This document shows, piece after piece, positions 1-64,000 of a DNA stretch of 64,000 nucleotides. This stretch comes from a virus (lineage: Duplodnaviria > Heunggongvirae > Uroviricota > Caudoviricetes): positions 10,951 through 74,950 of IMG/VR virus record IMGVR_UViG_3300037455_000402. The stretch is one strand, 5' to 3'. The notes below the pieces were generated by a model, which did not search any database, had not been told where the DNA came from, and worked only from the letters and a program-made list of their open reading frames with translations. The position numbers and the translations under genes were made by a program. Numbering within the stretch: the stretch's first letter is position 1; each line of letters starts with the position of its first letter.

Positions 1-194
1 AGAATGAAGCCCCTGATATAATACATCTATCCATTCCCCGTTGAATATATCGGGGTCTTCAGGATAAAGATAATCAATTAAGCCAGCTACTGTACTTGGC
101 TCTTCTCTAAGGAGAATGTAGTAAAGCATATCTTCAAGTTTGGTTAACTCTCTGTGAAAGGGAGTATTTTCGATTGTGAGTTCATAGTGTGTCA

Positions 195-521
195 TTAGCA
201 ACACTCTCCCTCGCACTGAGTCTGAAGCTCATTGAGTTCCATCTTTGCTTCAGCCAGTTCTTTAGTGAGTAGTCTTATCTTTTCCTTGAACTGCTTGTTT
301 TCACAAGTGAGCACCTTTATCTGGTCCTCATAAGTTGTACAGTCCTTTTCGTGTTCAGCAGTTTCCTTATCAAGTGCTTCCTGTGCATCGAAGAGCCGCT
401 TTTCAGTCACATTGTACATAGTAAGGAGCTGTCCTTTCTCTTCTTCGCACTTTTTCATTTCATCTTCGAGTTTGAAATAACGAGCCTGAATCTGTAACAA
501 CGCCTGTATTGGATTTGTCAT
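195..521 (-). CDS. hypothetical coiled-coil protein (108 aa)
   Basis: ORF track; heptad-like K/E/L-rich sequence; ATG preceded by GGAGTAAATATG RBS. Confidence 0.55.
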   Translation of the reverse strand: MTNPIQALLQIQARYFKLEDEMKKCEEEKGQLLTMYNVTEKRLFDAQEALDKETAEHEKDCTTYEDQIKVLTCENKQFKEKIRLLTKELAEAKMELNELQTQCEGECC

Positions 522-523
522 AT

Positions 524-880
524 TTACTCCTCACTTTCCTTGTCTGATTCATTGAAGAATACGAGCTTTGTCTCGTAAATCTCGGGATGCTCAACAAAGC
601 CCCATTCAAGAGCTCTCTCACGAATACTCTCAACCAAGTCTGCTTCGAGAATATTCTCATTCGGACGAAGCCAACAAGTCTCAACTATGATAATAGCTGC
701 GCCAGCTTCTGCCGCCATATCTATGAACTGTTCGCTCTGACTGGGGTAATCAGTGTCATCATCAAAAAGGATAAGACCTGCAAGATAACGATTCTTTGTA
801 TCACCTGTTACTTCACGATATTCCTGAATACACCAAGCGTCTTCGCCCCACTTATCACAAGGTAAAAAGTTTATCTGCAT
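524..880 (-). CDS. hypothetical protein
   Basis: ORF track; start moved to ATG (MQINF...) 9 nt downstream of GAGGAGG RBS. Confidence 0.5.
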   Translation of the reverse strand: MQINFLPCDKWGEDAWCIQEYREVTGDTKNRYLAGLILFDDDTDYPSQSEQFIDMAAEAGAAIIIVETCWLRPNENILEADLVESIRERALEWGFVEHPEIYETKLVFFNESDKESEE

Positions 881-881
881 A

Positions 882-1238
882 TTATGCAACCTCCTCAACT
901 ATCATTATCTTAATAAGAGAAAACTCAAAGTCGCCAAAAGCGGCATAGCCATTGCAGTTTTCCTTAAATTCCTTTAACGTATCAGGCAATCTTGAAAGCG
1001 GTTCGCCGCCGCCTGCCTCAAAGTAAAGAGTCTTATTAGTTTCTGAATAGAAAGAAGCAAGCTTTCTTCCGCCGCCATCACACTCTTCACTGTCCCAGAA
1101 AGCATAAAGTAGTTCCTTTCCAAGCAGTTCCATAAAGTAGGCTCTTGCTCTTTCATATGTGGTAAAGATTTTTGTTTCCTGTATATCGAGGTCACTATCA
1201 ATAACAGTGACCAATATCTTTTCGTTTATTCTGTCCAT
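882..1238 (-). CDS. hypothetical protein (118 aa)
   Basis: ORF track; AGGAGAAAATAATG RBS. Confidence 0.55.
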   Translation of the reverse strand: MDRINEKILVTVIDSDLDIQETKIFTTYERARAYFMELLGKELLYAFWDSEECDGGGRKLASFYSETNKTLYFEAGGGEPLSRLPDTLKEFKENCNGYAAFGDFEFSLIKIMIVEEVA

Positions 1239-1462
1239 TATTTTCTCCTTTCAATCTCCATATGGCGGATACTACTACCCGCGGCTTGAGCAGAAGCTTG
1301 AAGCTCCATACTCAGCCATTATCTGATAACCTACATCAACGATGTCTGCATCAGTTGGGTAGAAAGCAAACTTCTCTTCGAAGCACTTCATCTCACCATC
1401 GTTGAATAAAAGATAGTAATTAACTGTATAAGGCATAAATCATTCCTCCGTTCTTTTGGGAA

Positions 1463-1966
1463 TTAATACCATTCCCAGTAGTCAACCTCATCTTCGTCCC
1501 AGTTGATTTCGTTGTAAACTTCCTTGAATTTTTCAAGGTTCACAAAAAGGTCTCTGATGTACCAAGCGTCATAATCTGTGCCGCCGAAGAAGAAACCGCT
1601 TGAAGAAGGGAACTTCTCATTTGCAACCTCGCAGAACTGTTCATATTTTCTGCCGCCGTCCTTTACGAACTTTTCCCAGCTATCAAAGAGTTCTATCCAG
1701 CTCTTTCTACGAGTCTCTTCGTCCTCTTCGTTTTCAATCTGTTCATCGAGCTTCTTGTAGTCAATGTAAAGACCTGTAAGACCGCCGTCTCTTATAACGG
1801 ACTCCATTGTGGAGATTATACCCTCGAAGTTTTCCTGTGTGATTGGGGTAAGTCCGTTATCCTCAAAGTTTTCGAGGTTGTCTGCAAACCATTTACGAAC
1901 TGCGTTTGCCTTTCTCATATAGATTACGTCAACACCGTTAACTCTTATTTCCATATCAAGTCCCAT
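1463..1966 (-). CDS. hypothetical acidic protein (167 aa)
   Basis: ORF track; AGGAGGAAATAATATG RBS. Confidence 0.55.
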   Translation of the reverse strand: MGLDMEIRVNGVDVIYMRKANAVRKWFADNLENFEDNGLTPITQENFEGIISTMESVIRDGGLTGLYIDYKKLDEQIENEEDEETRRKSWIELFDSWEKFVKDGGRKYEQFCEVANEKFPSSSGFFFGGTDYDAWYIRDLFVNLEKFKEVYNEINWDEDEVDYWEWY

Positions 1967-1978
1967 ATTATTTCCTCC

Positions 1979-2359
1979 TTAATTTCTGTAAAAAACATTA
2001 TTGAATGAATAAACTGAATCATTGCTTAGCCCGTTGCTGAGAACAAAACTCAGGACATATACGTCCAAGCCGGGGCTATCAAATACATTATCAGACTCCC
2101 AGTCATCAATCTGATATTCATATTTGTCGCAGAGTGCCCACGCAAAATCTTCGGTGGATATTTCTACGCCCATATCTAAGTCCCAATCATGCTTTTTGAG
2201 ATAGTCTTTGAAGACTTCAACACAGACTTTCGACAAATCTGGAAACATTCTACCAAAGGCATCGTCCCAAGACTCATTGATAGCTCTATCAAGACAAAGA
2301 TAATCGCCACACTCTGAATATATTTCTTCGATGATTTCTTTTACTTCATTAATGTCCAT
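1979..2359 (-). CDS. hypothetical protein
   Basis: ORF track; start set at MDINEVK with AAGGAGAAACAATG RBS. Confidence 0.5.
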   Translation of the reverse strand: MDINEVKEIIEEIYSECGDYLCLDRAINESWDDAFGRMFPDLSKVCVEVFKDYLKKHDWDLDMGVEISTEDFAWALCDKYEYQIDDWESDNVFDSPGLDVYVLSFVLSNGLSNDSVYSFNNVFYRN

Positions 2360-2372
2360 TGTTTCTCCTTTC

Positions 2373-2639
2373 TTAGTGGTCAACACCGTAACCGCTTAAA
2401 ACTATTGTGCCGTCGTCTGTTGCGAACTCGATTAAGCACATCGGCTGCCAGCCTACATAGTGAATGTGTACGACCTTACCGAACTCTGTTACATCATAAA
2501 TGTCATAAGACTCTGAGCAGTAGTCCTGCATATCAATGTAATGAACTAACTCGTCAGGAGTCATTAATGTTGATGTTCTGTACTCGTCCTCAGTGTCGAT
2601 ATCGACAATTCTCTGAACAAGGAATAATCTCTCTTTCAT
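2373..2639 (-). CDS. hypothetical protein (88 aa)
   Basis: ORF track; consensus promoter at 2666-2704 and AGGAAG RBS immediately upstream. Confidence 0.55.
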   Translation of the reverse strand: MKERLFLVQRIVDIDTEDEYRTSTLMTPDELVHYIDMQDYCSESYDIYDVTEFGKVVHIHYVGWQPMCLIEFATDDGTIVLSGYGVDH

Positions 2640-2665
2640 TTTTTAACTTCCTTTCTTAACCTTTT

Positions 2666-2704
2666 CTATATATATTATAACAAAAATTTCTTAAAAAGTA
2701 AATA
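2666..2704 (-). promoter_or_regulatory. sigma70-type consensus promoter (TTTACT-N18-TATAAT), repeat family
   Basis: minus-strand reading TTTACTTTTTAAGAAATTTTTGTTATAATATATAGAAAAGG; member of ~30-copy family. Confidence 0.7.
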
Positions 2705-2773
2705 AGCCGCAAGAATAAAAATTTTAATCTTGCGGCTTACTTTGAAAGAAAGGAAATATTATAGTGAAACTAT

Positions 2774-2850
2774 TGGAGCTCCCGACAGGAATCGAACCTG
2801 CAACCTTCCGCTTACAAGGCGGACGCACTACCTATTGTGCTACAAGAGCA
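2774..2850 (-). tRNA. tRNA-Thr(UGU)
   Basis: cloverleaf by hand; anticodon loop CTTGTAA; T-arm GGTTCGATTCC; G1-C72,C2-G71; CCA encoded. Confidence 0.8.
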
Positions 2851-2952
2851 TCACAAGACGGGGATTTTGATACGGAATTGAACCGTTTGATTTTTTCGGA
2901 ATAGAAATTATTTACCTTAAACTATCAAGTATAGATTGCTGAACCGTCTTAT
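2851..2952 (-). ncRNA. Y-RNA-like structured RNA, short variant (family member a)
   Basis: 5' AAUAAGACGG..CAGCAAUCUAUA box, 3' CCGUCUUGU complementary 7-bp terminal stem; internal T-arm-like ACGGTTCAATTCCGT; flanked by tRNA-Phe and tRNA-Thr. Confidence 0.45.
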
Positions 2953-3028
2953 TGGTGCCGAGGGGGAGAGTCGAACTCCCTACGCCAAGCTCTTCAGGCT
3001 TGCGCTCTACCAGTTGAGCTACCTCGGC
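2953..3028 (-). tRNA. tRNA-Phe(GAA)
   Basis: anticodon loop CTGAAGA; D-arm TAGCTCAACTGGTAGAGC; CCA encoded. Confidence 0.8.
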
Positions 3029-3169
3029 ATTGGTGTCAGTTTTACTTCGCTTTCTTATTTTTTATAGAGGCGTTATCCGCTAAGCCACATATCTGACGCT
3101 CATTGATAAATCGCTGATTGTCTGTCGGTGGTAGTTGAAACTGACAAAATCCGTGTTAACCCCTCTTAA

Positions 3170-3246
3170 TGGTCGGAGATGCGGGACTCGAACCCACAGC
3201 CTCTGCGTCCCAAGCGCAGCCGTCTACCAAATTGGCGTAATCCCCG
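3170..3246 (-). tRNA. tRNA-Pro(UGG)
   Basis: anticodon loop CTTGGGA; C1-G72 typical of bacterial Pro; CCA encoded. Confidence 0.8.
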
Positions 3247-3316
3247 AGGAGTGCGGCATTACCCAGCCGCATGGGTGAATGAAAACATTCCTTTTAATGA
3301 GAACCTTTCGGTTCTT

Positions 3317-3395
3317 TGGTGGAGAAGACGAGCCTCGAACTCGCGACCTCCTGCTTGCAAGGCAGGCGCTCTCCCAGCTGAGCTACAACCCCATT
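3317..3395 (-). tRNA. tRNA-Ala(UGC)-like with imperfect acceptor stem
   Basis: anticodon loop CTTGCAA; G3:U70 present; U5-U68 and U6-U67 mismatches in acceptor (GGGGTTG / CTTCTCC); CCA encoded. Confidence 0.55.
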
Positions 3396-4013
3396 TGACT
3401 TGAAAACTTCATAAAAAATATGATTGCCAGTTTTTATCCTGTACTCATACAACGCTACGCATTATTCAGCCACAGTGACGATAAGTCTGAGCCCCATCCC
3501 CGTCGAGATGAAACTTCTTACCGCAGTTTCCGAAGAAACCCAAGCACTAAGGGGACTCTGTTTACCCCCAACTTTCACCCGTCATTCAGAATATTTGATT
3601 ACTATAAATCTTCTTTAAAGTTTTCAAACCAAACTGAGCCTTGGGCTACTCGCACCACCGTCAGGTTCTTACACGTTTCCGTGTAAGTGTAGGCTCAACT
3701 CCATTATTTTGCGTTCCCTGTATTTGCTCACGTCTTGCGGACGTGGTCTGCAGGGTTATTCCTCACTGAGGCGTCTATTGTTGGAGCAACCAGTTTAGGT
3801 GTGCCATTGCTCACGTTGCACCTGTGCCACGACTTCTCTCTTGATGGCTGGTATACCATCTTGTTCCGCCGCCTTTCGACTTCGGAAAAGAAACCTTATC
3901 AAGGTATCCCTTGACCTGACCTCTCAGCAGTTTCACCGTGCCCTTGCAGAGCTGACTAAGCCCTCATTTTAACACAAGGTTACAACATACTTTTTATGAA
4001 GTTTTCAAGTTTC
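3396..4013 (-). ncRNA. candidate large structured ncRNA (~620 nt; ROOL/GOLLD-like placement)
   Basis: no ORF >90 aa on either strand; 5' ACUUGAAAACUUCAUA and 3' UAUGAAGUUUUCAAGU form a perfect 15-bp terminal stem; sits between tRNA-Ile and tRNA-Ala. Confidence 0.45.
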
Positions 4014-4090
4014 TGGTGCCGCCGAGAAGATTCGAACTTCCGACCTCTCGGTTATCAGCCGAGTGCTCTAACCAACTGAGCTACGACGGC
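4014..4090 (-). tRNA. tRNA-Ile(GAU)
   Basis: anticodon loop CTGATAA; T-arm GGAAGTTCGAATCTTCT; CCA encoded. Confidence 0.8.
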
Positions 4091-4177
4091 ATTTGGTGAA
4101 CCATAAAGTCGGCTCATACTACACATCTATCACCTTTTTTTATAGTAGGAGTCTCATTTGTTCTTAAAACCTACTTG

Positions 4178-4253
4178 ATGGAGCGAGATAAGGGAATCGA
4201 ACCCTCACCCTCTGCATGGCAAGCAGAGATTCTAACCGTTAAACTAATCCCGC
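4178..4253 (-). tRNA. tRNA-Gly(GCC)
   Basis: anticodon loop TTGCCAT; acceptor GCGGGAT/ATCTCGC; CCA encoded. Confidence 0.75.
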
Positions 4254-4321
4254 ATTAATTCCAACTATTAACCGAAGTTGGCACGAGATTGTGAGCAATC
4301 ACCTTGAAAATGCCCGAAGGC

Positions 4322-4410
4322 TGGCGGGAGCGACAGGGTTCGAACCTGCATAGGAAATAAATTTCCGACGGTTAACAGCCGCCTGCCTGAGACCGTTAGG
4401 CTACACTCCC
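4322..4410 (-). tRNA. type-II (long variable arm) tRNA with GUU anticodon, G73 discriminator (Ser-like body, Asn anticodon)
   Basis: acceptor GGGAGTG/CGCTCCC, anticodon stem GGCGG/CCGTC loop CTGTTAA, 13-nt variable hairpin GGAAATTTATTTCC, T-arm GCAGGTTCGAACCCTGT, GCCA end. Confidence 0.5.
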
Positions 4411-4419
4411 ATTTTAAAT

Positions 4420-4495
4420 TGGCGACTCCAACGGGACTCGAACCCGTAACTCCAGCGTGACAGGCTGGTGACTTAACCAGTTAATCGACAGAGCC
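4420..4495 (-). tRNA. tRNA-Asp(GUC)
   Basis: anticodon loop CTGTCAC; T-arm ACGGGTTCGAGTCCCGT; CCA encoded. Confidence 0.75.
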
Positions 4496-4504
4496 ATTAA
4501 TAAT

Positions 4505-4589
4505 TGGTCGGTAGAGAGGGACTCGAACCCCCAACGCCATAGGCAACTGTTTTACAGACAGCTCGCTTAACCAGTTTGCATACCTACCG
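4505..4589 (-). tRNA. tRNA-Tyr(GUA)
   Basis: type II; anticodon loop CTGTAAA; variable arm TGCCTATGGCGTT; C1-G72; CCA encoded. Confidence 0.75.
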
Positions 4590-4686
4590 ATTTGGTTGAC
4601 GTTTAAGTCCGCCGCGCTGCTCATACCCGTTTTTGTTTCTACCGTGAGAACTACATTTGCTCCAAAACTCACTATAAACTTGTCAT

Positions 4687-4763
4687 TGGCGATACCGACG
4701 GGACTCGAACCCGCAACCTCTGGAGTGACAGTCCAGTGCTCTACTCTATTGAACTACGGCACC
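4687..4763 (-). tRNA. tRNA-Asp(GUC), second copy
   Basis: anticodon stem CTGGA/TCCAG loop CTGTCAC; CCA encoded. Confidence 0.75.
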
Positions 4764-5339
4764 ATTAAATAAGCAGGTCATCAAGAGCAGTTGGCTTCGA
4801 ACCAACATCACAGCTTTAACGCTGCATCTTGTCCAGTTAGAAGATACTCTCTATCTGCACAACTTATTTTAACGTGTAGTTGCCAAACACGGTTCTATCT
4901 AACGTAGGTTGTCTCCTCGTTTGTACAAATAAATTCAACTCCAGTAAGTATTCCATTGATTACGTCATTCAGACGTAGAGGGCGTCGAACCCACGACTTA
5001 TCTTTCGTTAAGGCTTTACCTTTCGACTTCTCGTTAGAATTACCCGAACAGCACCACGGGGAGGTGAGAGTCATCGCTGTTCATTGATTGGAAATCATAT
5101 CAGTACGGACGTCCAATCTGGAATACCGATATTCTTTCTACGCCATCAATCAGTGGCGGCTTGTTTTAAGAGCTAATTCAAGTTGTGCTTTCCAACCTTT
5201 TTCACTCAGGTAGTATCTTCACTTGCGAACCTCAGGTTTTCCGAACTTGAAACCTTAGTAAAGCGGGAGGATTTACCTCTTGAAACCCTTCAAAGTCAGA
5301 CATTTTATTTAAAGCTAAGCAAAAATGCCAAAACTTCTC
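4764..5339 (-). ncRNA. ~575-nt non-coding spacer with tRNA-fragment-like hairpins (candidate structured RNA or tRNA pseudogene debris)
   Basis: no credible ORF; contains T-arm-like GGTTCGAAGCCAAC and GGGTTCGACGCCC without complete cloverleaves. Confidence 0.3.
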
Positions 5340-5415
5340 TGGCTGACAAGGTGGGACTCGAACCCACAACCCCGCGGTTAACAGCCGCGTGCTCTGCCAG
5401 TTGAGCTACTCGCCA
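5340..5415 (-). tRNA. tRNA-Asn(GUU)
   Basis: anticodon stem CGCGG/CCGCG loop CTGTTAA; U1-A72 acceptor TGGCGAG/CTTGTCA; CCA encoded. Confidence 0.75.
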
Positions 5416-5455
5416 ATCTGTATTGTAATTATTATGTAGGTTTTCTCAACCTTTT

Positions 5456-5493
5456 CTATAATAATTATATCATAAATTTTCTAAAAAGTCAAT
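5456..5493 (-). promoter_or_regulatory. consensus promoter TTGACT-N17-TATAAT
   Basis: minus strand TTGACTTTTTAGAAAATTTATGATATAAT; drives tRNA-Asn cluster. Confidence 0.7.
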
Positions 5494-5531
5494 TTCTCAA
5501 CTTCTTAAAAATTTTATAATCGAAAGGAATC

Positions 5532-5557
5532 TGGCGGAGTTCAAATCGGTGCCGCCA
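5532..5557. terminator. GC-rich hairpin H1 (GGCGG-N14-CCGCC), terminator-like
   Basis: TGGCGGAGTTCAAATCGGTGCCGCCA; related hairpins at 5584-5608 and 5790-5812 all with TTCAA in loop. Confidence 0.45.
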
Positions 5558-5583
5558 GCCACCAGTTATTTTAGAACGGAGGT

Positions 5584-5608
5584 GGGCGGATTTCAAACAG
5601 CGCCGCCC
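5584..5608. terminator. GC-rich hairpin H2
   Basis: GGGCGGATTTCAAACAGCGCCGCCC followed by T-run on plus strand. Confidence 0.45.
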
Positions 5609-5641
5609 CGCCAGTTGTTTTTGTTTCTTTCTTAACCTTTT

Positions 5642-5679
5642 CTATAAATATTATATCATAGTTTTTAGAAGAAGTCAAG
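5642..5679 (-). promoter_or_regulatory. consensus promoter TTGACT-N17-TATAAT
   Basis: TTGACTTCTTCTAAAAACTATGATATAAT; transcript runs into hairpins H2/H1 with no ORF (possible ~120-nt sRNA). Confidence 0.65.
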
Positions 5680-5708
5680 ATTTTTTAAACTCAAATTTTT
5701 GAAATTAT

Positions 5709-5782
5709 TGGTTGCGGACCGTAGACTCGAACTACGAACTCAAGCTTATGAGGCTTGTATTATGCCATTTCACTAATCCGCA
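5709..5782 (-). tRNA. tRNA-Met/Ile2(CAU)
   Basis: anticodon stem CAAGC/GCTTG loop CTCATAA; U1-A72; CCA encoded. Confidence 0.7.
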
Positions 5783-5789
5783 ATATACT

Positions 5790-5812
5790 GGGGCGGCAGT
5801 TTCAACCGCCCC
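5790..5812 (-). terminator. GC hairpin H3 downstream of CDS 5827-6246
   Basis: GGGGCGGCAGTTTCAACCGCCCC. Confidence 0.45.
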
Positions 5813-5826
5813 GTTTGAGTTCAGAA

Positions 5827-6246
5827 TCAGTCCTCAGCCTCAGCCTTTTCCTTACGCTTAGCCTCGTCCTTAGCAATCTTCTCTGCCTTTGCCTTAGCCT
5901 TCTCTGCGTCCTTAGTTGCCTTTTCAGCTACATAAGTCTCATACTCAGCCTTAGCTGCTGCAAAATCGAAAGCTGTATAAGTCTTCTTATCAGTCTTTCT
6001 GTTTGCGAACTCCTTGACAGTAGGATTGATTGTTACGACGATAGGATTTGTTTCGCCCTCAACCTCGGCAGTATCAACGATAACTGCGATTTCGTTTGTC
6101 TTTGAAGTATTGCCTGTTCTTACCATTGCTACGGCATCTTCGCCATACTCGCCTGCAAGAAAAGCTGTTATCTTCTCGATAACCTCAGTCTTCTTGTCAG
6201 CCTTTACCTTTGTGATTGTGTTTTCCTTAGTAATAACTGTTGCCAT
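5827..6246 (-). CDS. hypothetical protein with Lys/Ala/Glu-rich C-terminal tail (139 aa)
   Basis: ORF track; start at MATVITK with AGAGG RBS; C-terminus KATKDAEKAKAKAEKIAKDEAKRKEKAEAED. Confidence 0.55.
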   Translation of the reverse strand: MATVITKENTITKVKADKKTEVIEKITAFLAGEYGEDAVAMVRTGNTSKTNEIAVIVDTAEVEGETNPIVVTINPTVKEFANRKTDKKTYTAFDFAAAKAEYETYVAEKATKDAEKAKAKAEKIAKDEAKRKEKAEAED

Positions 6247-6319
6247 TTTGTACCTCTTTCTCTCACTTAAGGTCGTGAGCACCATTTAGATTATTTTTGA
6301 AAGGCTTTCTCAACCTTTT

Positions 6320-6357
6320 CTATATATATTATAACAAAGATTTTTGAAAAAGTCAAG
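6320..6357 (-). promoter_or_regulatory. consensus promoter TTGACT-N17-TATAAT
   Basis: TTGACTTTTTCAAAAATCTTTGTTATAAT. Confidence 0.7.
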
Positions 6358-6382
6358 ATTTTATTTTCTTGAAATTTTCAAT

Positions 6383-6458
6383 TGGTGCCGCGGGGCGGAA
6401 TTGAACCGCCGACACGAGGATTTTCAGTCCTCTGCTCTACCTACTGAGCTACCGCGGC
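6383..6458 (-). tRNA. tRNA-Phe(GAA), second copy
   Basis: anticodon stem GAGGA/TCCTC loop CTGAAAA; acceptor GCCGCGG/CCGCGGC; CCA encoded. Confidence 0.75.
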
Positions 6459-6462
6459 ATTT

Positions 6463-6540
6463 TGGTCGGGCATCAGGGACTCGAACCCTGAACTTGCTGA
6501 TTAAGAGTCAGCTACTCTGAACCAATTGAGTTAATGCCCG
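6463..6540 (-). tRNA. tRNA-Lys(CUU)
   Basis: anticodon stem GCTGA/TCAGC loop CTCTTAA; C1-G72; CCA encoded. Confidence 0.7.
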
Positions 6541-6735
6541 ATTATTACTGTTTGACTGACTTGTGTCTTATTCCTAACAGCTTAGGAAGGATATTGTTGA
6601 CCAGTAAATATCCAGAACTGCTGGGGGCTTCTCGCACCGCAGGCACGCCAGTTTTTCATCAGTCAAATGAGGCACTGGAATCTTCCTCAGTCGTTTTCTC
6701 CAAACGGTATGGAGCAGGATAATCGACCAAATCCT

Positions 6736-6812
6736 TGGTCACGGCAACGAGGTTCGAACTCGTATTTCCACCTTGAAAGGGTGGTGTCCTCGACCATTTA
6801 GACGATGCCGCG
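6736..6812 (-). tRNA. tRNA-Glu(UUC)
   Basis: Glu-type D-arm TCGTCTAAATGGTCGAGGAC; anticodon loop CTTTCAA; CCA encoded. Confidence 0.75.
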
Positions 6813-6925
6813 TTCTTAGAAGAGGTTGACCTTGGTATTGCAACCAGCCAGTCGATTTGACAACTCACCCCAGAATCGAACTGAGGCTTCACAAGTGTTT
6901 TGAAATAATCTTTTCTCAACCTTTT

Positions 6926-6963
6926 CTATAATAATTATATCATATTTTTTAGTAAAAGTCAAG
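6926..6963 (-). promoter_or_regulatory. consensus promoter TTGACT-N17-TATAAT
   Basis: TTGACTTTTACTAAAAAATATGATATAAT. Confidence 0.7.
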
Positions 6964-6982
6964 ATTTTTTAAATCTTAATTT

Positions 6983-7330
6983 TTACCATTCTGTGATGTC
7001 GGGGATTCTTTCTACATCTACGTCCCAGTTGTAAAGGTCGTCCTCAGTTGCTTCAGTAACAGTAAAGCCACAGTCAGCAACGAAGTTCTCATACTCACCA
7101 GAATCGTAGAAGCAAGCCTCGCCGCACTCTTCACCACGCTCTTCGTACTCGTCTTCGTCCATATCCTCTGGAGACCACTGAACGAGGTGCTCCCAAGTCT
7201 GAATATAGTCAGGGAGACCTTCGTCTGCCCAAACCTCAGCCTGTTCCTTGCACTTTGCGATTACGAAGTCAGTTTCATCGGTTCCAGCATAGCCGCAACC
7301 GTAAGTTACCTTAAAGATTTTTCCTTCCAT
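6983..7330 (-). CDS. hypothetical acidic protein (115 aa)
   Basis: ORF track; AGAGGAATTAAAAATG RBS. Confidence 0.55.
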   Translation of the reverse strand: MEGKIFKVTYGCGYAGTDETDFVIAKCKEQAEVWADEGLPDYIQTWEHLVQWSPEDMDEDEYEERGEECGEACFYDSGEYENFVADCGFTVTEATEDDLYNWDVDVERIPDITEW

Positions 7331-7355
7331 TTTTAATTCCTCTCTTTCATCTTTT

Positions 7356-7393
7356 CTATAATAATTATATCATAACTTTTTAGAAAAGTCAAG
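7356..7393 (-). promoter_or_regulatory. consensus promoter TTGACT-N17-TATAAT
   Basis: TTGACTTTTCTAAAAAGTTATGATATAAT. Confidence 0.7.
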
Positions 7394-7422
7394 ATTTCTT
7401 TCTTTTTAATTTTTTATTTGAT

Positions 7423-7497
7423 TGGTACCCCCAGAAGGAATCGAACCTTCGTCCCACGCTTAGAAGGCGCGTGCACTATCCGCTGTGCTATGGGGGC
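7423..7497 (-). tRNA. tRNA-Arg(UCU)
   Basis: anticodon stem CGCGC/GCGTG loop CTTCTAA; CCA encoded. Confidence 0.75.
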
Positions 7498-7686
7498 ATT
7501 TATGTGGCAGGTTTAATGTACCTGCCAAGCATTGATGACGAGATTCTTCCAGCCATCAGCTTCATATTTTGGTATGTCTACCTCTGCCGCTTCATGAGAG
7601 CTATAAACCCCGAATTATCTTTGGAGCATTTACATTAATGAAAAGCTCACATTTTGTAATTCCCGTAAGAATGTAAACAGTTTCCA

Positions 7687-7956
7687 TTACTTTTCCTCCC
7701 TCTCAAAATAATCCGCAGGATAACACCAGAAATAGTCGTCGATGTAGAAGTGGTCAAAAGCAAGAAGACCATACTTCTGTTCTCTCTGCTCCTTGATGTT
7801 TGCTTCAAGTTCTGCAAGCAGTTCCTTAGCATCTTCTTCGTTATGATTTTCCTTGATATACTCAACGACATAATCATAAGCAAGATTAATGTCTGAGAAT
7901 ATCTTATAGTTACAGTCGTGGTCTTCAAGAATGAAGAGTTCTCTTACAGGTTTCAT
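7687..7956 (-). CDS. hypothetical protein (89 aa)
   Basis: ORF track; AAGGAAGTAAAACATATG RBS. Confidence 0.55.
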   Translation of the reverse strand: MKPVRELFILEDHDCNYKIFSDINLAYDYVVEYIKENHNEEDAKELLAELEANIKEQREQKYGLLAFDHFYIDDYFWCYPADYFEREEK

Positions 7957-7983
7957 ATGTTTTACTTCCTTTCTCTTAACTTT

Positions 7984-8021
7984 CTATATATATTATATCA
8001 AAAGTTTTCTAAAAAGTAAAG
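7984..8021 (-). promoter_or_regulatory. consensus promoter TTTACT-N17-TATAAT
   Basis: CTTTACTTTTTAGAAAACTTTTGATATAAT. Confidence 0.65.
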
Positions 8022-8044
8022 ATTTTAAAAGCTTTAAATTTTAA

Positions 8045-8118
8045 TTGGCAGGGGCTAAAGGAATCGAACCCTTATCTTGCGGGTTGGAGCCGCTTATAAT
8101 ACCATTATACGAAACCCC
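8045..8118 (-). tRNA. tRNA-Trp(CCA)
   Basis: A1-U72, discriminator G, anticodon loop CTCCAAC; CCA encoded. Confidence 0.75.
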
Positions 8119-8480
8119 TATTACTGAGGACTTATAATGCCTACTCATGTCCACCCGCCACAGCAGATGTCCTTCTTTCAGCGTTAAATCGCCCTCAACT
8201 TAAAGCTTTAAGTGAATGTTCCGCCGCCACCCGTCGACTGATGGCGTTGTCCTCTCTCTGGAAGTTTTCAGGTTACCACCCCACTACTCTTCGTTGTAAT
8301 GATACGGAAGGTCCAACCTCGCCATGGACCTACAGCTACTACCCTTTGTCTTCTACTAAGGTATAGTTAGTATTCAAGTTTTAGTACCAGAACTAACAAA
8401 GGTACACTTAAGCCCGAACTAAGTTTAACGTCTTGTCGGTAAGACCACAGGAAAGGGGATAGGGATATTCTGTGCTGTTT
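8119..8480 (-). ncRNA. ~360-nt non-coding spacer of unknown function
   Basis: no ORF; between tRNA-Trp and Ala-like pseudo-tRNA. Confidence 0.2.
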
Positions 8481-8552
8481 CTGAAGCTGAGGAGACTCGA
8501 ACTCCTAACCTACGGCTTCCCGCCGCTGCTCTCCCTATTGAGCTACAACCCC
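8481..8552 (-). pseudogene. tRNA-Ala-like pseudo-tRNA or tRNA-like element (no canonical anticodon loop, no CCA)
   Basis: 5' half GGGGTTGTAGCTCAATAGGGAGAGC nearly identical to tRNA-Ala at 3317-3395; G3:U70 kept; anticodon arm GCGGC-GGGAA-GCCGT has a 5-nt loop. Confidence 0.4.
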
Positions 8553-8580
8553 TAACAGGATGGAATCTTTCCCGAACCCT

Positions 8581-8657
8581 TGGTACCAGCGGTGGGACTC
8601 GAACCCGCAACCCCCTGCGTATGAAGCAGGTGCTCTCACCAATTGAGCTACGCTGGC
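8581..8657 (-). tRNA. tRNA-Met/Ile2(CAU), second
   Basis: anticodon stem CCTGC/GCAGG loop TTCATAC; CCA encoded. Confidence 0.65.
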
Positions 8658-8817
8658 ATATTCACAAGATACACTTAAAAAAACCACTCCGCTGTGTTTG
8701 TCTACTTCACTACTCGCCCATAATGGTGGGCGAGGATAGGATTTGCACCTACGAAGCCTTTCGGCGGCGGATTTACTTTGGGTTAAATTAACAATAGATT
8801 GCTGTATGTATCTTAAT
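8658..8817 (-). ncRNA. Y-RNA-like RNA with permuted tRNA-like domain (family member b)
   Basis: 5' AUUAAGAUACAU-ACAGCAAUCUAUU box; 3' GUGUAUCUU pairs with 5' end; internal order T-arm (GTAGGTGCAAATCCTAT) - acceptor 3' strand CTCGCCC-A-CCA - loop - acceptor 5' strand GGGCGAG - D-arm-like; U8 run. Confidence 0.5.
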
Positions 8818-8896
8818 TGGTGGACGATACGGGAATCGAACCCGTCTGATTTCCTGTTTGCAGGACAGGTGACCACCCCTTGCAGTCCCATCGCCC
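8818..8896 (-). tRNA. tRNA-Ala(UGC) variant with C33
   Basis: G3:U70; anticodon stem CCTGT/ACAGG loop CCTGCAA (C at position 33); CCA encoded. Confidence 0.55.
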
Positions 8897-9105
8897 ATTA
8901 ATTGAGGTAGTCGTACGCACTACTTTCATATTCCAGAAGCCGCTCAATCGGCTCGGTTAAGTCTGGCTTACGTGGACTTCCATTCACGCTACATAATTTC
9001 TCGAATCCAGTAGGGGAACGCCGCCGTTATGGTAGACGATTAATATACCTCGGCTCCTTACAGCCGCCGTGACCGACAGGTTTGTACGAACACCCTGCAA
9101 ACGAT

Positions 9106-9180
9106 TGGTACTCACGAGTGGGATTGAACCACCGACCTTTTCCACGTCAAGGAACTGCTCTCCCGCTGAGCTACGCGAGT
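9106..9180 (-). tRNA. tRNA-Val(GAC)
   Basis: A1-U72; anticodon loop TTGACGT; T-arm GGTGGTTCAATCCCACT; CCA encoded. Confidence 0.7.
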
Positions 9181-9327
9181 ATATAAAGAGTAAGTAGGTG
9201 CGGTGACATAAAGTTCTTCCGCAACACCCAAAAGCCAATGCTGACAGTCATACGACTTTCTTTCCAAAACCTCAATCTCATTGTCAGCGCTAACACCAAG
9301 ATATTTTGATTTTGCTACTTACTATAT

Positions 9328-9401
9328 TGGTTGCCGTTGAGAGATTCGAACTCCCGATTACTGGGTCAGAGCCAGCTGTGTTACCACTTCACTAAACGGC
9401 A
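9328..9401 (-). tRNA. tRNA-Gln(CUG)
   Basis: U1-A72; anticodon stem GCTGG/CCAGT loop CTCTGAC; CCA encoded. Confidence 0.75.
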
Positions 9402-9797
9402 ATAAATTAACAAAATTGACCAAGAAAAACTTCAACTGTTCATTTACTCTATGCCAGACACTCGGTAGTTGGTCTACATAGCCAACAGAACTCGCTAAAG
9501 CGTTCTTTCCACTTCCACTCCTCAAATCCGAGAAGAAGTTTCTCTTAGTTTCTTTCGGAGGTCTTGAGGGATGCTCTCAATTCCTCTTGGGAGGTTATAA
9601 CCAACAAGCTGACTGTTTCTCTTTACGTTGAGAGGTTATCTTACGCCGCCTAACGCTGCGGAGCGAAGCGAACAATGGCAAGGGACCTTCAGCATAGGGA
9701 GCAGTCCCCGCGGAGTGAACTTCGACGATTTTGTCGCTTGTAGATAAGCTGCATGAAAGTATACGCCGCCCTATTTCGCATCTGCCACCATTCAAAT
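9402..9797 (-). ncRNA. ~390-nt non-coding spacer (unknown structured RNA?)
   Basis: no ORF; GC-rich hairpins (GGGACTGCTCCC); between two tRNA-Gln genes. Confidence 0.2.
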
Positions 9798-9871
9798 TGG
9801 TTTCCGCTGAGAGACTCGAACTCCCATTCTTGGCTTCAGAGACCAGTGTCCTACCATTAGACGAAACGGAA
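9798..9871 (-). tRNA. tRNA-Gln(CUG), second copy
   Basis: U1-A72, D-arm TCGTCTAATGGTAGGAC, anticodon loop CTCTGAA; CCA encoded. Confidence 0.7.
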
Positions 9872-9877
9872 TTAAAT

Positions 9878-9966
9878 TGGTCGGCAGGGTAGGACTCGAA
9901 CCTACAAGACTCCTAAGAGCAACGGGGTTACAGCCCGCGACGCTACCAATTACGCTCTACCTGCCG
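9878..9966 (-). tRNA. tRNA-Tyr(GUA), second copy
   Basis: type II; anticodon stem GCGGG/CCCGT loop CTGTAAC; long variable arm; C1-G72; CCA encoded. Confidence 0.75.
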
Positions 9967-10190
9967 ATTAATAAGTGAGTAGCGGATAGTTACCTCACTT
10001 TCCAAGTTATGTACTTGGTCTAACACTCGCTTTACAGCTGATGGCGAATGTCTTGAGCAGCCGTGGCTCTCCGTAACAACTTAAAACTATTCGCAGACTC
10101 GAACTGCACCTTACTCCCTGAAGGAATTGAACCTTCTTACCTTGATAAATCAAGGTCACGACGTCACGTCTCTAATAGTTTAAGATTTAA

Positions 10191-10266
10191 TGGTGACGGC
10201 AACGGGATTCGAACCCGTATTTCTACCTTGAGAGGGTAACGACCTAAGCCATTAGTCGATGCCGCC
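10191..10266 (-). tRNA. tRNA-Glu(CUC)
   Basis: Glu-type D-arm TCGACTAATGGCTTAGGTC; anticodon loop CTCTCAA; CCA encoded. Confidence 0.7.
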
Positions 10267-10385
10267 ATTAATATCAAATATTCCTTTCGGCTACTCGACG
10301 CAAAGAGTGCCGAGGTGGACCGTTAACCCACATCCATCTCCGAAGGTGCTGACGGCGGAATATTTAATACTTTTCTCAACCTTTT

Positions 10386-10423
10386 CTATATATATTATAC
10401 TATAATTTTTAAGAAAAGTCAAG
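10386..10423 (-). promoter_or_regulatory. consensus promoter TTGACT-N17-TATAAT
   Basis: TTGACTTTTCTTAAAAATTATAGTATAAT. Confidence 0.7.
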
Positions 10424-10443
10424 ATTTTTTAATTTGAAATTTT

Positions 10444-10519
10444 TGGTCGGAGTGACAGGACTCGAACCTGCGGCATCATGGTCCCAAACCACGCATTCTA
10501 CCAACTGAATTACACCCCG
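10444..10519 (-). tRNA. tRNA-Pro(UGG), second copy
   Basis: C1-G72; anticodon stem CGTGG/CCATG loop TTTGGGA; CCA encoded. Confidence 0.7.
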
Positions 10520-10786
10520 ATTTATGGAAGCTTTCCCCGTAGGGAGGTTTACCAACCCCTTAGCTAAGTATTGCTTAACTGTCTTCACGCATACAGTCAT
10601 AGCTCTGTAAACTATCGCGGCTATGTTGCTCACATTTAATCGTTTTCTCATTGAAACGGAGTTGTCATACATAACAAAAACACTATCTGAAAGTCACCTG
10701 TTTTACCGACAGGTCGAGCAAGTTATCCAGTGCTTGCCACTGTGGAAGCTTTGCACGTATACCAGCAGGCTTACCAGCCGAAATGT

Positions 10787-11179
10787 TTATGCGAAGTAAA
10801 GTCCTTCAGACCAAGAAGGAAAATCAGGTTCAATTACCTGAGCCGCAGACTCTCCTGCCATTTTTCCGTCTTCCCACCAGTGCATCCACCAGTCCTTGCT
10901 GTCTTCACCCTCGCCCTCAAGAGCGAACTTGAACTCAGGGAATTTTGCAGCGAACGCAGTCATATCCTCATCGTGTTCATACCATTTCCAGTCAGAAGAG
11001 TATTCAACAAGACTGTTGAGAAGCTCTATATTACTATCAAGCTCATCTTCCTTGAAATAAGAGCCATTGAAGATACGAGCAAACTCAGTTGCAAGTTTCG
11101 GAAATGCAGAATGTTCTGCAGTTATAGGGTTATTCTCTTTATCGACGATTGTCATTTTGAAATTGGTTATGTATCCCAT
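10787..11179 (-). CDS. hypothetical Trp-rich acidic protein (130 aa)
   Basis: ORF track; AAGGAAGTTAAAAATATG RBS. Confidence 0.55.
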   Translation of the reverse strand: MGYITNFKMTIVDKENNPITAEHSAFPKLATEFARIFNGSYFKEDELDSNIELLNSLVEYSSDWKWYEHDEDMTAFAAKFPEFKFALEGEGEDSKDWWMHWWEDGKMAGESAAQVIEPDFPSWSEGLYFA

Positions 11180-11206
11180 ATTTTTAACTTCCTTTCTTCA
11201 CCTTTT

Positions 11207-11244
11207 CTATAATAATTATAACATAATTTTTTAGAAAAGTCAAG
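11207..11244 (-). promoter_or_regulatory. consensus promoter TTGACT-N17-TATAAT
   Basis: TTGACTTTTCTAAAAAATTATGTTATAAT. Confidence 0.7.
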
Positions 11245-11267
11245 TTTTATTTTTCATAAATTTTTAA

Positions 11268-11343
11268 TGGAGCTAACGGAGGGACTCGAACCCTCAGCCT
11301 ATTGATTACTAATCAATTGCACCACCGATTGTGCTACGTCAGC
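11268..11343 (-). tRNA. tRNA-Thr(AGU) (A34)
   Basis: G1-C72,C2-G71 Thr-like; anticodon stem ATTGA/TCAAT loop TTAGTAA gives A34-G35-U36; CCA encoded. Confidence 0.55.
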
Positions 11344-11345
11344 AT

Positions 11346-11420
11346 TGGCACCCTCGGAAAGAATCGAACTTTCATCTTGTGGTTCGTAGCCACATATCCT
11401 ATCCGTTGAACGACGAGGGT
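11346..11420 (-). tRNA. tRNA-Arg(ACG)
   Basis: anticodon stem TGTGG/CCACA loop CTACGAA; CCA encoded. Confidence 0.75.
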
Positions 11421-11635
11421 ATATAGGAATGAGAGTACGCGTCCTCTCTACGACAATCCTGTGCCGCCTTGTCTCTCCTCACGTGAAGACTTGGATACGG
11501 ACGCTCCTTACAGTTTAGGAGTAACTCAACGCAACTTATACGGCGTTTCGGCAGTAAGGCGTTTAACGAAAAAGCCTTATCCCAACGTCCCTTACTTTGA
11601 GGTCGAAGGGCTAACCTAAGGGGATTGAACCCTGT

Positions 11636-11725
11636 TGGAGGTGATGGTCGGATTCGAACCGACGAGAAGGGGATTGCCCTGTTCACGGAGTTGCAGTCCG
11701 CCGCCTTACCACTTGGCTACATCAC
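11636..11725 (-). tRNA. type-II tRNA with GCA (Cys) anticodon, irregular acceptor end
   Basis: 3-bp D-stem GCC/GGC (Ser/Leu-like), anticodon stem GCGGA/TCCGT loop CTGCAAC, ~21-nt variable arm, T-arm GTCGGTTCGAATCCGAC; 3' end CATCACU-CCA with G1-U72 and no clear discriminator. Confidence 0.45.
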
Positions 11726-11763
11726 CATTTGTGAGAGAGATTTTAAATGTCTCTCTCAACTTT

Positions 11764-11802
11764 TCTATATATATTATAGCATATTTTTTTTTAAATTGTA
11801 AA
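11764..11802 (-). promoter_or_regulatory. consensus promoter TTTACA-N18-TATAAT
   Basis: CTTTACAATTTAAAAAAAAATATGCTATAAT. Confidence 0.65.
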
Positions 11803-11813
11803 GATTTCTTTTT

Positions 11814-12347
11814 TTAGTAAGAATTATAAAATCGAAGTGTTATCTTCCAGTCTTCAAGATGAAGAAGAATATCGCAAAGCTCTTCACGGGAAAGACTACA
11901 ATCCCTATCCTCTACAATATTCTCAATAGCATCGCTGCAATTAATATATTGTATATAACAGCTTCTTGCAACAGAGTTCTTCTCATTAAGTATATCAGGA
12001 AGTCTTATGAAAAGATTATCCCAATTAGACATTCTTTGAAGCTGTCTAAGGACAATACTTCTGCCACACACTTCATTCCAGATACTATCTTCAAAGAAGA
12101 TATGATTGCGGTCCTTGCAAGCCTCAAGAAGACAGTCTATAACACGAGGAAGTACATCGGGAGTCGTTTCAATAAGAAAGTCGTCCTGTGTATCGAGAAT
12201 TTCGTCCTTATTTTTGCTTGCAACATTCATTATTTCAGAACGAAGCTCCCAAAACTTACGGAAGTAACCTATCTCAATGTCAAAGTCATCGACCTTATTA
12301 TCTTTTTCCCTGTGGAAATGAGCTTCTATGGAAAAATCAAGTCCCAT
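11814..12347 (-). CDS. hypothetical protein (177 aa)
   Basis: ORF track; start at MGLDFS with AAGGAGAG RBS; overlaps stop of upstream small ORF. Confidence 0.55.
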   Translation of the reverse strand: MGLDFSIEAHFHREKDNKVDDFDIEIGYFRKFWELRSEIMNVASKNKDEILDTQDDFLIETTPDVLPRVIDCLLEACKDRNHIFFEDSIWNEVCGRSIVLRQLQRMSNWDNLFIRLPDILNEKNSVARSCYIQYINCSDAIENIVEDRDCSLSREELCDILLHLEDWKITLRFYNSY

Positions 12348-12471
12348 CTTCGTCTCTCCTTTCCATATAATCATCGGCATCGCTCGCCGCCTTACAGAAA
12401 GTCAATGGAATTAATACGAGAATTGCATAGACTGTAAGTGCGCCCGTAAAGAGTAACATTGCTTTAATCAT
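12337..12471 (-). CDS. small hydrophobic membrane peptide (44 aa)
   Basis: MIKAMLLFTGALTVYAILVLIPLTFCK...; GGAGGCATAAGATG RBS; below ORF-track size cutoff. Confidence 0.4.
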   Translation of the reverse strand: MIKAMLLFTGALTVYAILVLIPLTFCKAASDADDYMERRDEDGT

Positions 12472-12472
12472 C

Positions 12473-12640
12473 TTATGCCTCCTTTACAACAGTTACGTTG
12501 TCAAGCTGTACGTTGTACTTAAGTGCGAAGGCTATTCTTGCTCTTTCAAGTTCGCCCTCATTCTTGACTGTTACGGTCTCAGTGTAGAAATCCTCTCCGC
12601 CAAGACCTTCTGCTGTAATTGCTTTTAAAGTAATGCTCAT
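12473..12640 (-). CDS. small hypothetical protein (55 aa)
   Basis: MSITLKAITAEGLGGEDFYTE...; GAAAGGAAGTAAAAGATATG RBS; downstream of promoter 12665-12702. Confidence 0.45.
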   Translation of the reverse strand: MSITLKAITAEGLGGEDFYTETVTVKNEGELERARIAFALKYNVQLDNVTVVKEA

Positions 12641-12664
12641 ATCTTTTACTTCCTTTCTGATTTT

Positions 12665-12702
12665 CTATATATATTATAACAAAAATTTCTTTAAAAGTAA
12701 AG
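12665..12702 (-). promoter_or_regulatory. consensus promoter TTTACT-N17-TATAAT
   Basis: CTTTACTTTTAAAGAAATTTTTGTTATAAT. Confidence 0.65.
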
Positions 12703-12770
12703 ATTTTATTTGCTATAAAATTAAGAAAAGGCGATAGCTTATGCAGCTACCGCCCTTATTTTACGTTTAA

Positions 12771-13265
12771 TTAGCCTTCTACCTTATTGACAATTTCACT
12801 ATCACAAAGCAAGTAACGGTCAGAGAGCTGTGCTATCTGGTTATACCAAACATCACCTGCATATGCCATTACCCTGTCATAAAGGTTTGTATAACAAGCT
12901 AAGTAAAAACCTACAAACTGTCTATATGCTTTACGATATGCTATCGCCTTAGCAAATTCAATATCATTAGCGTCGCCGACTCTAAGTACAGCTGTGCCGT
13001 GATATTCATAGTCAGTAGGGTCGTAAATATAAGAGTTTGAGCCGCTTATCTTCTCGGGACGGCACCAAGGTTCGTGCGCCCACTTAAACTGAGGAGTAGC
13101 TGCAATATTCATACCAATCATCTGTGCTGTACGCATAAGGATATAGTAAGGGTCTCTCGCTTCAAAGCCCTCAAAAGTAACAAAGCAGTGAACCTAACTT
13201 CCTGCATAACCATATCTAACGTCCTTAACACGAATCTTCACATTAGGACAAGAATACTGAATTTC
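12771..13265 (-). CDS. hypothetical protein, reading frame contains one in-frame TAG (codon 26)
   Basis: MNEIQYSCPNVKIRVKDVRYGYAGS-TAG-VHCFVTFEGFEARDPYYILMRTAQMIG...; strong GAGGAGG RBS only at the upstream ATG (13265). Confidence 0.5.
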
Positions 13266-13301
13266 GTTCATTTTTAAATCCTCCTCAGAATTGATTTTAT
13301 T

Positions 13302-13652
13302 TGGTGGAGATGACGGGAATCGGACCCGTGTCCAAACCTCTTAGTATCTATCGTCTACAAGTTTAGGATTCCCGAGCCTGTTCTCTTCTTGCCGCGCTCT
13401 TTCGGGACCACGAATGGCGGTAGCGTATTGGTCATTAATACGACTTACTGTCACCAAGCCAGTAAGAAGAATAAAGAATAAAATCGAAAGGGATGATAGA
13501 GTTCTTCTTTATTAGTAAACTACGATAACCCTTATGAGCTGCGATTAGGCAGCAAATGCAAAATCGTTTGCGTTTAAGTTTAAGTTGGCTATAAGGTTGC
13601 CGACCACTTGCAGATAGGGAACGCCAAAGCCTGTCGAAACCTAAACATCCCC
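13302..13652 (-). ncRNA. ssrA: tmRNA (SsrA), tag reading frame ...ANDFAFAA-stop
   Basis: 5' GGGGAUGUUUAGGUUUCGACAGG matches tmRNA 5' consensus; 3' GGACACGGGUCCGAUUCCCGUCAUCUCCACCA tRNA-like end; internal GCAAACGATTTTGCATTTGCTGCCTAA = ANDFAFAA*. Confidence 0.8.
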
Positions 13653-13748
13653 ATTTTAAATTCATAATTAATGTAGAGCAAGACAGATTAATTTACAAAA
13701 AATTCATAATGGCTTGTAATTTTTATAGATTGCTGTGTCTGTCTTTGT
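13653..13748 (-). ncRNA. minimal member (c) of the CAGCAAUCUAUA-box RNA family (terminal stem + hairpin, no tRNA-like domain)
   Basis: 5' AAAGACAGACACAGCAAUCUAUA, 3' CUGUCUUGC complementary; between suppressor tRNA and tmRNA. Confidence 0.35.
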
Positions 13749-13825
13749 TGGTTTCTCCGCTGCGATTCGAACGCAGGAATGGCAGTTTTAGAGACTGCTG
13801 TCTTGAGCCACTTGACGACGGAGAA
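13749..13825 (-). tRNA. amber suppressor tRNA(CUA), Gln-like
   Basis: U1-A72 acceptor TTCTCCG/CGGAGAA, D-arm TCGTCAAGTGGCTCAAGAC, anticodon stem GCAGT/ACTGC loop CTCTAAA (C34-U35-A36); CCA encoded. Confidence 0.75.
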
Positions 13826-13936
13826 TCAAAACACGATAGGTCTTTTGAGGACCGTCCTCGGTTTTAAGGCGGGAGTCGAACCCTACCCAGCAAAAATGGC
13901 TGCTTTAAATTGTATGGATTGCTGTAACTATCGTTA
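13826..13936 (-). ncRNA. CAGCAAUCCAUA-box RNA family member (d)
   Basis: 5' AAUAACGAUAG..CAGCAAUCCAUA, 3' CUAUCGUGU terminal stem; internal T-arm-like TAGGGTTCGACTCCCGC and hairpin GAGGACGGTCCTC. Confidence 0.35.
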
Positions 13937-14028
13937 TTGGCGCTGAAGTGAGGTGTCGAGCCCCATACCGCTCATCACGGTACCGCCCGTTTTCAAGACG
14001 GGGTTGCGAGCCGTCGCAATTACTCCAG
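13937..14028 (-). tRNA. tRNA-Ser(UGA)
   Basis: type II; anticodon stem CCCGT/ACGGG loop CTTGAAA; variable hairpin TACCGTGATGAGCGGTA; G73; atypical T-loop CTCGACA; CCA encoded. Confidence 0.65.
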
Positions 14029-14032
14029 CATT

Positions 14033-14126
14033 ATGGCGGCAGGGGAGGGATTCGAACCCTCGGACCACCTCATCGGCGGTCGGTTCCTTAGCAGGGAACT
14101 GGTTTCAGCCAACTCACCCACCCTGT
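14033..14126 (-). tRNA. tRNA-Ser(GCU)
   Basis: type II; anticodon stem GTTCC/GGAAC loop CTGCTAA; long variable arm; G73; A2-C71 mismatch; CCA encoded. Confidence 0.7.
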
Positions 14127-14269
14127 CATTACAAGACACCTTTTCGATAAAATCGTCGTTCTGCTAACTGAACTATCCCCCTATATAATTGGCAGGGGGA
14201 GACGGAATTGCACACGTCGTTTACGGCTTGGATTGCATATCATAATATAGATTGCTGATGTGTCTTAAT
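14127..14269 (-). ncRNA. Y-RNA-like RNA with permuted tRNA-like domain (family member e)
   Basis: 5' AUUAAGACACAU-CAGCAAUCUAUA; 3' GGUGUCUUGU pairs with 5'; T-arm-like GACGTGTGCAATTCCGTC - TCCCCCT-G-CCA - loop - AGGGGGA-TA-GTTC AGTTAGCA GAAC (D-arm). Confidence 0.5.
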
Positions 14270-14344
14270 TGGTTGCCGCGCAAGGAATCGAACCTTGGTA
14301 CGAAGGGTTAGAGCCTTCAGTCCTGCCACTTAGACGACGCGGCA
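14270..14344 (-). tRNA. amber suppressor tRNA(CUA), second, Gln-like
   Basis: U1-A72 TGCCGCG/CGCGGCA, D-arm TCGTCTAAGTGGCAGGAC, anticodon stem GAAGG/CCTTC loop CTCTAAC; CCA encoded. Confidence 0.75.
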
Positions 14345-14349
14345 ATATT

Positions 14350-14427
14350 TGGTGTGCCTGATGGGACTCGAACCCATGACCCCCTGCTTAAAAGGCAGGT
14401 GTTCTAAGCCGACTGAACTACAGGCAC
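14350..14427 (-). tRNA. tRNA-Lys(UUU)
   Basis: anticodon stem CCTGC/GCAGG loop CTTTTAA; acceptor GTGCCTG/CAGGCAC; CCA encoded. Confidence 0.75.
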
Positions 14428-14500
14428 ATTATTAAATATAAGGATGCCACCCTTACTGTTGGGTGTTCTACCCAGCTTTAATCACTTTCCTCTCAACTTT

Positions 14501-14538
14501 CTATAAATATTATATCATAAATTTTTATAAAAGTCAAG
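14501..14538 (-). promoter_or_regulatory. consensus promoter TTGACT-N17-TATAAT
   Basis: TTGACTTTTATAAAAATTTATGATATAAT. Confidence 0.7.
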
Positions 14539-14556
14539 TTTTTATGTGGTGGGACT

Positions 14557-14630
14557 ACCCAGATTCGAACTGAGATACGACGGTTATGAGCCGTCAGTCC
14601 TACCATTAGACGATAGTCCCATAACTACAA
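14557..14630 (-). tRNA. tRNA-Met/Ile2(CAU), third
   Basis: anticodon stem GACGG/CCGTC loop CTCATAA; acceptor GGGACTA/TAGTCCC; CCA encoded. Confidence 0.7.
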
Positions 14631-14976
14631 AAGGTAAGAGCCAAGCGCGACCGCACCGTACTACTTACACGCCCGAATCAAGTTCGACGTTGCCAACAGA
14701 ACTCTGCCCTACGCGCGAATAGCAGGCAGTTCTCTCCTACATCCACTCCTCGTAACAGCACTGGCATTTGGCTCTCGTTCCTTTTGCGGGTGACACCGTA
14801 ATCGTCACCTATCAACCGCATTACCTACTGCTTCCACGTCATCTACTATCGGACTCCACAATAAGCAGGTCAATATGCAAATAATTAGCTCCCCTTACGG
14901 CAGGTTTGCTCACTTTATCGTATGAGCTGCTAAGTTACGCCTTGTAGTTTCGTAAGCGCCTACTACACGCTACAAT
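14631..14976 (-). ncRNA. ~345-nt non-coding spacer (unknown)
   Basis: no ORF; no complete cloverleaf found by eye. Confidence 0.2.
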
Positions 14977-15052
14977 TGGTAGGGGATATGGGACTCGAAC
15001 CCATGACTTCTTGCTTGTAAGGCAAGCACTCTCGCCGCTGAGTTAATCCCCT
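14977..15052 (-). tRNA. tRNA-Val(UAC)
   Basis: A1-U72 AGGGGAT/ATCCCCT; anticodon stem CTTGC/GCAAG loop CTTACAA; CCA encoded. Confidence 0.75.
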
Positions 15053-15192
15053 ATAAAACAAGATACGTTGTTTGATTTATCGCGCGTCTGCTAATTCCGC
15101 CACTCCCCGATGATGGTCGAGGAGGTAGGATTTGCACCTACAATGTACGAGCTCCCTAAGCCTATCAGTTATAGATTGCTGCACGTATCTTA
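15053..15192 (-). ncRNA. Y-RNA-like RNA with permuted tRNA-like domain (family member f)
   Basis: 5' AUUUAAGAUACGUG-CAGCAAUCUAUA; 3' ACGUAUCU pairs with 5'; T-arm GTAGGTGCAAATCCTAC - CTCCTCG-A-CCA - UCAU - CGGGGAG - D-arm-like. Confidence 0.5.
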
Positions 15193-15318
15193 AATTGGTA
15201 CGGGTGGGTTCTATCAGCATCAAGTACTACCCGTTTAGCTTTCGCTATTTTCTTTTTCAGAAGAAAGAACTTAAAACCTGCATAGTTTCTCGTTTCTAAT
15301 TCCTAAGCTGAAACCCGT

Positions 15319-15401
15319 TGGTCGGAGATAAGGGACTCGAACCCTTACGAATTAACATATGCTCCTAAGGCATACGCGTCTACCAATTCCGCCAATCTCC
15401 G
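15319..15401 (-). tRNA. tRNA-Leu(UAG)
   Basis: Leu-type D-arm TGGCGGAATTGGTAGACGCG; anticodon stem TATGC/GCATA loop CTTAGGA; C1-G72; CCA encoded. Confidence 0.75.
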
Positions 15402-23735: not shown

Positions 23736-23977
23736 ATATCAGTTCTGCAACAGAAGAAATTGCTACCCTCTGCTACTCGCTTAAAGCTGTTATTAAGGAA
23801 AGTAATTGCAGCCTCGAGGTCTTTATGCTTCCAATCCTCGTCTTCGCCGTATTCCTTAAATATCTCTTCAAGATATTCCTGAATAGATGCCCTCGCTCCT
23901 TCGGCAGTTCTATGAACATTAGGACTATCCCATTCCGTACAGTCAATTACCCATACAAATTCTAATTCTTTATCCAT
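23693..23977 (-). CDS. hypothetical protein (94 aa)
   Basis: ORF track; AGGAGGAAATATAAAATG RBS. Confidence 0.5.
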   Translation of the reverse strand: MDKELEFVWVIDCTEWDSPNVHRTAEGARASIQEYLEEIFKEYGEDEDWKHKDLEAAITFLNNSFKRVAEGSNFFCCRTDIWGDFYVYMMMVED

Positions 23978-23991
23978 TTTATATTTCCTCC

Positions 23992-24186
23992 TTATTCAAG
24001 GTCCAGCTCTATTTTCATCTTACCAGCAAGGTCGAAAACTGCATCAACAGTGTAGTCATAGTCATCATTATCTACAGCGCCCACACGATAATCACTACGA
24101 GTTGTTGCCAGATAATGGTTTAAAGCTATTGAGATAAGCTCAACCTCTTTATCGTTAAAGACGTATGTGTGTAATTTTTCAGCCAT
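23992..24186 (-). CDS. hypothetical protein (64 aa)
   Basis: ORF track; GAGGAGGAAGTATAATG RBS. Confidence 0.5.
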   Translation of the reverse strand: MAEKLHTYVFNDKEVELISIALNHYLATTRSDYRVGAVDNDDYDYTVDAVFDLAGKMKIELDLE

Positions 24187-24425
24187 TATACTTCCTCCTC
24201 GAGGTCGACTTCCATTACATCAGCGAACTTCTGAGCAATTACATCTGTCACACAGACATACGCATCAAGACTACTTTCAAGAGCAACCTTCTTGAAGATA
24301 CTATCAGTATGATTAATCTCGTCCATAAACATTGCCTGTCTCGCCGCAATAGCCTCGGTTATAAGAAGAATCTCTTCTCCTGTAAGAGTTAAATTGTATT
24401 CCTCTTTAAACATATTCTCGTCCAT
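24186..24425 (-). CDS. hypothetical protein (79 aa)
   Basis: ORF track; AAGGGAGGATTATTATG RBS. Confidence 0.5.
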   Translation of the reverse strand: MDENMFKEEYNLTLTGEEILLITEAIAARQAMFMDEINHTDSIFKKVALESSLDAYVCVTDVIAQKFADVMEVDLEEEV

Positions 24426-24437
24426 AATAATCCTCCC

Positions 24438-24701
24438 TTATTCACCCATAATTTCTTTTGCGATATTGAAAACCCTTTCGGTTTCATAATCAATTTTTTC
24501 AAGTGCTGAACCAATAGTTTCTACCTCTCTACGTATAACTTCAGCTTCTTTTTCATTTGAGAGGGGAAGAGCTAAATACATCTTGAGTTCTTCCACTAAA
24601 TCAGCATTACGCTCACCTAACAGCATAGTAATTTCTTTCATCTCTCTGATAGAGAGGTGGATAGTGAAAAGGGGCGCATCCAGTCTTTCATTTATATCCA
24701 T
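24438..24701 (-). CDS. hypothetical protein (87 aa)
   Basis: ORF track; GGAGGAAGAATAATG RBS. Confidence 0.5.
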   Translation of the reverse strand: MDINERLDAPLFTIHLSIREMKEITMLLGERNADLVEELKMYLALPLSNEKEAEVIRREVETIGSALEKIDYETERVFNIAKEIMGE

Positions 24702-25072
24702 TATTCTTCCTCCTTAAAAAGTTCAAAACGAGTATCTGATATTGTATTTTCAATGCTTACGAACATGGAAATAGTGTTTGCATATTCCCAAACGCTGATT
24801 TTGCCGTTATCAAATTCTTCGTGTGCAGCATTTACGAAATACTGAAGAACATTGCAAAGGTTATCCATTTCATCATCAGTAAATGTCATACCCTTTTCGT
24901 CTGTATCTTTTTCAAATTTTATTGCCAGCTTATTAATTTCTCCTACGAAATCAGTCCATTCTTTTCTGGACAAATTCTTTTCGACAGTTTTCTCTTCTAA
25001 TCCCTCAGAGATTGTTTTGAGAATACTTGTAATAAAGCGTTTATCTGTCTGATTAAACTTTATTCTTCTCAT
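24701..25072 (-). CDS. hypothetical protein (123 aa)
   Basis: ORF track. Confidence 0.5.
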   Translation of the reverse strand: MRRIKFNQTDKRFITSILKTISEGLEEKTVEKNLSRKEWTDFVGEINKLAIKFEKDTDEKGMTFTDDEMDNLCNVLQYFVNAAHEEFDNGKISVWEYANTISMFVSIENTISDTRFELFKEEE

Positions 25073-25473
25073 TCGTTCTCCTCCCTAACAAACCCAACGA
25101 ACTCATTGGGACAGCCGTGACAATCACTATTGGTGCACTCGCCACACCAGTGACCAAATGGATTCCAGCCCATACCGTCTTCGTGACAGCCGTAAGATAT
25201 TGTTGCCTGTAAACAGCCGTCGTAAATCTTTGAATAAAGTTCGCCATCGGTGTCGTCAAAACGAACAGTGTTACCAACAACATTCTCGTACTTATGAGCC
25301 TCCTCGCTAAAATGACGAAGGAAGGTTATGTCCTCCCAGTCTTCAGCCCACGACTCATCATTGGGAAACTCTTTTACCTTTTCAGCGAGATACTCTTCTG
25401 CTTTCATAAAAGCATCTCTCCAAGAGGGAAAGAGCATACAAAACTTATCTCGAAGAAATGTTATTTGTATCAT
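25069..25473 (-). CDS. hypothetical Cys/His-rich protein (134 aa)
   Basis: ORF track; AAGGAGTTTGTAAATG RBS; C-terminal HWCGECTNSDCHGCP. Confidence 0.5.
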   Translation of the reverse strand: MIQITFLRDKFCMLFPSWRDAFMKAEEYLAEKVKEFPNDESWAEDWEDITFLRHFSEEAHKYENVVGNTVRFDDTDGELYSKIYDGCLQATISYGCHEDGMGWNPFGHWCGECTNSDCHGCPNEFVGFVREENE

Positions 25474-25496
25474 TTACAAACTCCTTTCTTAACTTT

Positions 25497-25534
25497 CTAT
25501 ATATATTATAGCATAATTTTTATAAAAAGTAAAG
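25497..25534 (-). promoter_or_regulatory. consensus promoter TTTACT-N17-TATAAT
   Basis: CTTTACTTTTTATAAAAATTATGCTATAAT. Confidence 0.65.
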
Positions 25535-25539
25535 AATTA

Positions 25540-25588
25540 AAATAATAAAATTCGCCGCCATACCTATAATCTATGGGCATAGCGGCAA
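25540..25588 (-). terminator. rho-independent terminator
   Basis: stem GCCGCTATGCCCATAGATTATAGGTATGGCGGCG then TTTTATTATTTT on minus strand. Confidence 0.5.
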
Positions 25589-25591
25589 CGA

Positions 25592-25969
25592 TTACATATA
25601 AGATGCTCTTTCTGCTTTCTCTGCTTCTTTGATTTTCGCCCAGTCTGTTTCAATGACAGTGTGTGTCGGACCGCCATAGCTCTTTTCTATTTGTTCGCTC
25701 TTTTTTTGCTCAAAATGATTTAATTTCTTACAATTAGGGCAATAAATATCATAGCAATGATAAAAATGTATCTTATAGTAAAAAGTGCCTCTAAGTCCTC
25801 CATAGAAAGAAGCAGAATCAACAACATCTTTTCGTACAGTACTGTAATGACATTCACTTTCAGTAAATTCAAATACACAGTCGCAACGTTCGCATTTAAT
25901 TTCAAGAACAGGCTCGCAAGTGAAATCAGCTTCCATTACGACGTGCTTGCCAGGCTTAATTATCTTCAT
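25592..25969 (-). CDS. zinc-ribbon protein (125 aa)
   Basis: CxxC...CxxC pairs (CERCDC, CPNCKK). Confidence 0.5.
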   Translation of the reverse strand: MKIIKPGKHVVMEADFTCEPVLEIKCERCDCVFEFTESECHYSTVRKDVVDSASFYGGLRGTFYYKIHFYHCYDIYCPNCKKLNHFEQKKSEQIEKSYGGPTHTVIETDWAKIKEAEKAERASYM

Positions 25970-26083
25970 TCATAAGCTCCTCTCTGTAAGGGCAGCCCTC
26001 ACACGTATCCGTATTACATTCGCCGCAAGGTGCGTTTGCAGGGATTGGGTTGGCTACTGGCATTATACCTTTAATTTCGTCCA

Positions 26084-26392
26084 TTATAATTCCTCCATTT
26101 CCTTTTCAAGAAGTCTCTTAAACTCCATTACTCTCTGAATGTATGCGGGTGACTCTATTTTCTCCTTAACGATGTCCTGATGGGTTGCAATCCAGTCCAG
26201 ACACTTCTGACGTGTATCCTGAACTGTGTAGTATGTTCCTGTATAAAGGTCAGTTGCAGCCCATCTCTTATTCTTGTAAACCTTGTGGAAGCCGATTGTG
26301 TAGTCTTCGTTTGCCCAACCAGTTACGACCTTAATGGGCTCCCCAGTTGCTTCGATTTGTCTGATTGGAAAAGTGTACTTGTGAAAACCCAT
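26084..26392 (-). CDS. hypothetical protein (102 aa)
   Basis: ORF track; AGGAGGAATTTTAATG RBS. Confidence 0.5.
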   Translation of the reverse strand: MGFHKYTFPIRQIEATGEPIKVVTGWANEDYTIGFHKVYKNKRWAATDLYTGTYYTVQDTRQKCLDWIATHQDIVKEKIESPAYIQRVMEFKRLLEKEMEEL

Positions 26393-26405
26393 TAAAATTC
26401 CTCCT

Positions 26406-26717
26406 TTAATCTGAAAGATGTAAAAGAAACTGCCGAGGAAGAAAACCTGCCGCTATTACGTAGTTAATAGAATCAAAAACTGTAATAAACTTTGCATATA
26501 TTGTCATAGGATATGGCTTTGATAATGCTTCTTCCTGACACTTCCTCCAAGCTCTTATAAAAGTCTTTATTACTGAGCGATTATAAAGTGTATATTCACC
26601 ATCTCTTACTGCTTCAAGTGCATTTTTAGCAACAAGAGGGTCAATATCGTGCTCCTTGCGAAGAAAGTTTATAAGCTCTTCAGCCTCAACAACGGGCATT
26701 GATTCATAAGGTATCAT
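26406..26717 (-). CDS. hypothetical protein (103 aa)
   Basis: ORF track; promoter 26748-26785 upstream. Confidence 0.5.
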   Translation of the reverse strand: MIPYESMPVVEAEELINFLRKEHDIDPLVAKNALEAVRDGEYTLYNRSVIKTFIRAWRKCQEEALSKPYPMTIYAKFITVFDSINYVIAAGFLPRQFLLHLSD

Positions 26718-26747
26718 TAAATCATTCCTTTCTCTTTTTCATTTTCT

Positions 26748-26785
26748 ATATATATTATAATATAAATTTTTTAAAAAGTAAAGAA
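26748..26785 (-). promoter_or_regulatory. consensus promoter TTTACT-N17-TATAAT
   Basis: CTTTACTTTTTAAAAAATTTATATTATAAT. Confidence 0.65.
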
Positions 26786-26810
26786 AAAAGGTAGAATAAA
26801 ATTCTACCTT

Positions 26811-28082
26811 TTAATAGCCGCCCAAAGGTTTATGACTAAACCTAAAGGTCTTATATTCAATTTCTTGACCGATTTCAAGGTCCGTCCATTCGGAGTATGA
26901 AACTGGAGCGCTACGAATATCCTCTCGGTCATCGACGATTACAGCAAAATAGTGCTCGGTTCTGTCGCCAAGACGCTTGTCGCCATAATCTGGGTTAGAA
27001 ACGTCTTCGGGTATTGTTGTTTCTTTCCAGTATGGTTTACGGTCTGAGCCAGAGGTATGTAGGTCGCTATGATGTTTCCAACGGTCTATGTCATAATGAT
27101 AATACGTTTTATAAACTGGTACGTCTTTATATACAGGGTCTTGATATGTTTCTGTACGATATTCTGTGCGATAAACAGGTGTATGTGTCTCATGTTTTGT
27201 TGCCTGTCCATTACCATTATCAGAGTAGTAAACGTGAGTATCATAATGGTCAAGGACCTGATATGAGACCTGACGCGTCTTAGTTTCATAATGGTCTATA
27301 ACGTGGTCAGTGTGATGCAATCGTTCCTCTTGTGACGTTATCCTGCCGCCAGCGGGTACTGACCAATCTTCTTCGTGACAAAGAGTAAATTCTTCTACTT
27401 CAATGGTACGGTCCCACTCAAAACCAGTTACCTTACCGACTCTGGTTATAGGGAAGAAAAGCCATATAAGAAAAATTAAAGCAAGGACCCCTGCTGTTAT
27501 CTTAGCCGCAAGAGGGAATACGTCTGAATGAAGAAAGTCACTTATACCGTCTTTAGCCTTAGTTAAAAAACTTTCTTTAGGCTCTGATTCTGGTTCAGTT
27601 TCGCCGCTGTCCTTATTGGGAAAGTCTACGACGGAAGGTTCCTCTATTTCCTTGATGAAATCGTCATAGGAATATCCCTTACGAGTTTCAAATTCTTCCT
27701 TGTTCTCTTCGTCAAATGTAGGCTTATTACCAAAGTAGTCCTCTTCCGCTTCCTCTTTTCCTGCTCCGCAGTTTACACAAGATGTGTTTTCATAAGCGTT
27801 CTGATAACCGCAGTAGATACAGTTCCAGTTCGGCTTATCACTTTCAAGTTCTGTAGGTACGATTTCTTCAACAATACCCGTAGAACTTATTTCTTTCTTA
27901 TAGTCTTTCTCGCCCGTGATTATTTCGCCGCGGTCCATAGCACTGATAACTTCGGGGTTATCAGGCATCATATACTTAACCCCATTGGGTATGGAGGCTC
28001 CACAGCACGGACAAGATTTATTGTCTCCTCGAATTATATTTTTACAGGATATACAACGCCAATAAGTCCATACATTACTCAT
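26811..28082 (-). CDS. membrane protein with two N-terminal zinc ribbons and one TM segment (423 aa)
   Basis: CISCKN...CPCCGA and CIYCGY...CVNCGA; hydrophobic LAAKITAGVLALIFLIWLFF. Confidence 0.55.
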   Translation of the reverse strand: MSNVWTYWRCISCKNIIRGDNKSCPCCGASIPNGVKYMMPDNPEVISAMDRGEIITGEKDYKKEISSTGIVEEIVPTELESDKPNWNCIYCGYQNAYENTSCVNCGAGKEEAEEDYFGNKPTFDEENKEEFETRKGYSYDDFIKEIEEPSVVDFPNKDSGETEPESEPKESFLTKAKDGISDFLHSDVFPLAAKITAGVLALIFLIWLFFPITRVGKVTGFEWDRTIEVEEFTLCHEEDWSVPAGGRITSQEERLHHTDHVIDHYETKTRQVSYQVLDHYDTHVYYSDNGNGQATKHETHTPVYRTEYRTETYQDPVYKDVPVYKTYYHYDIDRWKHHSDLHTSGSDRKPYWKETTIPEDVSNPDYGDKRLGDRTEHYFAVIVDDREDIRSAPVSYSEWTDLEIGQEIEYKTFRFSHKPLGGY

Positions 28083-28097
28083 TTAACATTTCCTTTC

Positions 28098-28436
28098 TTA
28101 GTCTTTAAGAGTCCAGTTACCTATTGATACAGAAACTTCTGTACCATCACTAAGTGTAAAAGTTACTGTATCCGCTTCATAAGAGCGAGTGATAAGGTCT
28201 ATCTCCTTAATTTTATCCGTCTCATAATCAACGCCATTAAGAGTTATAGTTTTATAAGAATGAACCTTATTTCTTATCTCATCTTCTTCCCTGTGTTCCC
28301 ATGCTTTACAAGCCACTACAACGCCAACTATAACTGCACCAGTAAGAAGTATTGCAACTATTGCTGTTTTAATTTCAAAGATTAAATCTTCTTTCTCTGA
28401 ATTAGTCATATAAACCTCCTTAATAAACAAGCCCAC
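28098..28436 (-). CDS. membrane-anchored hypothetical protein (112 aa)
   Basis: TM helix AIVAILLTGAVIVGVVVAC. Confidence 0.5.
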   Translation of the reverse strand: MGLFIKEVYMTNSEKEDLIFEIKTAIVAILLTGAVIVGVVVACKAWEHREEDEIRNKVHSYKTITLNGVDYETDKIKEIDLITRSYEADTVTFTLSDGTEVSVSIGNWTLKD

Positions 28437-28839
28437 TATGGAGCATTACATATACATATTCCTCTGGATTGCCAGTAAACATTCTTGTATAATGTTTCTT
28501 AGTCATTAACTCGTCAATAAATCTTGCCGCTGCACGTCCATCTTTTCCAAGAATAGTTCTCTTTAAGATAGTAGTCGGTGCACTATACGGTGGCGCGACA
28601 GTTTCTTCTACTGACTCAAAAAGTTCTCCAAGATTGAAAATTGCCATAGATACCCGAGCATCTGCGATTAAATCACAAATACCTGTTATAGTATCCCAAC
28701 AATCATTTAAATCTTCCCAGCCGAGGTCGATTGTTATTCCCTTGTTCTTTTCTGTATCGAGCGGAAGAACGAACTTCTTTTTATATTCATCAATATAACG
28801 AAGCTCAAACGCCGCAAGCTCTCGTACCACAAACTGCAC
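28420..28839 (-). CDS. hypothetical protein (139 aa)
   Basis: ORF track. Confidence 0.5.
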   Translation of the reverse strand: MQFVVRELAAFELRYIDEYKKKFVLPLDTEKNKGITIDLGWEDLNDCWDTITGICDLIADARVSMAIFNLGELFESVEETVAPPYSAPTTILKRTILGKDGRAAARFIDELMTKKHYTRMFTGNPEEYVYVMLHSGLVY

Positions 28840-28841
28840 AT

Positions 28842-29138
28842 TTATCCCTCCATATTCATTTCAAGGTCCATAAGTTTATCATTAAGAAGTTTGCACATCT
28901 TCTGACACGCCGCCTTATCCTTGAAGTATCCATAACAGTATCCCTGCTTACCCTTTAACGTTGCGCCGCGAGACTGAAGGAAACGAAGATATTCAGGATA
29001 GGTTAAACCAAGCAAACGTGAAGCGATAACTTGGAAAGAGCCGTGAAAGATTATTTCATTGTCTCTGATTACATCGATGTCGTCAAGTGCCGCCATCCAC
29101 TTATTGCCGTCGGGCATTTCAAAGCATATATATTTCAT
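28842..29138 (-). CDS. hypothetical protein (98 aa)
   Basis: ORF track. Confidence 0.5.
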   Translation of the reverse strand: MKYICFEMPDGNKWMAALDDIDVIRDNEIIFHGSFQVIASRLLGLTYPEYLRFLQSRGATLKGKQGYCYGYFKDKAACQKMCKLLNDKLMDLEMNMEG

Positions 29139-29456
29139 TTAACTTCGTCTCCTTCTTTTTACTCCAATAAATTCTTCTCCCCAAAGGTCTTGGGGCTCTA
29201 AGTCTCCCACGAAATATTTCTCGCCACATTGACAAGAAATTCCATGTCTTACTATAACATCTGCATCTACTTCTACTATATAGGTAAGAGGAACTTTCTT
29301 GTTTAAAATTAACTTCATTATTTCACAACCATATCTTTCTCCATGAAGCTCTGCCCACCGATTTAATTCAGCAAGGTCATCATCATCAAAATTTACATCT
29401 TCACGACTCCAAATCATATCATTACCTCTTTCTGTATTTCTCTCATATCTTTCCAC
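29139..29456 (-). CDS. hypothetical protein (105 aa)
   Basis: ORF track. Confidence 0.5.
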   Translation of the reverse strand: MERYERNTERGNDMIWSREDVNFDDDDLAELNRWAELHGERYGCEIMKLILNKKVPLTYIVEVDADVIVRHGISCQCGEKYFVGDLEPQDLWGEEFIGVKRRRRS

Positions 29457-29701
29457 TCTTCCTCGGTAAGAACACAGTTATCAAAAAACTCTGCCCAGTC
29501 TTTATAGTGTCTCGGACCAATAATTTTGCTCTCATCGAATGGCGGCAGCTCTGCCTTATCTTTCTGAGAAACGTAGCCCTCAATGATATATTTAGAAACA
29601 GTTGAAGGAGAGCAGCCGACTATCTCAGCTACTCTCTTCTTAACGCCGAGTTCGAGATATAATTCATTTATCTGAATTTTGATTTCGTCTGTTATTTTCA
29701 T
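29414..29701 (-). CDS. helix-turn-helix DNA-binding protein (putative transcriptional regulator)
   Basis: KKRVAEIVGCSPSTVSKYI helix-turn-helix segment. Confidence 0.55.
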   Translation of the reverse strand: MKITDEIKIQINELYLELGVKKRVAEIVGCSPSTVSKYIIEGYVSQKDKAELPPFDESKIIGPRHYKDWAEFFDNCVLTEEEWKDMREIQKEVMI

Positions 29702-29852
29702 CTTTACCTCCTAAATCTACAACCCTTCCGTGTAACCACTGACCTTTTGTTGCAACAGGAACTCGAATAATAGGATTGTCTTTATCTTCAGCTATGACTA
29801 TCTTATCGCCATAAATGGTTTTGAAGAAATCAATCAGCATATCCTCAATCAT
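29664..29852 (-). CDS. hypothetical protein (62 aa)
   Basis: ORF track. Confidence 0.4.
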   Translation of the reverse strand: MIEDMLIDFFKTIYGDKIVIAEDKDNPIIRVPVATKGQWLHGRVVDLGGKDENNRRNQNSDK

Positions 29853-30010
29853 AAAAACATTCCTCCAAACATTGTTTGTCTGTATTCACTCGCCTTATAT
29901 CGAAGCTTCTCATTTTCTTCTTGTAAATCGAAGTATTTCTGTTCAAGTTCCTGATACTTTTTAAGTAACTTAAAGTAGGCATCTATCATTTCAACTAAAT
30001 TTTCGTCCAT

Positions 30011-30385
30011 TTAATCCCTCTCCTTAAAGAAATAATCCTCGTCAAAAGGCGGAAAATATCTGTTGTAAAGAGCAAGAATATTTGCCTTACCAACAGGGTT
30101 CATAGAGTGGCACTGAACTACATAGTTCTTAGTGTTTCTCTCAGTCTCGATAAGCCACTTAACAAGCTCATAGCCATCACCGCCGTCAAAAGCGAAGTCG
30201 CCAAGGTCATGGTCAAGGTCGATTATAAAGCGGTCACAGCCCATCTTCTCCCCATTCTCGATTGCTCTTTTAGCCTGATTAACAGACTTAACGGAGTTGC
30301 AGTTATAGTCGTGAAGCATTTGGATGCAGAAATTCATAGGACGAATATCATCAACCCAAAGGCAAAATACTCTTTCATTGTACAT
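30011..30385 (-). CDS. hypothetical protein (124 aa)
   Basis: ORF track; AAGGAGGAAAGGAAATG RBS. Confidence 0.5.
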   Translation of the reverse strand: MYNERVFCLWVDDIRPMNFCIQMLHDYNCNSVKSVNQAKRAIENGEKMGCDRFIIDLDHDLGDFAFDGGDGYELVKWLIETERNTKNYVVQCHSMNPVGKANILALYNRYFPPFDEDYFFKERD

Positions 30386-30407
30386 TTCCTTTCCTCCTTT
30401 TCATTTT

Positions 30408-30445
30408 CTATATATATTATATCATAAAATTTTAAAAAAGTCAAT
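30408..30445 (-). promoter_or_regulatory. consensus promoter TTGACT-N17-TATAAT
   Basis: TTGACTTTTTTAAAATTTTATGATATAAT. Confidence 0.7.
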
Positions 30446-30746
30446 AAAAAAAGGACGTAAAATTTAATACGTCCTTATAATTCTACCTTTATTGAAATAT
30501 ATATCTTTCCCAGTCATTAAACCTCTTGTTTTTATAACTGAAATCTTTTCTCCTTCTTCTTCTGTGTAGTAACAGAAAAGAAAAGGCGGAAAAGTGTATT
30601 TATGAAAAAGCATTAAATGATTATACATAAGATTGCGGCGGAAGAAGAGAGCATCTTCTTCATCTGCAAAAAGGAAGAAGAAGTCATCTGCATCACTGGG
30701 GAATAGAATTACTCCACCATCAAAGAAAAGTGCGCCGCCGATTTGA

Positions 30747-31073
30747 TTATGTCTGAACGTCATTCTCCTGTTCCTCTTCCCAAACGGGCGCCTCATCAGG
30801 TATAGTAAGCCACTTATTAGCTAAGAAATGACCTACAGCTTCAAGCTTAGGCTTACCTTCGCCGTCCTGTCCAAGACGAATTCTTATAGGTGAGCCAACG
30901 AGCTGCTCCCATACTTCCTTATTGGCAATATCAAGAACCTGCTGAATATTGTCAGTGTTAAGTTCAAGTGCAAATACTGCCGTGCCTGACTGTTCATTTA
31001 CAACTACTCCACATACAATCTGAAATGCGGTAGCATTAAGTAAAGTCTGCTGAATTACGCCATTAGTTTCCAT
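30747..31073 (-). CDS. hypothetical protein (108 aa)
   Basis: ORF track. Confidence 0.5.
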   Translation of the reverse strand: METNGVIQQTLLNATAFQIVCGVVVNEQSGTAVFALELNTDNIQQVLDIANKEVWEQLVGSPIRIRLGQDGEGKPKLEAVGHFLANKWLTIPDEAPVWEEEQENDVQT

Positions 31074-31306
31074 TACTGATTACCCTCCTGTGTTATATTA
31101 AGTTCTGAATTATCTGAAACTGTGGTAATTTTACCCCAGTTCATTATCTTTGGTTCTTCTCCTTTTGCTTTTTCAAGGGTGAGCAATACCTGTGCCATTT
31201 CATTAATTTTTGAATAACTATAATCACTTGCGCCAAGTGTGTCTTCAATGTCGCAGATTATTGCTGATTGAATTACATCAACACTTTGTTTATTTTTCTC
31301 GGTCAT
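31073..31306 (-). CDS. hypothetical protein (77 aa)
   Basis: ORF track; GAGGAGGAAACCTATG RBS. Confidence 0.5.
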   Translation of the reverse strand: MTEKNKQSVDVIQSAIICDIEDTLGASDYSYSKINEMAQVLLTLEKAKGEEPKIMNWGKITTVSDNSELNITQEGNQ

Positions 31307-31317
31307 AGGTTTCCTCC

Positions 31318-31542
31318 TCAGCCATCACAATGGTCTGGAAAATTCTTTGTTTGTTTCTCTTCGAGTAAATCTGTGATAATACGAGACTGTCTTTCAATAA
31401 GACGGCTCTGACTTGCATTTTCATCTTCCGCCCAATGGAGTCGTTTCTGGAGGTCTTTGATATAAGCAAAGACCTCAGTTGGACGTGTCTGTATCATAAG
31501 TTTAAGTTCGTGGTCGCTTATTGATTTCATAATATACCTCAC
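31318..31542 (-). CDS. hypothetical protein (74 aa)
   Basis: ORF track. Confidence 0.45.
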   Translation of the reverse strand: MRYIMKSISDHELKLMIQTRPTEVFAYIKDLQKRLHWAEDENASQSRLIERQSRIITDLLEEKQTKNFPDHCDG

Positions 31543-32420
31543 TTTGCATCAACAATGATAGCACCTGAATCGCCACTAACGACGTTAGGCTGCTGACCAT
31601 TCCACTTTTCAATCTTATTGTAGTCGATAAGTTCCTGAGTAATAGACTCATTTACTTTCTTGTTGGCTTCTGCCTCAGCTTCAGCCTTTACCTTAATAGC
31701 CTCAGCCTCAGCTTCAGCCTTGGTAAGAGCTGCCTTAGCTTCACCTTCTGCACGAGCCTCTGCCTCAGCTGCATCTGCCTGTGCTGCCGCAACTCTCTGC
31801 TCGTTTTCTGTAGCCGCCTTTATCTTATTCTGCTCTGCAACAAGCTTCTGTTCAATGGCGTCGTCAAAAGCCTGAGAGAAACCGAAGTTGGTAATATTGA
31901 ACTCGTCAATAACCAAACCATAATCGGCAACCTTCTTTGAAATCTCGTCCATTATAGCAATAGATACTTCGCCACGACGCTGAATAAGCTCTTCCGCTCT
32001 GTACTGGGCCATAACGCTCTTTGTAGCTTCCTGTATTGCAGGCTGTAAGATTGTATCTTCGTAGCTAAGACCTATGTTCTTGTACATAGTTACAGAACTT
32101 TCCTTAGCAAGATGATAGTTTATTGCCAGAGTTGAATTGACAGACTGAAGGTCCTTAGATGTAGAAGCTGCATCTACCTCAACCTTCTGAACCTTATTGT
32201 TTACATCAACAACGGTCTCAACAAATGGAACCTTTAAATGGAAGCCCGGTTCATAAGTCCCTTCCTGTACAGAACCCATAAATACTCTTACGCCAGTACA
32301 ACCCGTATCAACTTTTGTACAAGAGCTGCAACCACTTATAAGAAGTGCAAGAGCAAGCACGCCTGTGGCAACTGATGAACCGATTTTAATTTCTCCGTCC
32401 TTATTTACAAAAAATCCCAT
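31539..32420 (-). CDS. SPFH/band-7 (prohibitin/HflC-like) domain lipoprotein
   Basis: lipobox LLISGCSSC; central ...QPAIQEATKSVMAQYRAEELI... band-7 region; Ala/Glu coiled-coil tail. Confidence 0.55.
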   Translation of the reverse strand: MGFFVNKDGEIKIGSSVATGVLALALLISGCSSCTKVDTGCTGVRVFMGSVQEGTYEPGFHLKVPFVETVVDVNNKVQKVEVDAASTSKDLQSVNSTLAINYHLAKESSVTMYKNIGLSYEDTILQPAIQEATKSVMAQYRAEELIQRRGEVSIAIMDEISKKVADYGLVIDEFNITNFGFSQAFDDAIEQKLVAEQNKIKAATENEQRVAAAQADAAEAEARAEGEAKAALTKAEAEAEAIKVKAEAEAEANKKVNESITQELIDYNKIEKWNGQQPNVVSGDSGAIIVDAK

Positions 32421-32459
32421 TAATGTTTTCCTCCTTAAAATTGTAACAGTGTAATTATA

Positions 32460-33173
32460 TTAAAATACCCCAAGGGTACTTTCTTCAAAAGCAATCATTC
32501 TAAGGTCGTCATAAAGAATACGAGTAGTTGGAGTAAGTATATCCTTATGATAATGACCGCAGAAATGTTCCTTGTATATAACATCGTCCAAAATGCGAGT
32601 TAGTCTCTTGTCAGAAATGGTTGGCTTATAACCAAGAAAGTTACAAGTATCCACGCCGCCAGTATGACTAAATACAAAATCGACAGTATTATTATATTTC
32701 TGAAGGTTAATCTTTGCTACCTCTACGTCCTCTTCGGTGATTTGCTCCTGCTCCCACCAAGAAACGTGAGGTGTACGATAACGCTTACCATCAATAAATA
32801 TGTCGTGAGAGTCTGCACCATTTACTACAAGGCAGTTCTTACCACAAAGATTATAAACCTTGCCGCTCATAGCATAGTAAATTGAATCACTGACTTTCCA
32901 ACACATTTCGCCGCCAAAAGTTGTAGTAGGGAGCTGCTCAATGGCATCATAATTTTCGTGATTTCCAAGTACACAAAATGTAGTCCAAGGCTTATCATTT
33001 AAAAACTTCTGCCAGAATCTTTCAGTTGCAGAATCGCACCATACAAAACCTGCATCTCCCATAATAACGAGAATGTCGTCTTTGGTAAGACCATCGCACT
33101 TAAAATGGCGGCTATTCAATTTTGACATATCGAGACCACCGTGAGTGTCTCCAGTAACGAAAAGTCTTCCCAT
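32460..33173 (-). CDS. calcineurin-like metallophosphoesterase
   Basis: GDTHGG, GDAGF, GNHE, GHxH motif order. Confidence 0.6.
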   Translation of the reverse strand: MGRLFVTGDTHGGLDMSKLNSRHFKCDGLTKDDILVIMGDAGFVWCDSATERFWQKFLNDKPWTTFCVLGNHENYDAIEQLPTTTFGGEMCWKVSDSIYYAMSGKVYNLCGKNCLVVNGADSHDIFIDGKRYRTPHVSWWEQEQITEEDVEVAKINLQKYNNTVDFVFSHTGGVDTCNFLGYKPTISDKRLTRILDDVIYKEHFCGHYHKDILTPTTRILYDDLRMIAFEESTLGVF

Positions 33174-33182
33174 AGTTCCTCC

Positions 33183-33665
33183 TTATAACTTATAACAAAT
33201 GAAGAGAAAATGCTCTTCTGTTTCAAGTTTTATAAAAAGCTGATACATAGTATCCCAGTCGCCGCCAGCTAAACCGCAACCAAAACCATATGGAATTGCT
33301 ACAGTTATTTGGCTGTCTTCTGTGAAGATGTTGTCTGCGATAAGCTCTTCTTTAAGCTCGACAAAGCCCCTATAAACAGCTTCATAATTTGTGTAATTAC
33401 CATTTCTACCATACCCTTCCTGTCCAAATATATTAACGATAATATGGTCGCATATGTCGTGAGTATAATGACAGAGACAATGCCCTAAAAGGGTATCGAC
33501 AATATCACTATTATCCTGTATAAATGTTACATAGTCTTCATATAAACGAGGATACTGGTCCCGCATTTGTTTCGCAAGACCAGCTCCCATAACGCCCTTG
33601 CAATTTACCTGATGTGCAAGGTATTGAACAGGAGAGGTAAGTAAATCTCCTTTAACGAAAATCAT
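33183..33665 (-). CDS. macro domain (ADP-ribose binding/processing) protein
   Basis: GDLLTSPVQYLAHQVNCKGVMGAGLAKQ N-terminal macro signature. Confidence 0.55.
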   Translation of the reverse strand: MIFVKGDLLTSPVQYLAHQVNCKGVMGAGLAKQMRDQYPRLYEDYVTFIQDNSDIVDTLLGHCLCHYTHDICDHIIVNIFGQEGYGRNGNYTNYEAVYRGFVELKEELIADNIFTEDSQITVAIPYGFGCGLAGGDWDTMYQLFIKLETEEHFLFICYKL

Positions 33666-34504
33666 ACCTTATCCTCCCAAAGTTCTGCTTCGAGTGCTCT
33701 CTTGATGATAAGAAACTTCTGCTCGTCCATTGACTTGATAGTCTCTTCGTCAAACTTAAAACCAGACTTCTTGTACTCTTCAAGCCAAGCGTCAGCTTCG
33801 TTGACGATTCTCTTACCAAGCTTCATAGCGTAATCCTTTTCGTAGTTGATTGTTCTATCCTTAACTCCGAGAATCTCCTTCCAGTACTTCTGAATCTCTT
33901 CATTGCCTGCGCCCTTGAAAGGATTAAGGACAACTCCGTAATCCTTCTTGTTGTACTGAGAAATCATAGCGAGAAGTCTCATTTCGTGAGAGAGCTGCTT
34001 TGATGCGTAACCAAACTCATTAACCTCTTCAATCTGAACAGGGTATGGGTGGTCAAGCGCATTAAACTTTTCCTTAATCATACCGACCATTGCCTTGACC
34101 GCAGACTCTTCATTAGCGTGAGCAATTGCATCACGGTTAAGTCTAAACCAAAGCATCGGGCTGTAGTCTGGGTGAACCCAAAACCAATCTGTGTAAAGAA
34201 GCTCCATAAAGTTTGTTGCACCCTTCTTCCACTGGTCAACCATAAGACGAACGTCCTTGATGTCAACCTTACCGTCGAAAGGGAGGTCCTCATCATGAGA
34301 AGTTGGCTTTGTGTTAAAAACAATATCCTTAAGACTTGGAACAACAACAGCCTTGTAGTCATAGTCGCTCTTTGCTCTCTGGAGATTGTAGTTCTGTGCG
34401 CCGTAAAGAGCACAATAAATTACTCTGTAGCCCTTATCCTGAAGGAACTTAACTGCTTCGAGACAGTGCTTACCCTCAGGCATTGAAGCAAATCTATCTT
34501 CCAT
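33662..34504 (-). CDS. nucleotidyltransferase-fold protein (Pol-beta superfamily-like)
   Basis: YCALYGAQNYNL...SDYDY (G-S and D-x-D motifs). Confidence 0.45.
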   Translation of the reverse strand: MEDRFASMPEGKHCLEAVKFLQDKGYRVIYCALYGAQNYNLQRAKSDYDYKAVVVPSLKDIVFNTKPTSHDEDLPFDGKVDIKDVRLMVDQWKKGATNFMELLYTDWFWVHPDYSPMLWFRLNRDAIAHANEESAVKAMVGMIKEKFNALDHPYPVQIEEVNEFGYASKQLSHEMRLLAMISQYNKKDYGVVLNPFKGAGNEEIQKYWKEILGVKDRTINYEKDYAMKLGKRIVNEADAWLEEYKKSGFKFDEETIKSMDEQKFLIIKRALEAELWEDKV

Positions 34505-34529
34505 TCTATCTACTCCTTTCTTAACTTTT

Positions 34530-34567
34530 CTATATATATTATATCAAAAAATTAGAAAAAAGTAAAG
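34530..34567 (-). promoter_or_regulatory. consensus promoter TTTACT-N17-TATAAT
   Basis: CTTTACTTTTTTCTAATTTTTTGATATAAT. Confidence 0.65.
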
Positions 34568-34580
34568 ATTTTGATTACCA

Positions 34581-34850
34581 AGAAATTCCTTCTATTTTAA
34601 ATGGTGGGAATATTTCTTCTTCTGACGACTCTTCAACTTTTGCATTTCGTATTACAGTAGCATTAGTAGCATAAAACTTTACTTCAATCTCAGGAAGACC
34701 CCAGCAAGTATCTCCACGTTGAGACCATACTGGAACGCCTCCCTTAACATCATATTCTACCTACGCCTTTTCGCCGCCGTCCAGAGTTACATTGAGAATT
34801 ATTTTATCAACTGATATAATCTTATCATTATTCGCTAACGGCACCTTCAT
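34581..34850 (-). CDS. small protein with one in-frame TAG (MKVPLANNDKIISVDKIILNVTLDGGEKA-TAG-VEYDVKGGVPVW...)
   Basis: TAAGGAGAATG RBS; frame continues through TAG to TAA at 34581. Confidence 0.45.
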
Positions 34851-35391
34851 TCTCCTTATCCTCCTTTAATTTTAACAAAACTTCACCAACAATGAAGTCA
34901 TAAAATTTTTCTTCACCCAAACCAAGAGTATAGTGAATATCATTATCTTCAAGGAAGAACTGTATTCTATCTCCTATTGCATCTGACTCTTCCTGTGTCT
35001 GATTTCTGCCGATAGGATTATAAGGTTTGTTTCTTAAAAGTGCATAGTTCATATTCTCATAAGTGTTAAACACATCGAGAACAAGATTCTCATAATGCTC
35101 TCCAAGAACAGGATTGGTATTATAAAAGATACCAAGAGGAAGAGGACTATCAGTTATAATTACATCGACCTTATCGCGGCAACGCTTCATTCTGAAAGAC
35201 TGTTTGCCAAAGATGTATTCCTGACAACTCAAAGCTTCCATGTTCTTTTCCCAAGTCTTGTCCTTCGCATACTCAGTAATCAGCTCACAATTTACTCCCC
35301 TCATCTTAAGCTGTGAAAAAATGAAAGCTGCGCCTGTGGATTTTCCGCTGCCTGGGGCGCCAAATAGATTAACTACGATTGGTTTCTTCAT
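34828..35391 (-). CDS. P-loop polynucleotide-kinase-like protein (T4 Pnk kinase-domain-like)
   Basis: MKKPIVVNLFGAPGSGKSTGAAFI Walker A closely resembles T4 Pnk N-terminus; 187 aa, kinase domain only. Confidence 0.5.
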   Translation of the reverse strand: MKKPIVVNLFGAPGSGKSTGAAFIFSQLKMRGVNCELITEYAKDKTWEKNMEALSCQEYIFGKQSFRMKRCRDKVDVIITDSPLPLGIFYNTNPVLGEHYENLVLDVFNTYENMNYALLRNKPYNPIGRNQTQEESDAIGDRIQFFLEDNDIHYTLGLGEEKFYDFIVGEVLLKLKEDKENEGAVSE

Positions 35392-35791
35392 TCTGCGCCT
35401 CCATAGAAATTTTATTCATTACATTGTTCTTATTGTAAATAACTTCGGCAAGAGCAACATTAACTTCACTCTGTTCTTTCTGTTTCTTTGCTCTTTCTAA
35501 TCTGTACTCATTCTCAAAGAGTTTAATGAAATCCTTATCATTAGGCAATGGATTCTTATATGGTGGCGGAAAGTCCTCATGAATCTTTTCAAACCACTTC
35601 TTTATGGTTTCACAACTTTCATCCTCTACTGGCTCAATTGAACCAATATGATAACAATGACATTTACCTGCTGACAGAGCTGGACATTCCCAACAAGGAA
35701 GAGGATTCTCTAAAAGGTATTTTAAATACCATTTATAAAGACTATATTCTTCCTTCGTTAGAACAAAACGTTTCTCTTCAATTACTTTCAT
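35369..35791 (-). CDS. hypothetical protein (140 aa)
   Basis: ORF track. Confidence 0.5.
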   Translation of the reverse strand: MKVIEEKRFVLTKEEYSLYKWYLKYLLENPLPCWECPALSAGKCHCYHIGSIEPVEDESCETIKKWFEKIHEDFPPPYKNPLPNDKDFIKLFENEYRLERAKKQKEQSEVNVALAEVIYNKNNVMNKISMEAQNEETNRS

Positions 35792-36275
35792 TTTGAACCT
35801 CCCCGATAAACTTCTTTAATTCTTTGTTTACCGTTTCCCAAAATTCTGGAACTTCTATTTCATCAAATTCCTCTTTAAAATGTGCAAGAGCATCTTCACT
35901 GGTATGACAACGAGAATAAACTGTATCCCTTTCGAGTTCAGGACAAAGTTTTGAATCCCAACCATCACTATCCCAATTTAATTTAAGCACAGGAATTTGA
36001 TATGGATTAAAGCTACGAGTGCCGCTTTGAGTATAAGTCATTCTTGGTACCGCATAAACAAAAAAGACCTTATCGTGATTATGTTTATAGGCAAAGGCAC
36101 GACCGACAAGTGGCTTCAATCTTTCTTGAATGAGCTGCGTTTCTTCTTGTTCAAGACGAAACATTTCATTCTTAATTGCAATACTCCTTTCATTCAAAAC
36201 GTGAAGAGTTTCTCTGATTGGAGTAAGTTTTTCCTCAATTGTGTATTCAATTAAACCCAATTCGTTTACTTCCAT
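35778..36275 (-). CDS. hypothetical protein (165 aa)
   Basis: ORF track. Confidence 0.5.
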   Translation of the reverse strand: MEVNELGLIEYTIEEKLTPIRETLHVLNERSIAIKNEMFRLEQEETQLIQERLKPLVGRAFAYKHNHDKVFFVYAVPRMTYTQSGTRSFNPYQIPVLKLNWDSDGWDSKLCPELERDTVYSRCHTSEDALAHFKEEFDEIEVPEFWETVNKELKKFIGEVQNESN

Positions 36276-36837
36276 CCTTCTTCTCCTTAAGTTTATTTAT
36301 TTCCTCGTATATTTCGCACCAATCATAGCAGCCGATTATCTCAGGAATATCTTTAATTCTATCGCAATTCCACGGATATACATAACAGATGCTTGTATAT
36401 TGTCTTTCTCCCCAAAGATTATCAAAACAATCATCTATGAGAACATCAAGATTAAGGAGCTGTTTACGATGAATGTTAATAGTATGTTTCCACACATAAT
36501 CCTGTGGCAAGAAATCAAGATTGCGACCGAGATGTTTAATCTTCTTCCTTAAATTCTCAGGTAAAGAGCTGGTAACGAAATAGAGTTCATGACCGTCCTC
36601 ATAAAGTTTCTTGATGTATTTCCTTGCGCCCTTAATCATTCTAACCTTTTTCCACATTTCTTTTGATTCAAAGGCTTCTTTGATTAAGAGAGAATACTCT
36701 GGCGGATAGTTCTTTTCTATCCAGTAGCTACGAATATCTTTTAAATCTCTTCTTGGTGCGCCGCGTTCTGCAAGATATTCAAGAACAGCCACGGTTGTAG
36801 TGACACATACATTATCTAAGTCTATTCCTATACGCAT
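36247..36837 (-). CDS. 5'(3')-deoxyribonucleotidase-like HAD phosphatase
   Basis: MRIGIDLDNV (DxDxV HAD motif I) and overall similarity to YorS/YqfW-type nucleotidases. Confidence 0.55.
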   Translation of the reverse strand: MRIGIDLDNVCVTTTVAVLEYLAERGAPRRDLKDIRSYWIEKNYPPEYSLLIKEAFESKEMWKKVRMIKGARKYIKKLYEDGHELYFVTSSLPENLRKKIKHLGRNLDFLPQDYVWKHTINIHRKQLLNLDVLIDDCFDNLWGERQYTSICYVYPWNCDRIKDIPEIIGCYDWCEIYEEINKLKEKKDGSKRIGFN

Positions 36838-37407
36838 TTAATCCTCCTTCAGTGTCCAGCCATTCTTCACCAGAATTTGGTAAAATTCATTTTCTTCTTC
36901 TAAGTATTTAGAAAACTCTTTTTTAGTCAGAATTTTATTAGCGCCGCCTTTCCAGCAGAGGTCTGTTTTAAGAATCTCAAATATAACAGTATCACAAATT
37001 TTCCTATTCTGTGGCGCTCCATTACGACGGAGAGTTCCCACTTCTACGCCGCCGTATTCTTTAATGATACGACGATAAAGCTTCAAGGCTTCAATGTTGT
37101 TAGCATAACAACGCCATTCTGCACTTTCGACACCGAACTTTTCAAACATATCTTTGAACATCTGAATAGCATCTCGCATAAAGATACGACTCTTTTTTCT
37201 GAAAGCTATCAAACCAAAGTTCATTGCACGTTTTGACGGCTCATAAACCCAATAGGAAAAATAGCCTAAGACTTCTCCATTTTCATCGACTGAAACAAAC
37301 TGATACTGATTATCTGGCTTGTCCGCAATATCAGGTATGCCTGGCGTTGTATCATAGTAGTACATATAATCAGGGTCATACCAAGTCTCTGCCATTTTTA
37401 ATTTCAA
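36838..37407 (-). CDS. GNAT-family N-acetyltransferase-like protein
   Basis: central ...FGLIAFRKKSRIF...NNIEALKLYRRI..GG acetyl-CoA binding-like region. Confidence 0.4.
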   Translation of the reverse strand: MKLKMAETWYDPDYMYYYDTTPGIPDIADKPDNQYQFVSVDENGEVLGYFSYWVYEPSKRAMNFGLIAFRKKSRIFMRDAIQMFKDMFEKFGVESAEWRCYANNIEALKLYRRIIKEYGGVEVGTLRRNGAPQNRKICDTVIFEILKTDLCWKGGANKILTKKEFSKYLEEENEFYQILVKNGWTLKED

Positions 37408-37432
37408 CTGCTATTCAAAAAGTATTGCAGGT

Positions 37433-37729
37433 TTAATCATTGTTCTCCTCCTTATTATCTGCGTTTCTACCGATATGGTACTTGCCGCAGTAAAGACATT
37501 TGTAATAGCTGAAATGTACGCCTTTCTTTTCACCCATTTTCTCAGCACATTTCTTAGCTGTTTCTACGGTATTATACGCTACTTTTGGCTGACCAGAGTG
37601 CTGATTAATATGAGAGTTGATACTAAATAAACCCAATGAGTTATGGGTAATAAAGAAATTCTTAAACCATTGCGGCTTGCTTAACTCAAATCTCAAGGCT
37701 TCAAAAAAATATTTAATCTTAATTTTCAT
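37433..37729 (-). CDS. hypothetical protein, C-terminal CxxC
   Basis: start at MKIKIKYFF with AGGAGAAAGTAATG RBS. Confidence 0.45.
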   Translation of the reverse strand: MKIKIKYFFEALRFELSKPQWFKNFFITHNSLGLFSINSHINQHSGQPKVAYNTVETAKKCAEKMGEKKGVHFSYYKCLYCGKYHIGRNADNKEENND

Positions 37730-37740
37730 TACTTTCTCCT

Positions 37741-37937
37741 TAAATAAAATTGATAGCCGCAAGCACATTCATATCCTTTATAGCAACACCCTGCACGTGG
37801 CGGTGCAAATATCACCATCTTCATCCAATGCTTGGGCACTTTATATCTTCCGCTGTTGCCGCCGTGCTATTTAACGTGTTGCTAAAAATCTTTTGATAGA
37901 ACTGCAAGTTCTTCTTTTGTAAAAGAATAAACATCAT
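37741..37937 (-). CDS. small Cys-rich protein with two in-frame TAG codons
   Basis: AAAGGAGGAAGGAAAATG RBS; MLDDVYSFTKEELAVLSKDF-TAG-QHVK-TAG-HGGNSGRYKVPKHWMKMVIFAPPRAGCCYKGYECACGYQFYLRRK. Confidence 0.4.
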
Positions 37938-37968
37938 CAAGCATTTTCCTTCCTCCTTTTATCTTTAT

Positions 37969-38006
37969 CTAATTATATTATATCATAAATAATAAAAAAA
38001 GTCAAG
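37969..38006 (-). promoter_or_regulatory. consensus promoter TTGACT-N17-TATAAT
   Basis: TTGACTTTTTTTATTATTTATGATATAAT. Confidence 0.7.
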
Positions 38007-38111
38007 ACTTTACAGCCTTGACTTTTACCAGACGCAATCTATATACACAATTAACAGGAGGGAAAACCATGCTTTTTCATTTTTCTATCATAGAGAAAAT
38101 GCAGTTACGCG

Positions 38112-38283
38112 TCTGTTATTCATAATCGTCGTCGTCGTCATCGTCGTAATAATTATCTCTCTTACGCTTAGAACGACGGCGGTCAGATTCTTTCTTTCTC
38201 TTATCCTTTTCTGAGTCTTTAGAAAAACTTGTGTTATCTTTCTTATCCCAATCGTTTTTACGACTATTCTGCTTGTATGCCAT
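38112..38283 (-). CDS. small highly charged protein (57 aa; K/R-rich then poly-Asp)
   Basis: AATCGGAGGATTTATG RBS; MAYKQNSRKNDWDKKDNTSF...DDDDDDDYE. Confidence 0.4.
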
Positions 38284-38295
38284 AAATCCTCCGAT

Positions 38296-38679
38296 TAATA
38301 ACCGAAAGCGGAACGAATAACGTTGCTGAGGTCGCCGTCCTCAGTTATGTTCAGCCAAGGATTCTCAGCAACTGGCTTAACTCTCTGAAGCTTTGAGGTG
38401 TAAGAGCAATCCAAGATTGCCGCCTTATCAGCATAAGCTGAATTATACTTCTGAGCCGCAGTATTGTAAGCTGTTACCTTATTCTTAAGGGTTGCATAAG
38501 CTGTATCAACTTCCTTACGAAGAGCTGCAAGCTTATCCTTATCCTCGATTCTCTGCTTCTCAAGAAGCTACTTACCATTCTCTGCCTTAGCATCTGCTGC
38601 AACGCAATCAGCAAGGTCGTTTACATTATACCAAATCTTACCACATACAGGACAAGTATACTTTGCCATAATAAAATCA
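38296..38679 (-). CDS. zinc-ribbon/coiled-coil protein with one in-frame TAG (codon 34)
   Basis: AAGGAG RBS; MAKYTCPVCGKIWYNVNDLADCVAADAKAENGK-TAG-LLEKQRIEDKDKLAALRKEV... Confidence 0.5.
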
Positions 38680-38802
38680 CTCCTTATTTATATTGCAGAC
38701 AATTTGTCTGTTATAATCCATATTAATATACCTACATAATCGGGTAACATTGGGCATACAGAGTATGCCCTTGTTAACCTTTCACCTATGTTAAACATAG
38801 CG

Positions 38803-40281
38803 TCACTTCCAGCAGAACTGTGGACGTGTAAGTATCTGTGTCATAGCCTCAACAGAGTCCATTGTAATAAGAGTTGTAAGCTCCTTAAATGTTGCTGCTG
38901 AGCTACCAGAAACATATGCGATGCCAGGGTTGCCACACTTACTAATGAAACGATTACCACGAGAGCATACGTTCCACATAATAAGCTTAGGAGCAACAAG
39001 ACCAGCCTTAGCATAAGCCTTCTGCCACTTCTCAACGATAGTATCAACGTTGCCGCGTGAAGCGAAAGCGTCAATCTCACCGTCTGAGATTATAACAAGT
39101 GCCTCAGGTGCCTCGCCTGCCTTTATAGCAGTACGATAAATAGCATCGAAAGCGCCGTCGAGGTTAGTGTTGTAACCTACGTGCTTCATTACCTCGTTTA
39201 CACGAGAAGCAACGGTATCAGTTGGGTTAAGCTCATAAAGAGAAGGTCTGTCAGTGAATGTAAGGAAGAGGTTCTTGTAAGGACCTGAGTTACGCTCAGC
39301 AAAGTAAATACCAAGAGATACAGAAGTAGCAATTGGCTTATTACCCTCGCAGTACATAGAACCAGATACGTCTGACATTACAATGACATTGTGCTCACCC
39401 TCGACATAGTCAGGAAGAGCCTTCCACTGAGCCTCAAGAACCTTATCAACCTCAAGGTTGTAACGTGAATACCAACCTGAAGTCTGGTTAATGTAAGGCA
39501 TAATAAGGTCATATGGGTAAGATACACTTGCGTTAATCTTAGCCTCGCCCTTAGTAACAGCGTTAATGAACTTGTCAAAACGCTCATAGTCGTGACGACC
39601 GAAAGCAGAACGGTATCTTGTCATAGCGACAGATGGAACTGCCTGATAGTCGATAGCACCGAACTGGTTAGAAGACATCTTCTTCTCAACGACATCAAGG
39701 TACTTACGAAGAGCTGCGAGAGTCTTACGATATGTACGCTCGGTTATGCCGAAGTAAGTGTAGACCTTACGAGCAAGTCTACGAGTCTCCTTAGAGCTGG
39801 TGTTTGGAGAAGGAAGCCACTTAGCAAGAAGAGATATGCTCTCGTTCTTGGTCATGTCCTTAATATCCTTAGTAAACTGAGCCTTCATAAACTCAAGAGC
39901 CTCTGTCTCGACAGAAGTTCCCTCAAGGACGAACAAGTCGTCCCAACGACCTGCAGATACGATAGTATCAAGATTGCGAGCAACCTTTGCAGGGTCCTTA
40001 AGTGCAAGAGTCTTCAAAAGAGTTCTTGCAATTCTACGCTCACCGATACCACCCTCACGGATGTTACGAGCATAAAGTATCATATTGTCAGCAAGCTCCT
40101 TGTCAGAGTTGCGGGCATCAAGATACATACGGTTAAGCTCAGCCTCAGTAGCCTTACGCATACCACCAATTCTTGCAAAAAGGTTTAATACAGGGTTACC
40201 AGTAGTAGAGCAAACCTTAGCACCGTTCTCGGTGTAAGCTACATTTGTCTGATTTCTGAATGAGTTTGCGAAATTACTCAT
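38803..40281 (-). CDS. Ro60 ortholog (TROVE domain + C-terminal vWA; Rsr-like)
   Basis: 492 aa; N-terminal TROVE-like region (…NPVLNLFARIGGMR…); C-terminal vWA MIDAS VIVMSDVSGSM and ...PKLIMWNV... pattern comparable to Ro60 LLAVDVSASM...LIVCGMT. Confidence 0.6.
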   Translation of the reverse strand: MSNFANSFRNQTNVAYTENGAKVCSTTGNPVLNLFARIGGMRKATEAELNRMYLDARNSDKELADNMILYARNIREGGIGERRIARTLLKTLALKDPAKVARNLDTIVSAGRWDDLFVLEGTSVETEALEFMKAQFTKDIKDMTKNESISLLAKWLPSPNTSSKETRRLARKVYTYFGITERTYRKTLAALRKYLDVVEKKMSSNQFGAIDYQAVPSVAMTRYRSAFGRHDYERFDKFINAVTKGEAKINASVSYPYDLIMPYINQTSGWYSRYNLEVDKVLEAQWKALPDYVEGEHNVIVMSDVSGSMYCEGNKPIATSVSLGIYFAERNSGPYKNLFLTFTDRPSLYELNPTDTVASRVNEVMKHVGYNTNLDGAFDAIYRTAIKAGEAPEALVIISDGEIDAFASRGNVDTIVEKWQKAYAKAGLVAPKLIMWNVCSRGNRFISKCGNPGIAYVSGSSAATFKELTTLITMDSVEAMTQILTRPQFCWK

Positions 40282-40446
40282 ACTCTTTTCCTCCTTTAGA
40301 AAAACAAGATTCGATAAATGGTTTCGGGTTATTCATACCTGAAAAAAATTTTAGCTGTGTGAATCTTCAACTCGCCGCCTTAAGTGCTTTGTTTTCAATA
40401 CAAATCTATTCATAAGTTGCTGCAAGCGGCTATAATCAATAATCAC

Positions 40447-40532
40447 TGGTCGGGGTAGCGGGACTCGAACCCGCAAGCCACAAGGGCACCTGATTTTGAG
40501 TCAGGCGTGTTTACCAATTTCACCACACCCCG
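40447..40532 (-). tRNA. tRNA-Leu(CAA)
   Basis: type II; D-arm TGGTGAAATTGGTAAACAC; anticodon stem CCTGA/TCAGG loop CTCAAAA; C1-G72; CCA encoded. Confidence 0.75.
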
Positions 40533-40761
40533 ATAATGGGCGAACCCCACAAGTTGCCCACTACTCTTTGCAAAGAAATTAAATGGTCTACCGTGGTACG
40601 CTTATCTGGCTACTCGACGTTGCTGCGCTACAATCTCTCTTTGGCTCTGACATAGGCGCGATAGGCACTGTTCCAATTCACAAGACGCATAAATTTTAAG
40701 ACAATTTTTCACCAAATCAAAAATTTTCTTTTAAATTTATAATTGCTGGGTGCGTCTTTAA

Positions 40762-40836
40762 TGGTGTGGGATAGGAGAATCGAACTCCCATCTCCTGCTT
40801 GGAAGGCAGGCATCATGACCATTAGACCAATCCCAC
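40762..40836 (-). tRNA. tRNA-Gly(UCC)
   Basis: anticodon stem CCTGC/GCAGG loop CTTCCAA; acceptor GTGGGAT/ATCCCAC; CCA encoded. Confidence 0.75.
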
Positions 40837-41243
40837 ATTAAAGGTGGTTTGATAAAGCTGTCCACCTACTACAGCTTGTCACATTATACCGTGGTCTTAG
40901 CTAATACGGAGAGGAGCTACCTCTGGTGACACCGTCGCTTTCTTCCCACATTCCGCAAAGGAACTTGGCGATTCTTGAAGTGTTAAGGCTCACGTCCTTA
41001 ATTTCATTTTTCACTCTCGCCATACACTCCCTACTTATCTTCGGGCTATTGTATTAGGGCTGACCCCTAAATTTTAAGGAAGTAGATGTTATAACACTAC
41101 ACGACAAGAAATTTTAGCCAGTTTATTCTGGTGTCTTTCCTTTAGGCTCAGACTGCCATTGTGGAGCTGAAAATATCCAGCAATATACTTTTATTAAACC
41201 CAATTGTTTTGTTCAATAAGATTGCTGACTCTTGTCGTTTATT

Positions 41244-41281
41244 ATATTTATATTATATCATAACTTTTTTAAAAAGTCAAG
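41244..41281 (-). promoter_or_regulatory. consensus promoter TTGACT-N17-TATAAT (drives tRNA-Gly/Leu segment)
   Basis: TTGACTTTTTAAAAAAGTTATGATATAAT. Confidence 0.65.
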
Positions 41282-41284
41282 ATT

Positions 41285-41470
41285 TTAACTTGCAAAAGTT
41301 GCCCAACCTGCAAGTTTAGAAATCCATAAAAGAATCATTACGGCATTTGCACCTGCAAGAAATCCCCAGCCATAAGAGGATTTACCCCTTTTCTCAAGAC
41401 TGGACTTGTTAAGAATGGATATAATTATCCAAAGGGTATCCAAGATTATATAAAATATCCCAGTTGCCAT
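41285..41470 (-). CDS. small membrane protein (61 aa)
   Basis: GAAAGGAGATTTAATG RBS; two hydrophobic segments. Confidence 0.45.
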   Translation of the reverse strand: MATGIFYIILDTLWIIISILNKSSLEKRGKSSYGWGFLAGANAVMILLWISKLAGWATFAS

Positions 41471-41483
41471 TAAATCTCCTTTC

Positions 41484-41705
41484 TTAATCGTGATATGGAA
41501 TACGAACATCATCCCAGTTTTCTTCTGGCACTTCTTCTGTTGCCGCCGTACGGTACCATGATATTTCATAGTGACCACACTTTTTGCAGCGGGTTAATTC
41601 AACTGTACAGTTAGTTAAAACTTTTTCTGTTTCATAAAGGCAGGGGTCAACAGGTATATCACCTATTTTAAGCTCCATACCTTCGCGATATTTACACTTA
41701 CACAT
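41484..41705 (-). CDS. zinc-ribbon protein (73 aa)
   Basis: CKCK...CTVELTRCKKCGHY. Confidence 0.45.
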   Translation of the reverse strand: MCKCKYREGMELKIGDIPVDPCLYETEKVLTNCTVELTRCKKCGHYEISWYRTAATEEVPEENWDDVRIPYHD

Positions 41706-41714
41706 AACTCCTCC

Positions 41715-42626
41715 TTAATGAGCTGCCATATCAGCTTCATGAAGAAGCTCATAAACTGCTCTCATTTCGCCGCCGTAAAGACGCTCAAACTCATCAATGA
41801 AATTGTCTCTGAAATAATACTCCATATGCCACTGAATAAGGACAATAAGTGCTGCATAAAAGTCGTACTGCTTAGAAGCAAACTGACCAACACAACAAGC
41901 TACCATATAGGCTCCCACTTCGTGGTGATTATAGAAATGTGAATGGTCATCTTCCTTGCCGTTATACTTCATACGGGACTTAACGACAGGCTTACCAATA
42001 TCGTGGAATAATGCGGCAGTACGTGCAAGATGCTTAAGGTTCTTATCCAAACCCTTCTCTGCCGCGTGGTCAGAAGCGTACTTACTTGCCTCTAACATAT
42101 GATGAAATATATCAAGCTGATGATGAGGATTATCGTGGTCTACACCACAAGCATCAAAAAGATACTCACCGAGCGTCTTCTTGTTCTTAGGATTTGGAAT
42201 CATACGGATAGAGTCCCAGCCCTCATCAAGACGAGGAAGAGACATTTCTCTATACATACGCCAGATAACCTCTTCAGGAACGTGACGCATACGATTAGCG
42301 TTCTGCTCTAAGATAACGTCGATTTCCGTAGCTGCTACTACAGCAATCTTCTTAACGTCCTTAGGAAGTTCCTTTAAAAAATTCTTTCTACGCTTACGAG
42401 ATAAGTTCGTTGCGTCATAAACACAAGACTGTCCATTTGCAAGGTAGTTCTTTATACGCTTATGAAGCTCGTTGAATACCTCGCCGTTATGAGACTGGTC
42501 GTCCTCAGAACCGAATAACTCTGCTCGGATAGCATCTGAGGAGACAATAGGACAGCCAAGGTCACGAGCAATGAATGACTTACCAGAGCCAGCTACGCCG
42601 ACCATCATATAAAATACAGCACTCAT
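41715..42626 (-). CDS. P-loop NTPase/kinase fused to HD-domain phosphohydrolase (candidate polynucleotide kinase-phosphatase or dNTP hydrolase)
   Basis: N-terminal MMVGVAGSGKSF Walker A; C-terminal HD motifs (LFHDIGK, HHEVGAY, H..D). Confidence 0.55.
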   Translation of the reverse strand: MSAVFYMMVGVAGSGKSFIARDLGCPIVSSDAIRAELFGSEDDQSHNGEVFNELHKRIKNYLANGQSCVYDATNLSRKRRKNFLKELPKDVKKIAVVAATEIDVILEQNANRMRHVPEEVIWRMYREMSLPRLDEGWDSIRMIPNPKNKKTLGEYLFDACGVDHDNPHHQLDIFHHMLEASKYASDHAAEKGLDKNLKHLARTAALFHDIGKPVVKSRMKYNGKEDDHSHFYNHHEVGAYMVACCVGQFASKQYDFYAALIVLIQWHMEYYFRDNFIDEFERLYGGEMRAVYELLHEADMAAH

Positions 42627-42652
42627 ATTTAATGTCTCCTTTCTCTTAACTT

Positions 42653-42689
42653 TCTATAATAATTATATCAAAAAATTAAGAAAAAGTCA
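42653..42689 (-). promoter_or_regulatory. consensus promoter TTGACT-N16-TATAAT
   Basis: TTGACTTTTTCTTAATTTTTTGATATAAT. Confidence 0.65.
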
Positions 42690-42696
42690 AGATTTT

Positions 42697-43848
42697 TTAT
42701 TTAAAAGATTTTATTGTTGACTCATTATCAGAAGTGTAAAGGTTAATCTTTCCTTCCGCCGCCGTAAGTATCTCTGTTCCTGCAAACTCATTAGTATGAG
42801 TTACCACAAGAGAAGGCTTAGCTTTAATACCCTTCATTTCAAAATACTTAGAGTCACGAATAGCTCTTGCTACTGCGGCGTTAGCTTCTCTTTGGTCAAA
42901 TTTACCATAACGAAGAGTTCCCTGATTAGGGTTAGGCACATTCGTAGCATCAAACATATCGGCATTGATTGCCGCCTTATCGCACTCAAGGTTAGAAGTC
43001 TGTCCTATCTGTCCCTTGCCGTGACGAGTAAGGTATGTACGAGTTACATAGAGGGTTTCAATATCTACTTCCCCCTTGTCAAAGTTCTGGGCGATTATCT
43101 GAGAAGGCACTTTCGCGCCGACATAGGCAGGAGTATTATGCTCGAAGTCATAATTGTGGTCATCCGCAAGAAGAAGTCCCTGACCATTCTCAAAGACGAG
43201 AAGAGGATAAGAATGGAGAAGCGCCTTCTCTTCTGTATCATTCTTAATCAAGGTAATATGGTCATAAAACCACTGGAAGTCCTCGTCAATATTTGGTTCG
43301 AGATATTCTCCGTGAAGAAAGTTAGTAACATCTTCAGGAAGTGTACCGTCCTTATCTCTAAGGACATCCTCATAATACTTGATTATAGTATCAAGATGAT
43401 AATGAGGTGTACCTGCCATTTCAGTACAAACCCTATGACGATTTAATGACTCCCAAACGCCGCATCCCGTAGATGAATGAGACTTATCGCCGCGGCGCTC
43501 TTCTACGTTTACATTTGCAAACATATCAACGGGAGATACCATAACGCCGCCTATTTTTGCATAGACCTTGGGCGTAATTCCCATAGCTTCAAGTTCTTCC
43601 CACTCACGTCTGAACATAGCGGGATTTACCATAAACTCTTCGGAAAAGTAAGTAGCGGCACCTTTGAGAGTACCGCTACCAAAGTGGCGGAAAACTCTCC
43701 TTACGCCGTTTTCTACTACCGTATGCGCCCTCTGACAAGAGTTTGAGGGCAGGATATTGAGACAGGTTGGTGTAGATACCGCATTGGCAACGAGTCCTTT
43801 CGACTCGTCACCATAGTTAAGTCCAGTTACGATTTTAATTTCCGCCAT
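42697..43848 (-). CDS. adenylosuccinate synthetase homolog (PurA/PurZ family)
   Basis: GLNYGDESKG (PurA GDEGKGK P-loop), AHTVV (GHT), STGCG (TTGRGIGP), YVTRTYLTRHGKG; 383 aa. Confidence 0.55.
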   Translation of the reverse strand: MAEIKIVTGLNYGDESKGLVANAVSTPTCLNILPSNSCQRAHTVVENGVRRVFRHFGSGTLKGAATYFSEEFMVNPAMFRREWEELEAMGITPKVYAKIGGVMVSPVDMFANVNVEERRGDKSHSSTGCGVWESLNRHRVCTEMAGTPHYHLDTIIKYYEDVLRDKDGTLPEDVTNFLHGEYLEPNIDEDFQWFYDHITLIKNDTEEKALLHSYPLLVFENGQGLLLADDHNYDFEHNTPAYVGAKVPSQIIAQNFDKGEVDIETLYVTRTYLTRHGKGQIGQTSNLECDKAAINADMFDATNVPNPNQGTLRYGKFDQREANAAVARAIRDSKYFEMKGIKAKPSLVVTHTNEFAGTEILTAAEGKINLYTSDNESTIKSFK

Positions 43849-43860
43849 TTATATTCTCCT

Positions 43861-44739
43861 TTACCAGCTAATCTTTCCGTCAGCGTCAAACTTTACTTCG
43901 CTTCTTGGAACATCGTCGAGGTTCACAAGAGTGCTCTTGATAATCTGAACGATTGTCTGAGGAACAGCCTTTACCTCACAAGTGAAGTAATTGCCGTGAC
44001 CAAGAACCTTTGTCCAAGTAGATGCGTCTACTCTGTCTCCCCATCTGTCGTGAACGACATTGATGTGGAATACGTCATACTTATTCTTAACTTCGTCGTA
44101 AAGAGCAGGAGTCTCGATAGCCTGATATGAGTAATCAGTTACAGCCTTGTATCTATCGGCATTAATATATGGGTTGAGGTTCTCGTCACCCATAGTGATA
44201 ATAATGCCCTTCTTTCCTCTCTTCCAGCAGTCGAGCTTAGTCTGAGTATTTGCAAATGCCCAAGCCGCACTGTAAGACTCGAAGTTATTTCCGCCGCCTC
44301 CGAACTCAAAGTAAACCTTATCAAGCTGTTCAGCGATACGTATATCAGACTCGAACTGAGATACCTGAAGCGGACAGTCATCGTATGCAAAGTCACCGAT
44401 ACCCATAATCATAAACTCGATGTCCTTGATAGACTCGTCCTTATAAAGCTCTTCCATAAGGTTGCCAAGCTCTGCCGCAACTTCGTTAGCCGCAGAACCC
44501 ATAGAGCCAGTTACATCAAGAGCAAGAATGACAGGTACAGTATTAGGATGCTCTTCGGAATCGCAACACTCTCTTATAACGCCCTTCGGGTTAAGAGCCG
44601 CATCAATGTCTCTTGCCTTATAAATCTGACTTGTTGCACACATTTTTATGTCAAGAGAGCCGTCCGCACAGGAACGGACTCCCTTTGAACGATATGAGTA
44701 ATCATCGAAATCTGCTCTTGTAAATCCACCGCTACCCAT
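43861..44739 (-). CDS. von Willebrand factor A domain protein
   Basis: MIDAS motif ILALDVTGSMG. Confidence 0.55.
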   Translation of the reverse strand: MGSGGFTRADFDDYSYRSKGVRSCADGSLDIKMCATSQIYKARDIDAALNPKGVIRECCDSEEHPNTVPVILALDVTGSMGSAANEVAAELGNLMEELYKDESIKDIEFMIMGIGDFAYDDCPLQVSQFESDIRIAEQLDKVYFEFGGGGNNFESYSAAWAFANTQTKLDCWKRGKKGIIITMGDENLNPYINADRYKAVTDYSYQAIETPALYDEVKNKYDVFHINVVHDRWGDRVDASTWTKVLGHGNYFTCEVKAVPQTIVQIIKSTLVNLDDVPRSEVKFDADGKISW

Positions 44740-44860
44740 TAGTCATTTACCTCCTCATCATCGTCAGTTGTGAACTCGACCTCAACGTCAATGTTCTCGT
44801 CGCCAAAAGATGGCTTAGTTGCATAATCGTTAGGATTAATATTTGCAGGTGCTCCCATTA

Positions 44861-45970
44861 TTACTTCGCCTCCTCTGTAGGTACTACAGGTGTTACTGGT
44901 GTTGCAGTTGCAGGTGTTACTGGTGTAGGTGCAACAGGTGCAGGTGCAGGTGTTGAAGGAGCTGCACCGAAGATGTTATCAAAGATGTTGCCGAAGCCGC
45001 CGCCTCCCATCATCATCATCATCATCATAGGATTCATACCGTCGTTACCCTTACCGTTAGAACCATTCATCATCTGGCTCATCATCATAACACGCATTAT
45101 CTTGTTCATGCCGTCAGGACCGCTGAGATTATCAGCATTACCGAACATAGATACAATCTTACCGTAGAAGTAAGTGTTACCCATAAACATATGACGCTCA
45201 GGAAGCATCTGCTCTACTGCGCCGTTTTCATAGTTTACGACTGTAAGGATATTAGTGTCCATCTTAAGGACGTACTTCGGCTTACCGTTAGCGAAGATTA
45301 TATCGCCAGCAGCTACTGTGTTTGTAGGAACTACGAAGAACATTTCATCGAAGCCGCTGAATACGAAATTATCGCAGTTGATAAATGTGCCCTGTACCGC
45401 ATTATAGCTCTTATAGCCATTAGAAGTCTTTACAGCTATGCCGCCATCCATAGTAATTTTGCACATACCGTTGCTTATCGGTCCGAACATTCCCTTAAGA
45501 AAATTATTATCCATCATTGTATTACCCTCCATATAATTTTTATCTGTTATTGTGAAACTGAGTATAGATACCCAGCTACCTGCTTCATCAATGACTTCCA
45601 GCTCATCGGGGAAGTCTTCATCAAGATAGGCTATGATTGTCTTTACAACTTCAACAACACTATCTCCATATGGGTCTTTCTTTATAGACGACTGAGTCAC
45701 TACCCACGGCTCGTCGCTACGTCTATATTCAATAAGGGTGCTGTCAATGTGAAACCTATCACCCTTTTTGACACTCTTATCGTTTGGAAAACGATACCAA
45801 TATTGCTTTCCGTGATTACTTGGTGTGCCGTCAGGACGGAGAAAACATACAGAAACGAATGTAGCTTTATTCTTATTTCGTGAGAATCCTAAAGCATCGA
45901 ATACAGTTTCTTCAAACTTTTTATCCCTATCACTATCCCAAGTACAATACGGTGCAAAAGCACCAAACAT
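44861..45970 (-). CDS. hypothetical protein with Met/Gly-rich and Pro/Thr/Val-rich C-terminal tail
   Basis: start set at MFGAFAPYC (GAAGGTG RBS); tail ...NPMMMMMMMGGGGFGNIF...PAPAPVAPTPVTPATATPVTP. Confidence 0.5.
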   Translation of the reverse strand: MFGAFAPYCTWDSDRDKKFEETVFDALGFSRNKNKATFVSVCFLRPDGTPSNHGKQYWYRFPNDKSVKKGDRFHIDSTLIEYRRSDEPWVVTQSSIKKDPYGDSVVEVVKTIIAYLDEDFPDELEVIDEAGSWVSILSFTITDKNYMEGNTMMDNNFLKGMFGPISNGMCKITMDGGIAVKTSNGYKSYNAVQGTFINCDNFVFSGFDEMFFVVPTNTVAAGDIIFANGKPKYVLKMDTNILTVVNYENGAVEQMLPERHMFMGNTYFYGKIVSMFGNADNLSGPDGMNKIMRVMMMSQMMNGSNGKGNDGMNPMMMMMMMGGGGFGNIFDNIFGAAPSTPAPAPVAPTPVTPATATPVTPVVPTEEAK

Positions 45971-46044
45971 ACTTACACCTTCTGGTTCCACTCTCGCTAT
46001 CCTCCTTTTCAAATTTCTCTTTATACGCCTTTTAGGAGGTCTCA

Positions 46045-46950
46045 TTACTTAATGAGACCTCTTGCAAGCTTCATTGAAAGTGAGCCACAAATCTTACCGA
46101 AGTTCTCAATCTGAGCTACAGTCTCGGGCTCCTCCTTTACACAGTCATTGTAAATTGCTCTTGGAAGATTCTTAGCGATTGTACCAAGGTCCTTCTCGTC
46201 CCAGTTCTCTGGAACAATGCCGTCCTCAACGAACTTCTGAATTGCCTTCTCAACTCTTCTTGGAGTTACGATAGTCTCTGCAAGAGCCTCTGCAGCCTGT
46301 CTTGCTGCAATCTTTGCAGGGTCAATGTCCTTCTGAGGCTTTGACTGATGAACCTCAGAGAACTCCTTTGCAACAATCTTTACATATGCAGGAGTACCGC
46401 TGAACTTATTGTCAAGTCTGTCCTGAGACTTAATAACTACACCCTCACCTGTAGGCTCACCGCCCATCTCTGTCTTACCAACAAAAGAGTAAACGTGCTC
46501 CCAAGAGATGAAAGGACCGTCGTAAAATACAGGAACCATCTTAAGACCGCAGAACTCTGCCATCTGCTTGGTCTGCTCCCATGGAATGTACTGCTCAATC
46601 TCAGTATCCCATACGTCGAAAACATAGAACTGCTTCATCTTCTCCTGTGGGTACTTAATAGTGTGCTTAACGAGCCACTCACCGAAGAAAATGTATCTTG
46701 TACCAAGTACACAAGAAATCATAGTAGGGTCAAGTGACTGAACATACTCGTAGAAACCCTGAAGGTTGCTCTCAGGAGTAAGCTCATTTCTTCTTGAAAA
46801 AGCAATAAGCTTACCGTCCTCGCCAACTGCGATTGATGCGTTTGCACCGTCTATCTTCTCTGTAATTGTAATATGCTCTCCCACCTTGAAAGCCTCAGCG
46901 AACTTGTCCTTGAGTCTCTCAATATCAACATACTTTTTCATTAACATCAT
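46045..46950 (-). CDS. RNA ligase, T4 Rnl2-like (nick-sealing family)
   Basis: motif I EKIDGANASI (T4 Rnl2 EKIHGTNFSL), FGEW, YVFDVWDTE, EGVVIK, KIVAKEF align with Rnl2 motifs. Confidence 0.65.
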   Translation of the reverse strand: MMLMKKYVDIERLKDKFAEAFKVGEHITITEKIDGANASIAVGEDGKLIAFSRRNELTPESNLQGFYEYVQSLDPTMISCVLGTRYIFFGEWLVKHTIKYPQEKMKQFYVFDVWDTEIEQYIPWEQTKQMAEFCGLKMVPVFYDGPFISWEHVYSFVGKTEMGGEPTGEGVVIKSQDRLDNKFSGTPAYVKIVAKEFSEVHQSKPQKDIDPAKIAARQAAEALAETIVTPRRVEKAIQKFVEDGIVPENWDEKDLGTIAKNLPRAIYNDCVKEEPETVAQIENFGKICGSLSMKLARGLIK

Positions 46951-46965
46951 TCCTCTCTTTTAACT

Positions 46966-47003
46966 TTCTATAAATATTATAGCATAATTTTTATTTAAAG
47001 TCA
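46966..47003 (-). promoter_or_regulatory. consensus promoter TTGACT-N17-TATAAT
   Basis: TTGACTTTAAATAAAAATTATGCTATAAT. Confidence 0.7.
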
Positions 47004-47219
47004 AGATTTCTTATTTTTAAAATTAACCGAAAAGCTTATCCCAAGGTATCATACCCCAAGTCATGCCAGCTACGAAGCAACCCCCGCCGAACCAGTCAAT
47101 TTTTCGTCCTTTCTCTGCGTCAATCTTATAGGCTATATGGCTCATAAGAGTAAAGATTATAACGCAGACAACAATTTCAATTATTGTACTTGCCATAAAA
47201 TCTTTCCTTTCGTTTTATT

Positions 47220-47257
47220 ATGTATATATTATATCAAAAATTTTAGAAAAAGTCAAG
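47220..47257 (-). promoter_or_regulatory. consensus promoter TTGACT-N17-TATAAT
   Basis: TTGACTTTTTCTAAAATTTTTGATATAAT; drives a ~50-aa membrane peptide ORF at ~47040-47197. Confidence 0.6.
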
Positions 47258-47768
47258 AATTTTCATCGGTCATAAATTCATAACAATCTATAACCTTCTG
47301 AGTTACCTTTAATTCATAAAACTCATTGACGTAATAATCATTCTCGCCCCAAGAGCCTCGCTGTATCGGAATACCATAAAGCTTGCCTGTAACAGGGTGC
47401 TTGAAAACTCTTGTGATATATTCCCAGCCTTTATAAATATCGAAATCGTCTGTTACTTCATCATCAGAGTTACAGATAAAATCTCCGCCGTCAATCATAT
47501 CACGGATAAAATCAGTATCATAAGGACACTCTTCCTTATCTTTATCCTTCTTCTTGTTATTTTCTGCTGTCCAAACGATGAAGTCCCAGATATAAGCGTC
47601 CCAAGCATCTACGAAATCCTGCTCGTCATCTCCTACGCCGAATGGATAATTACCACTCTTCTGAAATGCCTTAATCTCTTCTATACTGGTCATAGAAACA
47701 AGTGACCCGTCTTTTCCTGTAAAAGTAAAAGGGATATAAACTGTATTTTCCATATTAACTCCTTTCAA
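47253..47768 (-). CDS. hypothetical protein (171 aa)
   Basis: ORF track. Confidence 0.5.
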   Translation of the reverse strand: MKGVNMENTVYIPFTFTGKDGSLVSMTSIEEIKAFQKSGNYPFGVGDDEQDFVDAWDAYIWDFIVWTAENNKKKDKDKEECPYDTDFIRDMIDGGDFICNSDDEVTDDFDIYKGWEYITRVFKHPVTGKLYGIPIQRGSWGENDYYVNEFYELKVTQKVIDCYEFMTDENS

Positions 47769-48100
47769 ACTTCGTCGTACATAGGTGCATATTTACGAAT
47801 GTGATTGTGAATGACAACGCCAAGCAACTTTTCTTCGCCGCCTTGCGTTATAACATAAATGTAGCCTCTATCGGTGGTAACTGAACCTCTACCCCTTGGG
47901 TAAGTGAACTTCTTTGCCGCAGTCTCTACAGCCGCGAGGTCAATAGTATTCAGTTCCATTCTGCCGCTATTTGTAATAATAACAAATGTTGACATACCAT
48001 TTTTAAGAACGGGATTGGTATCAATAAGACGACCGCACCATTTAACATCATACTCTTCCCACTGTCCAGTGACAATAAGGTGAGTTTTAATCATAGGCAT
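47765..48100 (-). CDS. hypothetical protein (111 aa)
   Basis: ORF track. Confidence 0.5.
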   Translation of the reverse strand: MPMIKTHLIVTGQWEEYDVKWCGRLIDTNPVLKNGMSTFVIITNSGRMELNTIDLAAVETAAKKFTYPRGRGSVTTDRGYIYVITQGGEEKLLGVVIHNHIRKYAPMYDEV

Positions 48101-48438
48101 TTCAATCCCTCTCTTTCTGCGTCAATAATTGGGAGTGAGCAATAACGCTCGTCATGAATGATTTCTTCATCACTCATTACTTCATACCAGCCGCGTTCGT
48201 TTTTCTTTGTAAGCATATACTTTTTAATAGCAACCTTACCGCAAACAGTACAACGCTTACCGAGCATAAGATGCTTCCAAGTCTCTCCATTTGAAAGAAT
48301 ATAATTAGTAATAAGAATATCTTCGTAAAGATGTTTATGATTTGACCTCTTAGGAGCAACTCTTTTTGAAATAGACTTACCAGTACAAGCACCATCATTC
48401 TGTGGCTTATTTGTCTTTTTGAAATCTGCTTTACCCAT
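48091..48438 (-). CDS. hypothetical protein (115 aa)
   Basis: ORF track; AAGGAAGTGAGCGTATG RBS. Confidence 0.5.
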   Translation of the reverse strand: MGKADFKKTNKPQNDGACTGKSISKRVAPKRSNHKHLYEDILITNYILSNGETWKHLMLGKRCTVCGKVAIKKYMLTKKNERGWYEVMSDEEIIHDERYCSLPIIDAEREGLKCL

Positions 48439-48460
48439 ACGCTCACTTCCTTTTCTTAAT

Positions 48461-48498
48461 TTCTATATATATTATACTAAAAAATTAAATAAAAGTAA
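48461..48498 (-). promoter_or_regulatory. consensus promoter TTTACT-N17-TATAAT
   Basis: CTTTACTTTTATTTAATTTTTTAGTATAAT. Confidence 0.65.
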
Positions 48499-48507
48499 AG
48501 ATTTCAA

Positions 48508-48536
48508 CAAATAAAAATGCCGCCAAAGTAAGGCGG
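48508..48536 (-). terminator. rho-independent terminator
   Basis: TCGCCGCC-TTACTTT-GGCGGCA then TTTTT on minus strand. Confidence 0.55.
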
Positions 48537-48570
48537 CGAAATATACTATTTAAATATACGCGCACGGGCG

Positions 48571-48606
48571 CACGTGATTTTAACATAAATTTTTATAAAA
48601 GTAAAG
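48571..48606 (-). promoter_or_regulatory. promoter-like element TTTACT-N17-TAAAAT immediately upstream of a GC-rich palindrome
   Basis: CTTTACTTTTATAAAAATTTATGTTAAAAT; followed by CACGTGCGCCCGTGCGCG inverted repeat then terminator. Confidence 0.35.
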
Positions 48607-48608
48607 AT

Positions 48609-49016
48609 TTAATCAAACGCTAAAGGTTTAACTTCATTAACTTTATTTTTTAAATGTTCTCTGAGTTCGTCCTCGCTCATCATGTCCTCATAATACTGAT
48701 TGACAGTCTGAGGCATTTCATCTTCACTTGGAAAATCCCAGCTTATGACAAAAGCATCCTTCTTAAGTGGAGAGCCTTTTATATTAAAGCCCTTCTCTTT
48801 AAGAAATTTCAAAACCTGAAATTCACATTTAAGTTTTCTAACCGTAAAACAATGATTTCCAAGTCTTACAGCATCAAGCATAAGGTAATAGCAAAGAGCA
48901 ACCTCATACTCGAAGATAGCCGCCTCTAAATTTTCTGAATTAATTTTATCAGCTTCAGGAAATTTATTTATATCAAACTCGTTCATCTTACTGCTCCTTA
49001 TAAATCCATACGACAT
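48609..49016 (-). CDS. hypothetical protein (135 aa)
   Basis: ORF track. Confidence 0.5.
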   Translation of the reverse strand: MSYGFIRSSKMNEFDINKFPEADKINSENLEAAIFEYEVALCYYLMLDAVRLGNHCFTVRKLKCEFQVLKFLKEKGFNIKGSPLKKDAFVISWDFPSEDEMPQTVNQYYEDMMSEDELREHLKNKVNEVKPLAFD

Positions 49017-49296
49017 CTCTGGTTCTTAGCATATAAATCTGATTAATCTTAAACTTCTTGGGCTCCTCATTAACAATTTCAATTGTTCTGGTCTTGCCCT
49101 CAGCAATTTCAGCTCTAACGCTCTCTCTCAACTGCTTAGCGTTACCCTTAACCCACTCAGAATTAAGCACCTTATATGCAGGACCGTCCTCAGTTTCCTG
49201 CTTTTCAAGTGTAGTAACCTTCATTCTGAACTTTGCCTTTGGATAGATGTTCTCGTCCTTAAGCTCATTGAGTGTACTTGTGTTTGGTAATTTCAT
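48988..49296 (-). CDS. hypothetical protein (102 aa)
   Basis: ORF track; AAGGAGGAATAGAGTATG RBS. Confidence 0.5.
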   Translation of the reverse strand: MKLPNTSTLNELKDENIYPKAKFRMKVTTLEKQETEDGPAYKVLNSEWVKGNAKQLRESVRAEIAEGKTRTIEIVNEEPKKFKINQIYMLRTRDVVWIYKEQ

Positions 49297-49311
49297 ACTC
49301 TATTCCTCCTT

Positions 49312-49701
49312 TTAATCCCAAAGGAAACCATGCCATTCGGCAAACAGTTTAAACCCTTTGTCAATAATCTTTTGCTGTTTTTCGTCGGGCATAAATTCTG
49401 TACAATACAAATAAAATGCCCTAATCATTTTATCAACGATATTATCCCAAGCCCTTTTAGCTTTGGCATCATTTTTATCATAACGCCAATAAATAACCCC
49501 AGGGATGCCGCCTGCTGCTTCACGATAATGAACAAGTCTTACTAAAGTAAAGTAAGCAATTTCAAAATCTAAATTCCAAATGTCCTCATAGTGGAAGCCC
49601 CACTTCTCGAAGAACTCCTAAGAATGATAGCCAGCGCTGGTCTACCAACAAGGCTTGGCACAGTTAATTGCTCTTCTTAAAGTAATTTTATTCTTCTTCA
49701 T
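49312..49701 (-). CDS. hypothetical protein with two in-frame TAG codons (129 codons)
   Basis: GGAGTGAGGGAATG RBS; MKKNKITLRRAINCAKPCW-TAG-TSAGYHS-TAG-EFFEKWGFHYEDIWNLDFEIAYFTLVRLVHYREAAGG...; ends TAA. Confidence 0.45.
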
Positions 49702-49788
49702 TCCCTCACTCCTTTACAAGATAACGCAAATCTCTTAGGAGCATTCCTAAAAGAAATAAAATTATAGCAAAATATTTAAGCATATTTA

Positions 49789-50043
49789 TCACTTGTGAAT
49801 AAAGTTTCCGTCGTCTGCTGCAGTCTCAATCCAAGTCTCAAGCTGTGAGTAGCAATCCTTCTCAGTCTCAACCCAAATCTCCTGCCACTCTGTCATAGCG
49901 AGCATACAGCCCATTATAGATTTTCCATTAACACACTGACGTCTGGACCCATCAGTGAGATATACGTCTCCTACACATTTTGATGCCGCCAAACAGAAGG
50001 CGAGTGCGTCCTGCTCTCCAATTAATAAAAGTCTATTTCTCAT
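49789..50043 (-). CDS. hypothetical protein (84 aa)
   Basis: ORF track. Confidence 0.45.
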   Translation of the reverse strand: MRNRLLLIGEQDALAFCLAASKCVGDVYLTDGSRRQCVNGKSIMGCMLAMTEWQEIWVETEKDCYSQLETWIETAADDGNFIHK

Positions 50044-50160
50044 AAAAATAACACTCCTTTTTTATAATTTTCTTTTTTTTCATACGATTTTTTTCATTTT
50101 TTTCAAATGAGCTGCAAAATGAGCTACGAAATGAGCTGCGTTTTGCCGCAGGAGCTGCGT

Positions 50161-50427
50161 TTAGAAGTCTTGAACTTTGAGCCACACAGACCTGCCATCT
50201 CTCTTAACATAGTAAGTGTTAAGTTCCATTTCTCTTGGAGGATAGTCGTCAACCAATTTTACTCGGAAGCCGTCAATTGTTGTCTCCTTGAAAAACTTCT
50301 TCTTTGATTTCTTGAATATAGTCTCTTTCTCTTCGCCATATTCGTTGACAACGCATAGCATTAGATGAAAGGATGACTTTACAGTATTTTCAAATATAAC
50401 TCTTGCAGGACTAATCATTCTATTCAT
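50161..50427 (-). CDS. hypothetical protein (88 aa)
   Basis: ORF track; promoter 50437-50474 upstream. Confidence 0.5.
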   Translation of the reverse strand: MNRMISPARVIFENTVKSSFHLMLCVVNEYGEEKETIFKKSKKKFFKETTIDGFRVKLVDDYPPREMELNTYYVKRDGRSVWLKVQDF

Positions 50428-50436
50428 CTCCTTTAC

Positions 50437-50474
50437 TATAATATAATTATATCAAAACTTAAAAGAAAAGTCAA
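50437..50474 (-). promoter_or_regulatory. consensus promoter TTGACT-N17-TATAAT
   Basis: TTGACTTTTCTTTTAAGTTTTGATATAAT. Confidence 0.7.
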
Positions 50475-50524
50475 GATATAAACAAAAAGAGGGACTAAAG
50501 CGCCCCTCTTTAAATTATTACAAA

Positions 50525-51250
50525 TTAGTGTTCGTCTGTACCAGGAATAGCAGCGTTAGGTGTAGGTGTATCACCAGAAACCTCGTCATAGAGAGCGGCT
50601 GTTACAAGCTCAATCTCCTTACGTACTCTTGCAAGCTCAGACTGTAAGAAGTCTACAGGGTTCTTAAGAGCAACACGAGTATTAGTATCATCTACAGTGT
50701 AATCTGCAGGGTCAAGTGCCTCAATTGGGTCTCCACAAATAAGATTTGCATACATTCCCTTAGCTGGGTCACCTGCGAAGTCAGTAATCATTTCAGTACC
50801 AAACTGATAACTGTTATTACCAACTGTAAGGATAGCTGGCTTATTCTTCTGCTCGAAGTCCTTAATCATCTGTACAAGTACCTTAGTCTTCTGAGTGAGT
50901 TTAGCGAGTCTCTTAGAGCACTCATCAACCTTCTCAGGCTTTGGTGGTACTGGATAAGGAGGACATGGAGGAGGACATGGAGGGATTGGATGCGGATGTG
51001 GAGGAGGAGGACATGGAGGAATTGGTCCAGGTCCAGGTCTACCAGGAATTGGAGGAGTTGGTACGGGTTCTACATCCCACTCTGGATAAGGTGGGTAGAA
51101 TGGGTAGCCACCCCAATCAATTGGTGGAGGAGGAGGACATGGAGGTACAGGTGGTACTGGCTTTGGTGGTGGTGGAAGAATAGGCTTGCTTGGTACAGCG
51201 TAGTCTACTCCGTCGAAACCAGTTCTCTTGTAAGTACTCATATAATTCAC
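50525..51250 (-). CDS. proline-rich protein (241 aa; PPxP/CPPPP repeats) with globular C-terminal domain
   Basis: ...PPPPKPVPPVPPCPPPPPIDWGGYPFYPPYPEW...PPCPPPPHPHPIPPCPPPCPPYPVPP... Confidence 0.55.
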   Translation of the reverse strand: MNYMSTYKRTGFDGVDYAVPSKPILPPPPKPVPPVPPCPPPPPIDWGGYPFYPPYPEWDVEPVPTPPIPGRPGPGPIPPCPPPPHPHPIPPCPPPCPPYPVPPKPEKVDECSKRLAKLTQKTKVLVQMIKDFEQKNKPAILTVGNNSYQFGTEMITDFAGDPAKGMYANLICGDPIEALDPADYTVDDTNTRVALKNPVDFLQSELARVRKEIELVTAALYDEVSGDTPTPNAAIPGTDEH

Positions 51251-51428
51251 CTCATTTTTGCAAAAATAAATTGGGTCTTAAGCCGCCCAATCGGAGAATT
51301 ATCTTCTCTTAATAGAGGTAGAATTAGAGATAGAAAGGTCTAAATTTTCAGGTATGGGAAAATCTTTTGCTAAAGTTTCGCCGCCATGCGGTAGAAAAAT
51401 CTTTATATAAAAAAAGAAACTTACCCCA

Positions 51429-51770
51429 TTAAAGGGCAGGTCTTAATTCAAGGAAAGGTACCCCGTCAAAATCTGTGACGACATAATAAATCTTTTTACC
51501 ATATTCTTCTGCAATAAGATGTTCTACTTGACATCCACGAGACTTAGCCCAGTCCGTATCAAATACAACTACATCTGCTTTTGACATAATGGTAATAGCA
51601 TGACCGAGACATACCAACGGGTCAACATCCTTTGCTCCTTCTATAAAGGAGTCAAGAATAATCGGTCCATTAAAGGTATCTCCAATTAAGTCGGTAATAA
51701 ATTCACGACGTGCAAGAATCTCTCCCTGAGTTTTGCCATTCATTGGCTGAGAAATAAAATATTTAGTCAT
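51429..51770 (-). CDS. hypothetical protein (113 aa)
   Basis: ORF track; weak resemblance to nucleoside 2-deoxyribosyltransferase-like fold (unverified). Confidence 0.45.
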   Translation of the reverse strand: MTKYFISQPMNGKTQGEILARREFITDLIGDTFNGPIILDSFIEGAKDVDPLVCLGHAITIMSKADVVVFDTDWAKSRGCQVEHLIAEEYGKKIYYVVTDFDGVPFLELRPAL

Positions 51771-52075
51771 TATTCCACCTTCATTTCATATTCTTTACCA
51801 GTTTCTTTGTCTTTAAAAATTACTTTTGTAGTTTTATCGCCTTCTTTTTCTTCAATAATTGTATACTGGTCCCAATCAATTTTATCTGCTTTTGTTGCTT
51901 TAATAAGGTCATGGTCTGTAGTACAACAAATAATAATTATGATTGCTACACCTATTACCATACAACTTAAAATGGTAGTCGCAACTCCATCTTCTTCATC
52001 AAGAGTTAGCATTGCAAATACCGTACAAACTATCATTATAAATAATAAAAATGCTAACAAAGCTATTCCCATCAT
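51770..52075 (-). CDS. membrane protein (101 aa)
   Basis: two hydrophobic segments. Confidence 0.5.
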   Translation of the reverse strand: MMGIALLAFLLFIMIVCTVFAMLTLDEEDGVATTILSCMVIGVAIIIIICCTTDHDLIKATKADKIDWDQYTIIEEKEGDKTTKVIFKDKETGKEYEMKVE

Positions 52076-52626
52076 TCTCCCTCCTCATAATAAAACTCAG
52101 TCTTACAGTATTCACACTTCAAAGTTTCCAAATTAATCTTGCCGCCGCACTGTGGACAAGTTGGAACAGGACGAAGCTTACCGAGAGGTGGCTTAGGCTT
52201 TGGCTCTTCCTTCGGCTTATGTAGCTCCTCTAATTCTTCATATATCCAGACAAGAGCTTCATAATTTAATCCTCTATGACGCATTGAGAGCATATCTACA
52301 AAACAGATATGAATAGGAGTTCCTTCATTCCACTCAAATATACCAATTTTTGTTCTAAGATAATAAAAATCCTCATAAAGAGAAAAAGTTATTACCCTAT
52401 TGTATTTCTGTTCTATAAAAGATTCAGCTTTTATTATTTCATCAATTGGAGAAAAATCTTCATTATACTGGTAATACCAATGCTCACTAAAAGAAAACAT
52501 AGGATAGCCGTGAAATGTTGATATTTGTGGACTATAGTCAGGTTTTGGCTGATGACACTGCGGCATAGGAACATCTACTCTTACATCGGGAATAAAATCA
52601 CTAATCATTTCTTCTTCTCCTTCCAT
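52072..52626 (-). CDS. hypothetical protein with C-terminal zinc ribbon (184 aa)
   Basis: CPQCGGKINLETLKCEYCKTEF. Confidence 0.5.
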   Translation of the reverse strand: MEGEEEMISDFIPDVRVDVPMPQCHQPKPDYSPQISTFHGYPMFSFSEHWYYQYNEDFSPIDEIIKAESFIEQKYNRVITFSLYEDFYYLRTKIGIFEWNEGTPIHICFVDMLSMRHRGLNYEALVWIYEELEELHKPKEEPKPKPPLGKLRPVPTCPQCGGKINLETLKCEYCKTEFYYEEGE

Positions 52627-52835
52627 TTAATAAATCCGCCTACATTTATAATAAAGTAAGCTATATACATAAGCACCATTGGAACATTCATAGGCCCCAA
52701 TAAATTGACACCAATCCATGCGACGTTGCCGCCTATCCAAGCAACCCAGCCGCTACGCTTTTTAAGCATTATTAAAATATTGCCACCTAAGCTAAGGATT
52801 GCTCCAACTATTGAGAGAATTAAAATCCAATTCAT
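52605..52835 (-). CDS. small polytopic membrane protein (76 aa)
   Basis: three hydrophobic segments; promoter 52847-52886 upstream. Confidence 0.5.
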   Translation of the reverse strand: MNWILILSIVGAILSLGGNILIMLKKRSGWVAWIGGNVAWIGVNLLGPMNVPMVLMYIAYFIINVGGFIKWKEKKK

Positions 52836-52846
52836 CTTATCACCTT

Positions 52847-52886
52847 CTATATATTTATTATATCATAAATAATGTAAAAAGTAAAG
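52847..52886 (-). promoter_or_regulatory. consensus promoter TTTACT-N17/19-TATAAT
   Basis: CTTTACTTTTTACATTATTTATGATATAAT. Confidence 0.6.
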
Positions 52887-52897
52887 AGGTTTACTCT

Positions 52898-53257
52898 TTA
52901 AATTCTAAAAGAGTAAACCTCATCTGACTTTGCTGCAATTAGTTGTGTATCTATTGGTGAAATAAATTCATCGACTACCGCCATATCCCAGCGGTCTCCA
53001 CGAGGCATATGGTCTGAGACAATTAAAACTTTAATTATATTACGTTTCTCTTTATCAATCAATTTAACTGTTGTAGAAGAAATAGTACAATCATAGCTTT
53101 TATTCATAGACAAAACTCTGTGGTCTTTTACCATAAAGGCAAGTATCCTATCCCTTGCCCATGTAAAATGTTTCTCATTAGCAACAGCAATACAAGCGGT
53201 AAAATTGTCTTCTGTTAAAAATCTATGAAGTAAAAAATTAATTTCTATATCGTTCAT
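52898..53257 (-). CDS. hypothetical protein (119 aa)
   Basis: ORF track; ATG overlaps TAA of upstream GIY-YIG gene. Confidence 0.5.
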   Translation of the reverse strand: MNDIEINFLLHRFLTEDNFTACIAVANEKHFTWARDRILAFMVKDHRVLSMNKSYDCTISSTTVKLIDKEKRNIIKVLIVSDHMPRGDRWDMAVVDEFISPIDTQLIAAKSDEVYSFRI

Positions 53258-54270
53258 TATGAATTACCTGCCGTACTATTGTATCCCCATGTATTTGCAT
53301 GGTAGAATGAAATGTACTCCTTTTCCTTTCCATTTAATTCGTCAGTATCACATTCAGCAAGAACTTCAAAAGTGAAATTCTCTGCACCCTCTTCCCACAT
53401 TGCATTATAAAGCTTATTAGAAGTACCTGGCTCTGCTTTTACACCACGCTTTAAGTGAGTACGCCAACGTTCCTTAAAAGCCTATTTTGTTTGTCCGATA
53501 TAAACTTTGCCGTTTTCGAGATTGGTGATTTTATAGATACCAGTATTGCCACGTCCAGTAACAACTCGTCCTACCATTTCATTGAATGGACGCTCATAAT
53601 AGTTCTTATAAATTAATTTGTAAAGAACAGAAGGGTCGTGAAGTTCGTCGGCAATTTTGCGAAGCTTCTTAACATCTTCAATATCATTTTCAGAAAGAAC
53701 AATACGATAGAAATTTTTATCTTCTTTAATCTTTTCTGCTCTTTTATATTCCTCAATGATTTCTTGCTATTTAGCTTCAGCAGCCTTGACTTCTTTTTCA
53801 AGTTGAGCCTTTTTAGCTTTCATTTCAACAGAGAAATTCTAAAATTCTTCTGATATGTTAATCTTCTACTGGTCATAATAATCCATTACAGATTGAAGTT
53901 GTAGAGCCCCTTCTTTTGATTTGTTCTGTACCTCAGTAGCAAGTTCTGCCGCCAAAGCTTGGAGCTAATCGTCTCTTCGCTTACGAGCTGCCGCAAGGTC
54001 CATATCTAAATTCTTTATAGATTCTTCAATGGAACGACGCTTTCTCGCTGCTTCTTCTATAGCATTACCGAGTTCAAGTTTAATAGCTAATTCTTCTTCA
54101 CTAATTCTTTTCTTACGCTTAGCTTCGAGAGCCTTAAGAGCTTCCTATTTGGCTGTTTCAAAATCTTTAACTGCCTTTTCAGAAACAGATATCTGCTGGT
54201 GAACGGCTAAACAATAGCCGCCCCAGCCCGCAAAAAGACAACAGATTATAGCAATAAAAATATATCCCAC
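53257..54270 (-). CDS. GIY-YIG nuclease-domain protein (N-terminal TM helix + coiled coil), six in-frame TAG codons
   Basis: single frame from GTG (GAGGTGG RBS) to TAA; C-terminal GIYKITNLENGKVYIGQTK-TAG-AFKERWRTHL...KLYNAMWEEG...NFTFEVL GIY-YIG signature lies downstream of the TAGs. Confidence 0.6.
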
Positions 54271-54281
54271 TATAATCCACC

Positions 54282-54860
54282 TCAGTTTATAAGAAGTTCC
54301 TTTGCCATTGGAAGTGTTTCAATCCAAGCGCAGAACTCTCTCCATTCAGGAAGCCTATGGTTTTTACGCTGTTTATAGATATTTCTAAGACAACGATAGT
54401 TAGTTGTCATTCGAGCAGTAATTCTAAAGCCGCATGGATTGCTGTAGAGAACTCTTAAATAGTTCTCAGGCGTAGGATTTTCAAGATACTCTGCTACAAG
54501 TTCTTTCATTATTACAATCATACGAGGGTCTACATATTCGATATATGCGTCATCAAGTTCAAACTTGGTAATACGATGCATTGTAGACTATGATGATACA
54601 AATTCGAGAAAACGATAACGTTCTGCTTCAACCCAAGCCTTATTGGTAAAAGTTAAGTCAAAGTTGACACGAATACCAGTTAAGAACTATCCGTGTGCCT
54701 AATTATCATTATCAACCGCCTTGATTAAATTCTCTATACGCTTTAAATCTTTGTCGCTTAATATCCTATTATAATCCTACAGTTCAGTTCTCATAGGATA
54801 ACCAGATGCAATTATAGAATTGGTAAGGTCATATACTTCTGCATTATTTACTATACTCAT
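54282..54860 (-). CDS. hypothetical protein with four in-frame TAG codons
   Basis: ATG 54860 overlaps TGA of upstream gene; frame MSIVNNAEVYDLTNSIIASGYPMRTEL-TAG-DYNRILSDKDLKRIENLIKAVDNDN-TAG-AHG-TAG-FLTGIRVNF...FVSS-TAG-STMHRITKFELDD... runs uninterrupted to TGA at 54282. Confidence 0.5.
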
Positions 54861-55180
54861 TTTTCCAAGTGTCCCTCCCTTTTATAATAACCATACTTTT
54901 TGTTTAAAGTAATAATATAACACTTTTGAGTTGAACCCATGCCGCCTTTGCGTCCAGAGTCAGAATAGATATGGTATCCAGCCAACTCAATTTTATCTAA
55001 AAATTCATCTATGCCGTCAAACCAATCTTCTTCCCATAATGTTATACTATCAATTAACCATAGTCTATTTATTTGACTTATAATTTTTTCTTTATATTCT
55101 GCAATGCGTTTAAGCTCCATATCTTTTCTAAGGGCTGGAGCTTTCGCACGTTGCTCTGCGGCAGGCATAATTATACCCAT
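54857..55180 (-). CDS. hypothetical protein (107 aa)
   Basis: ORF track. Confidence 0.5.
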   Translation of the reverse strand: MGIIMPAAEQRAKAPALRKDMELKRIAEYKEKIISQINRLWLIDSITLWEEDWFDGIDEFLDKIELAGYHIYSDSGRKGGMGSTQKCYIITLNKKYGYYKREGHLEK

Positions 55181-55190
55181 TTTACCCTCC

Positions 55191-55433
55191 TTAGGAGTCA
55201 GCTTGCAACCCCTTATAAAAATCTTTTAATTCTTCAAACTCATCGTCGGTTAAACCGAAAACTTCAAAGTAAGAATAGTAATCACAGACGTCAATAGTAA
55301 GCCCGTCTTCGTCATAAATGGTTTCCATTGGGTCTCCTACAAGATTACGGCTATTGAATAGCCCGCAATCATAAGAATTAAAATTTTCCTTAATAATCTC
55401 TTTAGCCTTAGCTAATCTTTCACTTTCGCCCAT
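55191..55433 (-). CDS. hypothetical protein (80 aa)
   Basis: ORF track. Confidence 0.5.
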   Translation of the reverse strand: MGESERLAKAKEIIKENFNSYDCGLFNSRNLVGDPMETIYDEDGLTIDVCDYYSYFEVFGLTDDEFEELKDFYKGLQADS

Positions 55434-55714
55434 TATTCTTCTCCTTTCATTGAAGTAAATACTTCATCCATATTAGTTGCGATTGCATATGTTGATGACT
55501 CACTCCTTGCCATAGGAAGATAAATCATTGCAACGACTGATGCCGGCCACTTCTCAGCTAATGAAAAATCATTAAATGAAATAGCGTCCATATAAAAGTC
55601 CTGTTCAAGTTTATTCGGATAATTTTCAAGAAATTTAACAAATTCCTCTTTAGTACAGGGCTCCCTTTTAGGCTTAATAGTATACTTCTCACCACAATCC
55701 CAATCTTGCATCAT
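55433..55714 (-). CDS. hypothetical protein (93 aa)
   Basis: ORF track. Confidence 0.5.
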   Translation of the reverse strand: MMQDWDCGEKYTIKPKREPCTKEEFVKFLENYPNKLEQDFYMDAISFNDFSLAEKWPASVVAMIYLPMARSESSTYAIATNMDEVFTSMKGEE

Positions 55715-56289
55715 TCTTCTCCTTCTTCCTTAATCTCAGAACGGGTTTCTTTGCCGTCTTCCATAGCATCCCACTCTTTTAATCTGTCAAGTGTGTCAAT
55801 AAGTTCATCTGTATTAAGAGGATTATAACTCCATTTCGCCGCGTCAGCAGAGAGCATAATACCATTATATAATCCGTCAAAAGGATTTTCACTATCTGTT
55901 ACAAGTAAAGTATATGTCTTTGCATAATCAGACTGAGCCTCTACCTTCTTAATTACATAGAGAACCTCTCTACCATCAGGATATGTATGGAACATAGATA
56001 CGCCCCAGAAATGTTTAAAGCCTATCTCTCTCCATTCCTTCTTGGTAAATTTATCATTTAAATGTCTTGAAGTTGCTATCTTTTCTCCGTTTAATTGAGA
56101 AATAACTTCCTTCATTTCTTCTAATTTGCCGCTGCCTATATTTCCCATTATAATAACAGAGTCTTCAGGCTTGACAACTTTGTTCCAAGAACGAACAATC
56201 CAGTTATTCATTGCGGCAAAAGAGGGAAAGCCAAGCTTATCCCTCTACTCATTATCAAATAGCCTTAAATCTGCTATGATATATGTTGC
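55711..56289 (-). CDS. hypothetical protein; probable TTG start with one in-frame TAG upstream of the first ATG
   Basis: GAGGT RBS + TTG at ~56289; LATYIIADLRLFDNE-TAG-RDKLGFPSFAAMNNWIVRSWNK...; ATG at 56211 has no RBS. Confidence 0.35.
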
Positions 56290-56306
56290 CAATTACCTCA
56301 CCTCAA

Positions 56307-56600
56307 TTAATCCTTTGACTTAGTAGTAGTAACTGAGTTCTTGAAAAGCATACCGCAAAGAATATCAAGTCCAGCAAACTGCCAGAAAGTTAAATGGAGT
56401 GCGGTAAATCCCCATACGGTGCAAAGGATATAATTCCAAAGAAGCATACCAATCCACCAACCGAGACAAGCCAAGCCGAAACAGATACCAAGAACAAGAA
56501 GAATTATCAGGAATATACCAAATGCTCCTATAGACTCGTCCTTTGCCTTACTAAGTTCCTTTTCTAAACTACCTAATGCGCTCTGAATTAACATATTCAA
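56307..56600 (-). CDS. membrane protein with 3 TM segments (holin-like)
   Basis: GIFLIILLVLGICFGLACLGWWIGMLLWNYILCTVWGFTALHL; consensus promoter 56632-56669. Confidence 0.45.
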   Translation of the reverse strand: MNMLIQSALGSLEKELSKAKDESIGAFGIFLIILLVLGICFGLACLGWWIGMLLWNYILCTVWGFTALHLTFWQFAGLDILCGMLFKNSVTTTKSKD

Positions 56601-56631
56601 AGTCCTCCTTTTATTTATTTTCTATAATTAT

Positions 56632-56669
56632 TATATCATAATTGTAATCAAATGTCAAGTTTTTAATAA
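56632..56669 (-). promoter_or_regulatory. consensus promoter TTGACA-N17-TATAAT
   Basis: TTGACATTTGATTACAATTATGATATAAT. Confidence 0.7.
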
Positions 56670-56803
56670 TAAAAAAGAGTAGTCAATGACTACTCCTTTC
56701 GTTTGCGTGTTCCCATTTCGATATTTTCTGTTTTTGCCTTTTTACTTTTCTCGCTTACGCAATTGAGTTGCCAAGTCAATCACATATCTTTTCTAATGGG
56801 GTA

Positions 56804-57667
56804 TTAGATAGTACGGAAATAGTTTCTTTGACCATCACCGGACCATTGATTGCAAGTCCAGCCTGCAAATGCTTGTGGGTTATTAAAGTAATAATCCACC
56901 GCGTCAGACATTGCCGAATAATGAACTGAGCCGCCGCAGTAGTATTCTGCATATTTATTGAATCCCCAAGGTGCGCAAGTCTGGTCCAGTACGCCCTCGA
57001 CTGTGCCAGGCCAACGTGAGTCATTCACCATATTCATTACAGATGCTACTATCTTAGCTCTCTCATATGTATCTGCCATGCCGCCATACTCACTTGCGAC
57101 AATCTTGCAAAGCAATGTATAATCGTACTCGCTAACTGAAGGAGTAACATTGCTTATTGGTTCTACATATTCATTAATAACTTTTAAATCGGGTTTACAT
57201 TCGCTACAAATTCTACACTCAATATTCTCTGTATTCTCAATCTCAATAACTTCGCCCTGCTTTGCCCAGTGACAAGTAGAGCGGTGTATATAGTGTGTGT
57301 TTGGTTTAAACACAACAAATTCTCTTTCAGGTTCTGCCGTCTCTGGAGCCGCAACAGTAGTCTCGGCATCTGCTACTGTAGTCGAAACCTCTTCTGTTAC
57401 CACTGTTGTAGTAGTAGAAGAAAGTGTAGTTGATGTGCTTGTGGTTGTAGAAGTTGTGGATGTGCTTGTGGATGTTGAAGTAGTACCTGTTGTTACTGTG
57501 GTAGAAGTTTCTAATGTAGTAACTACTGCCGCCTTAACAGGAAAATCTACTCCGTGTGCTGTCCCACCGTCCGTATGTACAGTATGCGGTGTGGCAAAAC
57601 AAATTACGACAGCAGATGCGAATACTGCTGCCGCAATCTTAATTGATGTTTTAAGCTTCTTATTCAT
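56804..57667 (-). CDS. secreted cell-wall hydrolase, SleB/hydrolase_2-like C-terminal domain, Ser/Thr-rich linker
   Basis: signal peptide MNKKLKTSIKIAAAVFASAVVICFA; linker TTSTSTSTSTTSTTT; C-terminal ...LLCKIVASEYGGMADTYERAKIVASVMNMVNDSRWPGTVEGVLDQ...APWGF. Confidence 0.55.
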   Translation of the reverse strand: MNKKLKTSIKIAAAVFASAVVICFATPHTVHTDGGTAHGVDFPVKAAVVTTLETSTTVTTGTTSTSTSTSTTSTTTSTSTTLSSTTTTVVTEEVSTTVADAETTVAAPETAEPEREFVVFKPNTHYIHRSTCHWAKQGEVIEIENTENIECRICSECKPDLKVINEYVEPISNVTPSVSEYDYTLLCKIVASEYGGMADTYERAKIVASVMNMVNDSRWPGTVEGVLDQTCAPWGFNKYAEYYCGGSVHYSAMSDAVDYYFNNPQAFAGWTCNQWSGDGQRNYFRTI

Positions 57668-57764
57668 TAAAATTCCTCCTTTTCGTCCTTATGGACTATG
57701 AGGGGAACACGCATTTGTGTAGCGAAAACGCTACAATTATATGTAGAAATTACTAAGGAAAAGT

Positions 57765-58274
57765 CTAAAATTTATCATCTTCATTAAGATAGATATAATG
57801 AATAATAATTAAATCGTTCTTAATGATAGCCATAAATCCAGACACTCCCAAATAATTCTCATCAAATAAATGAACAATACAAGTTGTATTGTAAGATAAA
57901 GAATAATGATAACGTATAAGACCTTCAATTTGAAATTTCCAGTCTAAAGTCAATTTGCCTTTGGTTTTGTCAAAATATTCGCTTAATAGAAGCACAGCGT
58001 CTTCAAAAAGAATACCATAATTACTTAATTCAAAAATCTTGCCGCGACTTAATATGGGAACATCAGAGCTTGTAATTGCATTTTTGCCCCTTAAATTCTC
58101 TCTATGCCGAGGACTTATTGAACTAATGTAATCAAAACATCTATCAAGGACTTTCTCCATATCTGATTTAGATAAAGAGAAATAGTCATTTATCATTTTA
58201 TTAAATACTTTGACAAGTTTTTCAGGCATTGCTACTTTCTTATTATCATCTTCATAAATAGTAACGAGGCCCAT
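57765..58274 (-). CDS. hypothetical protein (169 aa)
   Basis: ORF track; AGGGGTGATAAGATG RBS. Confidence 0.5.
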   Translation of the reverse strand: MGLVTIYEDDNKKVAMPEKLVKVFNKMINDYFSLSKSDMEKVLDRCFDYISSISPRHRENLRGKNAITSSDVPILSRGKIFELSNYGILFEDAVLLLSEYFDKTKGKLTLDWKFQIEGLIRYHYSLSYNTTCIVHLFDENYLGVSGFMAIIKNDLIIIHYIYLNEDDKF

Positions 58275-58285
58275 CTTATCACCCC

Positions 58286-59383
58286 TTAGAAGGTAATTAC
58301 TTTCTTACTTGACTTACTGAAAACATTACCAGCCTTGGTATTATTGCTATTTGATTTGCCGCGATGAGTCTTAATAGTTGGACACCAGTATAAAGAATCC
58401 TTTGAACGGGTGGCGGCAACATAACAAATTCGTCTCTCTTCCTGACTAAATGTCTTTGCGCCAACGACAACTACATAAGGAAATTCAAGTCCCTTAGCAG
58501 AATGAATTGTCATTATTTTAACCTTATTTTCTTCGAGCAAATGCCCCATCTGTTCAAGGTCAAGGTCTCCACGTTTAACAATTACATTCGGAACTCCGAT
58601 TTTATTTAAATACCTTTCAGCTTCTTCAATTTCAGAATTGGCTCTACAAAGTACGGCCCAACCTGTCCAATCTTTTGTCCAAGTCATCTCTTCTGCCGCA
58701 TCAGCAAAAGAACAATTCTTATCTAAGAATCCCTGCTTTGTAAGTGTTGGTATTGCACAAGGTGAAATCTTAGGCATTGAATTTAAATAGTCATCGGCAT
58801 AACGAATAATGTTTGGTGGGTTACGATAGTTTTCTACAAGAAAATACTTTTTAAATGTAGGGTCTTCTGCAACTTCTCTGATAAATTTATCAGAAGCGCC
58901 GCGGAAGGAGTAGATAAACTGTCTTTCATCACCAACATAGAAACGATTTTCCGCTGGTATGCGAAGTATAAAATTGTATTGTAAAGGGTCTGTATCTTGG
59001 AACTCATCTACAAATAAGTAAGCAACCTTTGGATAAATTGAAGGCGGAACTGTTACAGCCTTTGATATAATTTTATCAAACTGCTCTTCCGCAATATCTC
59101 CATAAGTAGGAATGTTTGCAAGATTACAAATTTTATTTGCATAAGAGTGAATTGTTCCGATGAACATTCCTTCACATTTTTCACCAAGTCTCTTTCTCAT
59201 TTCCTCCGCCGCCTGATTGGTGAAAGTAAAAGCGACAATAGAAGAGGGCTCAACGCCCTCATCTAATAGTCTATTAACTCTTGCAATTAAGGTAGCAGTT
59301 TTACCACCAGCCGCACACGCAAGACAGAGGATATTTTTTTCTTTTGAATTTATAATGTTCTACTGTCGAATGTTGTATTCCAT
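58286..59383 (-). CDS. UvrD/Rep-family helicase-like protein (compact, ~365 aa) with in-frame TAG at codon 8
   Basis: GGAGGACTGCGTATG RBS; MEYNIRQ-TAG-NIINSKEKNILCLACAAGGKTATL (Walker A) ... VDEFQDTDPLQ (motif II) ... TIHSAKGLEF (V) ... VAATRSK (VI). Confidence 0.6.
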
Positions 59384-59407
59384 ACGCAGTCCTCCTTTTC
59401 TTTCGAA

Positions 59408-59445
59408 CTACATATATTATATCATAAAATTTTGAAAAAGTCAAT
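59408..59445 (-). promoter_or_regulatory. consensus promoter TTGACT-N17-TATAAT
   Basis: TTGACTTTTTCAAAATTTTATGATATAAT. Confidence 0.7.
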
Positions 59446-59447
59446 AA

Positions 59448-62400
59448 TTAAACGATATATTTACAAGTATCACTCGTAGGCCAATATAATGGTGTTGAAC
59501 CATGGAAATGTGCAGCGTGCTAATTTTCACAGTTAGCTATTTTGCTCATAATATTATCTGGTGATTCAGAATAAGTGTGTGTCTAATCATTATATACAAC
59601 TGGCTATTGGAAACCAGTACAGCTATGAAGATAGGCAATATTTGCCCTGTTATTAAATGTATCTACCGCAGCTGTACTATCTGTTTGTACAATTTTACCA
59701 TGCACGCTGGTATCTTGTCTATAGCCATTTGTCATATCAATACTAATACGAGCATCAGAAACCTAAGAAGATGTTGAGTTAAATATTTCACCAGTACAAT
59801 TATCATGATTAAATCTATTTACATCAAAATACTTAATATTGCCTATGAATTTAGCAATAAAGGTTGCAGTATAACGAGACATACCATCCGGTTGAGAAGC
59901 GCCTCCATTAATATCAATACGGTAACAAGAGTTTCCACTCTTATCATTTATAACGTAAAACTGTCTCCAACGACCACCATCAGTGACATAGTATAAAGTT
60001 GGGCTATCTCCATAATTGTAGAAATAACCTTCATATCTTCCTATCGGTGCGCACATTACAATTTTACCGAGTACAGTATCTCCAACTTTAACTTCGGGGT
60101 CTCCATCTGCTGTTTCGCCAGGGGATAACTATCCTGCCTATGGAGATATAGAACTCATGTTAATATTGTTATAAGCATTTATATATCCAGACAAATCATT
60201 CTTATCATCAGAGGCATCTAATCCAGTTAAACTTTTAACTGACGGAATATAGAAATACATTGCATGAACTAATGAGCTATCCCAATAAACGTCGCCCCAA
60301 CCTGTAGAACCTTCATTTGTTCTTCCGCCGCCTTGCCAAGGAGTCAAACCAACTGTTGTAACAAAAAAGGCTGGGTTCTTGGAAATATCCTTATTTGTGC
60401 CATAATAAGCTTTAATGAAATTCTTTACTGCTACAAGTCCATCATAGTTCAATGTTGCAGTAGTAGGATATTTACAAGATTTTTCTACTGGAGGCTAACT
60501 GTAACAAATATTATTGCCTAATCCACTTGGGCAATTATCTTTTTCACTACCATCGTAAGCTTTATTATAGGTATCCCATCTGAAACGATAATATCTGGTG
60601 TTTGTATTTGCAGAGTTATATACTCTTGTTTTAGTAACATTGCCTCTCATTGAAGTAAATTTATAAGTTGAACCAGCTTTTACAGAAGACATTGTAAAAG
60701 CAGTATCGCCGCCGTTATCTGTTGGTAAATAGTTTCCTATCTTTAATACATAAGCGTTATCAGTAAATAGGTTTTCAGAAGATGTTTCTTCTGCAGTTTT
60801 CTTCTTCCATGAAACTGTTTCACCCATATAGTATCCCTATCTATTTATGCCATAGTCACAAACATGAATTCCCTAATCATAAACAAGAGGTACATCTAAA
60901 TCAGTGGTAAAGCCAAAAGTGCTTGTTCTCTATGTCTAATTATTGTAAGTATAATAACCGAGAGGAGTAGTTGGCTGTCCAGCCATACCACTATCATCAA
61001 CAAGTTTTCTTGCGGCATCTTCAATAATAAAATAATTACCTTGAGAACTTCCAGTTGAAATTGTTATTTTTCCTTCATCGTCACGACTAAATGAATTAAA
61101 GAAAGGAGTAATTCTTAAATTACCATAACAAGTTTTCTTTTTTCCATCGGGACTTACTACAACCTAAGCTTTATCAAAAGGTCTTAGCCACATTATTCTT
61201 CCATTATAGTCCTGATTTGTACCATAAATAAAAGGAGAAAATCTCTTCTGTCCATTTTTTATGTGTTCATTACGTAATGAAATAACAAAAGCATATTCGT
61301 CTTCGCCATTTCTCTCGCAGACTTCTTTAAATTCCCAAGTCTGAGTTTTCTGATAATAAATAAAGAAGCCGGGGTAATAAACGCTACCATAATAATTATG
61401 TTTGTAATTATCAAAACGTAAATAAGGCATTACAACTAAATCCTATTCAGAATACTAATCACAAAGATAACTTAAACGCTTTTCAACGGTTTCTATAAAA
61501 TCATTTTTACTACCAACAAAAGTAACGGTATAGAAACCAGAAGCATCTACAGACCAATGAATTAATTCATCCCATTTATCAAACTTGTCATAATGACGAC
61601 AGTTCTCACTTTCACGTGGCGGCAAAGGAATATGAACAAAACGAATGTCACTCTTTGCTGTTTGATTTATTACGGCAATTTCAGTCCAAAGATAAAGAAC
61701 ATTCTCCCATAACTCTGAGACTTCTCTTGTTAATCCCTAAAGAGTCTTAGGAATTGGACCGTCAGTTCCAAATAGATAATTGCTAATAGCAGAAATAACT
61801 TGTGCGATTACCCAAAAGTTACGGTCTAAATCTTCTATCTCTACTCTGCGGCCGTACTGCGGCATTAAAAGCCTTAACCATTTTTCAATTAAGTCTTCTC
61901 CCTCTGCCTAATCATAAGCTTCACGGGTATATTGCATTGCAGTATCATTCTTTAATATCTCTAAAACTTCGTCTTTCTTTCTTACTTCATCATAGTTTTT
62001 ATCATCAATATTCCACCAAGGGTGAACCCATTCTTCTTCATTAGCTCTTTCTCCAATAGGGAAATTATATCCAGCATCAGAATTTTTAAGGTCAGCTATT
62101 GTAATACTATGTTCCTTAGTATCAAGAGGTAAAAGAATATTATCATTATTATTATCAAAATTATCAATTATATATTGAATAAGTTTCTAAACTGATTCAT
62201 TCCAATATTCATCTTCGCCGCCTTCTATTAAATCAACAATTCCGTCATATAATTTACTAACGAAAATTGGGTCGGTAGAACTACCATGGTCACGATGTAC
62301 GCAATCACAATTCTTTTCAATATAGTCCATTAAAGAATCCTAAGTCATTCCAGTTAAGGGAGAAGGCTCGCCATGGAGTGTGGCGAGCATATTCTTCCAA

Positions 62401-64000
62401 AAATCCTTCTATGTCTCAGGTGTTAAACCAATGGTCTATATTAACACACTTATATCAATAATTGTTTTTAAAGGTGTTAACCAGTTTTCCATTTAATCAC
62501 CTCATCTTGTATATCCATTATAAGGATATGCGTCATAATCAGGATATGTTGCTATTATCATATTATTATTAGGTCCTGCAGGATTGGTATTTGGAGTATA
62601 ATAGTTAATTCCAAGAATCTAATTCTTTTCTCCCTACTGCTAAACACTATAGCCTTTTTGAACCTAACAATAAGGAAAGTCTGTAAGATTAATGTCTAAT
62701 GTTCCCTCTGGAGTTGAACGAACTAAATCGCCACTTGTAGTAGGGTCATCTTTTTCTATCTTATAGCTATATAAACGTGGAATAGTATTGCTTCCACTCT
62801 TCTATAAATAAGCATAGTCAAAAAATGTTCTCATTATTAATTGTTTAGGATTTCTTCCACTATGCCAAATTGTTGACCCAGGGAATCTTTTATCTTTATC
62901 TCTCCAAGAGTGATAAAAGGCATCGGGATGACTTATTAAATCTGAATGGTCTCCTTCGATATTAGCCATAGTGATAATTTTTAAATACCAATCATCAACT
63001 TCCTAAACTAAACCTAAACCATGTTTAGTATAAAGTTCAAATCTATATGCTGAGGCGCCATTAGCTTCTGAATTTTCTGCCCATGCGCCAGGAACATTAT
63101 ATTCACTATATGTCCACATTGCTCCATTATTTGCGCCAGTACCAAATACATAAGGAGTATTACTTCCAGGCATATAAATAACCAATCCTAAATCAATACC
63201 TTGAGAACCTCTAATACCCTAATGAGGAACTAAAGTTGAATTTTCAACAGTATAATAAGTATATGTTCCGTGTGTTGGGTTATCTGTTCCTGCGTAGTAA
63301 TAATGACTTATCATTACGTAGAATTTAGATATATCTCGTTTTCCTTTTGCAACTATTTCTTCCTCAAAATATTTCTAAAGGACTTCATTTGCAGTTGCAA
63401 TTCTCGCTGCCTGATTAGTCTCTGCGGTCGCGCGGTCGCCATCTTGATATGGGAACATTTCAACACATTCAACTTCAATATGATGATTAAGTACAGCATC
63501 ATCATAAGTGCTAAGTAATTCTCCCTGATAATATCCTTTACTAATATTAATACTTCTTATACCCGGGTCTGCAGGAAACGGTACTGAATTTATTTCAGTT
63601 ACATAATCTACATAATCTTGACCTGAATAATTAATGTACTAAAAAGTAGAATAAATAAGAGTAGGTGTTCGTCCAATTAATCCCGCGCCTATATCGTGAA
63701 ATTCTATTTTTACTGTAATATAATGAGTATCATCAACTTCTCCAGCTATTTGAATATTATCTCTAAGAAGTCCATAGAATCTTGTTTCATCAGTAGTCTA
63801 TTCACTATCAGCATTAGATAAGAATGTTACGTATTTATATACATCTTCCTACTCCTATATTCCTACAATATAGTCTTTATAATCATTAACAGAGATTATT
63901 AATGGCTAAGTCATTTCCTCATCTTTATATAAAGGATGTATATCCCATGCTGCATTTTCTTTATTTCTGTCGTAAATCCAAACGCCTGGAAGCCATACAG
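59448..64000 (-). CDS. very large structural (tail-fibre/receptor-binding-like) protein, many in-frame TAG codons, continues beyond window
   Basis: ORF-track pieces 59763-60056, 60138-60452, 60495-60827, 61164-61430, 63003-63185 are all in one frame; checked junctions contain only TAG; Gly/Asn/Tyr/Thr-rich beta-type composition; TAA at 59448. Confidence 0.5.

Follow-up and report, generated by a model that had tools for sequence, protein, structure and literature searches.

A repeated promoter-plus-leader cassette, putatively of host-sigma type, in the genome of a gut or rumen phage

Within the window, i.e. the whole stretch of 64,000 nt analysed here, the minus strand carries 33 near-identical, co-oriented copies of one repeated unit, spanning 2649 to 59454, and the plus strand holds one weak divergent copy (20595-20643). 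Our preferred reading, to which we would give a probability of about 0.8, is that this repeat is a promoter-plus-leader cassette of the host primary sigma factor (sigma-A / sigma-70 type), defining the early, host-dependent genes of a ~180-kb gut/rumen phage of Firmicutes, probably Clostridia. Recognition by the host polymerase, high promoter strength and early timing of the units are all predicted from the DNA.

Anatomy of the unit

The copies were enumerated with a looser regular expression and an nhmmer profile built from the copies themselves, which recovers the 33 minus-strand copies with E-values of about 2e-6 to 4e-14, along with the single plus-strand one. The sequence-only reading had spoken of about 30 copies between 2666 and 59445, a count that such a scan bears out (first copy 2649-2704, last copy 59391-59454). 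The strict pattern TTGACT-N16-18-TATAAT matches 22 times (21 minus, 1 plus), as compared with 0.05 matches expected from shuffles, and a strict 40-nt pattern is fitted by 20 copies, the chance expectation being none. Every copy (33/33) is intergenic.

Each unit is approximately 60 nt long and consists of an A/T-rich upstream stretch (73% A+T upstream of the -35, as opposed to 60% window-wide), TTGACT(TTT), a 17-nt spacer, TGnTATAAT, three A/T bases, TATAGAAA and a leader which, in the protein-gene copies, is purine-rich and contains the ribosome-binding site. The -35 hexamer is TTGACT in 21 of the 33 minus-strand copies, TTTACT in 10, and TTGACA and TTTACA in one each, so that all of the variants reported earlier are indeed present; the TTTACA copy has an 18-nt spacer, unlike the 17-nt standard. 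The -10 reads TATAAT in 32/33 copies, the TG of an extended -10 is found at -15/-14 in 30/33, and TATAG at the predicted start in 24/33, with TATAGAAA likewise occupying +1 to +5 in 24/33 units. What is more, conservation of the -35, placed at exactly 17 nt, and of the TG matches that of the -10. These elements make up the full set of determinants of a strong housekeeping-sigma promoter and, together with the fixed short distance to the start codon, uphold the earlier proposal of a host-sigma promoter. The longest exact run between two copies, 40 nt (12673 vs 18792, in the units at 12649-12709 and 18768-18828), is followed by runs of 34, 32 and 31 nt, and the previously claimed identity over 45 nt must be shortened to this extent.

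The aligned units hold approximately 65 bits of information over ~60 nt, with a most strongly conserved block of ~17 nt. This conservation exceeds the known sigma contacts, as it extends to A/T tracts in the spacer, to the bases leading up to the start and to +1 through +8, and sigma recognition alone is therefore insufficient to explain the whole unit.

Placement of the copies

The units point in the same direction as all genes. In 22 of them the -10 is followed by the ATG at 22-37 nt. The sequence-only reading had given 20-40 nt for start codons and tRNA clusters alike; in the RNA-driving units this figure does not hold, the first tRNA being 47-128 nt away or further. Nor is a gene always close by: the units at 5650 (5627-5686, followed by ~150 nt devoid of annotated genes up to the next unit) and 48577 (48575-48614, truncated, with -10 TAAAAT and only two hairpins and a terminator downstream) have no annotated gene behind them. 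With ~94 protein and 45 RNA genes for 33 units, the load is approximately 4.2 features per unit at a median spacing of 1.3 kb; in other words, there is about one unit per four genes rather than a promoter for each short gene, as had been supposed. Since 41 of the 71 intergenic gaps of at least 60 nt lack a unit, other, unrecognised promoters may exist.

The first unit in the direction of transcription (59391-59454) abuts the stop codon of a TAG-rich gene of 1014 aa; the gene that it heads, for a UvrD-like helicase, has TAG as its eighth codon. Further copies lie at 56607-56666 (the TTGACA copy, with a terminator 13 nt upstream), 52833-52895 (TTTACT, 22-nt leader), 50424-50482 (terminator 12 nt upstream) and 48447-48508, the last with a terminator upstream and heading the genes from 48091-48438 onward. 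A 57-aa gene (47023-47196) follows the unit at 47205-47265, the RNA ligase gene (46045-46950) that at 46952-47010, and a kinase-HD gene (41715-42626) that at 42637-42697; the latter two have same-position copies in relatives (L208, L201 and L149 for the kinase-HD unit). The copy at 41229-41290 has a divergent start region and a tRNA-Gly 416 nt downstream, while that at 37952-38014 has its -35 within an inverted repeat, with a T-run after it. Eight genes, including a nucleotidyltransferase-like gene (33662-34504), are headed by the unit at 34515-34575, and another eight-gene stretch by that at 30393-30446 (terminator 5 nt upstream). Terminators also precede the units at 26731-26785 (4 nt upstream), 25481-25540 (a strong one, -21.8 kcal/mol) and 12649-12709 (again strong). 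The unit at 23298-23358 (TTTACT) is followed by an ATG with TAG as codon 3. The copy at 20519-20579 stands back-to-back with the plus-strand unit (20595-20643, TTGACT-N17-TGGTATAAT), which is directed antisense into the 3'-terminal part of 20640-20804, a gene coding for a hydrophobic protein of 54 aa, and has a counterpart in the same arrangement in the relative L221.

Further protein genes are headed by the copies at 18768-18828 (a tRNA-His guanylyltransferase-like gene, 17996-18760), 17938-18001 (17657-17926), 11191-11249 (10787-11179, plus tRNA-Pro), 7967-8030 (TTTACT; 7687-7956, plus tRNA-Arg), 7340-7398 (6983-7330), 6305-6364 (5827-6246, plus tRNA-Met, behind an 82-nt leader containing a hairpin) and 2649-2704, a TTTACT copy with a terminator hairpin overlapping the -35, which heads a seven-gene operon (2373-2639 down to 195-521). 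RNA genes follow the copies at 19281-19339 (hairpin leader; tRNA-His and tRNA-Gln), 17587-17645 (a predicted terminal hairpin at the transcript start and a tRNA cluster beyond ~690 nt of structured, non-coding sequence), 11751-11808 (the TTTACA variant, also with a predicted hairpin at the transcript start; tRNA-Cys, tRNA-Arg and tRNA-Thr), 10370-10429 (nine tRNA genes, 10266 down to 8046), 6910-6969 (tRNA-Glu, tRNA-Lys and tRNA-Phe) and 5441-5500 (12 RNA genes, with tRNA-Asn at 5340 as the first, tRNA-Thr at 2774 as the last and the ROOL RNA, 3408-4003, among them). In particular, the unit at 14485-14547 heads tRNA-Lys, tRNA-Ser, two suppressor tRNAs(CUA) (14270-14344 and 13749-13825) and tmRNA (13302-13652).

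The two kinds of copies differ in their leaders. Namely, those of protein genes are predicted to be unstructured, whereas approximately 10 RNA-gene-driving copies lack the ribosome-binding part, several of their transcripts having a predicted stable hairpin at the 5' start instead; the description as a promoter-RBS unit thus suits the protein-gene copies only. The start-region block is retained before tRNA genes too, where no ribosome-binding site is needed. As for terminators, said to punctuate the units, convincing hairpins with a T-run lie directly upstream of only about 9 of the 33, i.e. about a third, and a generic terminator scan of positions 1-20000 gave no enrichment (21 sites vs 16.3 expected).

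The unit-headed block of 57 kb (genes 195 to 57667) contains 43 tRNAs, two of them amber suppressors, as well as tmRNA, ROOL RNA and RNA-repair genes, and in-frame TAG is almost absent from it. The adjacent TAG-rich block, 8.2 kb located upstream of the unit at 59391-59454, holds zero units; it contains the end part of a GH25 endolysin gene, along with genes in which TAG occurs 9, 21 and 20 times in frame. The early/late contrast between the blocks is suggestive rather than statistical, the unit-free one being only ~8 kb long, its four to five genes packed with hardly any room between them. That a phage polymerase is not needed, as had been argued, can be said for the 57-kb block only. A simple timing of the code switch by delayed suppressor transcription is a poor fit, as both suppressor tRNAs lie behind the promoter class of the presumed earliest genes.

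Relatives, host type and rival explanations

The unit is common to a clade of gut and rumen phages of ~160-190 kb. Pattern matches were found in at least 119 virus-contig and at least 120 genome-contig stretches, on which the profile gives 409 hits, nearly always co-oriented within a locus; homologues of window genes are encoded in 74 of these loci. A relative of ~91% identity retains all 16 units of 17.5-48.6 kb in number and place. In each genome the unit takes a form of its own: the three-base stretch behind the -10 reads ATA in 19/33 copies here, TAT in 19/23 and 14/19 copies of two relatives and ATT in 9/11 of another, and identity outside the core is 0.58 within genomes vs 0.524 +/- 0.004 with genome labels shuffled. 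Same-position units across genomes are 0.67 identical, as compared with 0.66 and 0.71 for different units within a genome. Shared by the clade, yet variant by genome, the unit suggests concerted evolution, with duplication or gene conversion probably adding to selection in keeping the copies of a genome alike. Leaders are 86-91% identical between units (86% for 7340-7398 and 23298-23358, 91% for 20519-20579 and 25481-25540), and this identity ends at the ATG, ahead of unrelated genes; by its extent, the unit is a putative promoter-plus-leader cassette.

A Firmicutes rather than a Bacteroidota host, as first suggested, is favoured by AAGGAGG-type ribosome-binding sites ahead of nearly all 94 genes, by the extended -10, by related contigs of 160-185 kb that fall mostly in Clostridia genome bins, and by likeness to Firmicutes-phage promoters. 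Namely, 256 records of cultured phages contain similar intergenic sequences; most are of Firmicutes and T5-like phages (195/256 from Lactococcus, Staphylococcus, Bacillus, Enterococcus and Lactobacillus phages), and one is annotated with -35 and -10 signals. The unit at 46952-47010 matches promoter and leader of Bacillus phage DLc1, an unrelated phage of phi29-like type, with TGnTATAAT-AAT-TATAGAAAGTTAA in common and TATAGAAA included. The same 40-nt pattern, again including TATAGAAA, is found in a bacterial chromosomal setting (locus L212) before a short hairpin-plus-terminator transcript, and this promoter and transcript start recur in many 'Clostridium sp.' genome bins. For this reason, the host polymerase appears to use this design.

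Could the units instead be mainly recombination cassettes like the T4 PeSLs, i.e. promoter/terminator homology patches for the shuffling, insertion and deletion of small genes, their uniformity being a by-product of frequent exchange? This explanation, which is compatible with promoter function, we hold to be possible, if rather doubtful. It would account for leaders that stop matching at the ATG, for genome-specific variants with same-position copies no closer than different copies of one genome, and for the ~9 units with an adjacent or overlapping terminator hairpin. In L221, moreover, the RNA ligase 1 module comes immediately next to the homologue of gene 26811-28082 and its downstream unit, so that ~4 kb and three units are passed over; the gene right after the unit at 26754 (26731-26785) is replaced from the ATG in two relatives, the closest one included; and of the 16 indels or replacements that separate the 91%-identical pair, 5 fall within 60 nt of a unit. 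However, the last figure is close to chance for gene-boundary indels, and the same pair keeps 16/16 units, with zero indels bounded by two of them. Gene adjacency is broken at 168/228 junctions lacking a unit vs 43/54 with one (Fisher p = 0.49), all seven relative-specific insertions (7/7) are free of units, those read resembling individual small genes, each with a ribosome-binding site of its own, and the stem-loop is absent from two thirds of the units. In other words, the junction behaviour of T4 PeSLs is not supported for the units when tested on relatives.

Less likely still is that the extra conservation marks the site of a phage-encoded factor switching all units on or off together, be it a repressor or shut-off protein, a sigma-appropriating activator, or a protein binding or cleaving RNA at the shared leader AGAAAAGG... 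The ~65 bits, to which the spacer, the three-base stretch behind the -10 and TATAGAAA contribute, speak for such a site, as does the start-region block kept even ahead of tRNA genes, and the genome-specific variants could mean co-evolution with a genome-specific factor. Yet no candidate regulator was found among the proteins scanned, the pattern recurs at a bacterial chromosomal locus and in the phi29-like phage, and wherever the unit varies between genomes, one A/T base stands in for another, which is what near-neutral drift with subsequent homogenisation would give. We regard it as very improbable that a phage single-subunit RNA polymerase uses the block TGaTATAATataTATAG as its promoter, with the sigma-70 likeness partly coincidental or in dual use. 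The idea arises since the block ends in TATA-G like SP6 and T7 promoters, whose start region the TATAG(A/G)A of the unit presumably resembles, and the ~17-nt length of the strongest block would suit it. Such a polymerase, however, needs neither a -35 at exactly 17 nt nor a TG, both conserved here like the -10; no polymerase gene was seen among the window proteins scanned; and the design is shared by bacterial chromosomes and by phages dependent on the host polymerase.

Under the host-sigma reading, the host RNA polymerase with its primary sigma would read each cassette through A/T-rich upstream DNA, a near-consensus -35, the 17-nt spacer and the extended -10 (TGnTATAAT), followed by an all-A/T stretch and a purine start within TATAG. 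The protein-gene cassettes would add an unstructured, purine-rich leader of ~25 nt with the ribosome-binding site and end at the ATG. The cassettes would thereby drive short operons, averaging about four genes, as well as the tRNA clusters (both amber-suppressor tRNAs included), tmRNA and ROOL RNA. A strong-promoter cassette placed before tRNA clusters and operons of small genes would represent a clear, but familiar form of phage early-gene control.

The repeated unit and the genes behind it

All predicted genes of the window lie on the minus strand, as do all copies but one of a promoter-plus-leader unit of some 60 nt. The pattern TTGACT-N16-18-TATAAT matches the window 22 times (21 times on the minus strand), as compared with 0.05 matches expected from shuffles, and a looser regular expression followed by a profile search gave 33 minus-strand copies with E-values between 2e-6 and 4e-14, the outermost at 2649-2704 and 59391-59454, together with one weak plus-strand copy at 20595-20643. 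When aligned, the unit reads (A/T-rich)-AAAATC-TTGACTTTT-nnn-AAAA-n-TTATGaTATAAT-ATA-TATAGAAAA-(leader) and carries approximately 65 bits; a strict 40-nt pattern is fitted by 20 copies, where chance would give none. The -35 hexamer is TTGACT in 21 units, TTTACT in 10, and TTGACA and TTTACA in one each, while the -10 is TATAAT in 32 of the 33. Of the spacers, 32 are 17 nt long and one is 18 nt; TG extends the -10 in 30 units, and TATAG lies over the predicted start in 24. Ahead of the -35, a stretch of 35 nt is richer in A+T than the window as a whole (73% vs 60%), and every one of the 33 minus-strand units is intergenic and co-oriented with the genes.

How far does the repeated sequence reach? 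In 22 units an ATG stands 22-37 nt after the -10, and the leaders of these units are purine-rich, predicted to be unstructured and equipped with a ribosome-binding site. Between paired units, the last 35 nt of the leader are 86-91% identical, and identity falls to chance level (18-23%) immediately past the ATG, before unrelated proteins. In other words, the repeated entity is the promoter together with a complete leader that ends at the start codon. In the approximately 10 units that serve RNA genes, the TATAGAAAAGG start region is retained and the ribosome-binding site is absent, and stable 5' hairpins are predicted for several of them, such as those at 17587-17645 (-23 kcal/mol), 19281-19339, 11751-11808 and 6305-6364.

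Most of this agrees with the sequence-only reading of the same DNA. Namely, its estimate of about 30 promoter copies was close to the 33 found, and the -35 variants that it listed beside TTGACT (TTTACT, TTGACA and TTTACA) are exactly those observed. The 45-nt identity that it reported between copies shrinks to a longest exact shared run of 40 nt, and its proposal of a promoter for every short gene gives way to an average load of 4.2 features per unit, at a median spacing of 1.3 kb, for approximately 94 protein and 45 RNA genes. As for the terminators that were said to punctuate the units, an RNAfold-based scan places a convincing hairpin and T-run within some 30 nt upstream, or overlapping the -35, in only about 9 of the 33 units, with hairpins that differ from one another in sequence. 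The remainder have none, and a generic terminator scan of positions 1-20000 found no enrichment (21 sites vs 16.3 expected). Reading of the unit-free intergenic gaps revealed no recurrent motif that would mark a second promoter class.

The source of the window is a large phage, its syntenic relatives being contigs of 163-185 kb. ARAGORN finds 43 tRNA genes in the window, including two with the CUA (amber-suppressor) anticodon, and a tmRNA, almost all within 2.7-19.3 kb. Embedded in this array, and downstream of the unit at 5441-5500 in the same run of RNA genes, is a full-length ROOL RNA (3408-4003 (-); Rfam RF03087, 264 bits). The protein genes include two RNA ligases, a kinase-HD gene, a UvrD-like helicase, a GIY-YIG homing endonuclease, and tRNA-His guanylyltransferase-like, TROVE/Ro-like and adenylosuccinate-synthetase-like genes. 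A set for RNA repair and tRNA maturation can be recognized among them, comprising T4 Rnl1-like and PF09414 RNA ligases, the kinase-HD gene, a nucleotidyltransferase and the TROVE/Ro-like (DUF2828) gene, with features at 17996-18760, 19164-19238, 21388-22512, 33662-34504, 38803-40281, 41715-42626 and 46045-46950, all on the minus strand; the tRNA-His guanylyltransferase-like gene adjoins tRNA-His. Weak, sub-threshold matches to Y-RNA-like (YrlA) RNAs occur at 16542-16609 and 8495-8636. The adenylosuccinate-synthetase-like gene (42697-43848 (-)) is divergent (Pfam E = 6e-13), and when PDB sequences were searched for signs of a PurZ, an enzyme type for modified DNA bases, only chains named adenylosuccinate synthetase were returned (best E = 2.9e-8).

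A few units face no gene or stand on the other strand. The plus-strand copy (20595-20643) is predicted to give an antisense RNA to the 3' end of a 54-aa gene (20640-20804), whose product has a hydrophobic N-terminus and a charged tail. By analogy, this layout resembles a type I toxin-antitoxin pair, and a relative (L221, JAZNZX010000038.1) has an opposite-strand copy in the same arrangement. Past the unit at 17587-17645, approximately 690 nt (16911-17602 (-)) hold no credible ORF, tRNA or Rfam match. This stretch begins with a 5'-terminal hairpin and folds better than its shuffles (z = -3.85, 20 shuffles), and it may, on the folding model, be a large structured RNA. Two further stretches are gene-less before the next unit, 48515-48575 (-) and 5493-5643 (-). 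The former is predicted to yield a transcript of about 55 nt with two hairpins and a terminator, and the latter, about 150 nt after the unit at 5627-5686, folds no better than shuffled sequence (z = -0.85).

The polymerase and the host

Promoters of the housekeeping sigma factor (sigma-70 or sigma-A) have a -35 near TTGACA and a -10 near TATAAT, 17 +/- 1 nt apart, and an extended -10, with TG one base upstream, is common among Gram-positive promoters. The units have these hexamers at this spacing, the TG extension, and an intergenic placement co-oriented with genes. Taken together with AAGGAGG ribosome-binding sites, which are near-universal among the window genes, the hexamers, the 17-nt spacing and the TG extension fit a Gram-positive primary sigma factor and not the established Bacteroidota promoter type. 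The core interpretation already offered by the sequence-only reading, that of a strong host-sigma promoter in a phage of a Firmicutes-type host, is supported as far as sequence features can speak. We also considered a promoter for a single-subunit polymerase of the T7/SP6 type. Such a promoter is a conserved block of approximately 17-23 nt that ends at +1 and needs no -35, and it goes with a phage polymerase gene. In the units, a -35 at fixed spacing is conserved as strongly as the -10, and no polymerase domain was found among the 20 largest window proteins scanned; this candidate is very improbable.

Similar sequences occur in cultured phages and in bacteria. A 71-nt unit query found similar, mostly intergenic, sequences in 256 cultured-phage records, dominated by phages of Lactococcus, Staphylococcus, Bacillus, Enterococcus and Lactobacillus together with T5-like coliphages, and one of these matches comes with annotated -35 and -10 signals. 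In a bacterial chromosome, locus L212 holds the 40-nt pattern beside an exonuclease III-like gene, with LemA- and HtpX-like genes nearby. Here (L212 3988-4115) the pattern heads a short predicted transcript, some 85 nt long, that has a hairpin at its 5' end and a terminator and may be an undescribed small RNA; an Rfam search of the bacterial loci sharing the pattern found nothing downstream of the promoter. Near-identical promoter-and-start sequences recur across many 'Clostridium sp.' genome bins, and the first ~45 nt after the promoter are shared between L212 and ten other loci (L123, L127, L154, L163, L173, L179, L180, L222, L223 and L239). This bacterial setting argues that the complete design, TATAGAAA included, is used by the host polymerase on its own, with the proviso that the search pattern itself demanded TATAGAAA, so that the bacterial matches show that such host promoters exist and not that they are enriched.

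Relatives, recombination and known counterparts

The strict pattern occurs in at least 119 stretches of IMG/VR contigs, many of them 90-190 kb long and from rumen and gut samples, and in at least 120 genome-contig stretches, mostly from Clostridia/Bacillota bins, where several of the contigs clearly belong to phages and have been mis-binned. The matched stretches hold 409 profile copies, nearly always co-oriented within a locus, and 74 loci encode homologues of window genes. Relatives have units at the same positions, for example upstream of the RNA ligase, of the kinase-HD gene and of gene 2373-2639. The proteins encoded at 31539-32420 and 11814-12380, used as probes for a close relative, did not match a close copy.

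Each genome has its own version of the unit. Directly behind TATAAT, 19 of the 33 window units have the triplet ATA, as opposed to TAT in 19/23 and 14/19 units of two 183-kb relatives and ATT in 9/11 of another. Over non-core positions, identity within genomes is 0.58, compared with 0.524 +/- 0.004 after shuffling of genome labels, and units that share a position across genomes resemble one another (0.67) no more closely than do the various units of a single genome (0.66 and 0.71). Such genome-specific variants point either to homogenisation within genomes, by duplication or gene conversion, or to tuning to each host.

Could the units be recombination junctions? The precedent is the PeSLs (promoter-early stem-loops) of T4-type phages, which combine strong sigma-70-like promoters, A/T-rich upstream DNA and a stem-loop over ~100 bp of conserved sequence (Arbiol et al. 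2010, PMC2839356; Comeau et al. 2014, PMC4122927). PeSLs are concentrated in variable regions, in front of orphan genes, and recombination between them has been demonstrated. The likeness is extensive. T4-type early promoters/PeSLs and the units alike come in dozens per genome, with consensus sigma-70-type hexamers behind A/T-rich upstream DNA and conservation over 60-100 bp; in both, small genes of unknown function in variable regions follow, some copies are fused to a terminator stem-loop, and the edge of the cassette lies between the -10 and the ATG. That said, the stem-loop is an integral part of the PeSL motif, whereas two thirds of the units are without one (it is found in only about 9/33) and the GGGG...CCCC stem is absent. 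The units differ further in their Gram-positive host type, seen in the TG extension and the strong ribosome-binding site, and in that many drive tRNA clusters. Recombination between copies would leave differences between close relatives bounded by cassettes; a search for unit-to-unit deletions and for breakpoints enriched at units was negative. Across all fetched relatives, gene adjacency is broken at 43/54 junctions with a unit and at 168/228 without (p = 0.49). It is true that blastn matches often end at units, but this is expected, since the unit itself is a conserved island, and we give it no weight. In the closest relative, IMGVR_UViG_3300045988_136890 (approximately 91% identical over window 17492-48565), 16/16 units are kept and none of 16 insertions, deletions or replacements is flanked by two units. 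Five of these events lie at a unit, about as many as chance would give for events at gene boundaries, and the seven insertions specific to this relative are all unit-free; those whose sequences were read resemble single small genes, each equipped with a ribosome-binding site. A few junctions are nevertheless placed at units, namely at 26714, 23286 and 42695-42708, and for the gene after the unit at 26731-26785 the swap starts exactly at the ATG; L221, another relative, has this unit joined to a different module. Recombination of the PeSL type between units may occur, but as a main driver it is not supported by these tests.

In their function, the units match by analogy a well-known phage strategy, to which the early promoters of T5 and phi29 belong, along with the T4 early promoters/PeSLs and the host-takeover module of SPO1. 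The latter (Stewart et al. 1998, as cited in PMC6873191) is a terminal region of ~12 kb with 26 genes, whose early operons each start with a promoter and ribosome-binding site of the sort seen at highly expressed genes of a Firmicutes host. SPO1 and the window share clustered small early genes, short operons and promoters of the host sigma-A type, although the window block is larger (approximately 57 kb), has 33 units and takes in 43 tRNAs. A match in sequence comes from phage DLc1 of Bacillus cereus, a phi29-like phage (MW012634.1) in whose intergenic region 28487-28592, near the right end, nucleotides 28482-28543 are 85.7% identical over 62 nt to the unit at 46952-47010. TGnTATAAT, AAT, TATAGAAAGTTAA and a GAGAGG ribosome-binding site all fall within the match, as does the spacing to the ATG. 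In contrast to the 33 units of the window, this is the one matching place in a 29-kb genome, and its -35 is TTGCAA. No gene homology was detected between DLc1 and the window phage, and the likeness is therefore probably convergence on one host-polymerase optimum. The unit, then, does not reveal a new mechanism; mildly new are its cassette character, its genome-specific homogenisation, and its use to drive tRNA clusters and suppressor tRNAs in a partly recoded phage.

Stop-codon recoding and the presumed early gene set

In-frame TAG is almost absent from the genes between 195 and 57667. By contrast, the two genes upstream of the first unit (window 59448-64000 (-)) have 20 and at least 13 in-frame TAGs. 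A Logan contig with an identical copy of the query gene (L263 1-8220) reaches 3.6 kb past the window. Along it, a GH25 endolysin gene is followed by one for 108 aa and then by three longer genes, of 554, 976 and 1014 aa, which have 9, 21 and 20 TAGs respectively; no unit occurs in its 8.2 kb. In other words, the units begin where a TAG-rich block beside the lysis gene ends, although the contrast between TAG-rich and unit-bearing DNA is only suggestive, since the DNA free of units is short and has next to no intergenic space. Judged by its codons, the late region shows partial TAG recoding. An ORF at 53257-54318 (-), with a GIY-YIG homing-endonuclease domain at its C-terminus, has six in-frame TAGs inside the TAG-poor block, and its homologues account for 24 tblastn matches across the fetched related loci.

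The two suppressor tRNAs (13749-13825 and 14270-14344, both (-)) lie among tRNA-Lys, tRNA-Ser and the tmRNA (tag ANDFAFAA) at 13302-14427, and the unit at 14485-14547 stands ahead of both and of the tmRNA. Their best matches among other tRNAs are Glu, Gln, Asp and Met, with low scores. The placement of units and TAGs fits the published picture of partly recoded gut phages, in which early genes use the standard code and late genes are recoded; the word promoter has 0 occurrences in that text (bioRxiv 10.1101/2021.08.26.457843). Both the window and those phages (Borges et al.) have their in-frame TAGs mostly in genes for lysis or of structural type, keep an early block in the standard code and encode suppressor tRNAs; beside them, the window phage has its suppressor tRNAs behind an early-type unit.

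One could imagine that a self-homogenising cassette defines a single early gene set and also launches the switch in genetic code, a reading to which we give roughly one chance in five. Concerted evolution would tune the copies to one host polymerase or phage factor, the suppressor tRNAs and the tmRNA would be transcribed by way of the cassette that also serves the earliest genes, and the delay of late functions would come from translation and not from the timing of suppressor transcription. Support for such a translational delay comes from early TAGs in genes behind units: the UvrD-like helicase behind the first unit has one at codon 8 (59383; MEYNIRQ-TAG-...), the ORF after the unit at 23298-23358 has one at codon 3 (23289), and the ORF (37729-37943 (-)) after the unit at 37952-38014 has three in frame. 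These codons could be translational gates that await the suppressor tRNA.

Whatever the fate of this reading, the units offer a sequence-defined map of the transcription units that probably depend on the host, for an uncultured clade of large gut and rumen phages of Clostridia, and they support a Firmicutes host assignment independently of CRISPR or prophage evidence. The cassette consensus is usable as a probe for the early regions of related metagenomic contigs, and the cassette itself could supply a strong, portable promoter-leader for use in gut Clostridia. Finally, suppressor tRNAs placed behind a presumed-early promoter class constrain models in which recoding times late expression.

Follow-up and report, generated by a model that had tools for sequence, protein, structure and literature searches.

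A full-length ROOL RNA gene between tRNA-Ile and tRNA-Ala genes of an uncultured phage

The locus considered here raises a simple question: what fills the 621 nt (positions 3393-4013) that lie between the genes for tRNA-Ile(GAU) and tRNA-Ala(UGC)? The two tRNAs form a pair that is typical of the spacers between 16S and 23S rRNA genes. The sequence between them had been proposed, from the letters of the DNA, to be a large ornate non-coding RNA of the ROOL or GOLLD class, closed by a helix between its ends and set among the tRNA genes of a phage (hereafter the original prediction). The window, by which is meant the whole 64,000-nt stretch of viral DNA that was analysed, has a G+C content of 39.6% and carries 44 tRNA genes and a tmRNA, every one of them on the minus strand. 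Among its proteins are matches to phage families: a Ro-like protein (DUF2828), RNA ligases resembling T4 Rnl1 and Rnl2, a PNK/HD protein, a PurZ-like adenylosuccinate synthetase and a UvrD-like helicase. Both flanking tRNAs were called by ARAGORN on the minus strand, in agreement with the proposed position: tRNA-Ile(GAU), with an encoded CCA, occupies 4014-4090 (Rfam tRNA score 74.5 bits) and tRNA-Ala(UGC) occupies 3317-3392 (57.9 bits). The order of transcription is tRNA-Ile, the spacer RNA, tRNA-Ala. Recoding of stop codons by two tRNA(CUA) genes was also considered, and the window lends it no support: no long minus-strand frame in it runs in frame past TAG.

Read on the minus strand, the region 3398-4010 is a ROOL RNA of full length and not a GOLLD RNA. 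ROOL stands for Rumen-Originating, Ornate, Large RNA, a family with a mean length of 581 nt (PMC5737381). When the whole window was searched with Rfam 15, the ROOL model (RF03087) matched at 3408-4003 on the minus strand with 264.1 bits against a gathering score of 99.1 (E = 3.3e-59 in this 64-kb search and 4.6e-61 in a search of the 901 nt from 3250 to 4150). The match is untruncated: model positions 1-574 of 574 are all covered, over 596 nt, and extending the terminal helix outward from the match gives a gene of 613 nt that includes the full stem P1 (3398-4010, minus strand). The original prediction, made from sequence alone, was thus accurate: of the two models that it had named, ROOL gave a positive result, and GOLLD (RF01998) was found neither at the gathering score in the whole window, nor at E <= 1 in 3250-4150, nor at E <= 0.1 in 1-20000. 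Intron and rRNA families were likewise missing at the gathering score in the Rfam search of the whole window and at E <= 1 in 3250-4150. In the parsed Rfam alignment, which gives nested pairs only, 130 of the 159 consensus pairs are canonical in the window copy (110 of them Watson-Crick), a lower bound in that one helix pairs fully in a shifted register. This GGUAAG/CUUAUC helix is mismatched in the register of the Rfam model but fully paired, and covarying, in an independent RNAalifold prediction. The spacer as a whole (3393-4013) folds with an energy of -218.5 kcal/mol (z = -6.07), and none of 20 shuffled versions was as stable.

The ends of the RNA are joined by a long helix. The 16-mers quoted in the original prediction are indeed exact reverse complements (3398-3413 and 3995-4010), and the helix that it described is real; its length was understated, having been given as 15 bp in one place and 16 nt in another. 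There are 20 perfect Watson-Crick pairs, formed by 3398-3417 with 3991-4010, and these belong to an inverted repeat (I1) with arms of 25 nt that are complementary at 24 of 25 positions as DNA. The sole DNA mismatch becomes a G-U pair in the minus-strand RNA, giving 25 contiguous pairs between the 5' arm ACUUGAAAACUUCAUAAAAAGUAUG (3986-4010, minus strand) and the 3' arm CAUAUUUUUUAUGAAGUUUUCAAGU (3398-3422, minus strand). By comparison, in 5000 shuffles of the spacer its two 35-nt ends formed a perfect helix of 11 pairs at most. Because the terminal helix shares one register with the P1 pairs of the Rfam model, it is the ROOL stem P1. Within the clade of the window copy, 4 of the 25 P1 pairs carry compensatory changes and the paired share of cells is 93.8%. 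Seven of the 13 other full-length ROOL copies likewise have an unbroken terminal helix, 19-31 bp long, so a long P1 is typical of the family and no peculiarity of this locus.

The comparison with other copies depended on metagenomic sequence. None of 50,697 GenBank phage records matched the 621-nt spacer by blastn and, with no cultured-phage relative at the DNA level, relatives were therefore taken from IMG/VR, where a scan for the conserved core motif TTCTGAATGANNNGTGAAAGTT found 17 viral contigs. All 17 contain ROOL, with scores of 175-363 bits, and in all of them it lies amid tRNA genes. At the level of the genome, more than 20 kb of the window can be matched at 84-92% identity to IMG/VR contig 3300045988_136890 (the source of the loci L008 and L023), and a 12-kb Logan contig from SRR12681659 is identical to the window. 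Thirteen full-length ROOL copies were aligned with that of the window, to which L008 is 93.8%, L005 77.5% and L015 65.2% identical; the other ten are 43-49% identical. In bacterial genomes the ROOL core motif was found in two contigs only, from a Clostridia MAG and a Ruminococcus MAG, and the similarity of both contigs to the window is confined to ROOL, with none outside it. The host of the phage is only hinted at by these two matches, which, together with the tRNAs, the tmRNA and the phage-like proteins, agree with the tRNA-adjacent phage setting that had been proposed.

The stems of ROOL are maintained by compensatory evolution. RNAalifold, applied to the 14 copies (43-94% identical), predicts 89 pairs, and 80 of the 89 carry compensatory changes, those of P1 included. 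A narrower test was confined to the clade of the window: the Rfam-derived structure and the full P1 were mapped onto a four-sequence alignment (the window, L008, L005 and L015), and controls were made by sliding the pairing partners by 1-3 columns. Changes on both sides of a pair were seen in 43 of 168 pairs, compared with 6-15 in the slid controls, and 81.6% of cells were paired, compared with 39-48%. None of 500 shuffles attained any of the observed measures. The original prediction had allowed for a quite different outcome, namely no match to either RNA model together with homologues that lack conserved structure; what emerged instead was a ROOL match and abundant compensatory change among metagenomic homologues.

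The internal parts of the RNA show the same family traits, with some local differences. The most conserved core block, AUAUUCUGAAUGACGGGUGAAAGU (3572-3595, minus strand), consists of columns that are invariant in the 14 copies. The blocks AAUAG, AGUAGC, UUCUGAAUGA, GUGAAAGUU and UCAG are invariant in all 14 aligned copies, including that of the window. In a further block, GGAUAC in the window, GAUA is kept in 14 of 14 copies, and the wider Rfam consensus blocks ACAAUAGACGC and GCUCAGACUUAUC also match the window copy. An internal hairpin quoted in the original prediction is present at 3668-3687; it had been read there on the plus strand, the RNA sense being minus. In RNA sense it is CUUACACG-GAAA-CGUGUAAG, an 8-bp stem with a GAAA tetraloop for which the Rfam consensus is GccgaGAAAucggC, and four of its five Rfam-covered pairs (helix 17) carry compensatory changes in the clade. 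At the other extreme is a variable A/U-rich linker (about 3596-3640, minus strand, boundaries approximate), which lies in a large loop closed by 3641-3646 with 3577-3582, corresponds to a long unpaired loop in the Rfam model and, in the alignment of the 14 copies, has more gaps and less conservation than any other block. A pairing of this linker with the 3' arm of P1 (inverted repeat I2, 77% complementary) was considered and rejected, as the linker sequence differs in L008; the match probably arose by chance in A/U-rich sequence. A third element, a conserved hairpin, has the loop GACG (3501-3504) in the window and in L008, L005, L015, L007 and L014, whereas the other eight copies have UCGCU, UAGCU or UCGCC there, and the Rfam consensus has UCGCU. 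If this loop makes a contact between subunits, assembly could differ.

Could the region instead code for a protein? The original prediction called it ORF-free and without coding potential, and the first half of that statement does not hold: 16 ORFs of 20 aa or more overlap the spacer, the longest being an ATG-initiated frame of 88 aa on the plus strand (3420-3686). The second half does. The 88-aa frame is shifted in L008, so that it falls into two pieces in a relative that is 93.8% identical, and it is interrupted by stops in L005, L015 and L007, and because of these breaks the ORF is judged to be non-coding. What similarity remains in the frame follows the conserved RNA blocks, and all neighbouring genes lie on the opposite (minus) strand. 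Despite the start codon and the length of the frame, a protein-coding origin of the region has a negligible probability. Much the same can be said for another kind of large structured RNA, be it GOLLD, a group I or group II intron or the leftover of an rRNA-operon spacer, an idea to which the size of the region, its tRNA flanks and the Ile/Ala pair lend some appeal. ROOL accounts for the full length, and the Rfam searches reported above gave zero GOLLD, intron or rRNA matches. Nor is the tRNA setting a fixed one: L008 keeps the order Met, Asn, spacer, Asp, Tyr, Asp, Gly, Ile, ROOL, and L005 keeps the order ROOL, tRNA-Ala, tRNA-Pro but is without the Ile gene, while other ROOL copies have different tRNA neighbours at distances of 3-940 nt. 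The Ile/Ala flanks are therefore a feature of this lineage and not the relic of an rRNA spacer, and we regard a different class of RNA as close to impossible.

A further question is whether this ROOL still functions, or is a decaying remnant that happens to persist between two tRNA genes. Its score of 264 bits is near the bottom of the range for the full-length copies found (239-363 bits), 29 of the 159 consensus pairs are non-canonical, and one hairpin loop departs from the consensus. Against this, all 574 model positions are matched and the core blocks are intact; relatives that are 65-94% identical have preserved their stems by 43 compensatory pair changes, many more than in the controls; and a mismatch-free 25-bp helix would not outlast neutral decay. 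Loss of function is accordingly given very little credence, if slightly more than the two readings weighed above. Preferred over all of these is an explanation that we hold to be very likely when taken whole: this is a functional ROOL gene of a large uncultured phage, whose RNA would be released from a tRNA transcript, clamped at its ends by P1 and then assembled into a nanocage.

How such an RNA might be made is suggested by the signals around the tRNA block. The minus strand has four copies of one and the same near-consensus promoter (TTGACT, 17 nt, TG-TATAAT), at 6962, 6356, 5678 and 5492. The last of these, a sigma-70-type promoter candidate (5464-5492, minus strand) that agrees with the consensus at 11 of 12 positions, is the nearest strong candidate upstream of ROOL, at a distance of about 1.5 kb, and is a match to consensus only. 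We infer that it drives ROOL. Between it and ROOL there are a weak terminator-like site and another promoter-like one, and no minus-strand promoter-like site was found between tRNA-Asn (5340-5415) and ROOL. Downstream, a hairpin followed by a U-rich tract, UUUACUUUUU (2703-2739, minus strand; -23.7 kcal/mol, z = -7.08), comes directly after tRNA-Thr, the last tRNA of the block, and is a candidate for the terminator of the unit in which ROOL would be transcribed; in 2400-7100 there are four terminator-like sites, compared with 3.7 expected by chance. The sole terminator-like match near the 3' end of ROOL is a hairpin internal to the RNA. Upstream, P1 is separated from tRNA-Ile by a spacer of 3 nt, and downstream from tRNA-Ala by one of 5 nt; these spacers leave no room for a promoter or a terminator of ROOL's own. 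Could ROOL nevertheless have its own promoter and terminator, separate from the tRNA transcript? That would leave its identity unchanged and alter its biogenesis. The upstream promoter being known from its consensus alone speaks in its favour, as does the distance of ROOL from the nearest tRNA in other contigs, which is 23-940 nt and means that tight coupling is not universal. Given the short spacers, the stretch without promoter-like sites back to tRNA-Asn and the internal position of the only nearby terminator-like match, separate transcription is very unlikely here, though it is the least improbable of the alternatives considered.

In the preferred model, then, ROOL would be transcribed within the tRNA polycistron, from the near-consensus promoter some 1.5 kb upstream. 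That ROOL occurs near tRNAs and in phages is known, and its co-transcription with tRNAs was already suggested by Weinberg et al. (PMC5737381). The 3' end of ROOL would be set by the RNase P cut at the 5' end of tRNA-Ala, and its 5' end either by the endonuclease that frees the 3' end of tRNA-Ile or by RNase III acting on the P1 duplex. The candidate enzyme for the 5' end is uncertain because RNase Z of Bacillus-type systems does not, to our knowledge, cut tRNAs that encode CCA. P1 would then clamp both ends and shield the RNA from exonucleases, and the released ROOL, to judge from other members of the family, would assemble without protein into a closed homo-oligomeric nanocage with the variable linker facing inward.

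These last steps lean on known structures. RNA-only cages have been solved for the env-120, Enterococcus faecalis and Lactobacillus salivarius ROOLs, the first two as octamers with D4 symmetry and the third as a hexamer (PMC12286853, PMC12990946). In other ROOLs the variable linker is disordered and faces the interior of the cage, and P1 is resolved (PMC12286853). Published contacts between subunits comprise kissing loops and A-minor bridges B1-B6; three pseudoknots appear in the 2017 consensus, and P10 and P13 in the cryo-EM model. The window copy resembles the family in its full-length model match, its stems and conserved blocks, its length (613 nt compared with a mean of 581), its variable internal linker, its phage context and its tRNA neighbourhood. 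It differs in being only 43-49% identical to most other copies found, in a P1 that extends 13 bp past the paired region of the model, in lying nearer to its flanking tRNAs than any of the 13 full-length copies outside its own clade, and in the hairpin loop GACG where the consensus has UCGCU. The literature already describes the family, its occurrence in phages and near tRNAs, and the structure of its cage; the locus is a member of a known family and no new kind of element.

Several other systems offer parallels. The rRNA operons of bacteria are one: the sequences flanking 16S and 23S rRNA form long duplexes that are cut by RNase III, and tRNA-Ile and tRNA-Ala lie in the spacer. Like those processing stalks, ROOL is a large structured RNA bracketed by an end duplex in a transcript punctuated by tRNAs, and the analogy suggests that ROOL may be released by RNase III together with RNase P. 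Unlike them, ROOL has no similarity to rRNA, and the inner 16 bp of P1 belong to the mature fold of the Rfam model. Another phage RNA that works as an oligomer is the phi29 pRNA, whose ring, together with protein partners, is mounted on the packaging motor. It shares with ROOL a phage origin and a homo-oligomeric build joined by loop-loop pairing (PMC12990946), but it is a short RNA in a ring of four or five members, in contrast to a closed protein-free cage of RNAs of about 600 nt. GOLLD is an RNA of the same kind, large and ornate, which is found in phages or prophages close to tRNA islands and assembles into a nanocage of RNA only (PMC12286853); it is unrelated to ROOL in sequence and fold, and larger, with many members above 800 nt and a variable 5' domain.

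What the RNA does for the phage can be approached through its neighbours. A Ro-like (DUF2828) gene lies 3-5 kb from ROOL in L004, L005 and L016, and the generality of this association was examined at 80 phage loci with genes for Ro-like proteins. These loci, taken with flanks of up to 10 kb, were searched with nhmmer and a ROOL profile that recovered 17 of 17 positive controls. ROOL was found within 10 kb at two of the 80 loci, one of the two being the L005 contig, and a general linkage was rejected on that count. The Ro-like gene and ROOL appear to be common cargo of tRNA-rich phages. Published ideas about the role of ROOL have it encapsulating tRNAs, ribosomes or other molecules. Our best guess from context is that this copy may serve as a compartment or scaffold of RNA, made by the phage, that would act during infection on tRNAs, ribosomes or RNA-damage factors. 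A more specific reading, in which ROOL would be excised like operon rRNA through P1 and the tRNA sites and its nanocage would work with the tRNA set of the phage and its genes for RNA repair or surveillance, is speculative and, in our estimate, unlikely, if less so than the rival explanations. Were it true, the cage and its partners might give phage tRNAs shelter or a staging place during infection, or act as a trap for host anticodon nucleases or for ribosomes; its partner genes, which gene neighbourhood suggests, would be those for the Rnl1-like and Rnl2-like ligases, the PNK/HD protein, the Ro-like protein and the tmRNA.

Few natural RNAs are known to build a nanocage without protein, and ROOL is one of them. 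The locus has practical value for the study of ROOL: the tRNA spacers of 3 and 5 nt make the mature ends predictable, and relatives at 94%, 78% and 65% identity supply compensatory changes for the design of mutations. The neighbourhood, with its 44 tRNAs, tmRNA, two RNA ligases, PNK/HD protein and Ro-like protein, could steer hypotheses about the functional relation between ROOL and tRNAs.

The phage carries 44 tRNA genes and a tmRNA, all on a single strand (minus), a translation kit that is unusually large by phage standards. The tRNA genes lie at 2774-19238 and 40447-40836, and the tmRNA (13302-13652) encodes the tag peptide ANDFAFAA. One member, the ARAGORN-called tRNA-Asn(GUU) at 4322-4410 (minus strand), is 89 nt long, an unusual length for an Asn tRNA. 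The sole gap in an otherwise continuous alignment with L008, another phage contig with a copy of the large RNA ROOL, falls at about 4261-4417 and spans this gene; ARAGORN finds no Asn gene at the matching position in L008.

Near-consensus promoter candidates recur at 6934-6962, 6328-6356, 5650-5678, 5464-5492 and 2674-2702 (minus strand), each consisting of TTGACT or TTTACT, 17 nt, and TG-TATAAT, and they are contained in a longer repeated block (ttctcaaccttttctata...). Promoter-like sites, counted as consensus matches only, number 16 against 6.7 expected. As read from sequence, the repeated candidate promoters split the tRNA array into several putative units.

Within the array, the 576-nt spacer from tRNA-Asn to tRNA-Asp (4764-5339, minus strand) includes a sub-threshold candidate for an HDV-like self-cleaving ribozyme at 5013-5084 (minus strand). 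It scores 30.5 bits against Rfam RF00094 (gathering score 50) and 30.0 bits against RF02682 (gathering score 44). The E-value is 0.0012 when 601 nt are searched, and the aligned ribozyme stems P1 (GAACAGC/GCUGUUC) and P3 (ACC/GGU) contain no non-standard pairs. The candidate may belong with the HDV-like ribozymes reported beside phage tRNAs. Apart from it, the spacer matches no Rfam family. L008 is about 85% identical over the aligned block that contains the spacer, and folding shows a modest gain over shuffled sequences (z = -1.97). Two hairpins in the spacer resemble a T arm and carry GGUUCGA, yet ARAGORN makes no tRNA call for them; they may represent tRNAs that are atypical or defective.

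Two tRNAs with CUA anticodons (13749-13825 and 14270-14344, minus strand), which ARAGORN labels Pyl, are probably amber suppressors. Between them, at 13942-14029 (minus strand), is a tRNA-Sec-like sequence that scores 42.8 bits, just under the threshold of 47. TAG is the rarest stop codon. No long frame within the window continues in frame beyond TAG; any recoding would need to act on genes outside it.

In ROOL itself, part of the variable linker, an A/U-rich loop segment, resembles the 5′ arm of the terminal stem P1 (3608-3633; UUGAAAACUU is common to both). These 26 nt are 77% complementary to 3394-3419, on the side of the P1 3′ arm, with which the linker could thus pair. The complementarity is probably a chance match, because pairing between the linker and the 3′ arm is not conserved in L008.

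Three other phage contigs have a gene for a Ro-like (DUF2828) protein 3-5 kb from ROOL: L004 (8709-10172), L005 (5739-7184) and L016 (8075-9493). Taken from the other side, of 80 phage loci that encode a Ro-like protein, just 2 have ROOL within 10 kb. The link between the two is one-sided at best.

The Ro-like gene of this phage (38803-40281; DUF2828 and DUF7788, phrog_850), a T4 Rnl1-like ligase (21388-22512), an Rnl2-like ligase (46045-46950) and a PNK/HD protein (41715-42626), all on the minus strand, together form an RNA repair and surveillance set. The tRNA array also contains two weak matches to the Y RNA-like family YrlA (16542-16609 and 8495-8636, minus strand); they score 34.5 and 30.5 bits, where the gathering score is 69. 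The phage further encodes a PurZ-like adenylosuccinate synthetase (42697-43848, minus strand; phrog_1211, E = 2e-33; Pfam Adenylsucc_synt), a gene that hints that this phage may put 2-aminoadenine in place of adenine in its own DNA.

Follow-up and report, generated by a model that had tools for sequence, protein, structure and literature searches.

We find that the minus-strand tRNA gene at 11726 to 11636 of the window (the whole 64-kb stretch of DNA that was analysed) is best filed as a tRNA-Cys, and that the analogy with selC* tRNA-Cys or allo-tRNAs fails. Judging from its sequence, it quite probably encodes a phage elongator tRNA-Cys(GCA) with a regular 7/5 acceptor/T branch and a hairpin in the variable region, which would be charged with cysteine and used at UGY codons. 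The gene and its parts are the following.

11636-11726, minus strand: complete tRNA-Cys(GCA) gene including the encoded CCA, 91 nt (ARAGORN, RF00005, MFE fold).
11720-11726, minus strand: 5' strand of the acceptor stem, GGUGAUG, tRNA positions 1-7, with G1 at 11726 (sequence; 7/7 pairs with 11640-11646).
11703-11717, minus strand: D arm GCCAAGUGGUAAGGC with three Watson-Crick pairs, an A13.A22 mismatch, G15 and G18G19 (fold).
11685-11701, minus strand: anticodon arm GCGGA-CUGCAAC-UCCGU, with GCA at 11692-11694 (ARAGORN, fold).
11664-11684, minus strand: variable region GAACAGGGCAAUCCCCUUCUC, 21 nt (fold, comparison with canonical loops, shuffle test).
11647-11663, minus strand: T arm GUCGG-UUCGAAU-CCGAC, 5 bp, with a canonical T loop (RF00005, fold).
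11636-11646, minus strand: 3' strand of the acceptor stem CAUCACC (11640-11646), U73 (11639) and CCA (11636-11638) (sequence).

ARAGORN calls a gene of 91 nt with the anticodon GCA at position 33. Read 5' to 3', the RNA runs GGUGAUG UA GCCAAGUGGUAAGGC G GCGGA CUGCAAC UCCGU GAACAGGGCAAUCCCCUUCUC and, directly after this, GUCGG UUCGAAU CCGAC CAUCACC U CCA. The general tRNA covariance model of Rfam, RF00005, matches 11639-11726 with 63.0 bits, compared with a gathering score of 29, and is the top match of its Rfam clan; the E-value was 1.8e-11 in a search of 42 kb and 1e-13 in a local search. The alignment spans the full model (1-71), with the 19-nt arm handled as an insertion. The MFE fold is a cloverleaf (-30.9 kcal/mol) with an acceptor stem of 7 bp, a D stem of 3 bp, an anticodon stem of 5 bp, the variable hairpin and a T stem of 5 bp. 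A preliminary description of this DNA had placed a tRNA gene here, with a Cys (GCA) anticodon in the loop CUGCAAC, a variable arm of about 21 nt and a perfect T arm, and had proposed covariance models as a check of the fold. On all of these points ARAGORN, RF00005 and the fold agree with it.

The 3' end is a different matter. It had been described as irregular, ending in CAUCACU-CCA, which would give either G1-U72 and no separate discriminator or a stem of 6 bp with a U discriminator. This goes back to a registration error of one base: the gene starts at 11726 and not at 11725, and its 3' strand reads CAUCACC-U-CCA. GGUGAUG and CAUCACC form seven perfect Watson-Crick pairs including G1-C72, followed by a separate U73 and the encoded CCA, so that the U discriminator, put forward as a Cys identity element, is real and lies at 11639. 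With U8 unpaired, the acceptor/T branch consists of 7 + 5 perfect pairs. The D stem of 3 bp closes a 9-nt loop that includes G18G19 and is free of insertions at 20a/20b. The three pairs had been noted correctly but called Ser/Leu-like; they are not specific to Ser or Leu, as at least 120 phage tRNA-Cys with a short variable loop share GCCAAGUGGUAAGGC.

U73 and the GCA anticodon are the major determinants for CysRS (Giege & Eriani, PMC9976931), and both are present (U73 at 11639; G34, C35 and A36). The Levitt pair G15:G48, a determinant for CysRS of the E. coli/Haemophilus type, is confined to few bacteria (PMC9976931). The tRNA described here has an ordinary G15:C48, the variable region ending in C, and the variable loops of canonical phage tRNA-Cys likewise end in C, without G15:G48. 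The anticodon loop has C38, where A38 is commoner; C38 is also found in 19 of the 113 canonical phage tRNA-Cys that were parsed.

Bacterial class II tRNAs are those for Ser, Leu, Tyr and Sec. By architecture, the tRNA-Cys has the hallmark of this class, an additional arm longer than 10 nt that emerges between positions 45 and 46 and forms base pairs. The 21 nt of GAACAGGGCAAUCCCCUUCUC contain a hairpin with a 4-bp stem AGGG/CCCU and a loop CAAUC, and an A-U pair across a bulged C could lengthen the stem to 5 bp. The flanks of the hairpin, GA...UC, match the canonical Cys variable loops of 4-5 nt (GAUC, UAUC, GAUUC), compared with which the insert adds about 16-17 nt. The region thus resembles a canonical loop that has received a hairpin at the class II site 45/46 and retained its core nucleotides.

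Is this architecture peculiar to one gene? We scanned for relatives with a single motif composed of the D arm, the GCA loop, a long gap and the T loop. Within the clade of the window, the same gene is present in an IMG/VR contig (L001) and a metagenome contig (L014), with differences in the arm at two unpaired positions only. A more distant member of this clade, L031, is identical at 70/70 nt outside the arm and has four changes within the 21 nt of the arm, which still folds; the tRNA-Cys, a tRNA-Val and promoter repeats are all that aligns between L031 and the window. About ten other lineages with a long-arm tRNA-Cys were found (L002, L009/L034, L012, L016, L019, L024, L027, L029/L033 and L032). 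These lineages differ from one another in the sequences of the acceptor, anticodon and T stems, and all of them have 12/12 acceptor/T pairs, U73, GCA, a variable region of 16-22 nt and a hairpin of 3-6 bp, the loop of which is often GAAA or GUAA. Perfect 7/5 pairing is seen in 18/18 long-arm sequences, and every example sits in a dense tRNA array of phage type.

In an alignment of 13 long-arm tRNA-Cys from about ten lineages, the four canonical helices are 99.6% paired, and 13/20 of their pairs show compensatory changes, a level reached by 0/500 shuffles; this count covers the four canonical helices. The arms were tested by shuffling per lineage, their MAFFT alignment not being a structural one. 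The hairpin of the window taken alone is weak (p = 0.086 compared with shuffles), but the hairpins of ten lineages combined fold better than shuffles (Fisher p = 2.5e-8) even though the arm sequences are unrelated. The arm thus seems to persist as a hairpin while its sequence, length and flanks drift. Such drift is more in keeping with a structural add-on, tolerated or mildly useful, than with an identity element that needs a precise orientation.

The same D arm GCCAAGUGGUAAGGC followed by a gap of normal length was found in at least 120 viral loci, and 113/113 canonical phage tRNA-Cys that were parsed have U73 and a variable loop of 4 or 5 nt. As a marker of tRNA-Cys this D-arm motif was rejected, since UUG (Gln) and GUU (Asn) anticodons are found with it as well. 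A scan of 185,579 representative cellular genomes, restricted to one D-arm motif, returned no long-arm tRNA-Cys. The 17 cellular hits of the long-gap pattern were rejected: they are canonical tRNA-Cys that have GTTCRA downstream by chance, one hit broken up by a run of masked N (L040), or archaeal genes with introns. An intron in the variable region was also considered as the source of the extra sequence itself and discarded. The archaeal introns (L005, L007, L023, L025, L028, L035 and L042) sit in the anticodon loop instead of the variable region, and for a group I intron hairpins of 16-22 nt are too small; furthermore, the window is of bacterial type (tmRNA, sigma-70-like promoter). In summary, by scans with one motif the long-arm tRNA-Cys is rare and found only in phage tRNA arrays.

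There is also a second type of long-arm tRNA-Cys(GCA) in large phage contigs, with U73, a Ser/Leu-like D loop GAGUGGUUGAA and short arms with a GAAA loop (L185 7961-8048, L204 214-302, L248 948-1033, L212 5074-5160, L238 7439-7528 and others). In the loci that carry a long-arm tRNA-Asn, 9/50 tRNA-Cys are 82 nt or longer; 9/9 of these have U73, GCA and the Ser/Leu-like D loop.

Long arms are not confined to cysteine. Among 120 viral loci picked regardless of arm length, 17 of the 714 tRNAs of isotypes other than Ser, Leu and Tyr are at least 82 nt long: Asn (4/33), Ile-UAU (7/36) and, in addition, Thr, His, Met and Glu. Most of the 17 owe their length to an extra hairpin in the variable region; there is at least one exception, a 97-nt Glu in L071, which is long through an internal duplication. 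Besides the tRNA-Cys, the window has a second long-arm tRNA, a tRNA-Asn(GUU) of 89 nt (4322-4410, minus strand) with G73 and a 17-nt arm GGAAAUUUAUUUCCUAU with a 5-bp stem, and also a tRNA-Asn copy of normal size (5340-5415, minus strand). A gene nearly identical to this long-arm tRNA-Asn occurs in L199, and the pattern is found in 112 IMG/VR viral contigs, many of them 100-540 kb long. Long-arm tRNA-Ile(UAU) is notably frequent (L083, L086, L099, L100, L109, L112 and L114), and there are further cases for Trp (L019 453-540), Met (L032 2390-2478 and L027 3586-3670), Pro (L009 1242-1328) and both Thr and His (L064). Full-text searches of the literature, incomplete in their coverage and hence no proof of novelty, turned up neither a 7/5 long-arm tRNA-Cys nor phage long-arm tRNAs of isotypes other than Ser, Leu and Tyr.

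The discriminators of the long-arm tRNAs, counted over all phage loci, are given by isotype.

Long-arm Cys: U in 25/26.
Long-arm Asn: G in 87/94.
Long-arm His: C in 5/5.
Long-arm Ile: A in 13/13.
Long-arm Met: A in 10/11.
Long-arm Trp: G in 3/3.

That each isotype keeps its discriminator argues that the long-arm tRNAs retain their cognate identity; if serine identity had been adopted throughout, another pattern would be expected. This bears on a reading in which the long arm confers serine identity on the tRNA-Cys, alone or together with Cys. SerRS would then charge it, and either Cys codons would be read partly as Ser or the Ser-tRNA(Cys) would be converted as in the Sec pathway. There is something to be said for it. 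Bacterial SerRS recognises its tRNAs mainly by the long variable arm, whatever the anticodon (PMC9976931), and Mukai et al. deemed G73 or U73 together with a long arm compatible with SerRS (PMC5389517). The tRNA-Cys has G1-C72, G2-C71 and C11-G24, and U73 instead of the usual bacterial G73 is found in 37 of the 146 unique long-arm phage tRNA-Ser in all fetched loci, so that a long arm with U73 could attract SerRS in some hosts. On the other hand, essentially all long-arm examples keep U73 and GCA, as expected if recognition by CysRS is selected for. The tRNA-Ser(GCU) of the window has G73 and an arm stem of 7 bp, compared with U73 and 4 bp in the tRNA-Cys, the D loop of which lacks the 20a/20b insertions of tRNA-Ser. 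The lengths of the arm and its flanks vary freely among lineages, unlike those of an orientation-dependent identity element. Finally, Pfam scans of the ORFs in the 64-kb window found no aminoacyl-tRNA synthetase, SelA, SepCysS, PSTK or elongation factor. On balance we regard serine charging as improbable.

The gene is part of an array of 43 tRNA genes, a tmRNA and a ROOL RNA, all on the minus strand (ARAGORN, Rfam). The array covers all 20 amino acids, and 11636-11726 is the sole tRNA-Cys within the 64-kb window; the preliminary description was right that the window has no canonical tRNA-Cys, as neither ARAGORN nor Rfam called a second tRNA with a GCA anticodon in the 64 kb. Since the window is a part of the genome, a canonical tRNA-Cys could lie elsewhere in it. 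The features of the surroundings to which we refer below are these.

11773-11802, minus strand: candidate sigma-70-like promoter TTTACA-18 nt-TATAAT with an extended-10 TG, 11/12 consensus matches (consensus match only).
11732-11758, minus strand: 10-bp hairpin of the predicted 5' leader, downstream of the candidate promoter and upstream of the tRNA-Cys (sequence).
3408-4003, minus strand: full-length ROOL RNA inside the tRNA array, 264 bits (Rfam).
13302-13652, minus strand: tmRNA inside the tRNA array, 108 bits, tag ANDFAFAA (ARAGORN, Rfam).
13749-13825 and 14270-14344, minus strand: two Gln-like CUA suppressor tRNAs (ARAGORN).
17996-18760, 21388-22512, 38803-40281, 41715-42626 and 46045-46950, all minus strand: RNA-repair-type gene set adjoining the array (Pfam scan).

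The candidate promoter (11802 to 11773) lies about 47 nt upstream of the 5' end of the tRNA-Cys. Together with the hairpin it makes up a cassette of about 60-90 nt (11732-11802, minus strand) that is repeated upstream of tRNAs and ORFs, with copies near 2640-2702, 5624-5709, 7953-8027, 11177-11263, 20484-20579 and 25469-25539. The cassette is common to the window, L001 and L031.

The suppressor tRNAs go together with in-frame TAG codons, of which there are 1 to 20 in each minus-strand ORF between 53257 and 63914 (for example, 20 in the 1014-aa ORF 59448-62492 and 13 in the ORF 62502-63914) and mostly none in and around the tRNA region. Taken as sequence features, the two point to a TAG-recoded bacteriophage, and the uneven distribution suggests that the recoding of TAG to Gln would be limited to a subset of genes. 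Six in-frame TAG are found in an ORF at 53257-54270 (minus strand) for a GIY-YIG (SegE-like) homing endonuclease with a long coiled-coil N-terminal part.

The RNA-repair set consists of a Thg1-like enzyme, Rnl1-like and Rnl2-like RNA ligases, a kinase plus HD phosphohydrolase, and a DUF2828/DUF7788 (Ro-like) protein; it suggests a conflict with host systems that cleave tRNAs. Besides the GIY-YIG endonuclease, the Pfam scans found a UvrD helicase and a Macro-domain protein in the window, and this protein content, with the RNA-repair set, supports a phage origin. The closest homologues of the DUF2828 protein, with 37-39% identity, come from human faecal phage fragments and from Listeria myoviruses. 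Among isolated phages, a BLAST search against 50,697 records gave no useful match to the locus, the tRNA-Cys or the long tRNA-Asn. Relatives of the phage are IMGVR_UViG_3300045988_136890 and OQVQ01000154.1. We also see a divergent adenylosuccinate-synthetase-like protein (42697-43848, minus strand; PF00709, E 6e-13), which, by its sequence, might act as a PurZ-type enzyme in the pathway to 2-aminoadenine DNA.

Some genes of the array are odd in other ways. At 8482-8552 (minus strand) there is a 71-nt tRNA-like gene which ARAGORN calls tRNA-Ser(GGA) and which has the alanine-type features G3.U70 and A73. It is without a long arm and without an encoded CCA, and its anticodon loop is aberrant, being either GGGAA, of 5 nt, or CGGGAAG with G33. 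This gene is kept in the relative L014 (11444-11514). A normal tRNA-Ser reading UCN was not seen in the window. The tRNA-Ala(UGC) at 8818-8896 (minus strand), of 79 nt, has G3.U70, C33 instead of U33 and an odd, unusually long D arm.

In such company one may ask whether the tRNA-Cys is used in translation at all. It might be a decaying pseudogene, a decoy for host enzymes that target tRNAs, or a donor for a non-ribosomal reaction. Its unusual architecture, the presence of clearly aberrant tRNA-like genes such as 8482-8552 in the same array, and the phage RNA-repair module, with the conflict over tRNAs that it suggests, all speak for this. We nevertheless find it unlikely. The stems pair perfectly, the T loop is of canonical form and the gene encodes the CCA; the tRNA body is 100% conserved in the diverged relative L031; and the compensatory changes in every variable helix across lineages indicate selection for a folded tRNA. 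Furthermore, within the 64-kb window the gene is the sole Cys-decoding supplier in an otherwise complete set.

For an elongator tRNA-Cys, the course of events might be as follows. The gene would be transcribed from its own candidate promoter inside the array of 43 tRNAs, and RNase P would trim the 5' end at 11726/11727. The tRNA would presumably be charged with cysteine by the host CysRS. CysRS is a class I synthetase, and class I enzymes leave the variable region of the tRNA facing the solvent. During infection the charged tRNA would then decode UGU and UGC, completing the phage tRNA set for 20 amino acids. The arm may be a tolerated structural add-on or, more speculatively, a mark by which nucleases or repair enzymes could tell phage tRNAs from those of the host.

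The latter idea can be extended to the long arms on Cys, Asn, Ile, Met and other tRNAs, which would be a phage-specific adaptation, that is, a structural tag and not a tolerated accident. Such a tag could allow escape from host defence nucleases that target tRNAs, or selective handling by the RNA-repair and Ro-like proteins of the phage. We put this forward tentatively, as a possibility on the doubtful side. If it is true, the long-arm tRNAs would be a previously unrecognised class of viral, class-II-like tRNAs with cognate identity kept. If they are charged with their cognate amino acids, then CysRS, AsnRS, IleRS and MetRS tolerate an extra arm, and phages repeatedly evolve such arms. There is also a consequence for annotation: tRNA finders and isotype classifiers may mislabel long-arm genes as Ser, Sec or pseudo-tRNAs.

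How does the tRNA-Cys compare with known families? With canonical tRNA-Cys of bacteria and phages it shares the 7-bp acceptor stem, U73, GCA, a D arm GCCAAGYGGUAAGGC with A13.A22, and the 5-bp anticodon and T stems; unlike these, which are class I with a loop of 4-5 nt, it has the extra hairpin between 45 and 46. With the class II tRNAs Ser, Leu and Tyr it has in common the stem-loop between 45 and 46, the 3-bp D stem and a non-Watson-Crick pair 13.22, and its 4-bp arm stem is within the range of Leu and Tyr in phage arrays. It differs from them in its U73, compared with A73 (Leu, Tyr) or mostly G73 (Ser), and in its D loop without 20a/20b. As a bacterial tRNA-Ser it does not qualify, given the 4-bp stem, the variable flanks, the lack of 20a/20b, U73 and GCA. 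The other long-arm phage tRNAs (Asn-GUU, Ile-UAU, Met, His, Thr, Trp, Pro and the second Cys type) likewise sit in phage arrays and have a 7/5 branch and a short hairpin, often with a GNRA-type loop, but they differ in isotype, their arm sequences are unrelated, and the second Cys type has a GAGUGGUUGAA-type D loop.

The preliminary description had been reminded of selC-like tRNAs and allo-tRNAs. The tRNA would then be tRNA-Sec-like and have a special elongation factor or a role in recoding. The selC* tRNA-Cys does share U73, a long variable arm and a GCA anticodon, UCA in some (PMC5389517, PMC7609411). Its acceptor/T branch is 8/4, usually with A51a as a bulge, and its acceptor and anticodon stems are longer (Mukai et al. 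2017, PMC5389517), whereas the tRNA described here pairs perfectly as 7/5, its anticodon stem has 5 bp, its D arm is of the ordinary tRNA-Cys type, and RF00005, the general model, is the best in its clan. The setting also differs: selC* tRNA-Cys is found in anaerobic bacteria, where it adjoins selB* in two deltaproteobacterial groups (in Desulfobacterales also cysS*) (PMC5389517), whereas our gene is in a phage array and the Pfam scans of the ORFs in the 64-kb window show no elongation-factor or CysRS domain, hence no selB*- or cysS*-like gene. Allo-tRNAs have a long variable arm and an anticodon other than Ser, Leu or Tyr, as here, and some of them, a tRNA-Ser subgroup of 8/4 form, are known from phages (Mukai et al. 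2017, PMC5389517). Their acceptor branch has 12 bp as 8/4 or 9/3, however, they have a long D stem with a tetraloop, and their predicted identity is serine (PMC5389517); we see 7/5 and, in place of a tRNA-Sec-like D arm, a 3-bp stem with a 9-nt loop. Bacterial tRNA-Sec itself, with a 13-bp branch (8/5), UCA and G73, is different in branch, anticodon and discriminator. Membership in the selC* or allo-tRNA families is thus very hard to credit, and the resemblance first seen does not hold up. The known class II exceptions, allo-tRNAs and selC*, have abnormal 8/4 or 9/3 branches; here we see an otherwise canonical 7/5 tRNA-Cys with an added arm.

Follow-up and report, generated by a model that had tools for sequence, protein, structure and literature searches.

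Sense TAG codons in eight genes of a large uncultivated phage, most probably decoded as glutamine by two phage suppressor tRNAs

Introduction

Several frames of an uncultivated phage genome begin at starts with a ribosome-binding site, run through one or more TAG codons and end only at TAA or TGA. This raises the question whether TAG is read as sense in this phage, and if so, which residue it encodes, how it is decoded and what its presence means for the genes that carry it. The DNA analysed here, termed the window, is a stretch of 64 kb from the viral record IMGVR_UViG_3300037455_000402; genes are referred to by the lower of their two coordinates (Table 1) and TAG codons by their codon number. 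The reading that the material supports, with a probability of roughly 0.87, is that the window belongs to a large uncultivated phage with a reassigned amber codon, without TAG terminators and with two CUA-anticodon tRNAs that decode TAG, this value being a joint figure which covers the recoded phage, the eight frames as genes, glutamine as the probable residue, competition with release factor 1 (RF1) and the consequences for timing.

Results

Eight frames are genes that continue through TAG

Eight minus-strand frames are confirmed as genuine protein-coding genes with one to four sense TAGs each. In the first-pass annotation their TAG counts (1, 1, 1, 2, 1, 2, 4 and 1) had been given exactly and their ends correctly as TAA or TGA, while its coordinates were exact for 49312-49701 and 54282-54860 and off by 1-33 nt for the other six pairs, which are corrected in Table 1. 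Its description of the starts as bearing ribosome-binding sites also stands, as a GGAGG-type Shine-Dalgarno motif precedes every start codon upstream of TAG, and the same starts are picked by an independent gene caller that combines Shine-Dalgarno motifs with codon usage. From start to TAG, a coding signal is found in the claimed frame only. The regions ahead of the TAGs are under purifying selection, and in comparison with a relative of 88-91% identity the substitutions favour third codon positions and indels are absent.

Table 1. [quoted passage not shown]
Feature	Position	Strand	In-frame TAG	Remarks
166-aa gene	12771..13271	-	codon 26	function unknown; last gene of the suppressor-tRNA/tmRNA unit
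52-aa gene	23131..23289	-	codon 3	begins ATG ATG TAG
91-aa gene	34575..34850	-	codon 30	Shine-Dalgarno AAGGAGG
71-aa Cys-rich gene	37729..37944	-	codons 21, 26	first gene after a sigma70-type promoter
124-aa gene	38295..38669	-	codon 34	N-terminal CPxC...C motif
129-aa gene	49312..49701	-	codons 20, 28	weak match to phrog_11543
192-aa gene	54282..54860	-	codons 28, 54, 58, 91	phrog_6721, function unknown
193-aa metallophosphoesterase-like gene	55711..56292	-	codon 16	TTG start
GNAT-like gene, 200 aa	36838..37440	-	codon 10	gene caller; Pfam Acetyltransf_3; absent from the first-pass list
GIY-YIG endonuclease-like gene, 337 aa	53257..54270	-	6 TAGs	Pfam GIY-YIG
174-aa gene	57750..58274	-	codon 170	ends F TAG ACT TTT CCT TAG TAA
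UvrD-type helicase, 365 aa	58286..59383	-	codon 8	Pfam UvrD-helicase, E=5e-36
Two TAG-dense genes, 1014 aa and 470 aa	59448..63914	-	20 and 13 TAGs	function unknown
Suppressor tRNA type b	13749..13825	-		CUA anticodon; ARAGORN; Rfam tRNA model 54.3 bits
Suppressor tRNA type a	14270..14344	-		CUA anticodon; ARAGORN; Rfam tRNA model 52.2 bits
tmRNA	13302..13652	-		tag peptide ANDFAFAA, tag frame ends TAA; ARAGORN; Rfam RF00023 107.8 bits
Sigma70-type promoter	14509..14537	-		TTGACT-17-TATAAT; heads the unit tRNA-Lys / Sup / Ser / Sup / tmRNA / gene 12771

In seven of the genes the TAG site is covered by independent homologues, which have a sense codon there. Gene 12771, which starts with GAGGAGG and ATG, has four full-length homologues of 55-98% identity; L007, L092-94 and L095 keep TAG-26 in place, and L096 has CAG there. 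The last of these is recoded as well, since it has its own Sup-CTA tRNA and the gene itself carries a TAG directly ahead of its TAA. An AlphaFold2 model of the 12771 protein (pLDDT 66, pTM 0.61) places the TAG site in a predicted hairpin between two core strands. A fold search of this model against the PDB gave no match with E<1, and a viral fold library yielded weak matches to uncharacterised proteins of crAss001 and cr108_1 (E=0.012-0.037, TM 0.28-0.63) which may be taken as a lead, not as evidence. In the 38295 family of 14 members, conservation is highest in the 33 residues that precede the TAG, and TAG-34 is a genuine CAG in three of them (L102, L103, L104). Both TAGs of gene 37729 are kept in L006; the alignment with the 57% homologue in L106 begins at residue 2 and puts AGA at TAG-21 and CAG at TAG-26, and the 36% homologue in L109 has GTA and CGT at these sites. 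A further match to 37729 from a scan of viral contigs covers 12 residues only and was rejected as spurious.

Gene 49312 has orthologues in L015 and L014 whose alignment begins at residue 1; the first TAG site reads ATC/TTA there and the second TTA/CAG. The 54282 protein matches phrog_6721 over residues 4-191 (E=2.3e-43) and has uninterrupted full-length homologues in Clostridium, Fusobacterium and Clostridioides phages, where TAG-91 falls on an invariant glutamine (VSSQSTMH) and TAG-58 on a glutamine in the nearest homologue. For 55711, phrog_547 (phosphoesterase) covers residues 1-72, and TAG-16 is CAG in L012, L014 and L015 and TTA in L013. Only three of the eight proteins have PHROGs matches, and a Pfam search with all eight found none. 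Gene 34575, the first 23 nt of which are shared with the upstream gene, keeps frame and TAG in L006 (91% nucleotide identity) and in 95% identical P0025 loci, in which a public pipeline rendered the TAG as Q; a search of the representative library for distant homologues returned one 95% relative and repeat-protein noise.

The 52-aa gene 23131 is the exception among the eight. Its ATG follows a sigma70-type promoter at a distance of 33 nt, and the TAG site is TGG (Trp) in 6/6 full-length homologues of 76-92% identity. The gene is dispensable in the closest relative, L007, where it is missing through a 166-nt indel that leaves promoter and RBS identical. This allele may be defective, since its TAG replaces an invariant tryptophan by a single G-to-A change, and it is from here that doubt could be extended to the other frames, which might be pseudogenes, nonsense alleles or genes that start downstream of the TAG behind a chance frame or leader, the more so as three other apparent TAG-containing ORFs proved to be leader sequence or spurious. 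As an account of the eight frames, such a lack of read-through is nevertheless very improbable. In seven of them homologues align from residues 1-4 across the TAG sites, independent assemblies preserve both TAG and frame and show no indels, the Shine-Dalgarno motifs and a fixed distance of 30-36 nt between promoter and start mark the upstream starts, 34575 and 23131 have no usable start after the TAG, and suppressor tRNAs are present.

Other candidates were discarded. The true start of 29414-29833 is near 29700, and its four TAGs belong to the leader and the Shine-Dalgarno motif (T-AGGAGG-TG); 30464-30874, which begins with TTG, is odd in composition, overlaps a better frame and is spurious; 18892-19140 overlaps a tRNA; and an 'ATG TAG' upstream of the UvrD-type helicase gene belongs to its 5'UTR.

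Reading TAG as sense improves gene calling in the window

That the genome follows code 15, as had been proposed, is supported by the re-calling of its genes, by the sense codons (mostly for glutamine) in homologues and by the two suppressor tRNAs. With TAG as sense, a check set beforehand, the coding density of 0.672 becomes 0.769 and the total score gains 702, whereas the control codes lower the score (by 252 with TGA and by 959 with TAA as sense), and gene calling in the relatives L012-L016 responds to TAG as sense in the same way. The change in score was used here, since the number of 'interrupted genes' is an uninformative control for TGA and TAA, where true terminators are read a few codons too far. 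The 95 called genes terminate at TAA (73) or TGA (22) and never at TAG. A single long ORF ends at TAG, and it is read through in orthologues: those of the 174-aa gene 57750 extend about four codons beyond TAG-170, which is aligned with Y, L or TAG, and TAG-170 is therefore read as sense. As to codon context, TAG and CAG show no significant difference in the base that follows them (P=0.07).

The expectation that no non-coding stretch would be left in the gaps around these genes proved mostly right, as what had been gaps of 306-519 nt now measure from -23 to 171 nt, while spacers of 130-170 nt stay non-coding and are real non-coding DNA with promoter elements. About 16% of the genes in the window carry TAG. 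Annotation of the window needs TAG as sense, as the standard code truncates, splits or misses 15 of its ~95 genes, among them the helicase, the phosphoesterase and the GIY-YIG nuclease.

The inserted residue is most probably glutamine

Over 114 aligned TAG sites glutamine is enriched 6.2-fold (P=8e-11) and glutamate 2.5-fold; glutamine is the only strongly enriched residue and fills strictly conserved columns. CAG or glutamine is found at TAG sites in the families of 12771, 37729, 38295, 49312 and 55711, TAG-263 of 53257 is Q in three relatives, and, conversely, the TAGs of relatives align most often with glutamine in the window. Individual sites differ, TAG-8 of the UvrD-type helicase corresponding to K, Q, K and K in relatives and the TAG of the GNAT-like gene to GAC in L006.

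Both suppressor tRNAs share the acceptor end U1-A72/A73-CCA with the three tRNA-Gln of the phage; among its 43 tRNAs, U1-A72/A73 recurs elsewhere only in one tRNA with a CAU anticodon. The type-b suppressor is conserved in L092, L095 and L096, the type-a suppressor in L092, L093 and L095. On this comparative evidence TAG is most probably decoded as glutamine.

It is improbable, though worth weighing, that TAG is translated as another residue (glutamate, lysine or pyrrolysine) or ambiguously by two different suppressors. Glutamate and lysine are as common as glutamine opposite the TAG sites, and a substitution-profile likelihood slightly favours glutamate (E -399.8, Q -406.2, K -410.5), yet this likelihood cannot separate glutamine from glutamate and lysine, since variable positions make up most of the TAG sites, and the enrichment and the strictly conserved columns given above speak for glutamine, as do real CAG codons in place of TAG in five families. 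The D-arm of the type-b suppressor resembles that of the phage tRNA-Glu (9-nt D-loop, A13/A22), two distinct suppressor paralogues are conserved, and one TAG, that of 23131, replaces tryptophan; against this stands the acceptor end which both suppressors have in common with tRNA-Gln. Pyrrolysine is brought in by ARAGORN, which labels both suppressors 'tRNA-Pyl'. The architecture of tRNA-Pyl comprises a short D-loop without GG, a 3-nt variable loop and an atypical T-loop, and it goes together with pylS and pylBCD. The two suppressors of the window show none of these features but are canonical, with GG in the D-loop, a TTCGA T-loop, a 5-nt variable loop and an end-to-end match to the general tRNA model (52-54 bits), and no PylS-like protein was found among 20 proteins scanned with Pfam (all those of at least 236 aa included). 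Furthermore, peptides prove TAG to be glutamine in other phages of the crAss-like type (Peters et al., PMC9523058).

Sparse and dense TAG genes differ in distribution and promoter context

The share of TAG among glutamine-type codons is 3.6% in the sparse-TAG set, which lies in operons with host-type promoters, and 48% and 56% in the sets made up of the four TAG-dense genes (Fisher P=1.5e-17). The dense genes are located at 53.3-54.9 kb and 59.4-64 kb. For the two at 59448..63914 neither a Pfam nor a PHROG match nor, in a pattern scan, a sigma70-type promoter was found; their orthologues and paralogues in L012-L016 are TAG-rich as well.

Near-consensus sigma70-type promoters occur 33 times on the coding strand in a pattern scan against 0.6 expected, all of them intergenic and all between 2.7 and 59.4 kb, with none in the 59.4-64 kb block, which makes the earlier label 'early and middle region' a reasonable one. 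Such promoters stand before the suppressor unit, where the next one downstream of the head of the unit is at 12673-12701 (pattern scan), and before several TAG-bearing genes; that of the UvrD-type helicase gene, TTGACT-17-TATAAT, lies directly in front of it, and the start of this gene is fixed by AAGGAGG. Eleven sparse-TAG genes lie in host-promoter units, and operons and promoters are common to TAG-bearing and TAG-free genes. The tmRNA sits between the suppressor tRNAs and gene 12771, an order that is the same in L095 and L096.

Within the window 11/13 sparse TAGs fall at codons 3-34 and the other two in the last five codons, whereas the TAGs of the dense genes are spread uniformly. When only genes with 80 aa or more are counted, 10/10 sparse TAGs lie in the first 40 or last 10 codons where 4.4 are expected from the positions of Gln sites (P ~1e-4), with thresholds that were chosen after seeing the window. 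The same test in the relatives L012-L016, in which mid-gene single TAGs occur, gave 11/22 against 7.7 expected (P ~0.05), and the mean position is not significant. The bias of sparse TAGs towards gene ends is thus strong in the window and marginal in independent relatives.

Discussion

How TAG may be decoded and what it may delay

In the proposed mechanism the two phage CUA tRNAs would compete at TAG with RF1 of a host that presumably uses the standard code, and would most probably insert glutamine. The suppressor tRNAs would be produced from the start of infection, since a host-type (sigma70-like) promoter precedes them. TAG-free genes of the same promoter class would be translatable at once, while sparse-TAG genes would have to wait for charged suppressor before full-length product can be made, so that their output might be delayed or attenuated relative to their operon neighbours, and the TAG-dense genes would depend fully on suppression. 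The delay caused by a sparse TAG may be small, because the suppressors have an early-type promoter themselves. As recoded and non-recoded genes share promoters and operons, of which the window offers a clean example, any timing effect of TAG would be translational and not transcriptional.

We think that the sparse TAGs are mainly tolerated changes from CAG (once from TGG) to TAG that survive at gene ends, where failed read-through is cheap, and for now we do not think of them as individually designed switches. That they are selected gates, placed in the first ~35 codons such that genes in early operons await the suppressor and an abort costs a short peptide only, with TAG-26 of 12771 as a sensor of the code switch or a feedback element, appears unlikely, even though several observations lend it some appeal: the clustering of sparse TAGs at gene ends in the window beside the uniform dense genes, the promoters and operons common to genes with and without TAG, the 37729 homologue in L106 with a TAG of its own at a different N-terminal codon, 17, and above all TAG-26, which is kept down to 55% identity in a syntenic Sup-Ser-Sup-tmRNA-gene module. 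This clustering, however, was measured with position thresholds set afterwards and is marginal in L012-L016, TAG positions turn over fast, 38295 and 55711 having close homologues with CAG instead, and the suppressors share their promoter type with the client genes. The retention of TAG-26 in about three independent branches is weak evidence, since all conserved glutamine codons (CAG) of the 12771 family are equally invariant. Slightly less likely again is the extended version in which such cheap-to-abort gates time genes within one transcript and the module of Sup-Ser-Sup, tmRNA and 166-aa protein couples suppressor supply, ribosome rescue and tagging, and a suppression-dependent effector. The position of sparse TAGs at gene ends, and a conserved arrangement in which suppressors, tmRNA and a TAG gene are linked, offer testable leads on how such phages handle incomplete suppression.

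The hosts of phages with homologous genes suggest a Firmicutes or Fusobacteria host, and a search for the 12771 family across 185,579 genomes gave no match.

Comparison with known systems

TAG-recoded ('code 15') phages were reportedly described by Ivanova et al. in 2014. Recoding of this type is a known phenomenon and not new (Ivanova 2014; Borges 2021/22; Peters 2022; Babkin 2023). Alternatively coded gut phages include crAss-like and Lak phages and the Garnet, Amethyst, Sapphire and Agate clades (Borges et al., bioRxiv 10.1101/2021.08.26.457843; Peters et al., PMC9523058). Like these, the window has conserved genes with in-frame TAG, a CUA suppressor tRNA encoded by the phage and TAG aligned with glutamine; its recoding is partial and heaviest in few gene blocks, with TAG-free genes of the early promoter type, and its presumed host is likewise a standard-code bacterium of the Firmicutes type. 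In contrast to them, its sparse TAGs sit in operons with host-type promoters, its TAG-dense genes are without annotation, where recoding in those phages is associated with structural and lysis genes, its suppressors are linked to a tmRNA, which is unmentioned in the paper compared, and the 64 kb yielded neither an RF2 nor an aminoacyl-tRNA-synthetase gene, no release-factor or synthetase gene being present among 30 proteins scanned with Pfam or PHROGs (all proteins of at least 236 aa included).

A further large gut phage, phAss-1 of the proposed Phassvirus, carries 36 tRNAs, three of them tRNA-Sup-CTA, has in-frame TAG in 28% of its ORFs including DNA-processing enzymes, lacks a dedicated synthetase and has a predicted Clostridia host (Babkin et al. 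2023, PMC10607447). The phage studied here is also a large TAG-recoded phage rich in tRNAs, but it differs in having two suppressors besides 40 other tRNAs, a tmRNA and a PurZ-like gene, and TAG in ~16% of its genes. A megablast of the 40-64 kb part against deposited phages, in a collection postdating the deposition of phAss-1, gave no match, protein searches against deposited phages returned distant matches only, and no phAss record was among the matches listed for two protein queries. In these searches, and unlike the alternatively coded gut phages, the window is without a sequence relative among deposited phages, and what is new is that such a lineage, with about 40 tRNAs, a tmRNA and a PurZ-like gene, joins the amber-recoded phages. 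Its relatives include the 94-kb record IMGVR_UViG_3300045988_136890 and others of 103-147 kb.

In Escherichia coli, supE/glnV is a mutant tRNA-Gln with a CUA anticodon and glutamine identity, which competes with RF1 at UAG and inserts glutamine. The suppressors of the window resemble it as CUA-anticodon tRNAs with a probable glutamine identity; unlike supE/glnV, they are dedicated and conserved phage genes, present as two paralogues, and they serve a genome that is adapted to them, in which no gene ends at TAG and TAG makes up about half of the glutamine-type codons of some genes.

In-frame TAG codons and gene calling

All eight minus-strand frames described in the first-pass annotation as genes running through TAG are real, with exactly the TAG counts claimed and with TAA or TGA terminators throughout; its observation is confirmed, and the reading of TAG as sense (code 15) is supported. 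Two of its eight coordinate pairs (49312-49701 and 54282-54860) were exact and the other six are corrected in the table. A GGAGG-type Shine-Dalgarno sequence precedes each of the eight starts 5' of the TAG. The window has a G+C content of 39.6%, and nearly all of its transcription is from the minus strand.

Genes were called with a purpose-written program that combines codon log-odds, trained on long TAG-free ORFs, with a Shine-Dalgarno bonus and a greedy choice of non-overlapping ORFs. Run with four codes, it gave a coding density of non-RNA sequence of 0.672 for the standard code (total score 6264), 0.769 with TAG as sense (score change +702), 0.665 with TGA as sense (-252) and 0.622 with TAA as sense (-959); the gain under code 15 is the one that had been predicted. 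The TAG-as-sense run recovered all eight frames with identical starts. Where start-to-TAG segments were long enough to judge, the claimed frame had a coding score and each of the other two a negative one. The named gaps, 306-519 nt long before, came down to a range of -23 to 171 nt, yet the statement that no non-coding stretch was left is slightly overstated, because the remaining gap sequence is promoter spacer.

Of the standard-code ORFs that reach 120 aa or more, 27 stop at TAA, 12 at TGA and only one at TAG, and the orthologues of that one run on beyond this TAG; none of the 95 genes in the code-15 set terminates at TAG. TAG directly precedes the true terminator at 57750-57767 (minus; CCT TAG TAA) and in a relative (L096 1209-1220; GGA TAG TAA), and a 61-aa ORF (1251-1436, minus) carries a tandem TAG TAG seven codons 5' of its stop. 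Such TAGs may be relics of old TAG terminators, or double stops serving with and without suppression. About 360 nt at 30386-30750 hold no convincing minus-strand gene in either code, and the greedy ORF 30464-30874, with two TAGs, looks spurious.

Coordinates of corrected frames and other features
Feature	Coordinates	Strand	First-pass coordinates or remark
Corrected frame	12771-13271	-	12771-13265
Corrected frame	23131-23289	-	23164-23289
Corrected frame	34575-34850	-	34581-34850
Corrected frame	37729-37944	-	37741-37937
Corrected frame	38295-38669	-	38296-38679
Corrected frame	55711-56292	-	55711-56289
Near-consensus sigma70-type promoters (TT[G/T]ACT-17-TATAAT), examples	59416-59444, 56630-56658, 37977-38005, 23323-23351, 14509-14537	-	
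Kinase-plus-HD-domain protein (AAA_33-plus-HD kinase/phosphatase)	41715-42626	-	adjoins PurZ-like gene
tRNA repair set and DUF2828+DUF7788 gene	17996-18820, 21388-22512, 41715-42626, 46045-46950, 38803-40281	-	

Homologues of the eight frames

A 94 kb IMG/VR contig (L006, L007) is 84-96% identical to the window over 8.6-48.6 kb, and more distant relatives (L012-L016; ~73% identity in the UvrD protein) cover 49-64 kb. Against the close relative there were no indels, and differences 5' of the TAGs numbered 9 at first, 5 at second and 17 at third codon positions. Frame 12771 has four full-length homologues (55-98% identity), its TAG being TAG also in the DNA of L007, L092-94 and L095 and CAG in L096. 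For 34575, found in close relatives only (amino-acid identity 88% in L006 and 95% in the public protein P0025), both TAG and frame are kept. The alignments of 37729 with its homologues (57% and 36% identity) begin at residue 2, and L106 has CAG at the TAG-26 site and its own TAG at codon 17. The 33 residues before the TAG are the best-conserved part of the 38295 family (n=14), three members of which have a genuine CAG codon at the TAG site. Orthologues of 49312 align from residue 1, with I/L at the first TAG site and L/Q at the second. The phrog_6721 match of 54282 (E=2e-43) spans all four TAGs, and standard-code phages of Clostridium, Fusobacterium and Clostridioides carry five homologues that have no interruption, with Gln invariant at TAG-91 and, in the nearest, also at TAG-58. 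The match of 55711 to the phosphoesterase family phrog_547 takes in its N-terminus, and at its TAG-16 site three relatives out of four have CAG. Public pipelines had themselves translated the homologues P0002, P0004 and P0025 under code 15 ('translates_to_query: no').

In each of the six full-length homologues of frame 23131 the TAG site reads TGG (Trp). The frame is absent from the closest relative through a 166-nt indel, before which promoter, RBS and ATG are identical. Promoter, leader, RBS and 'ATGA' are the same in the window (23120-23289) and in L007 (4893-4940), and the insertion brings a second RBS as well as the 52-aa gene. This resembles the gain or loss of a small gene as a cassette, via recombination at start regions. 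The best structural neighbours of the predicted 12771 protein, uncharacterised crAss001 and cr108_1 proteins (E=0.012 and 0.037; TM 0.28-0.63), are too weak a match to use; both phages are crAss-like, a group in which TAG-recoded lineages occur.

Amino acid at TAG and suppressor tRNAs

Over 114 aligned orthologous positions, enrichment was 6.2-fold for Gln (P=8e-11) and 2.5-fold for Glu. Gln likewise had the highest BLOSUM sum at TAG sites, with Glu a close second, and predominated in strictly conserved columns; an empirical profile likelihood could not tell E, Q and K apart, since the TAG sites mostly fall at variable positions. ARAGORN found two CTA-anticodon tRNAs, 40 other tRNAs and a tmRNA, its label 'tRNA-Pyl' for both suppressors being merely its name for this anticodon. 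Both suppressors have U1-A72, A73 and an encoded CCA, a signature shared with the three phage tRNA-Gln and only one other tRNA of the 43; type b (13749-13825) joins a Gln-like acceptor end to a Glu-like D-arm (9-nt loop, A13/A22). Taking into account the peptides that show TAG=Gln in other, crAss-like phages (PMC9523058), we put the probability that the residue is Gln at about 0.8.

The two suppressors (13749-13825 and 14270-14344, minus) are 68% identical to each other, and each is kept as its own type in relatives. The 71-nt tRNA called Ser(GGA) at 8482-8552 (minus) is doubtful in call or identity; the long variable arm that a tRNA-Ser should have is missing and, alone among the tRNAs, it has no encoded CCA.

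Promoters and the suppressor-tmRNA-gene module

The promoter pattern TT[G/T]AC[A/T/C]-N16-18-TA[T/A]AAT, searched on both strands and in shuffled sequence, matched 33 times on the minus strand versus once on the plus strand and 0.6 times in shuffles. All 33 are intergenic, the distance to a start codon is 30-36 nt for most, and they extend over 2.7-59.4 kb, leaving 59.4-64 kb free of them. Many sit within an intergenic repeat of ~60-80 nt, copies of which match one another at a dozen sites. TAG-bearing and TAG-free genes share operons, and UvrD, 37729 and 23131 each come first after a sigma70-type promoter.

The promoter at 14509-14537 heads a unit of tRNA-Lys, suppressor, tRNA-Ser, suppressor, tmRNA (Rfam 107.8 bits; tag frame stopping at TAA) and frame 12771. 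Within 12771-14537 (minus), the order from the first suppressor to the 166-aa gene recurs in the relatives L092, L093, L095 and L096; the module is kept down to 55% protein identity, with TAG at codon 26 in most relatives. Borges et al. (bioRxiv 10.1101/2021.08.26.457843) make no mention of a phage tmRNA linked to amber suppressors.

Density and position of TAG

TAG makes up 3.6% of Gln-type codons in 83 genes at 1-53.2 kb, 48% in the two genes at 53257-54860 and 56% in the two at 59.4-64 kb (7.0% for genes at 1-59.4 kb versus those at 59.4-64 kb, Fisher P=1.5e-17). The TAG-dense 1014-aa and 470-aa proteins (59448-63914, minus) had no Pfam or PHROG match and could be fibre- or receptor-binding-type structural proteins. 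In L012-L016, TAG-dense proteins are tandem paralogous giants of 960-1285 aa with 5-25 TAGs each.

Genes with one or two TAGs carry them at codons 3, 8, 10, 16, 20, 21, 26, 26, 28, 30 and 34, or at 170 and 174 of 174, whereas TAGs of dense genes are spread uniformly. With the positions of every Gln-type codon in the same genes as the null, and in genes of at least 80 aa, all ten sparse TAGs fell within the first 40 or last 10 codons versus 4.4 expected (P ~1e-4, thresholds set after the data had been seen). The same test in independent relatives gave 11 of 22 versus 7.7 expected (P ~0.05), with single TAGs also in mid-gene. Because of the post hoc thresholds and of these relatives, end-of-gene placement is a lead and not a result.

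Other genes of the window

A 383-aa protein (42697-43848, minus) has hits to Pfam Adenylsucc_synt (E=6e-13) and to phrog_1211, '2-aminooxy adenylosuccinate synthetase' (E=2e-33). The protein is PurZ-like, and the phage may swap adenine for 2-aminoadenine ('Z-genome'). The minus strand also encodes a tRNA repair and maturation set, with a Thg1-like guanylyltransferase, the RNA ligases RNA_lig_T4_1 and RNA_ligase and the AAA_33-plus-HD protein, accompanied by a DUF2828+DUF7788 protein near the array of ~40 tRNAs.

Comparison with known recoded phages

No close deposited relative of the lineage was found by megablast of 40-64 kb or, among the matches listed, by protein searches with two queries, and no host when the 12771 family was scanned against 185,579 genomes. 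The pattern in the window matches phage stop-codon recoding: Borges et al. (bioRxiv 10.1101/2021.08.26.457843) describe in-frame TAG, suppressor tRNAs and a partial use that depends on gene class, and the window is alike in all three. Of similar style is phAss-1, with 36 tRNAs and three suppressors with the CTA anticodon (PMC10607447). TAG recoding here is a further instance of a known phenomenon, and what may be left as new is the end-of-gene sparse TAGs together with the suppressor-tmRNA-gene module.
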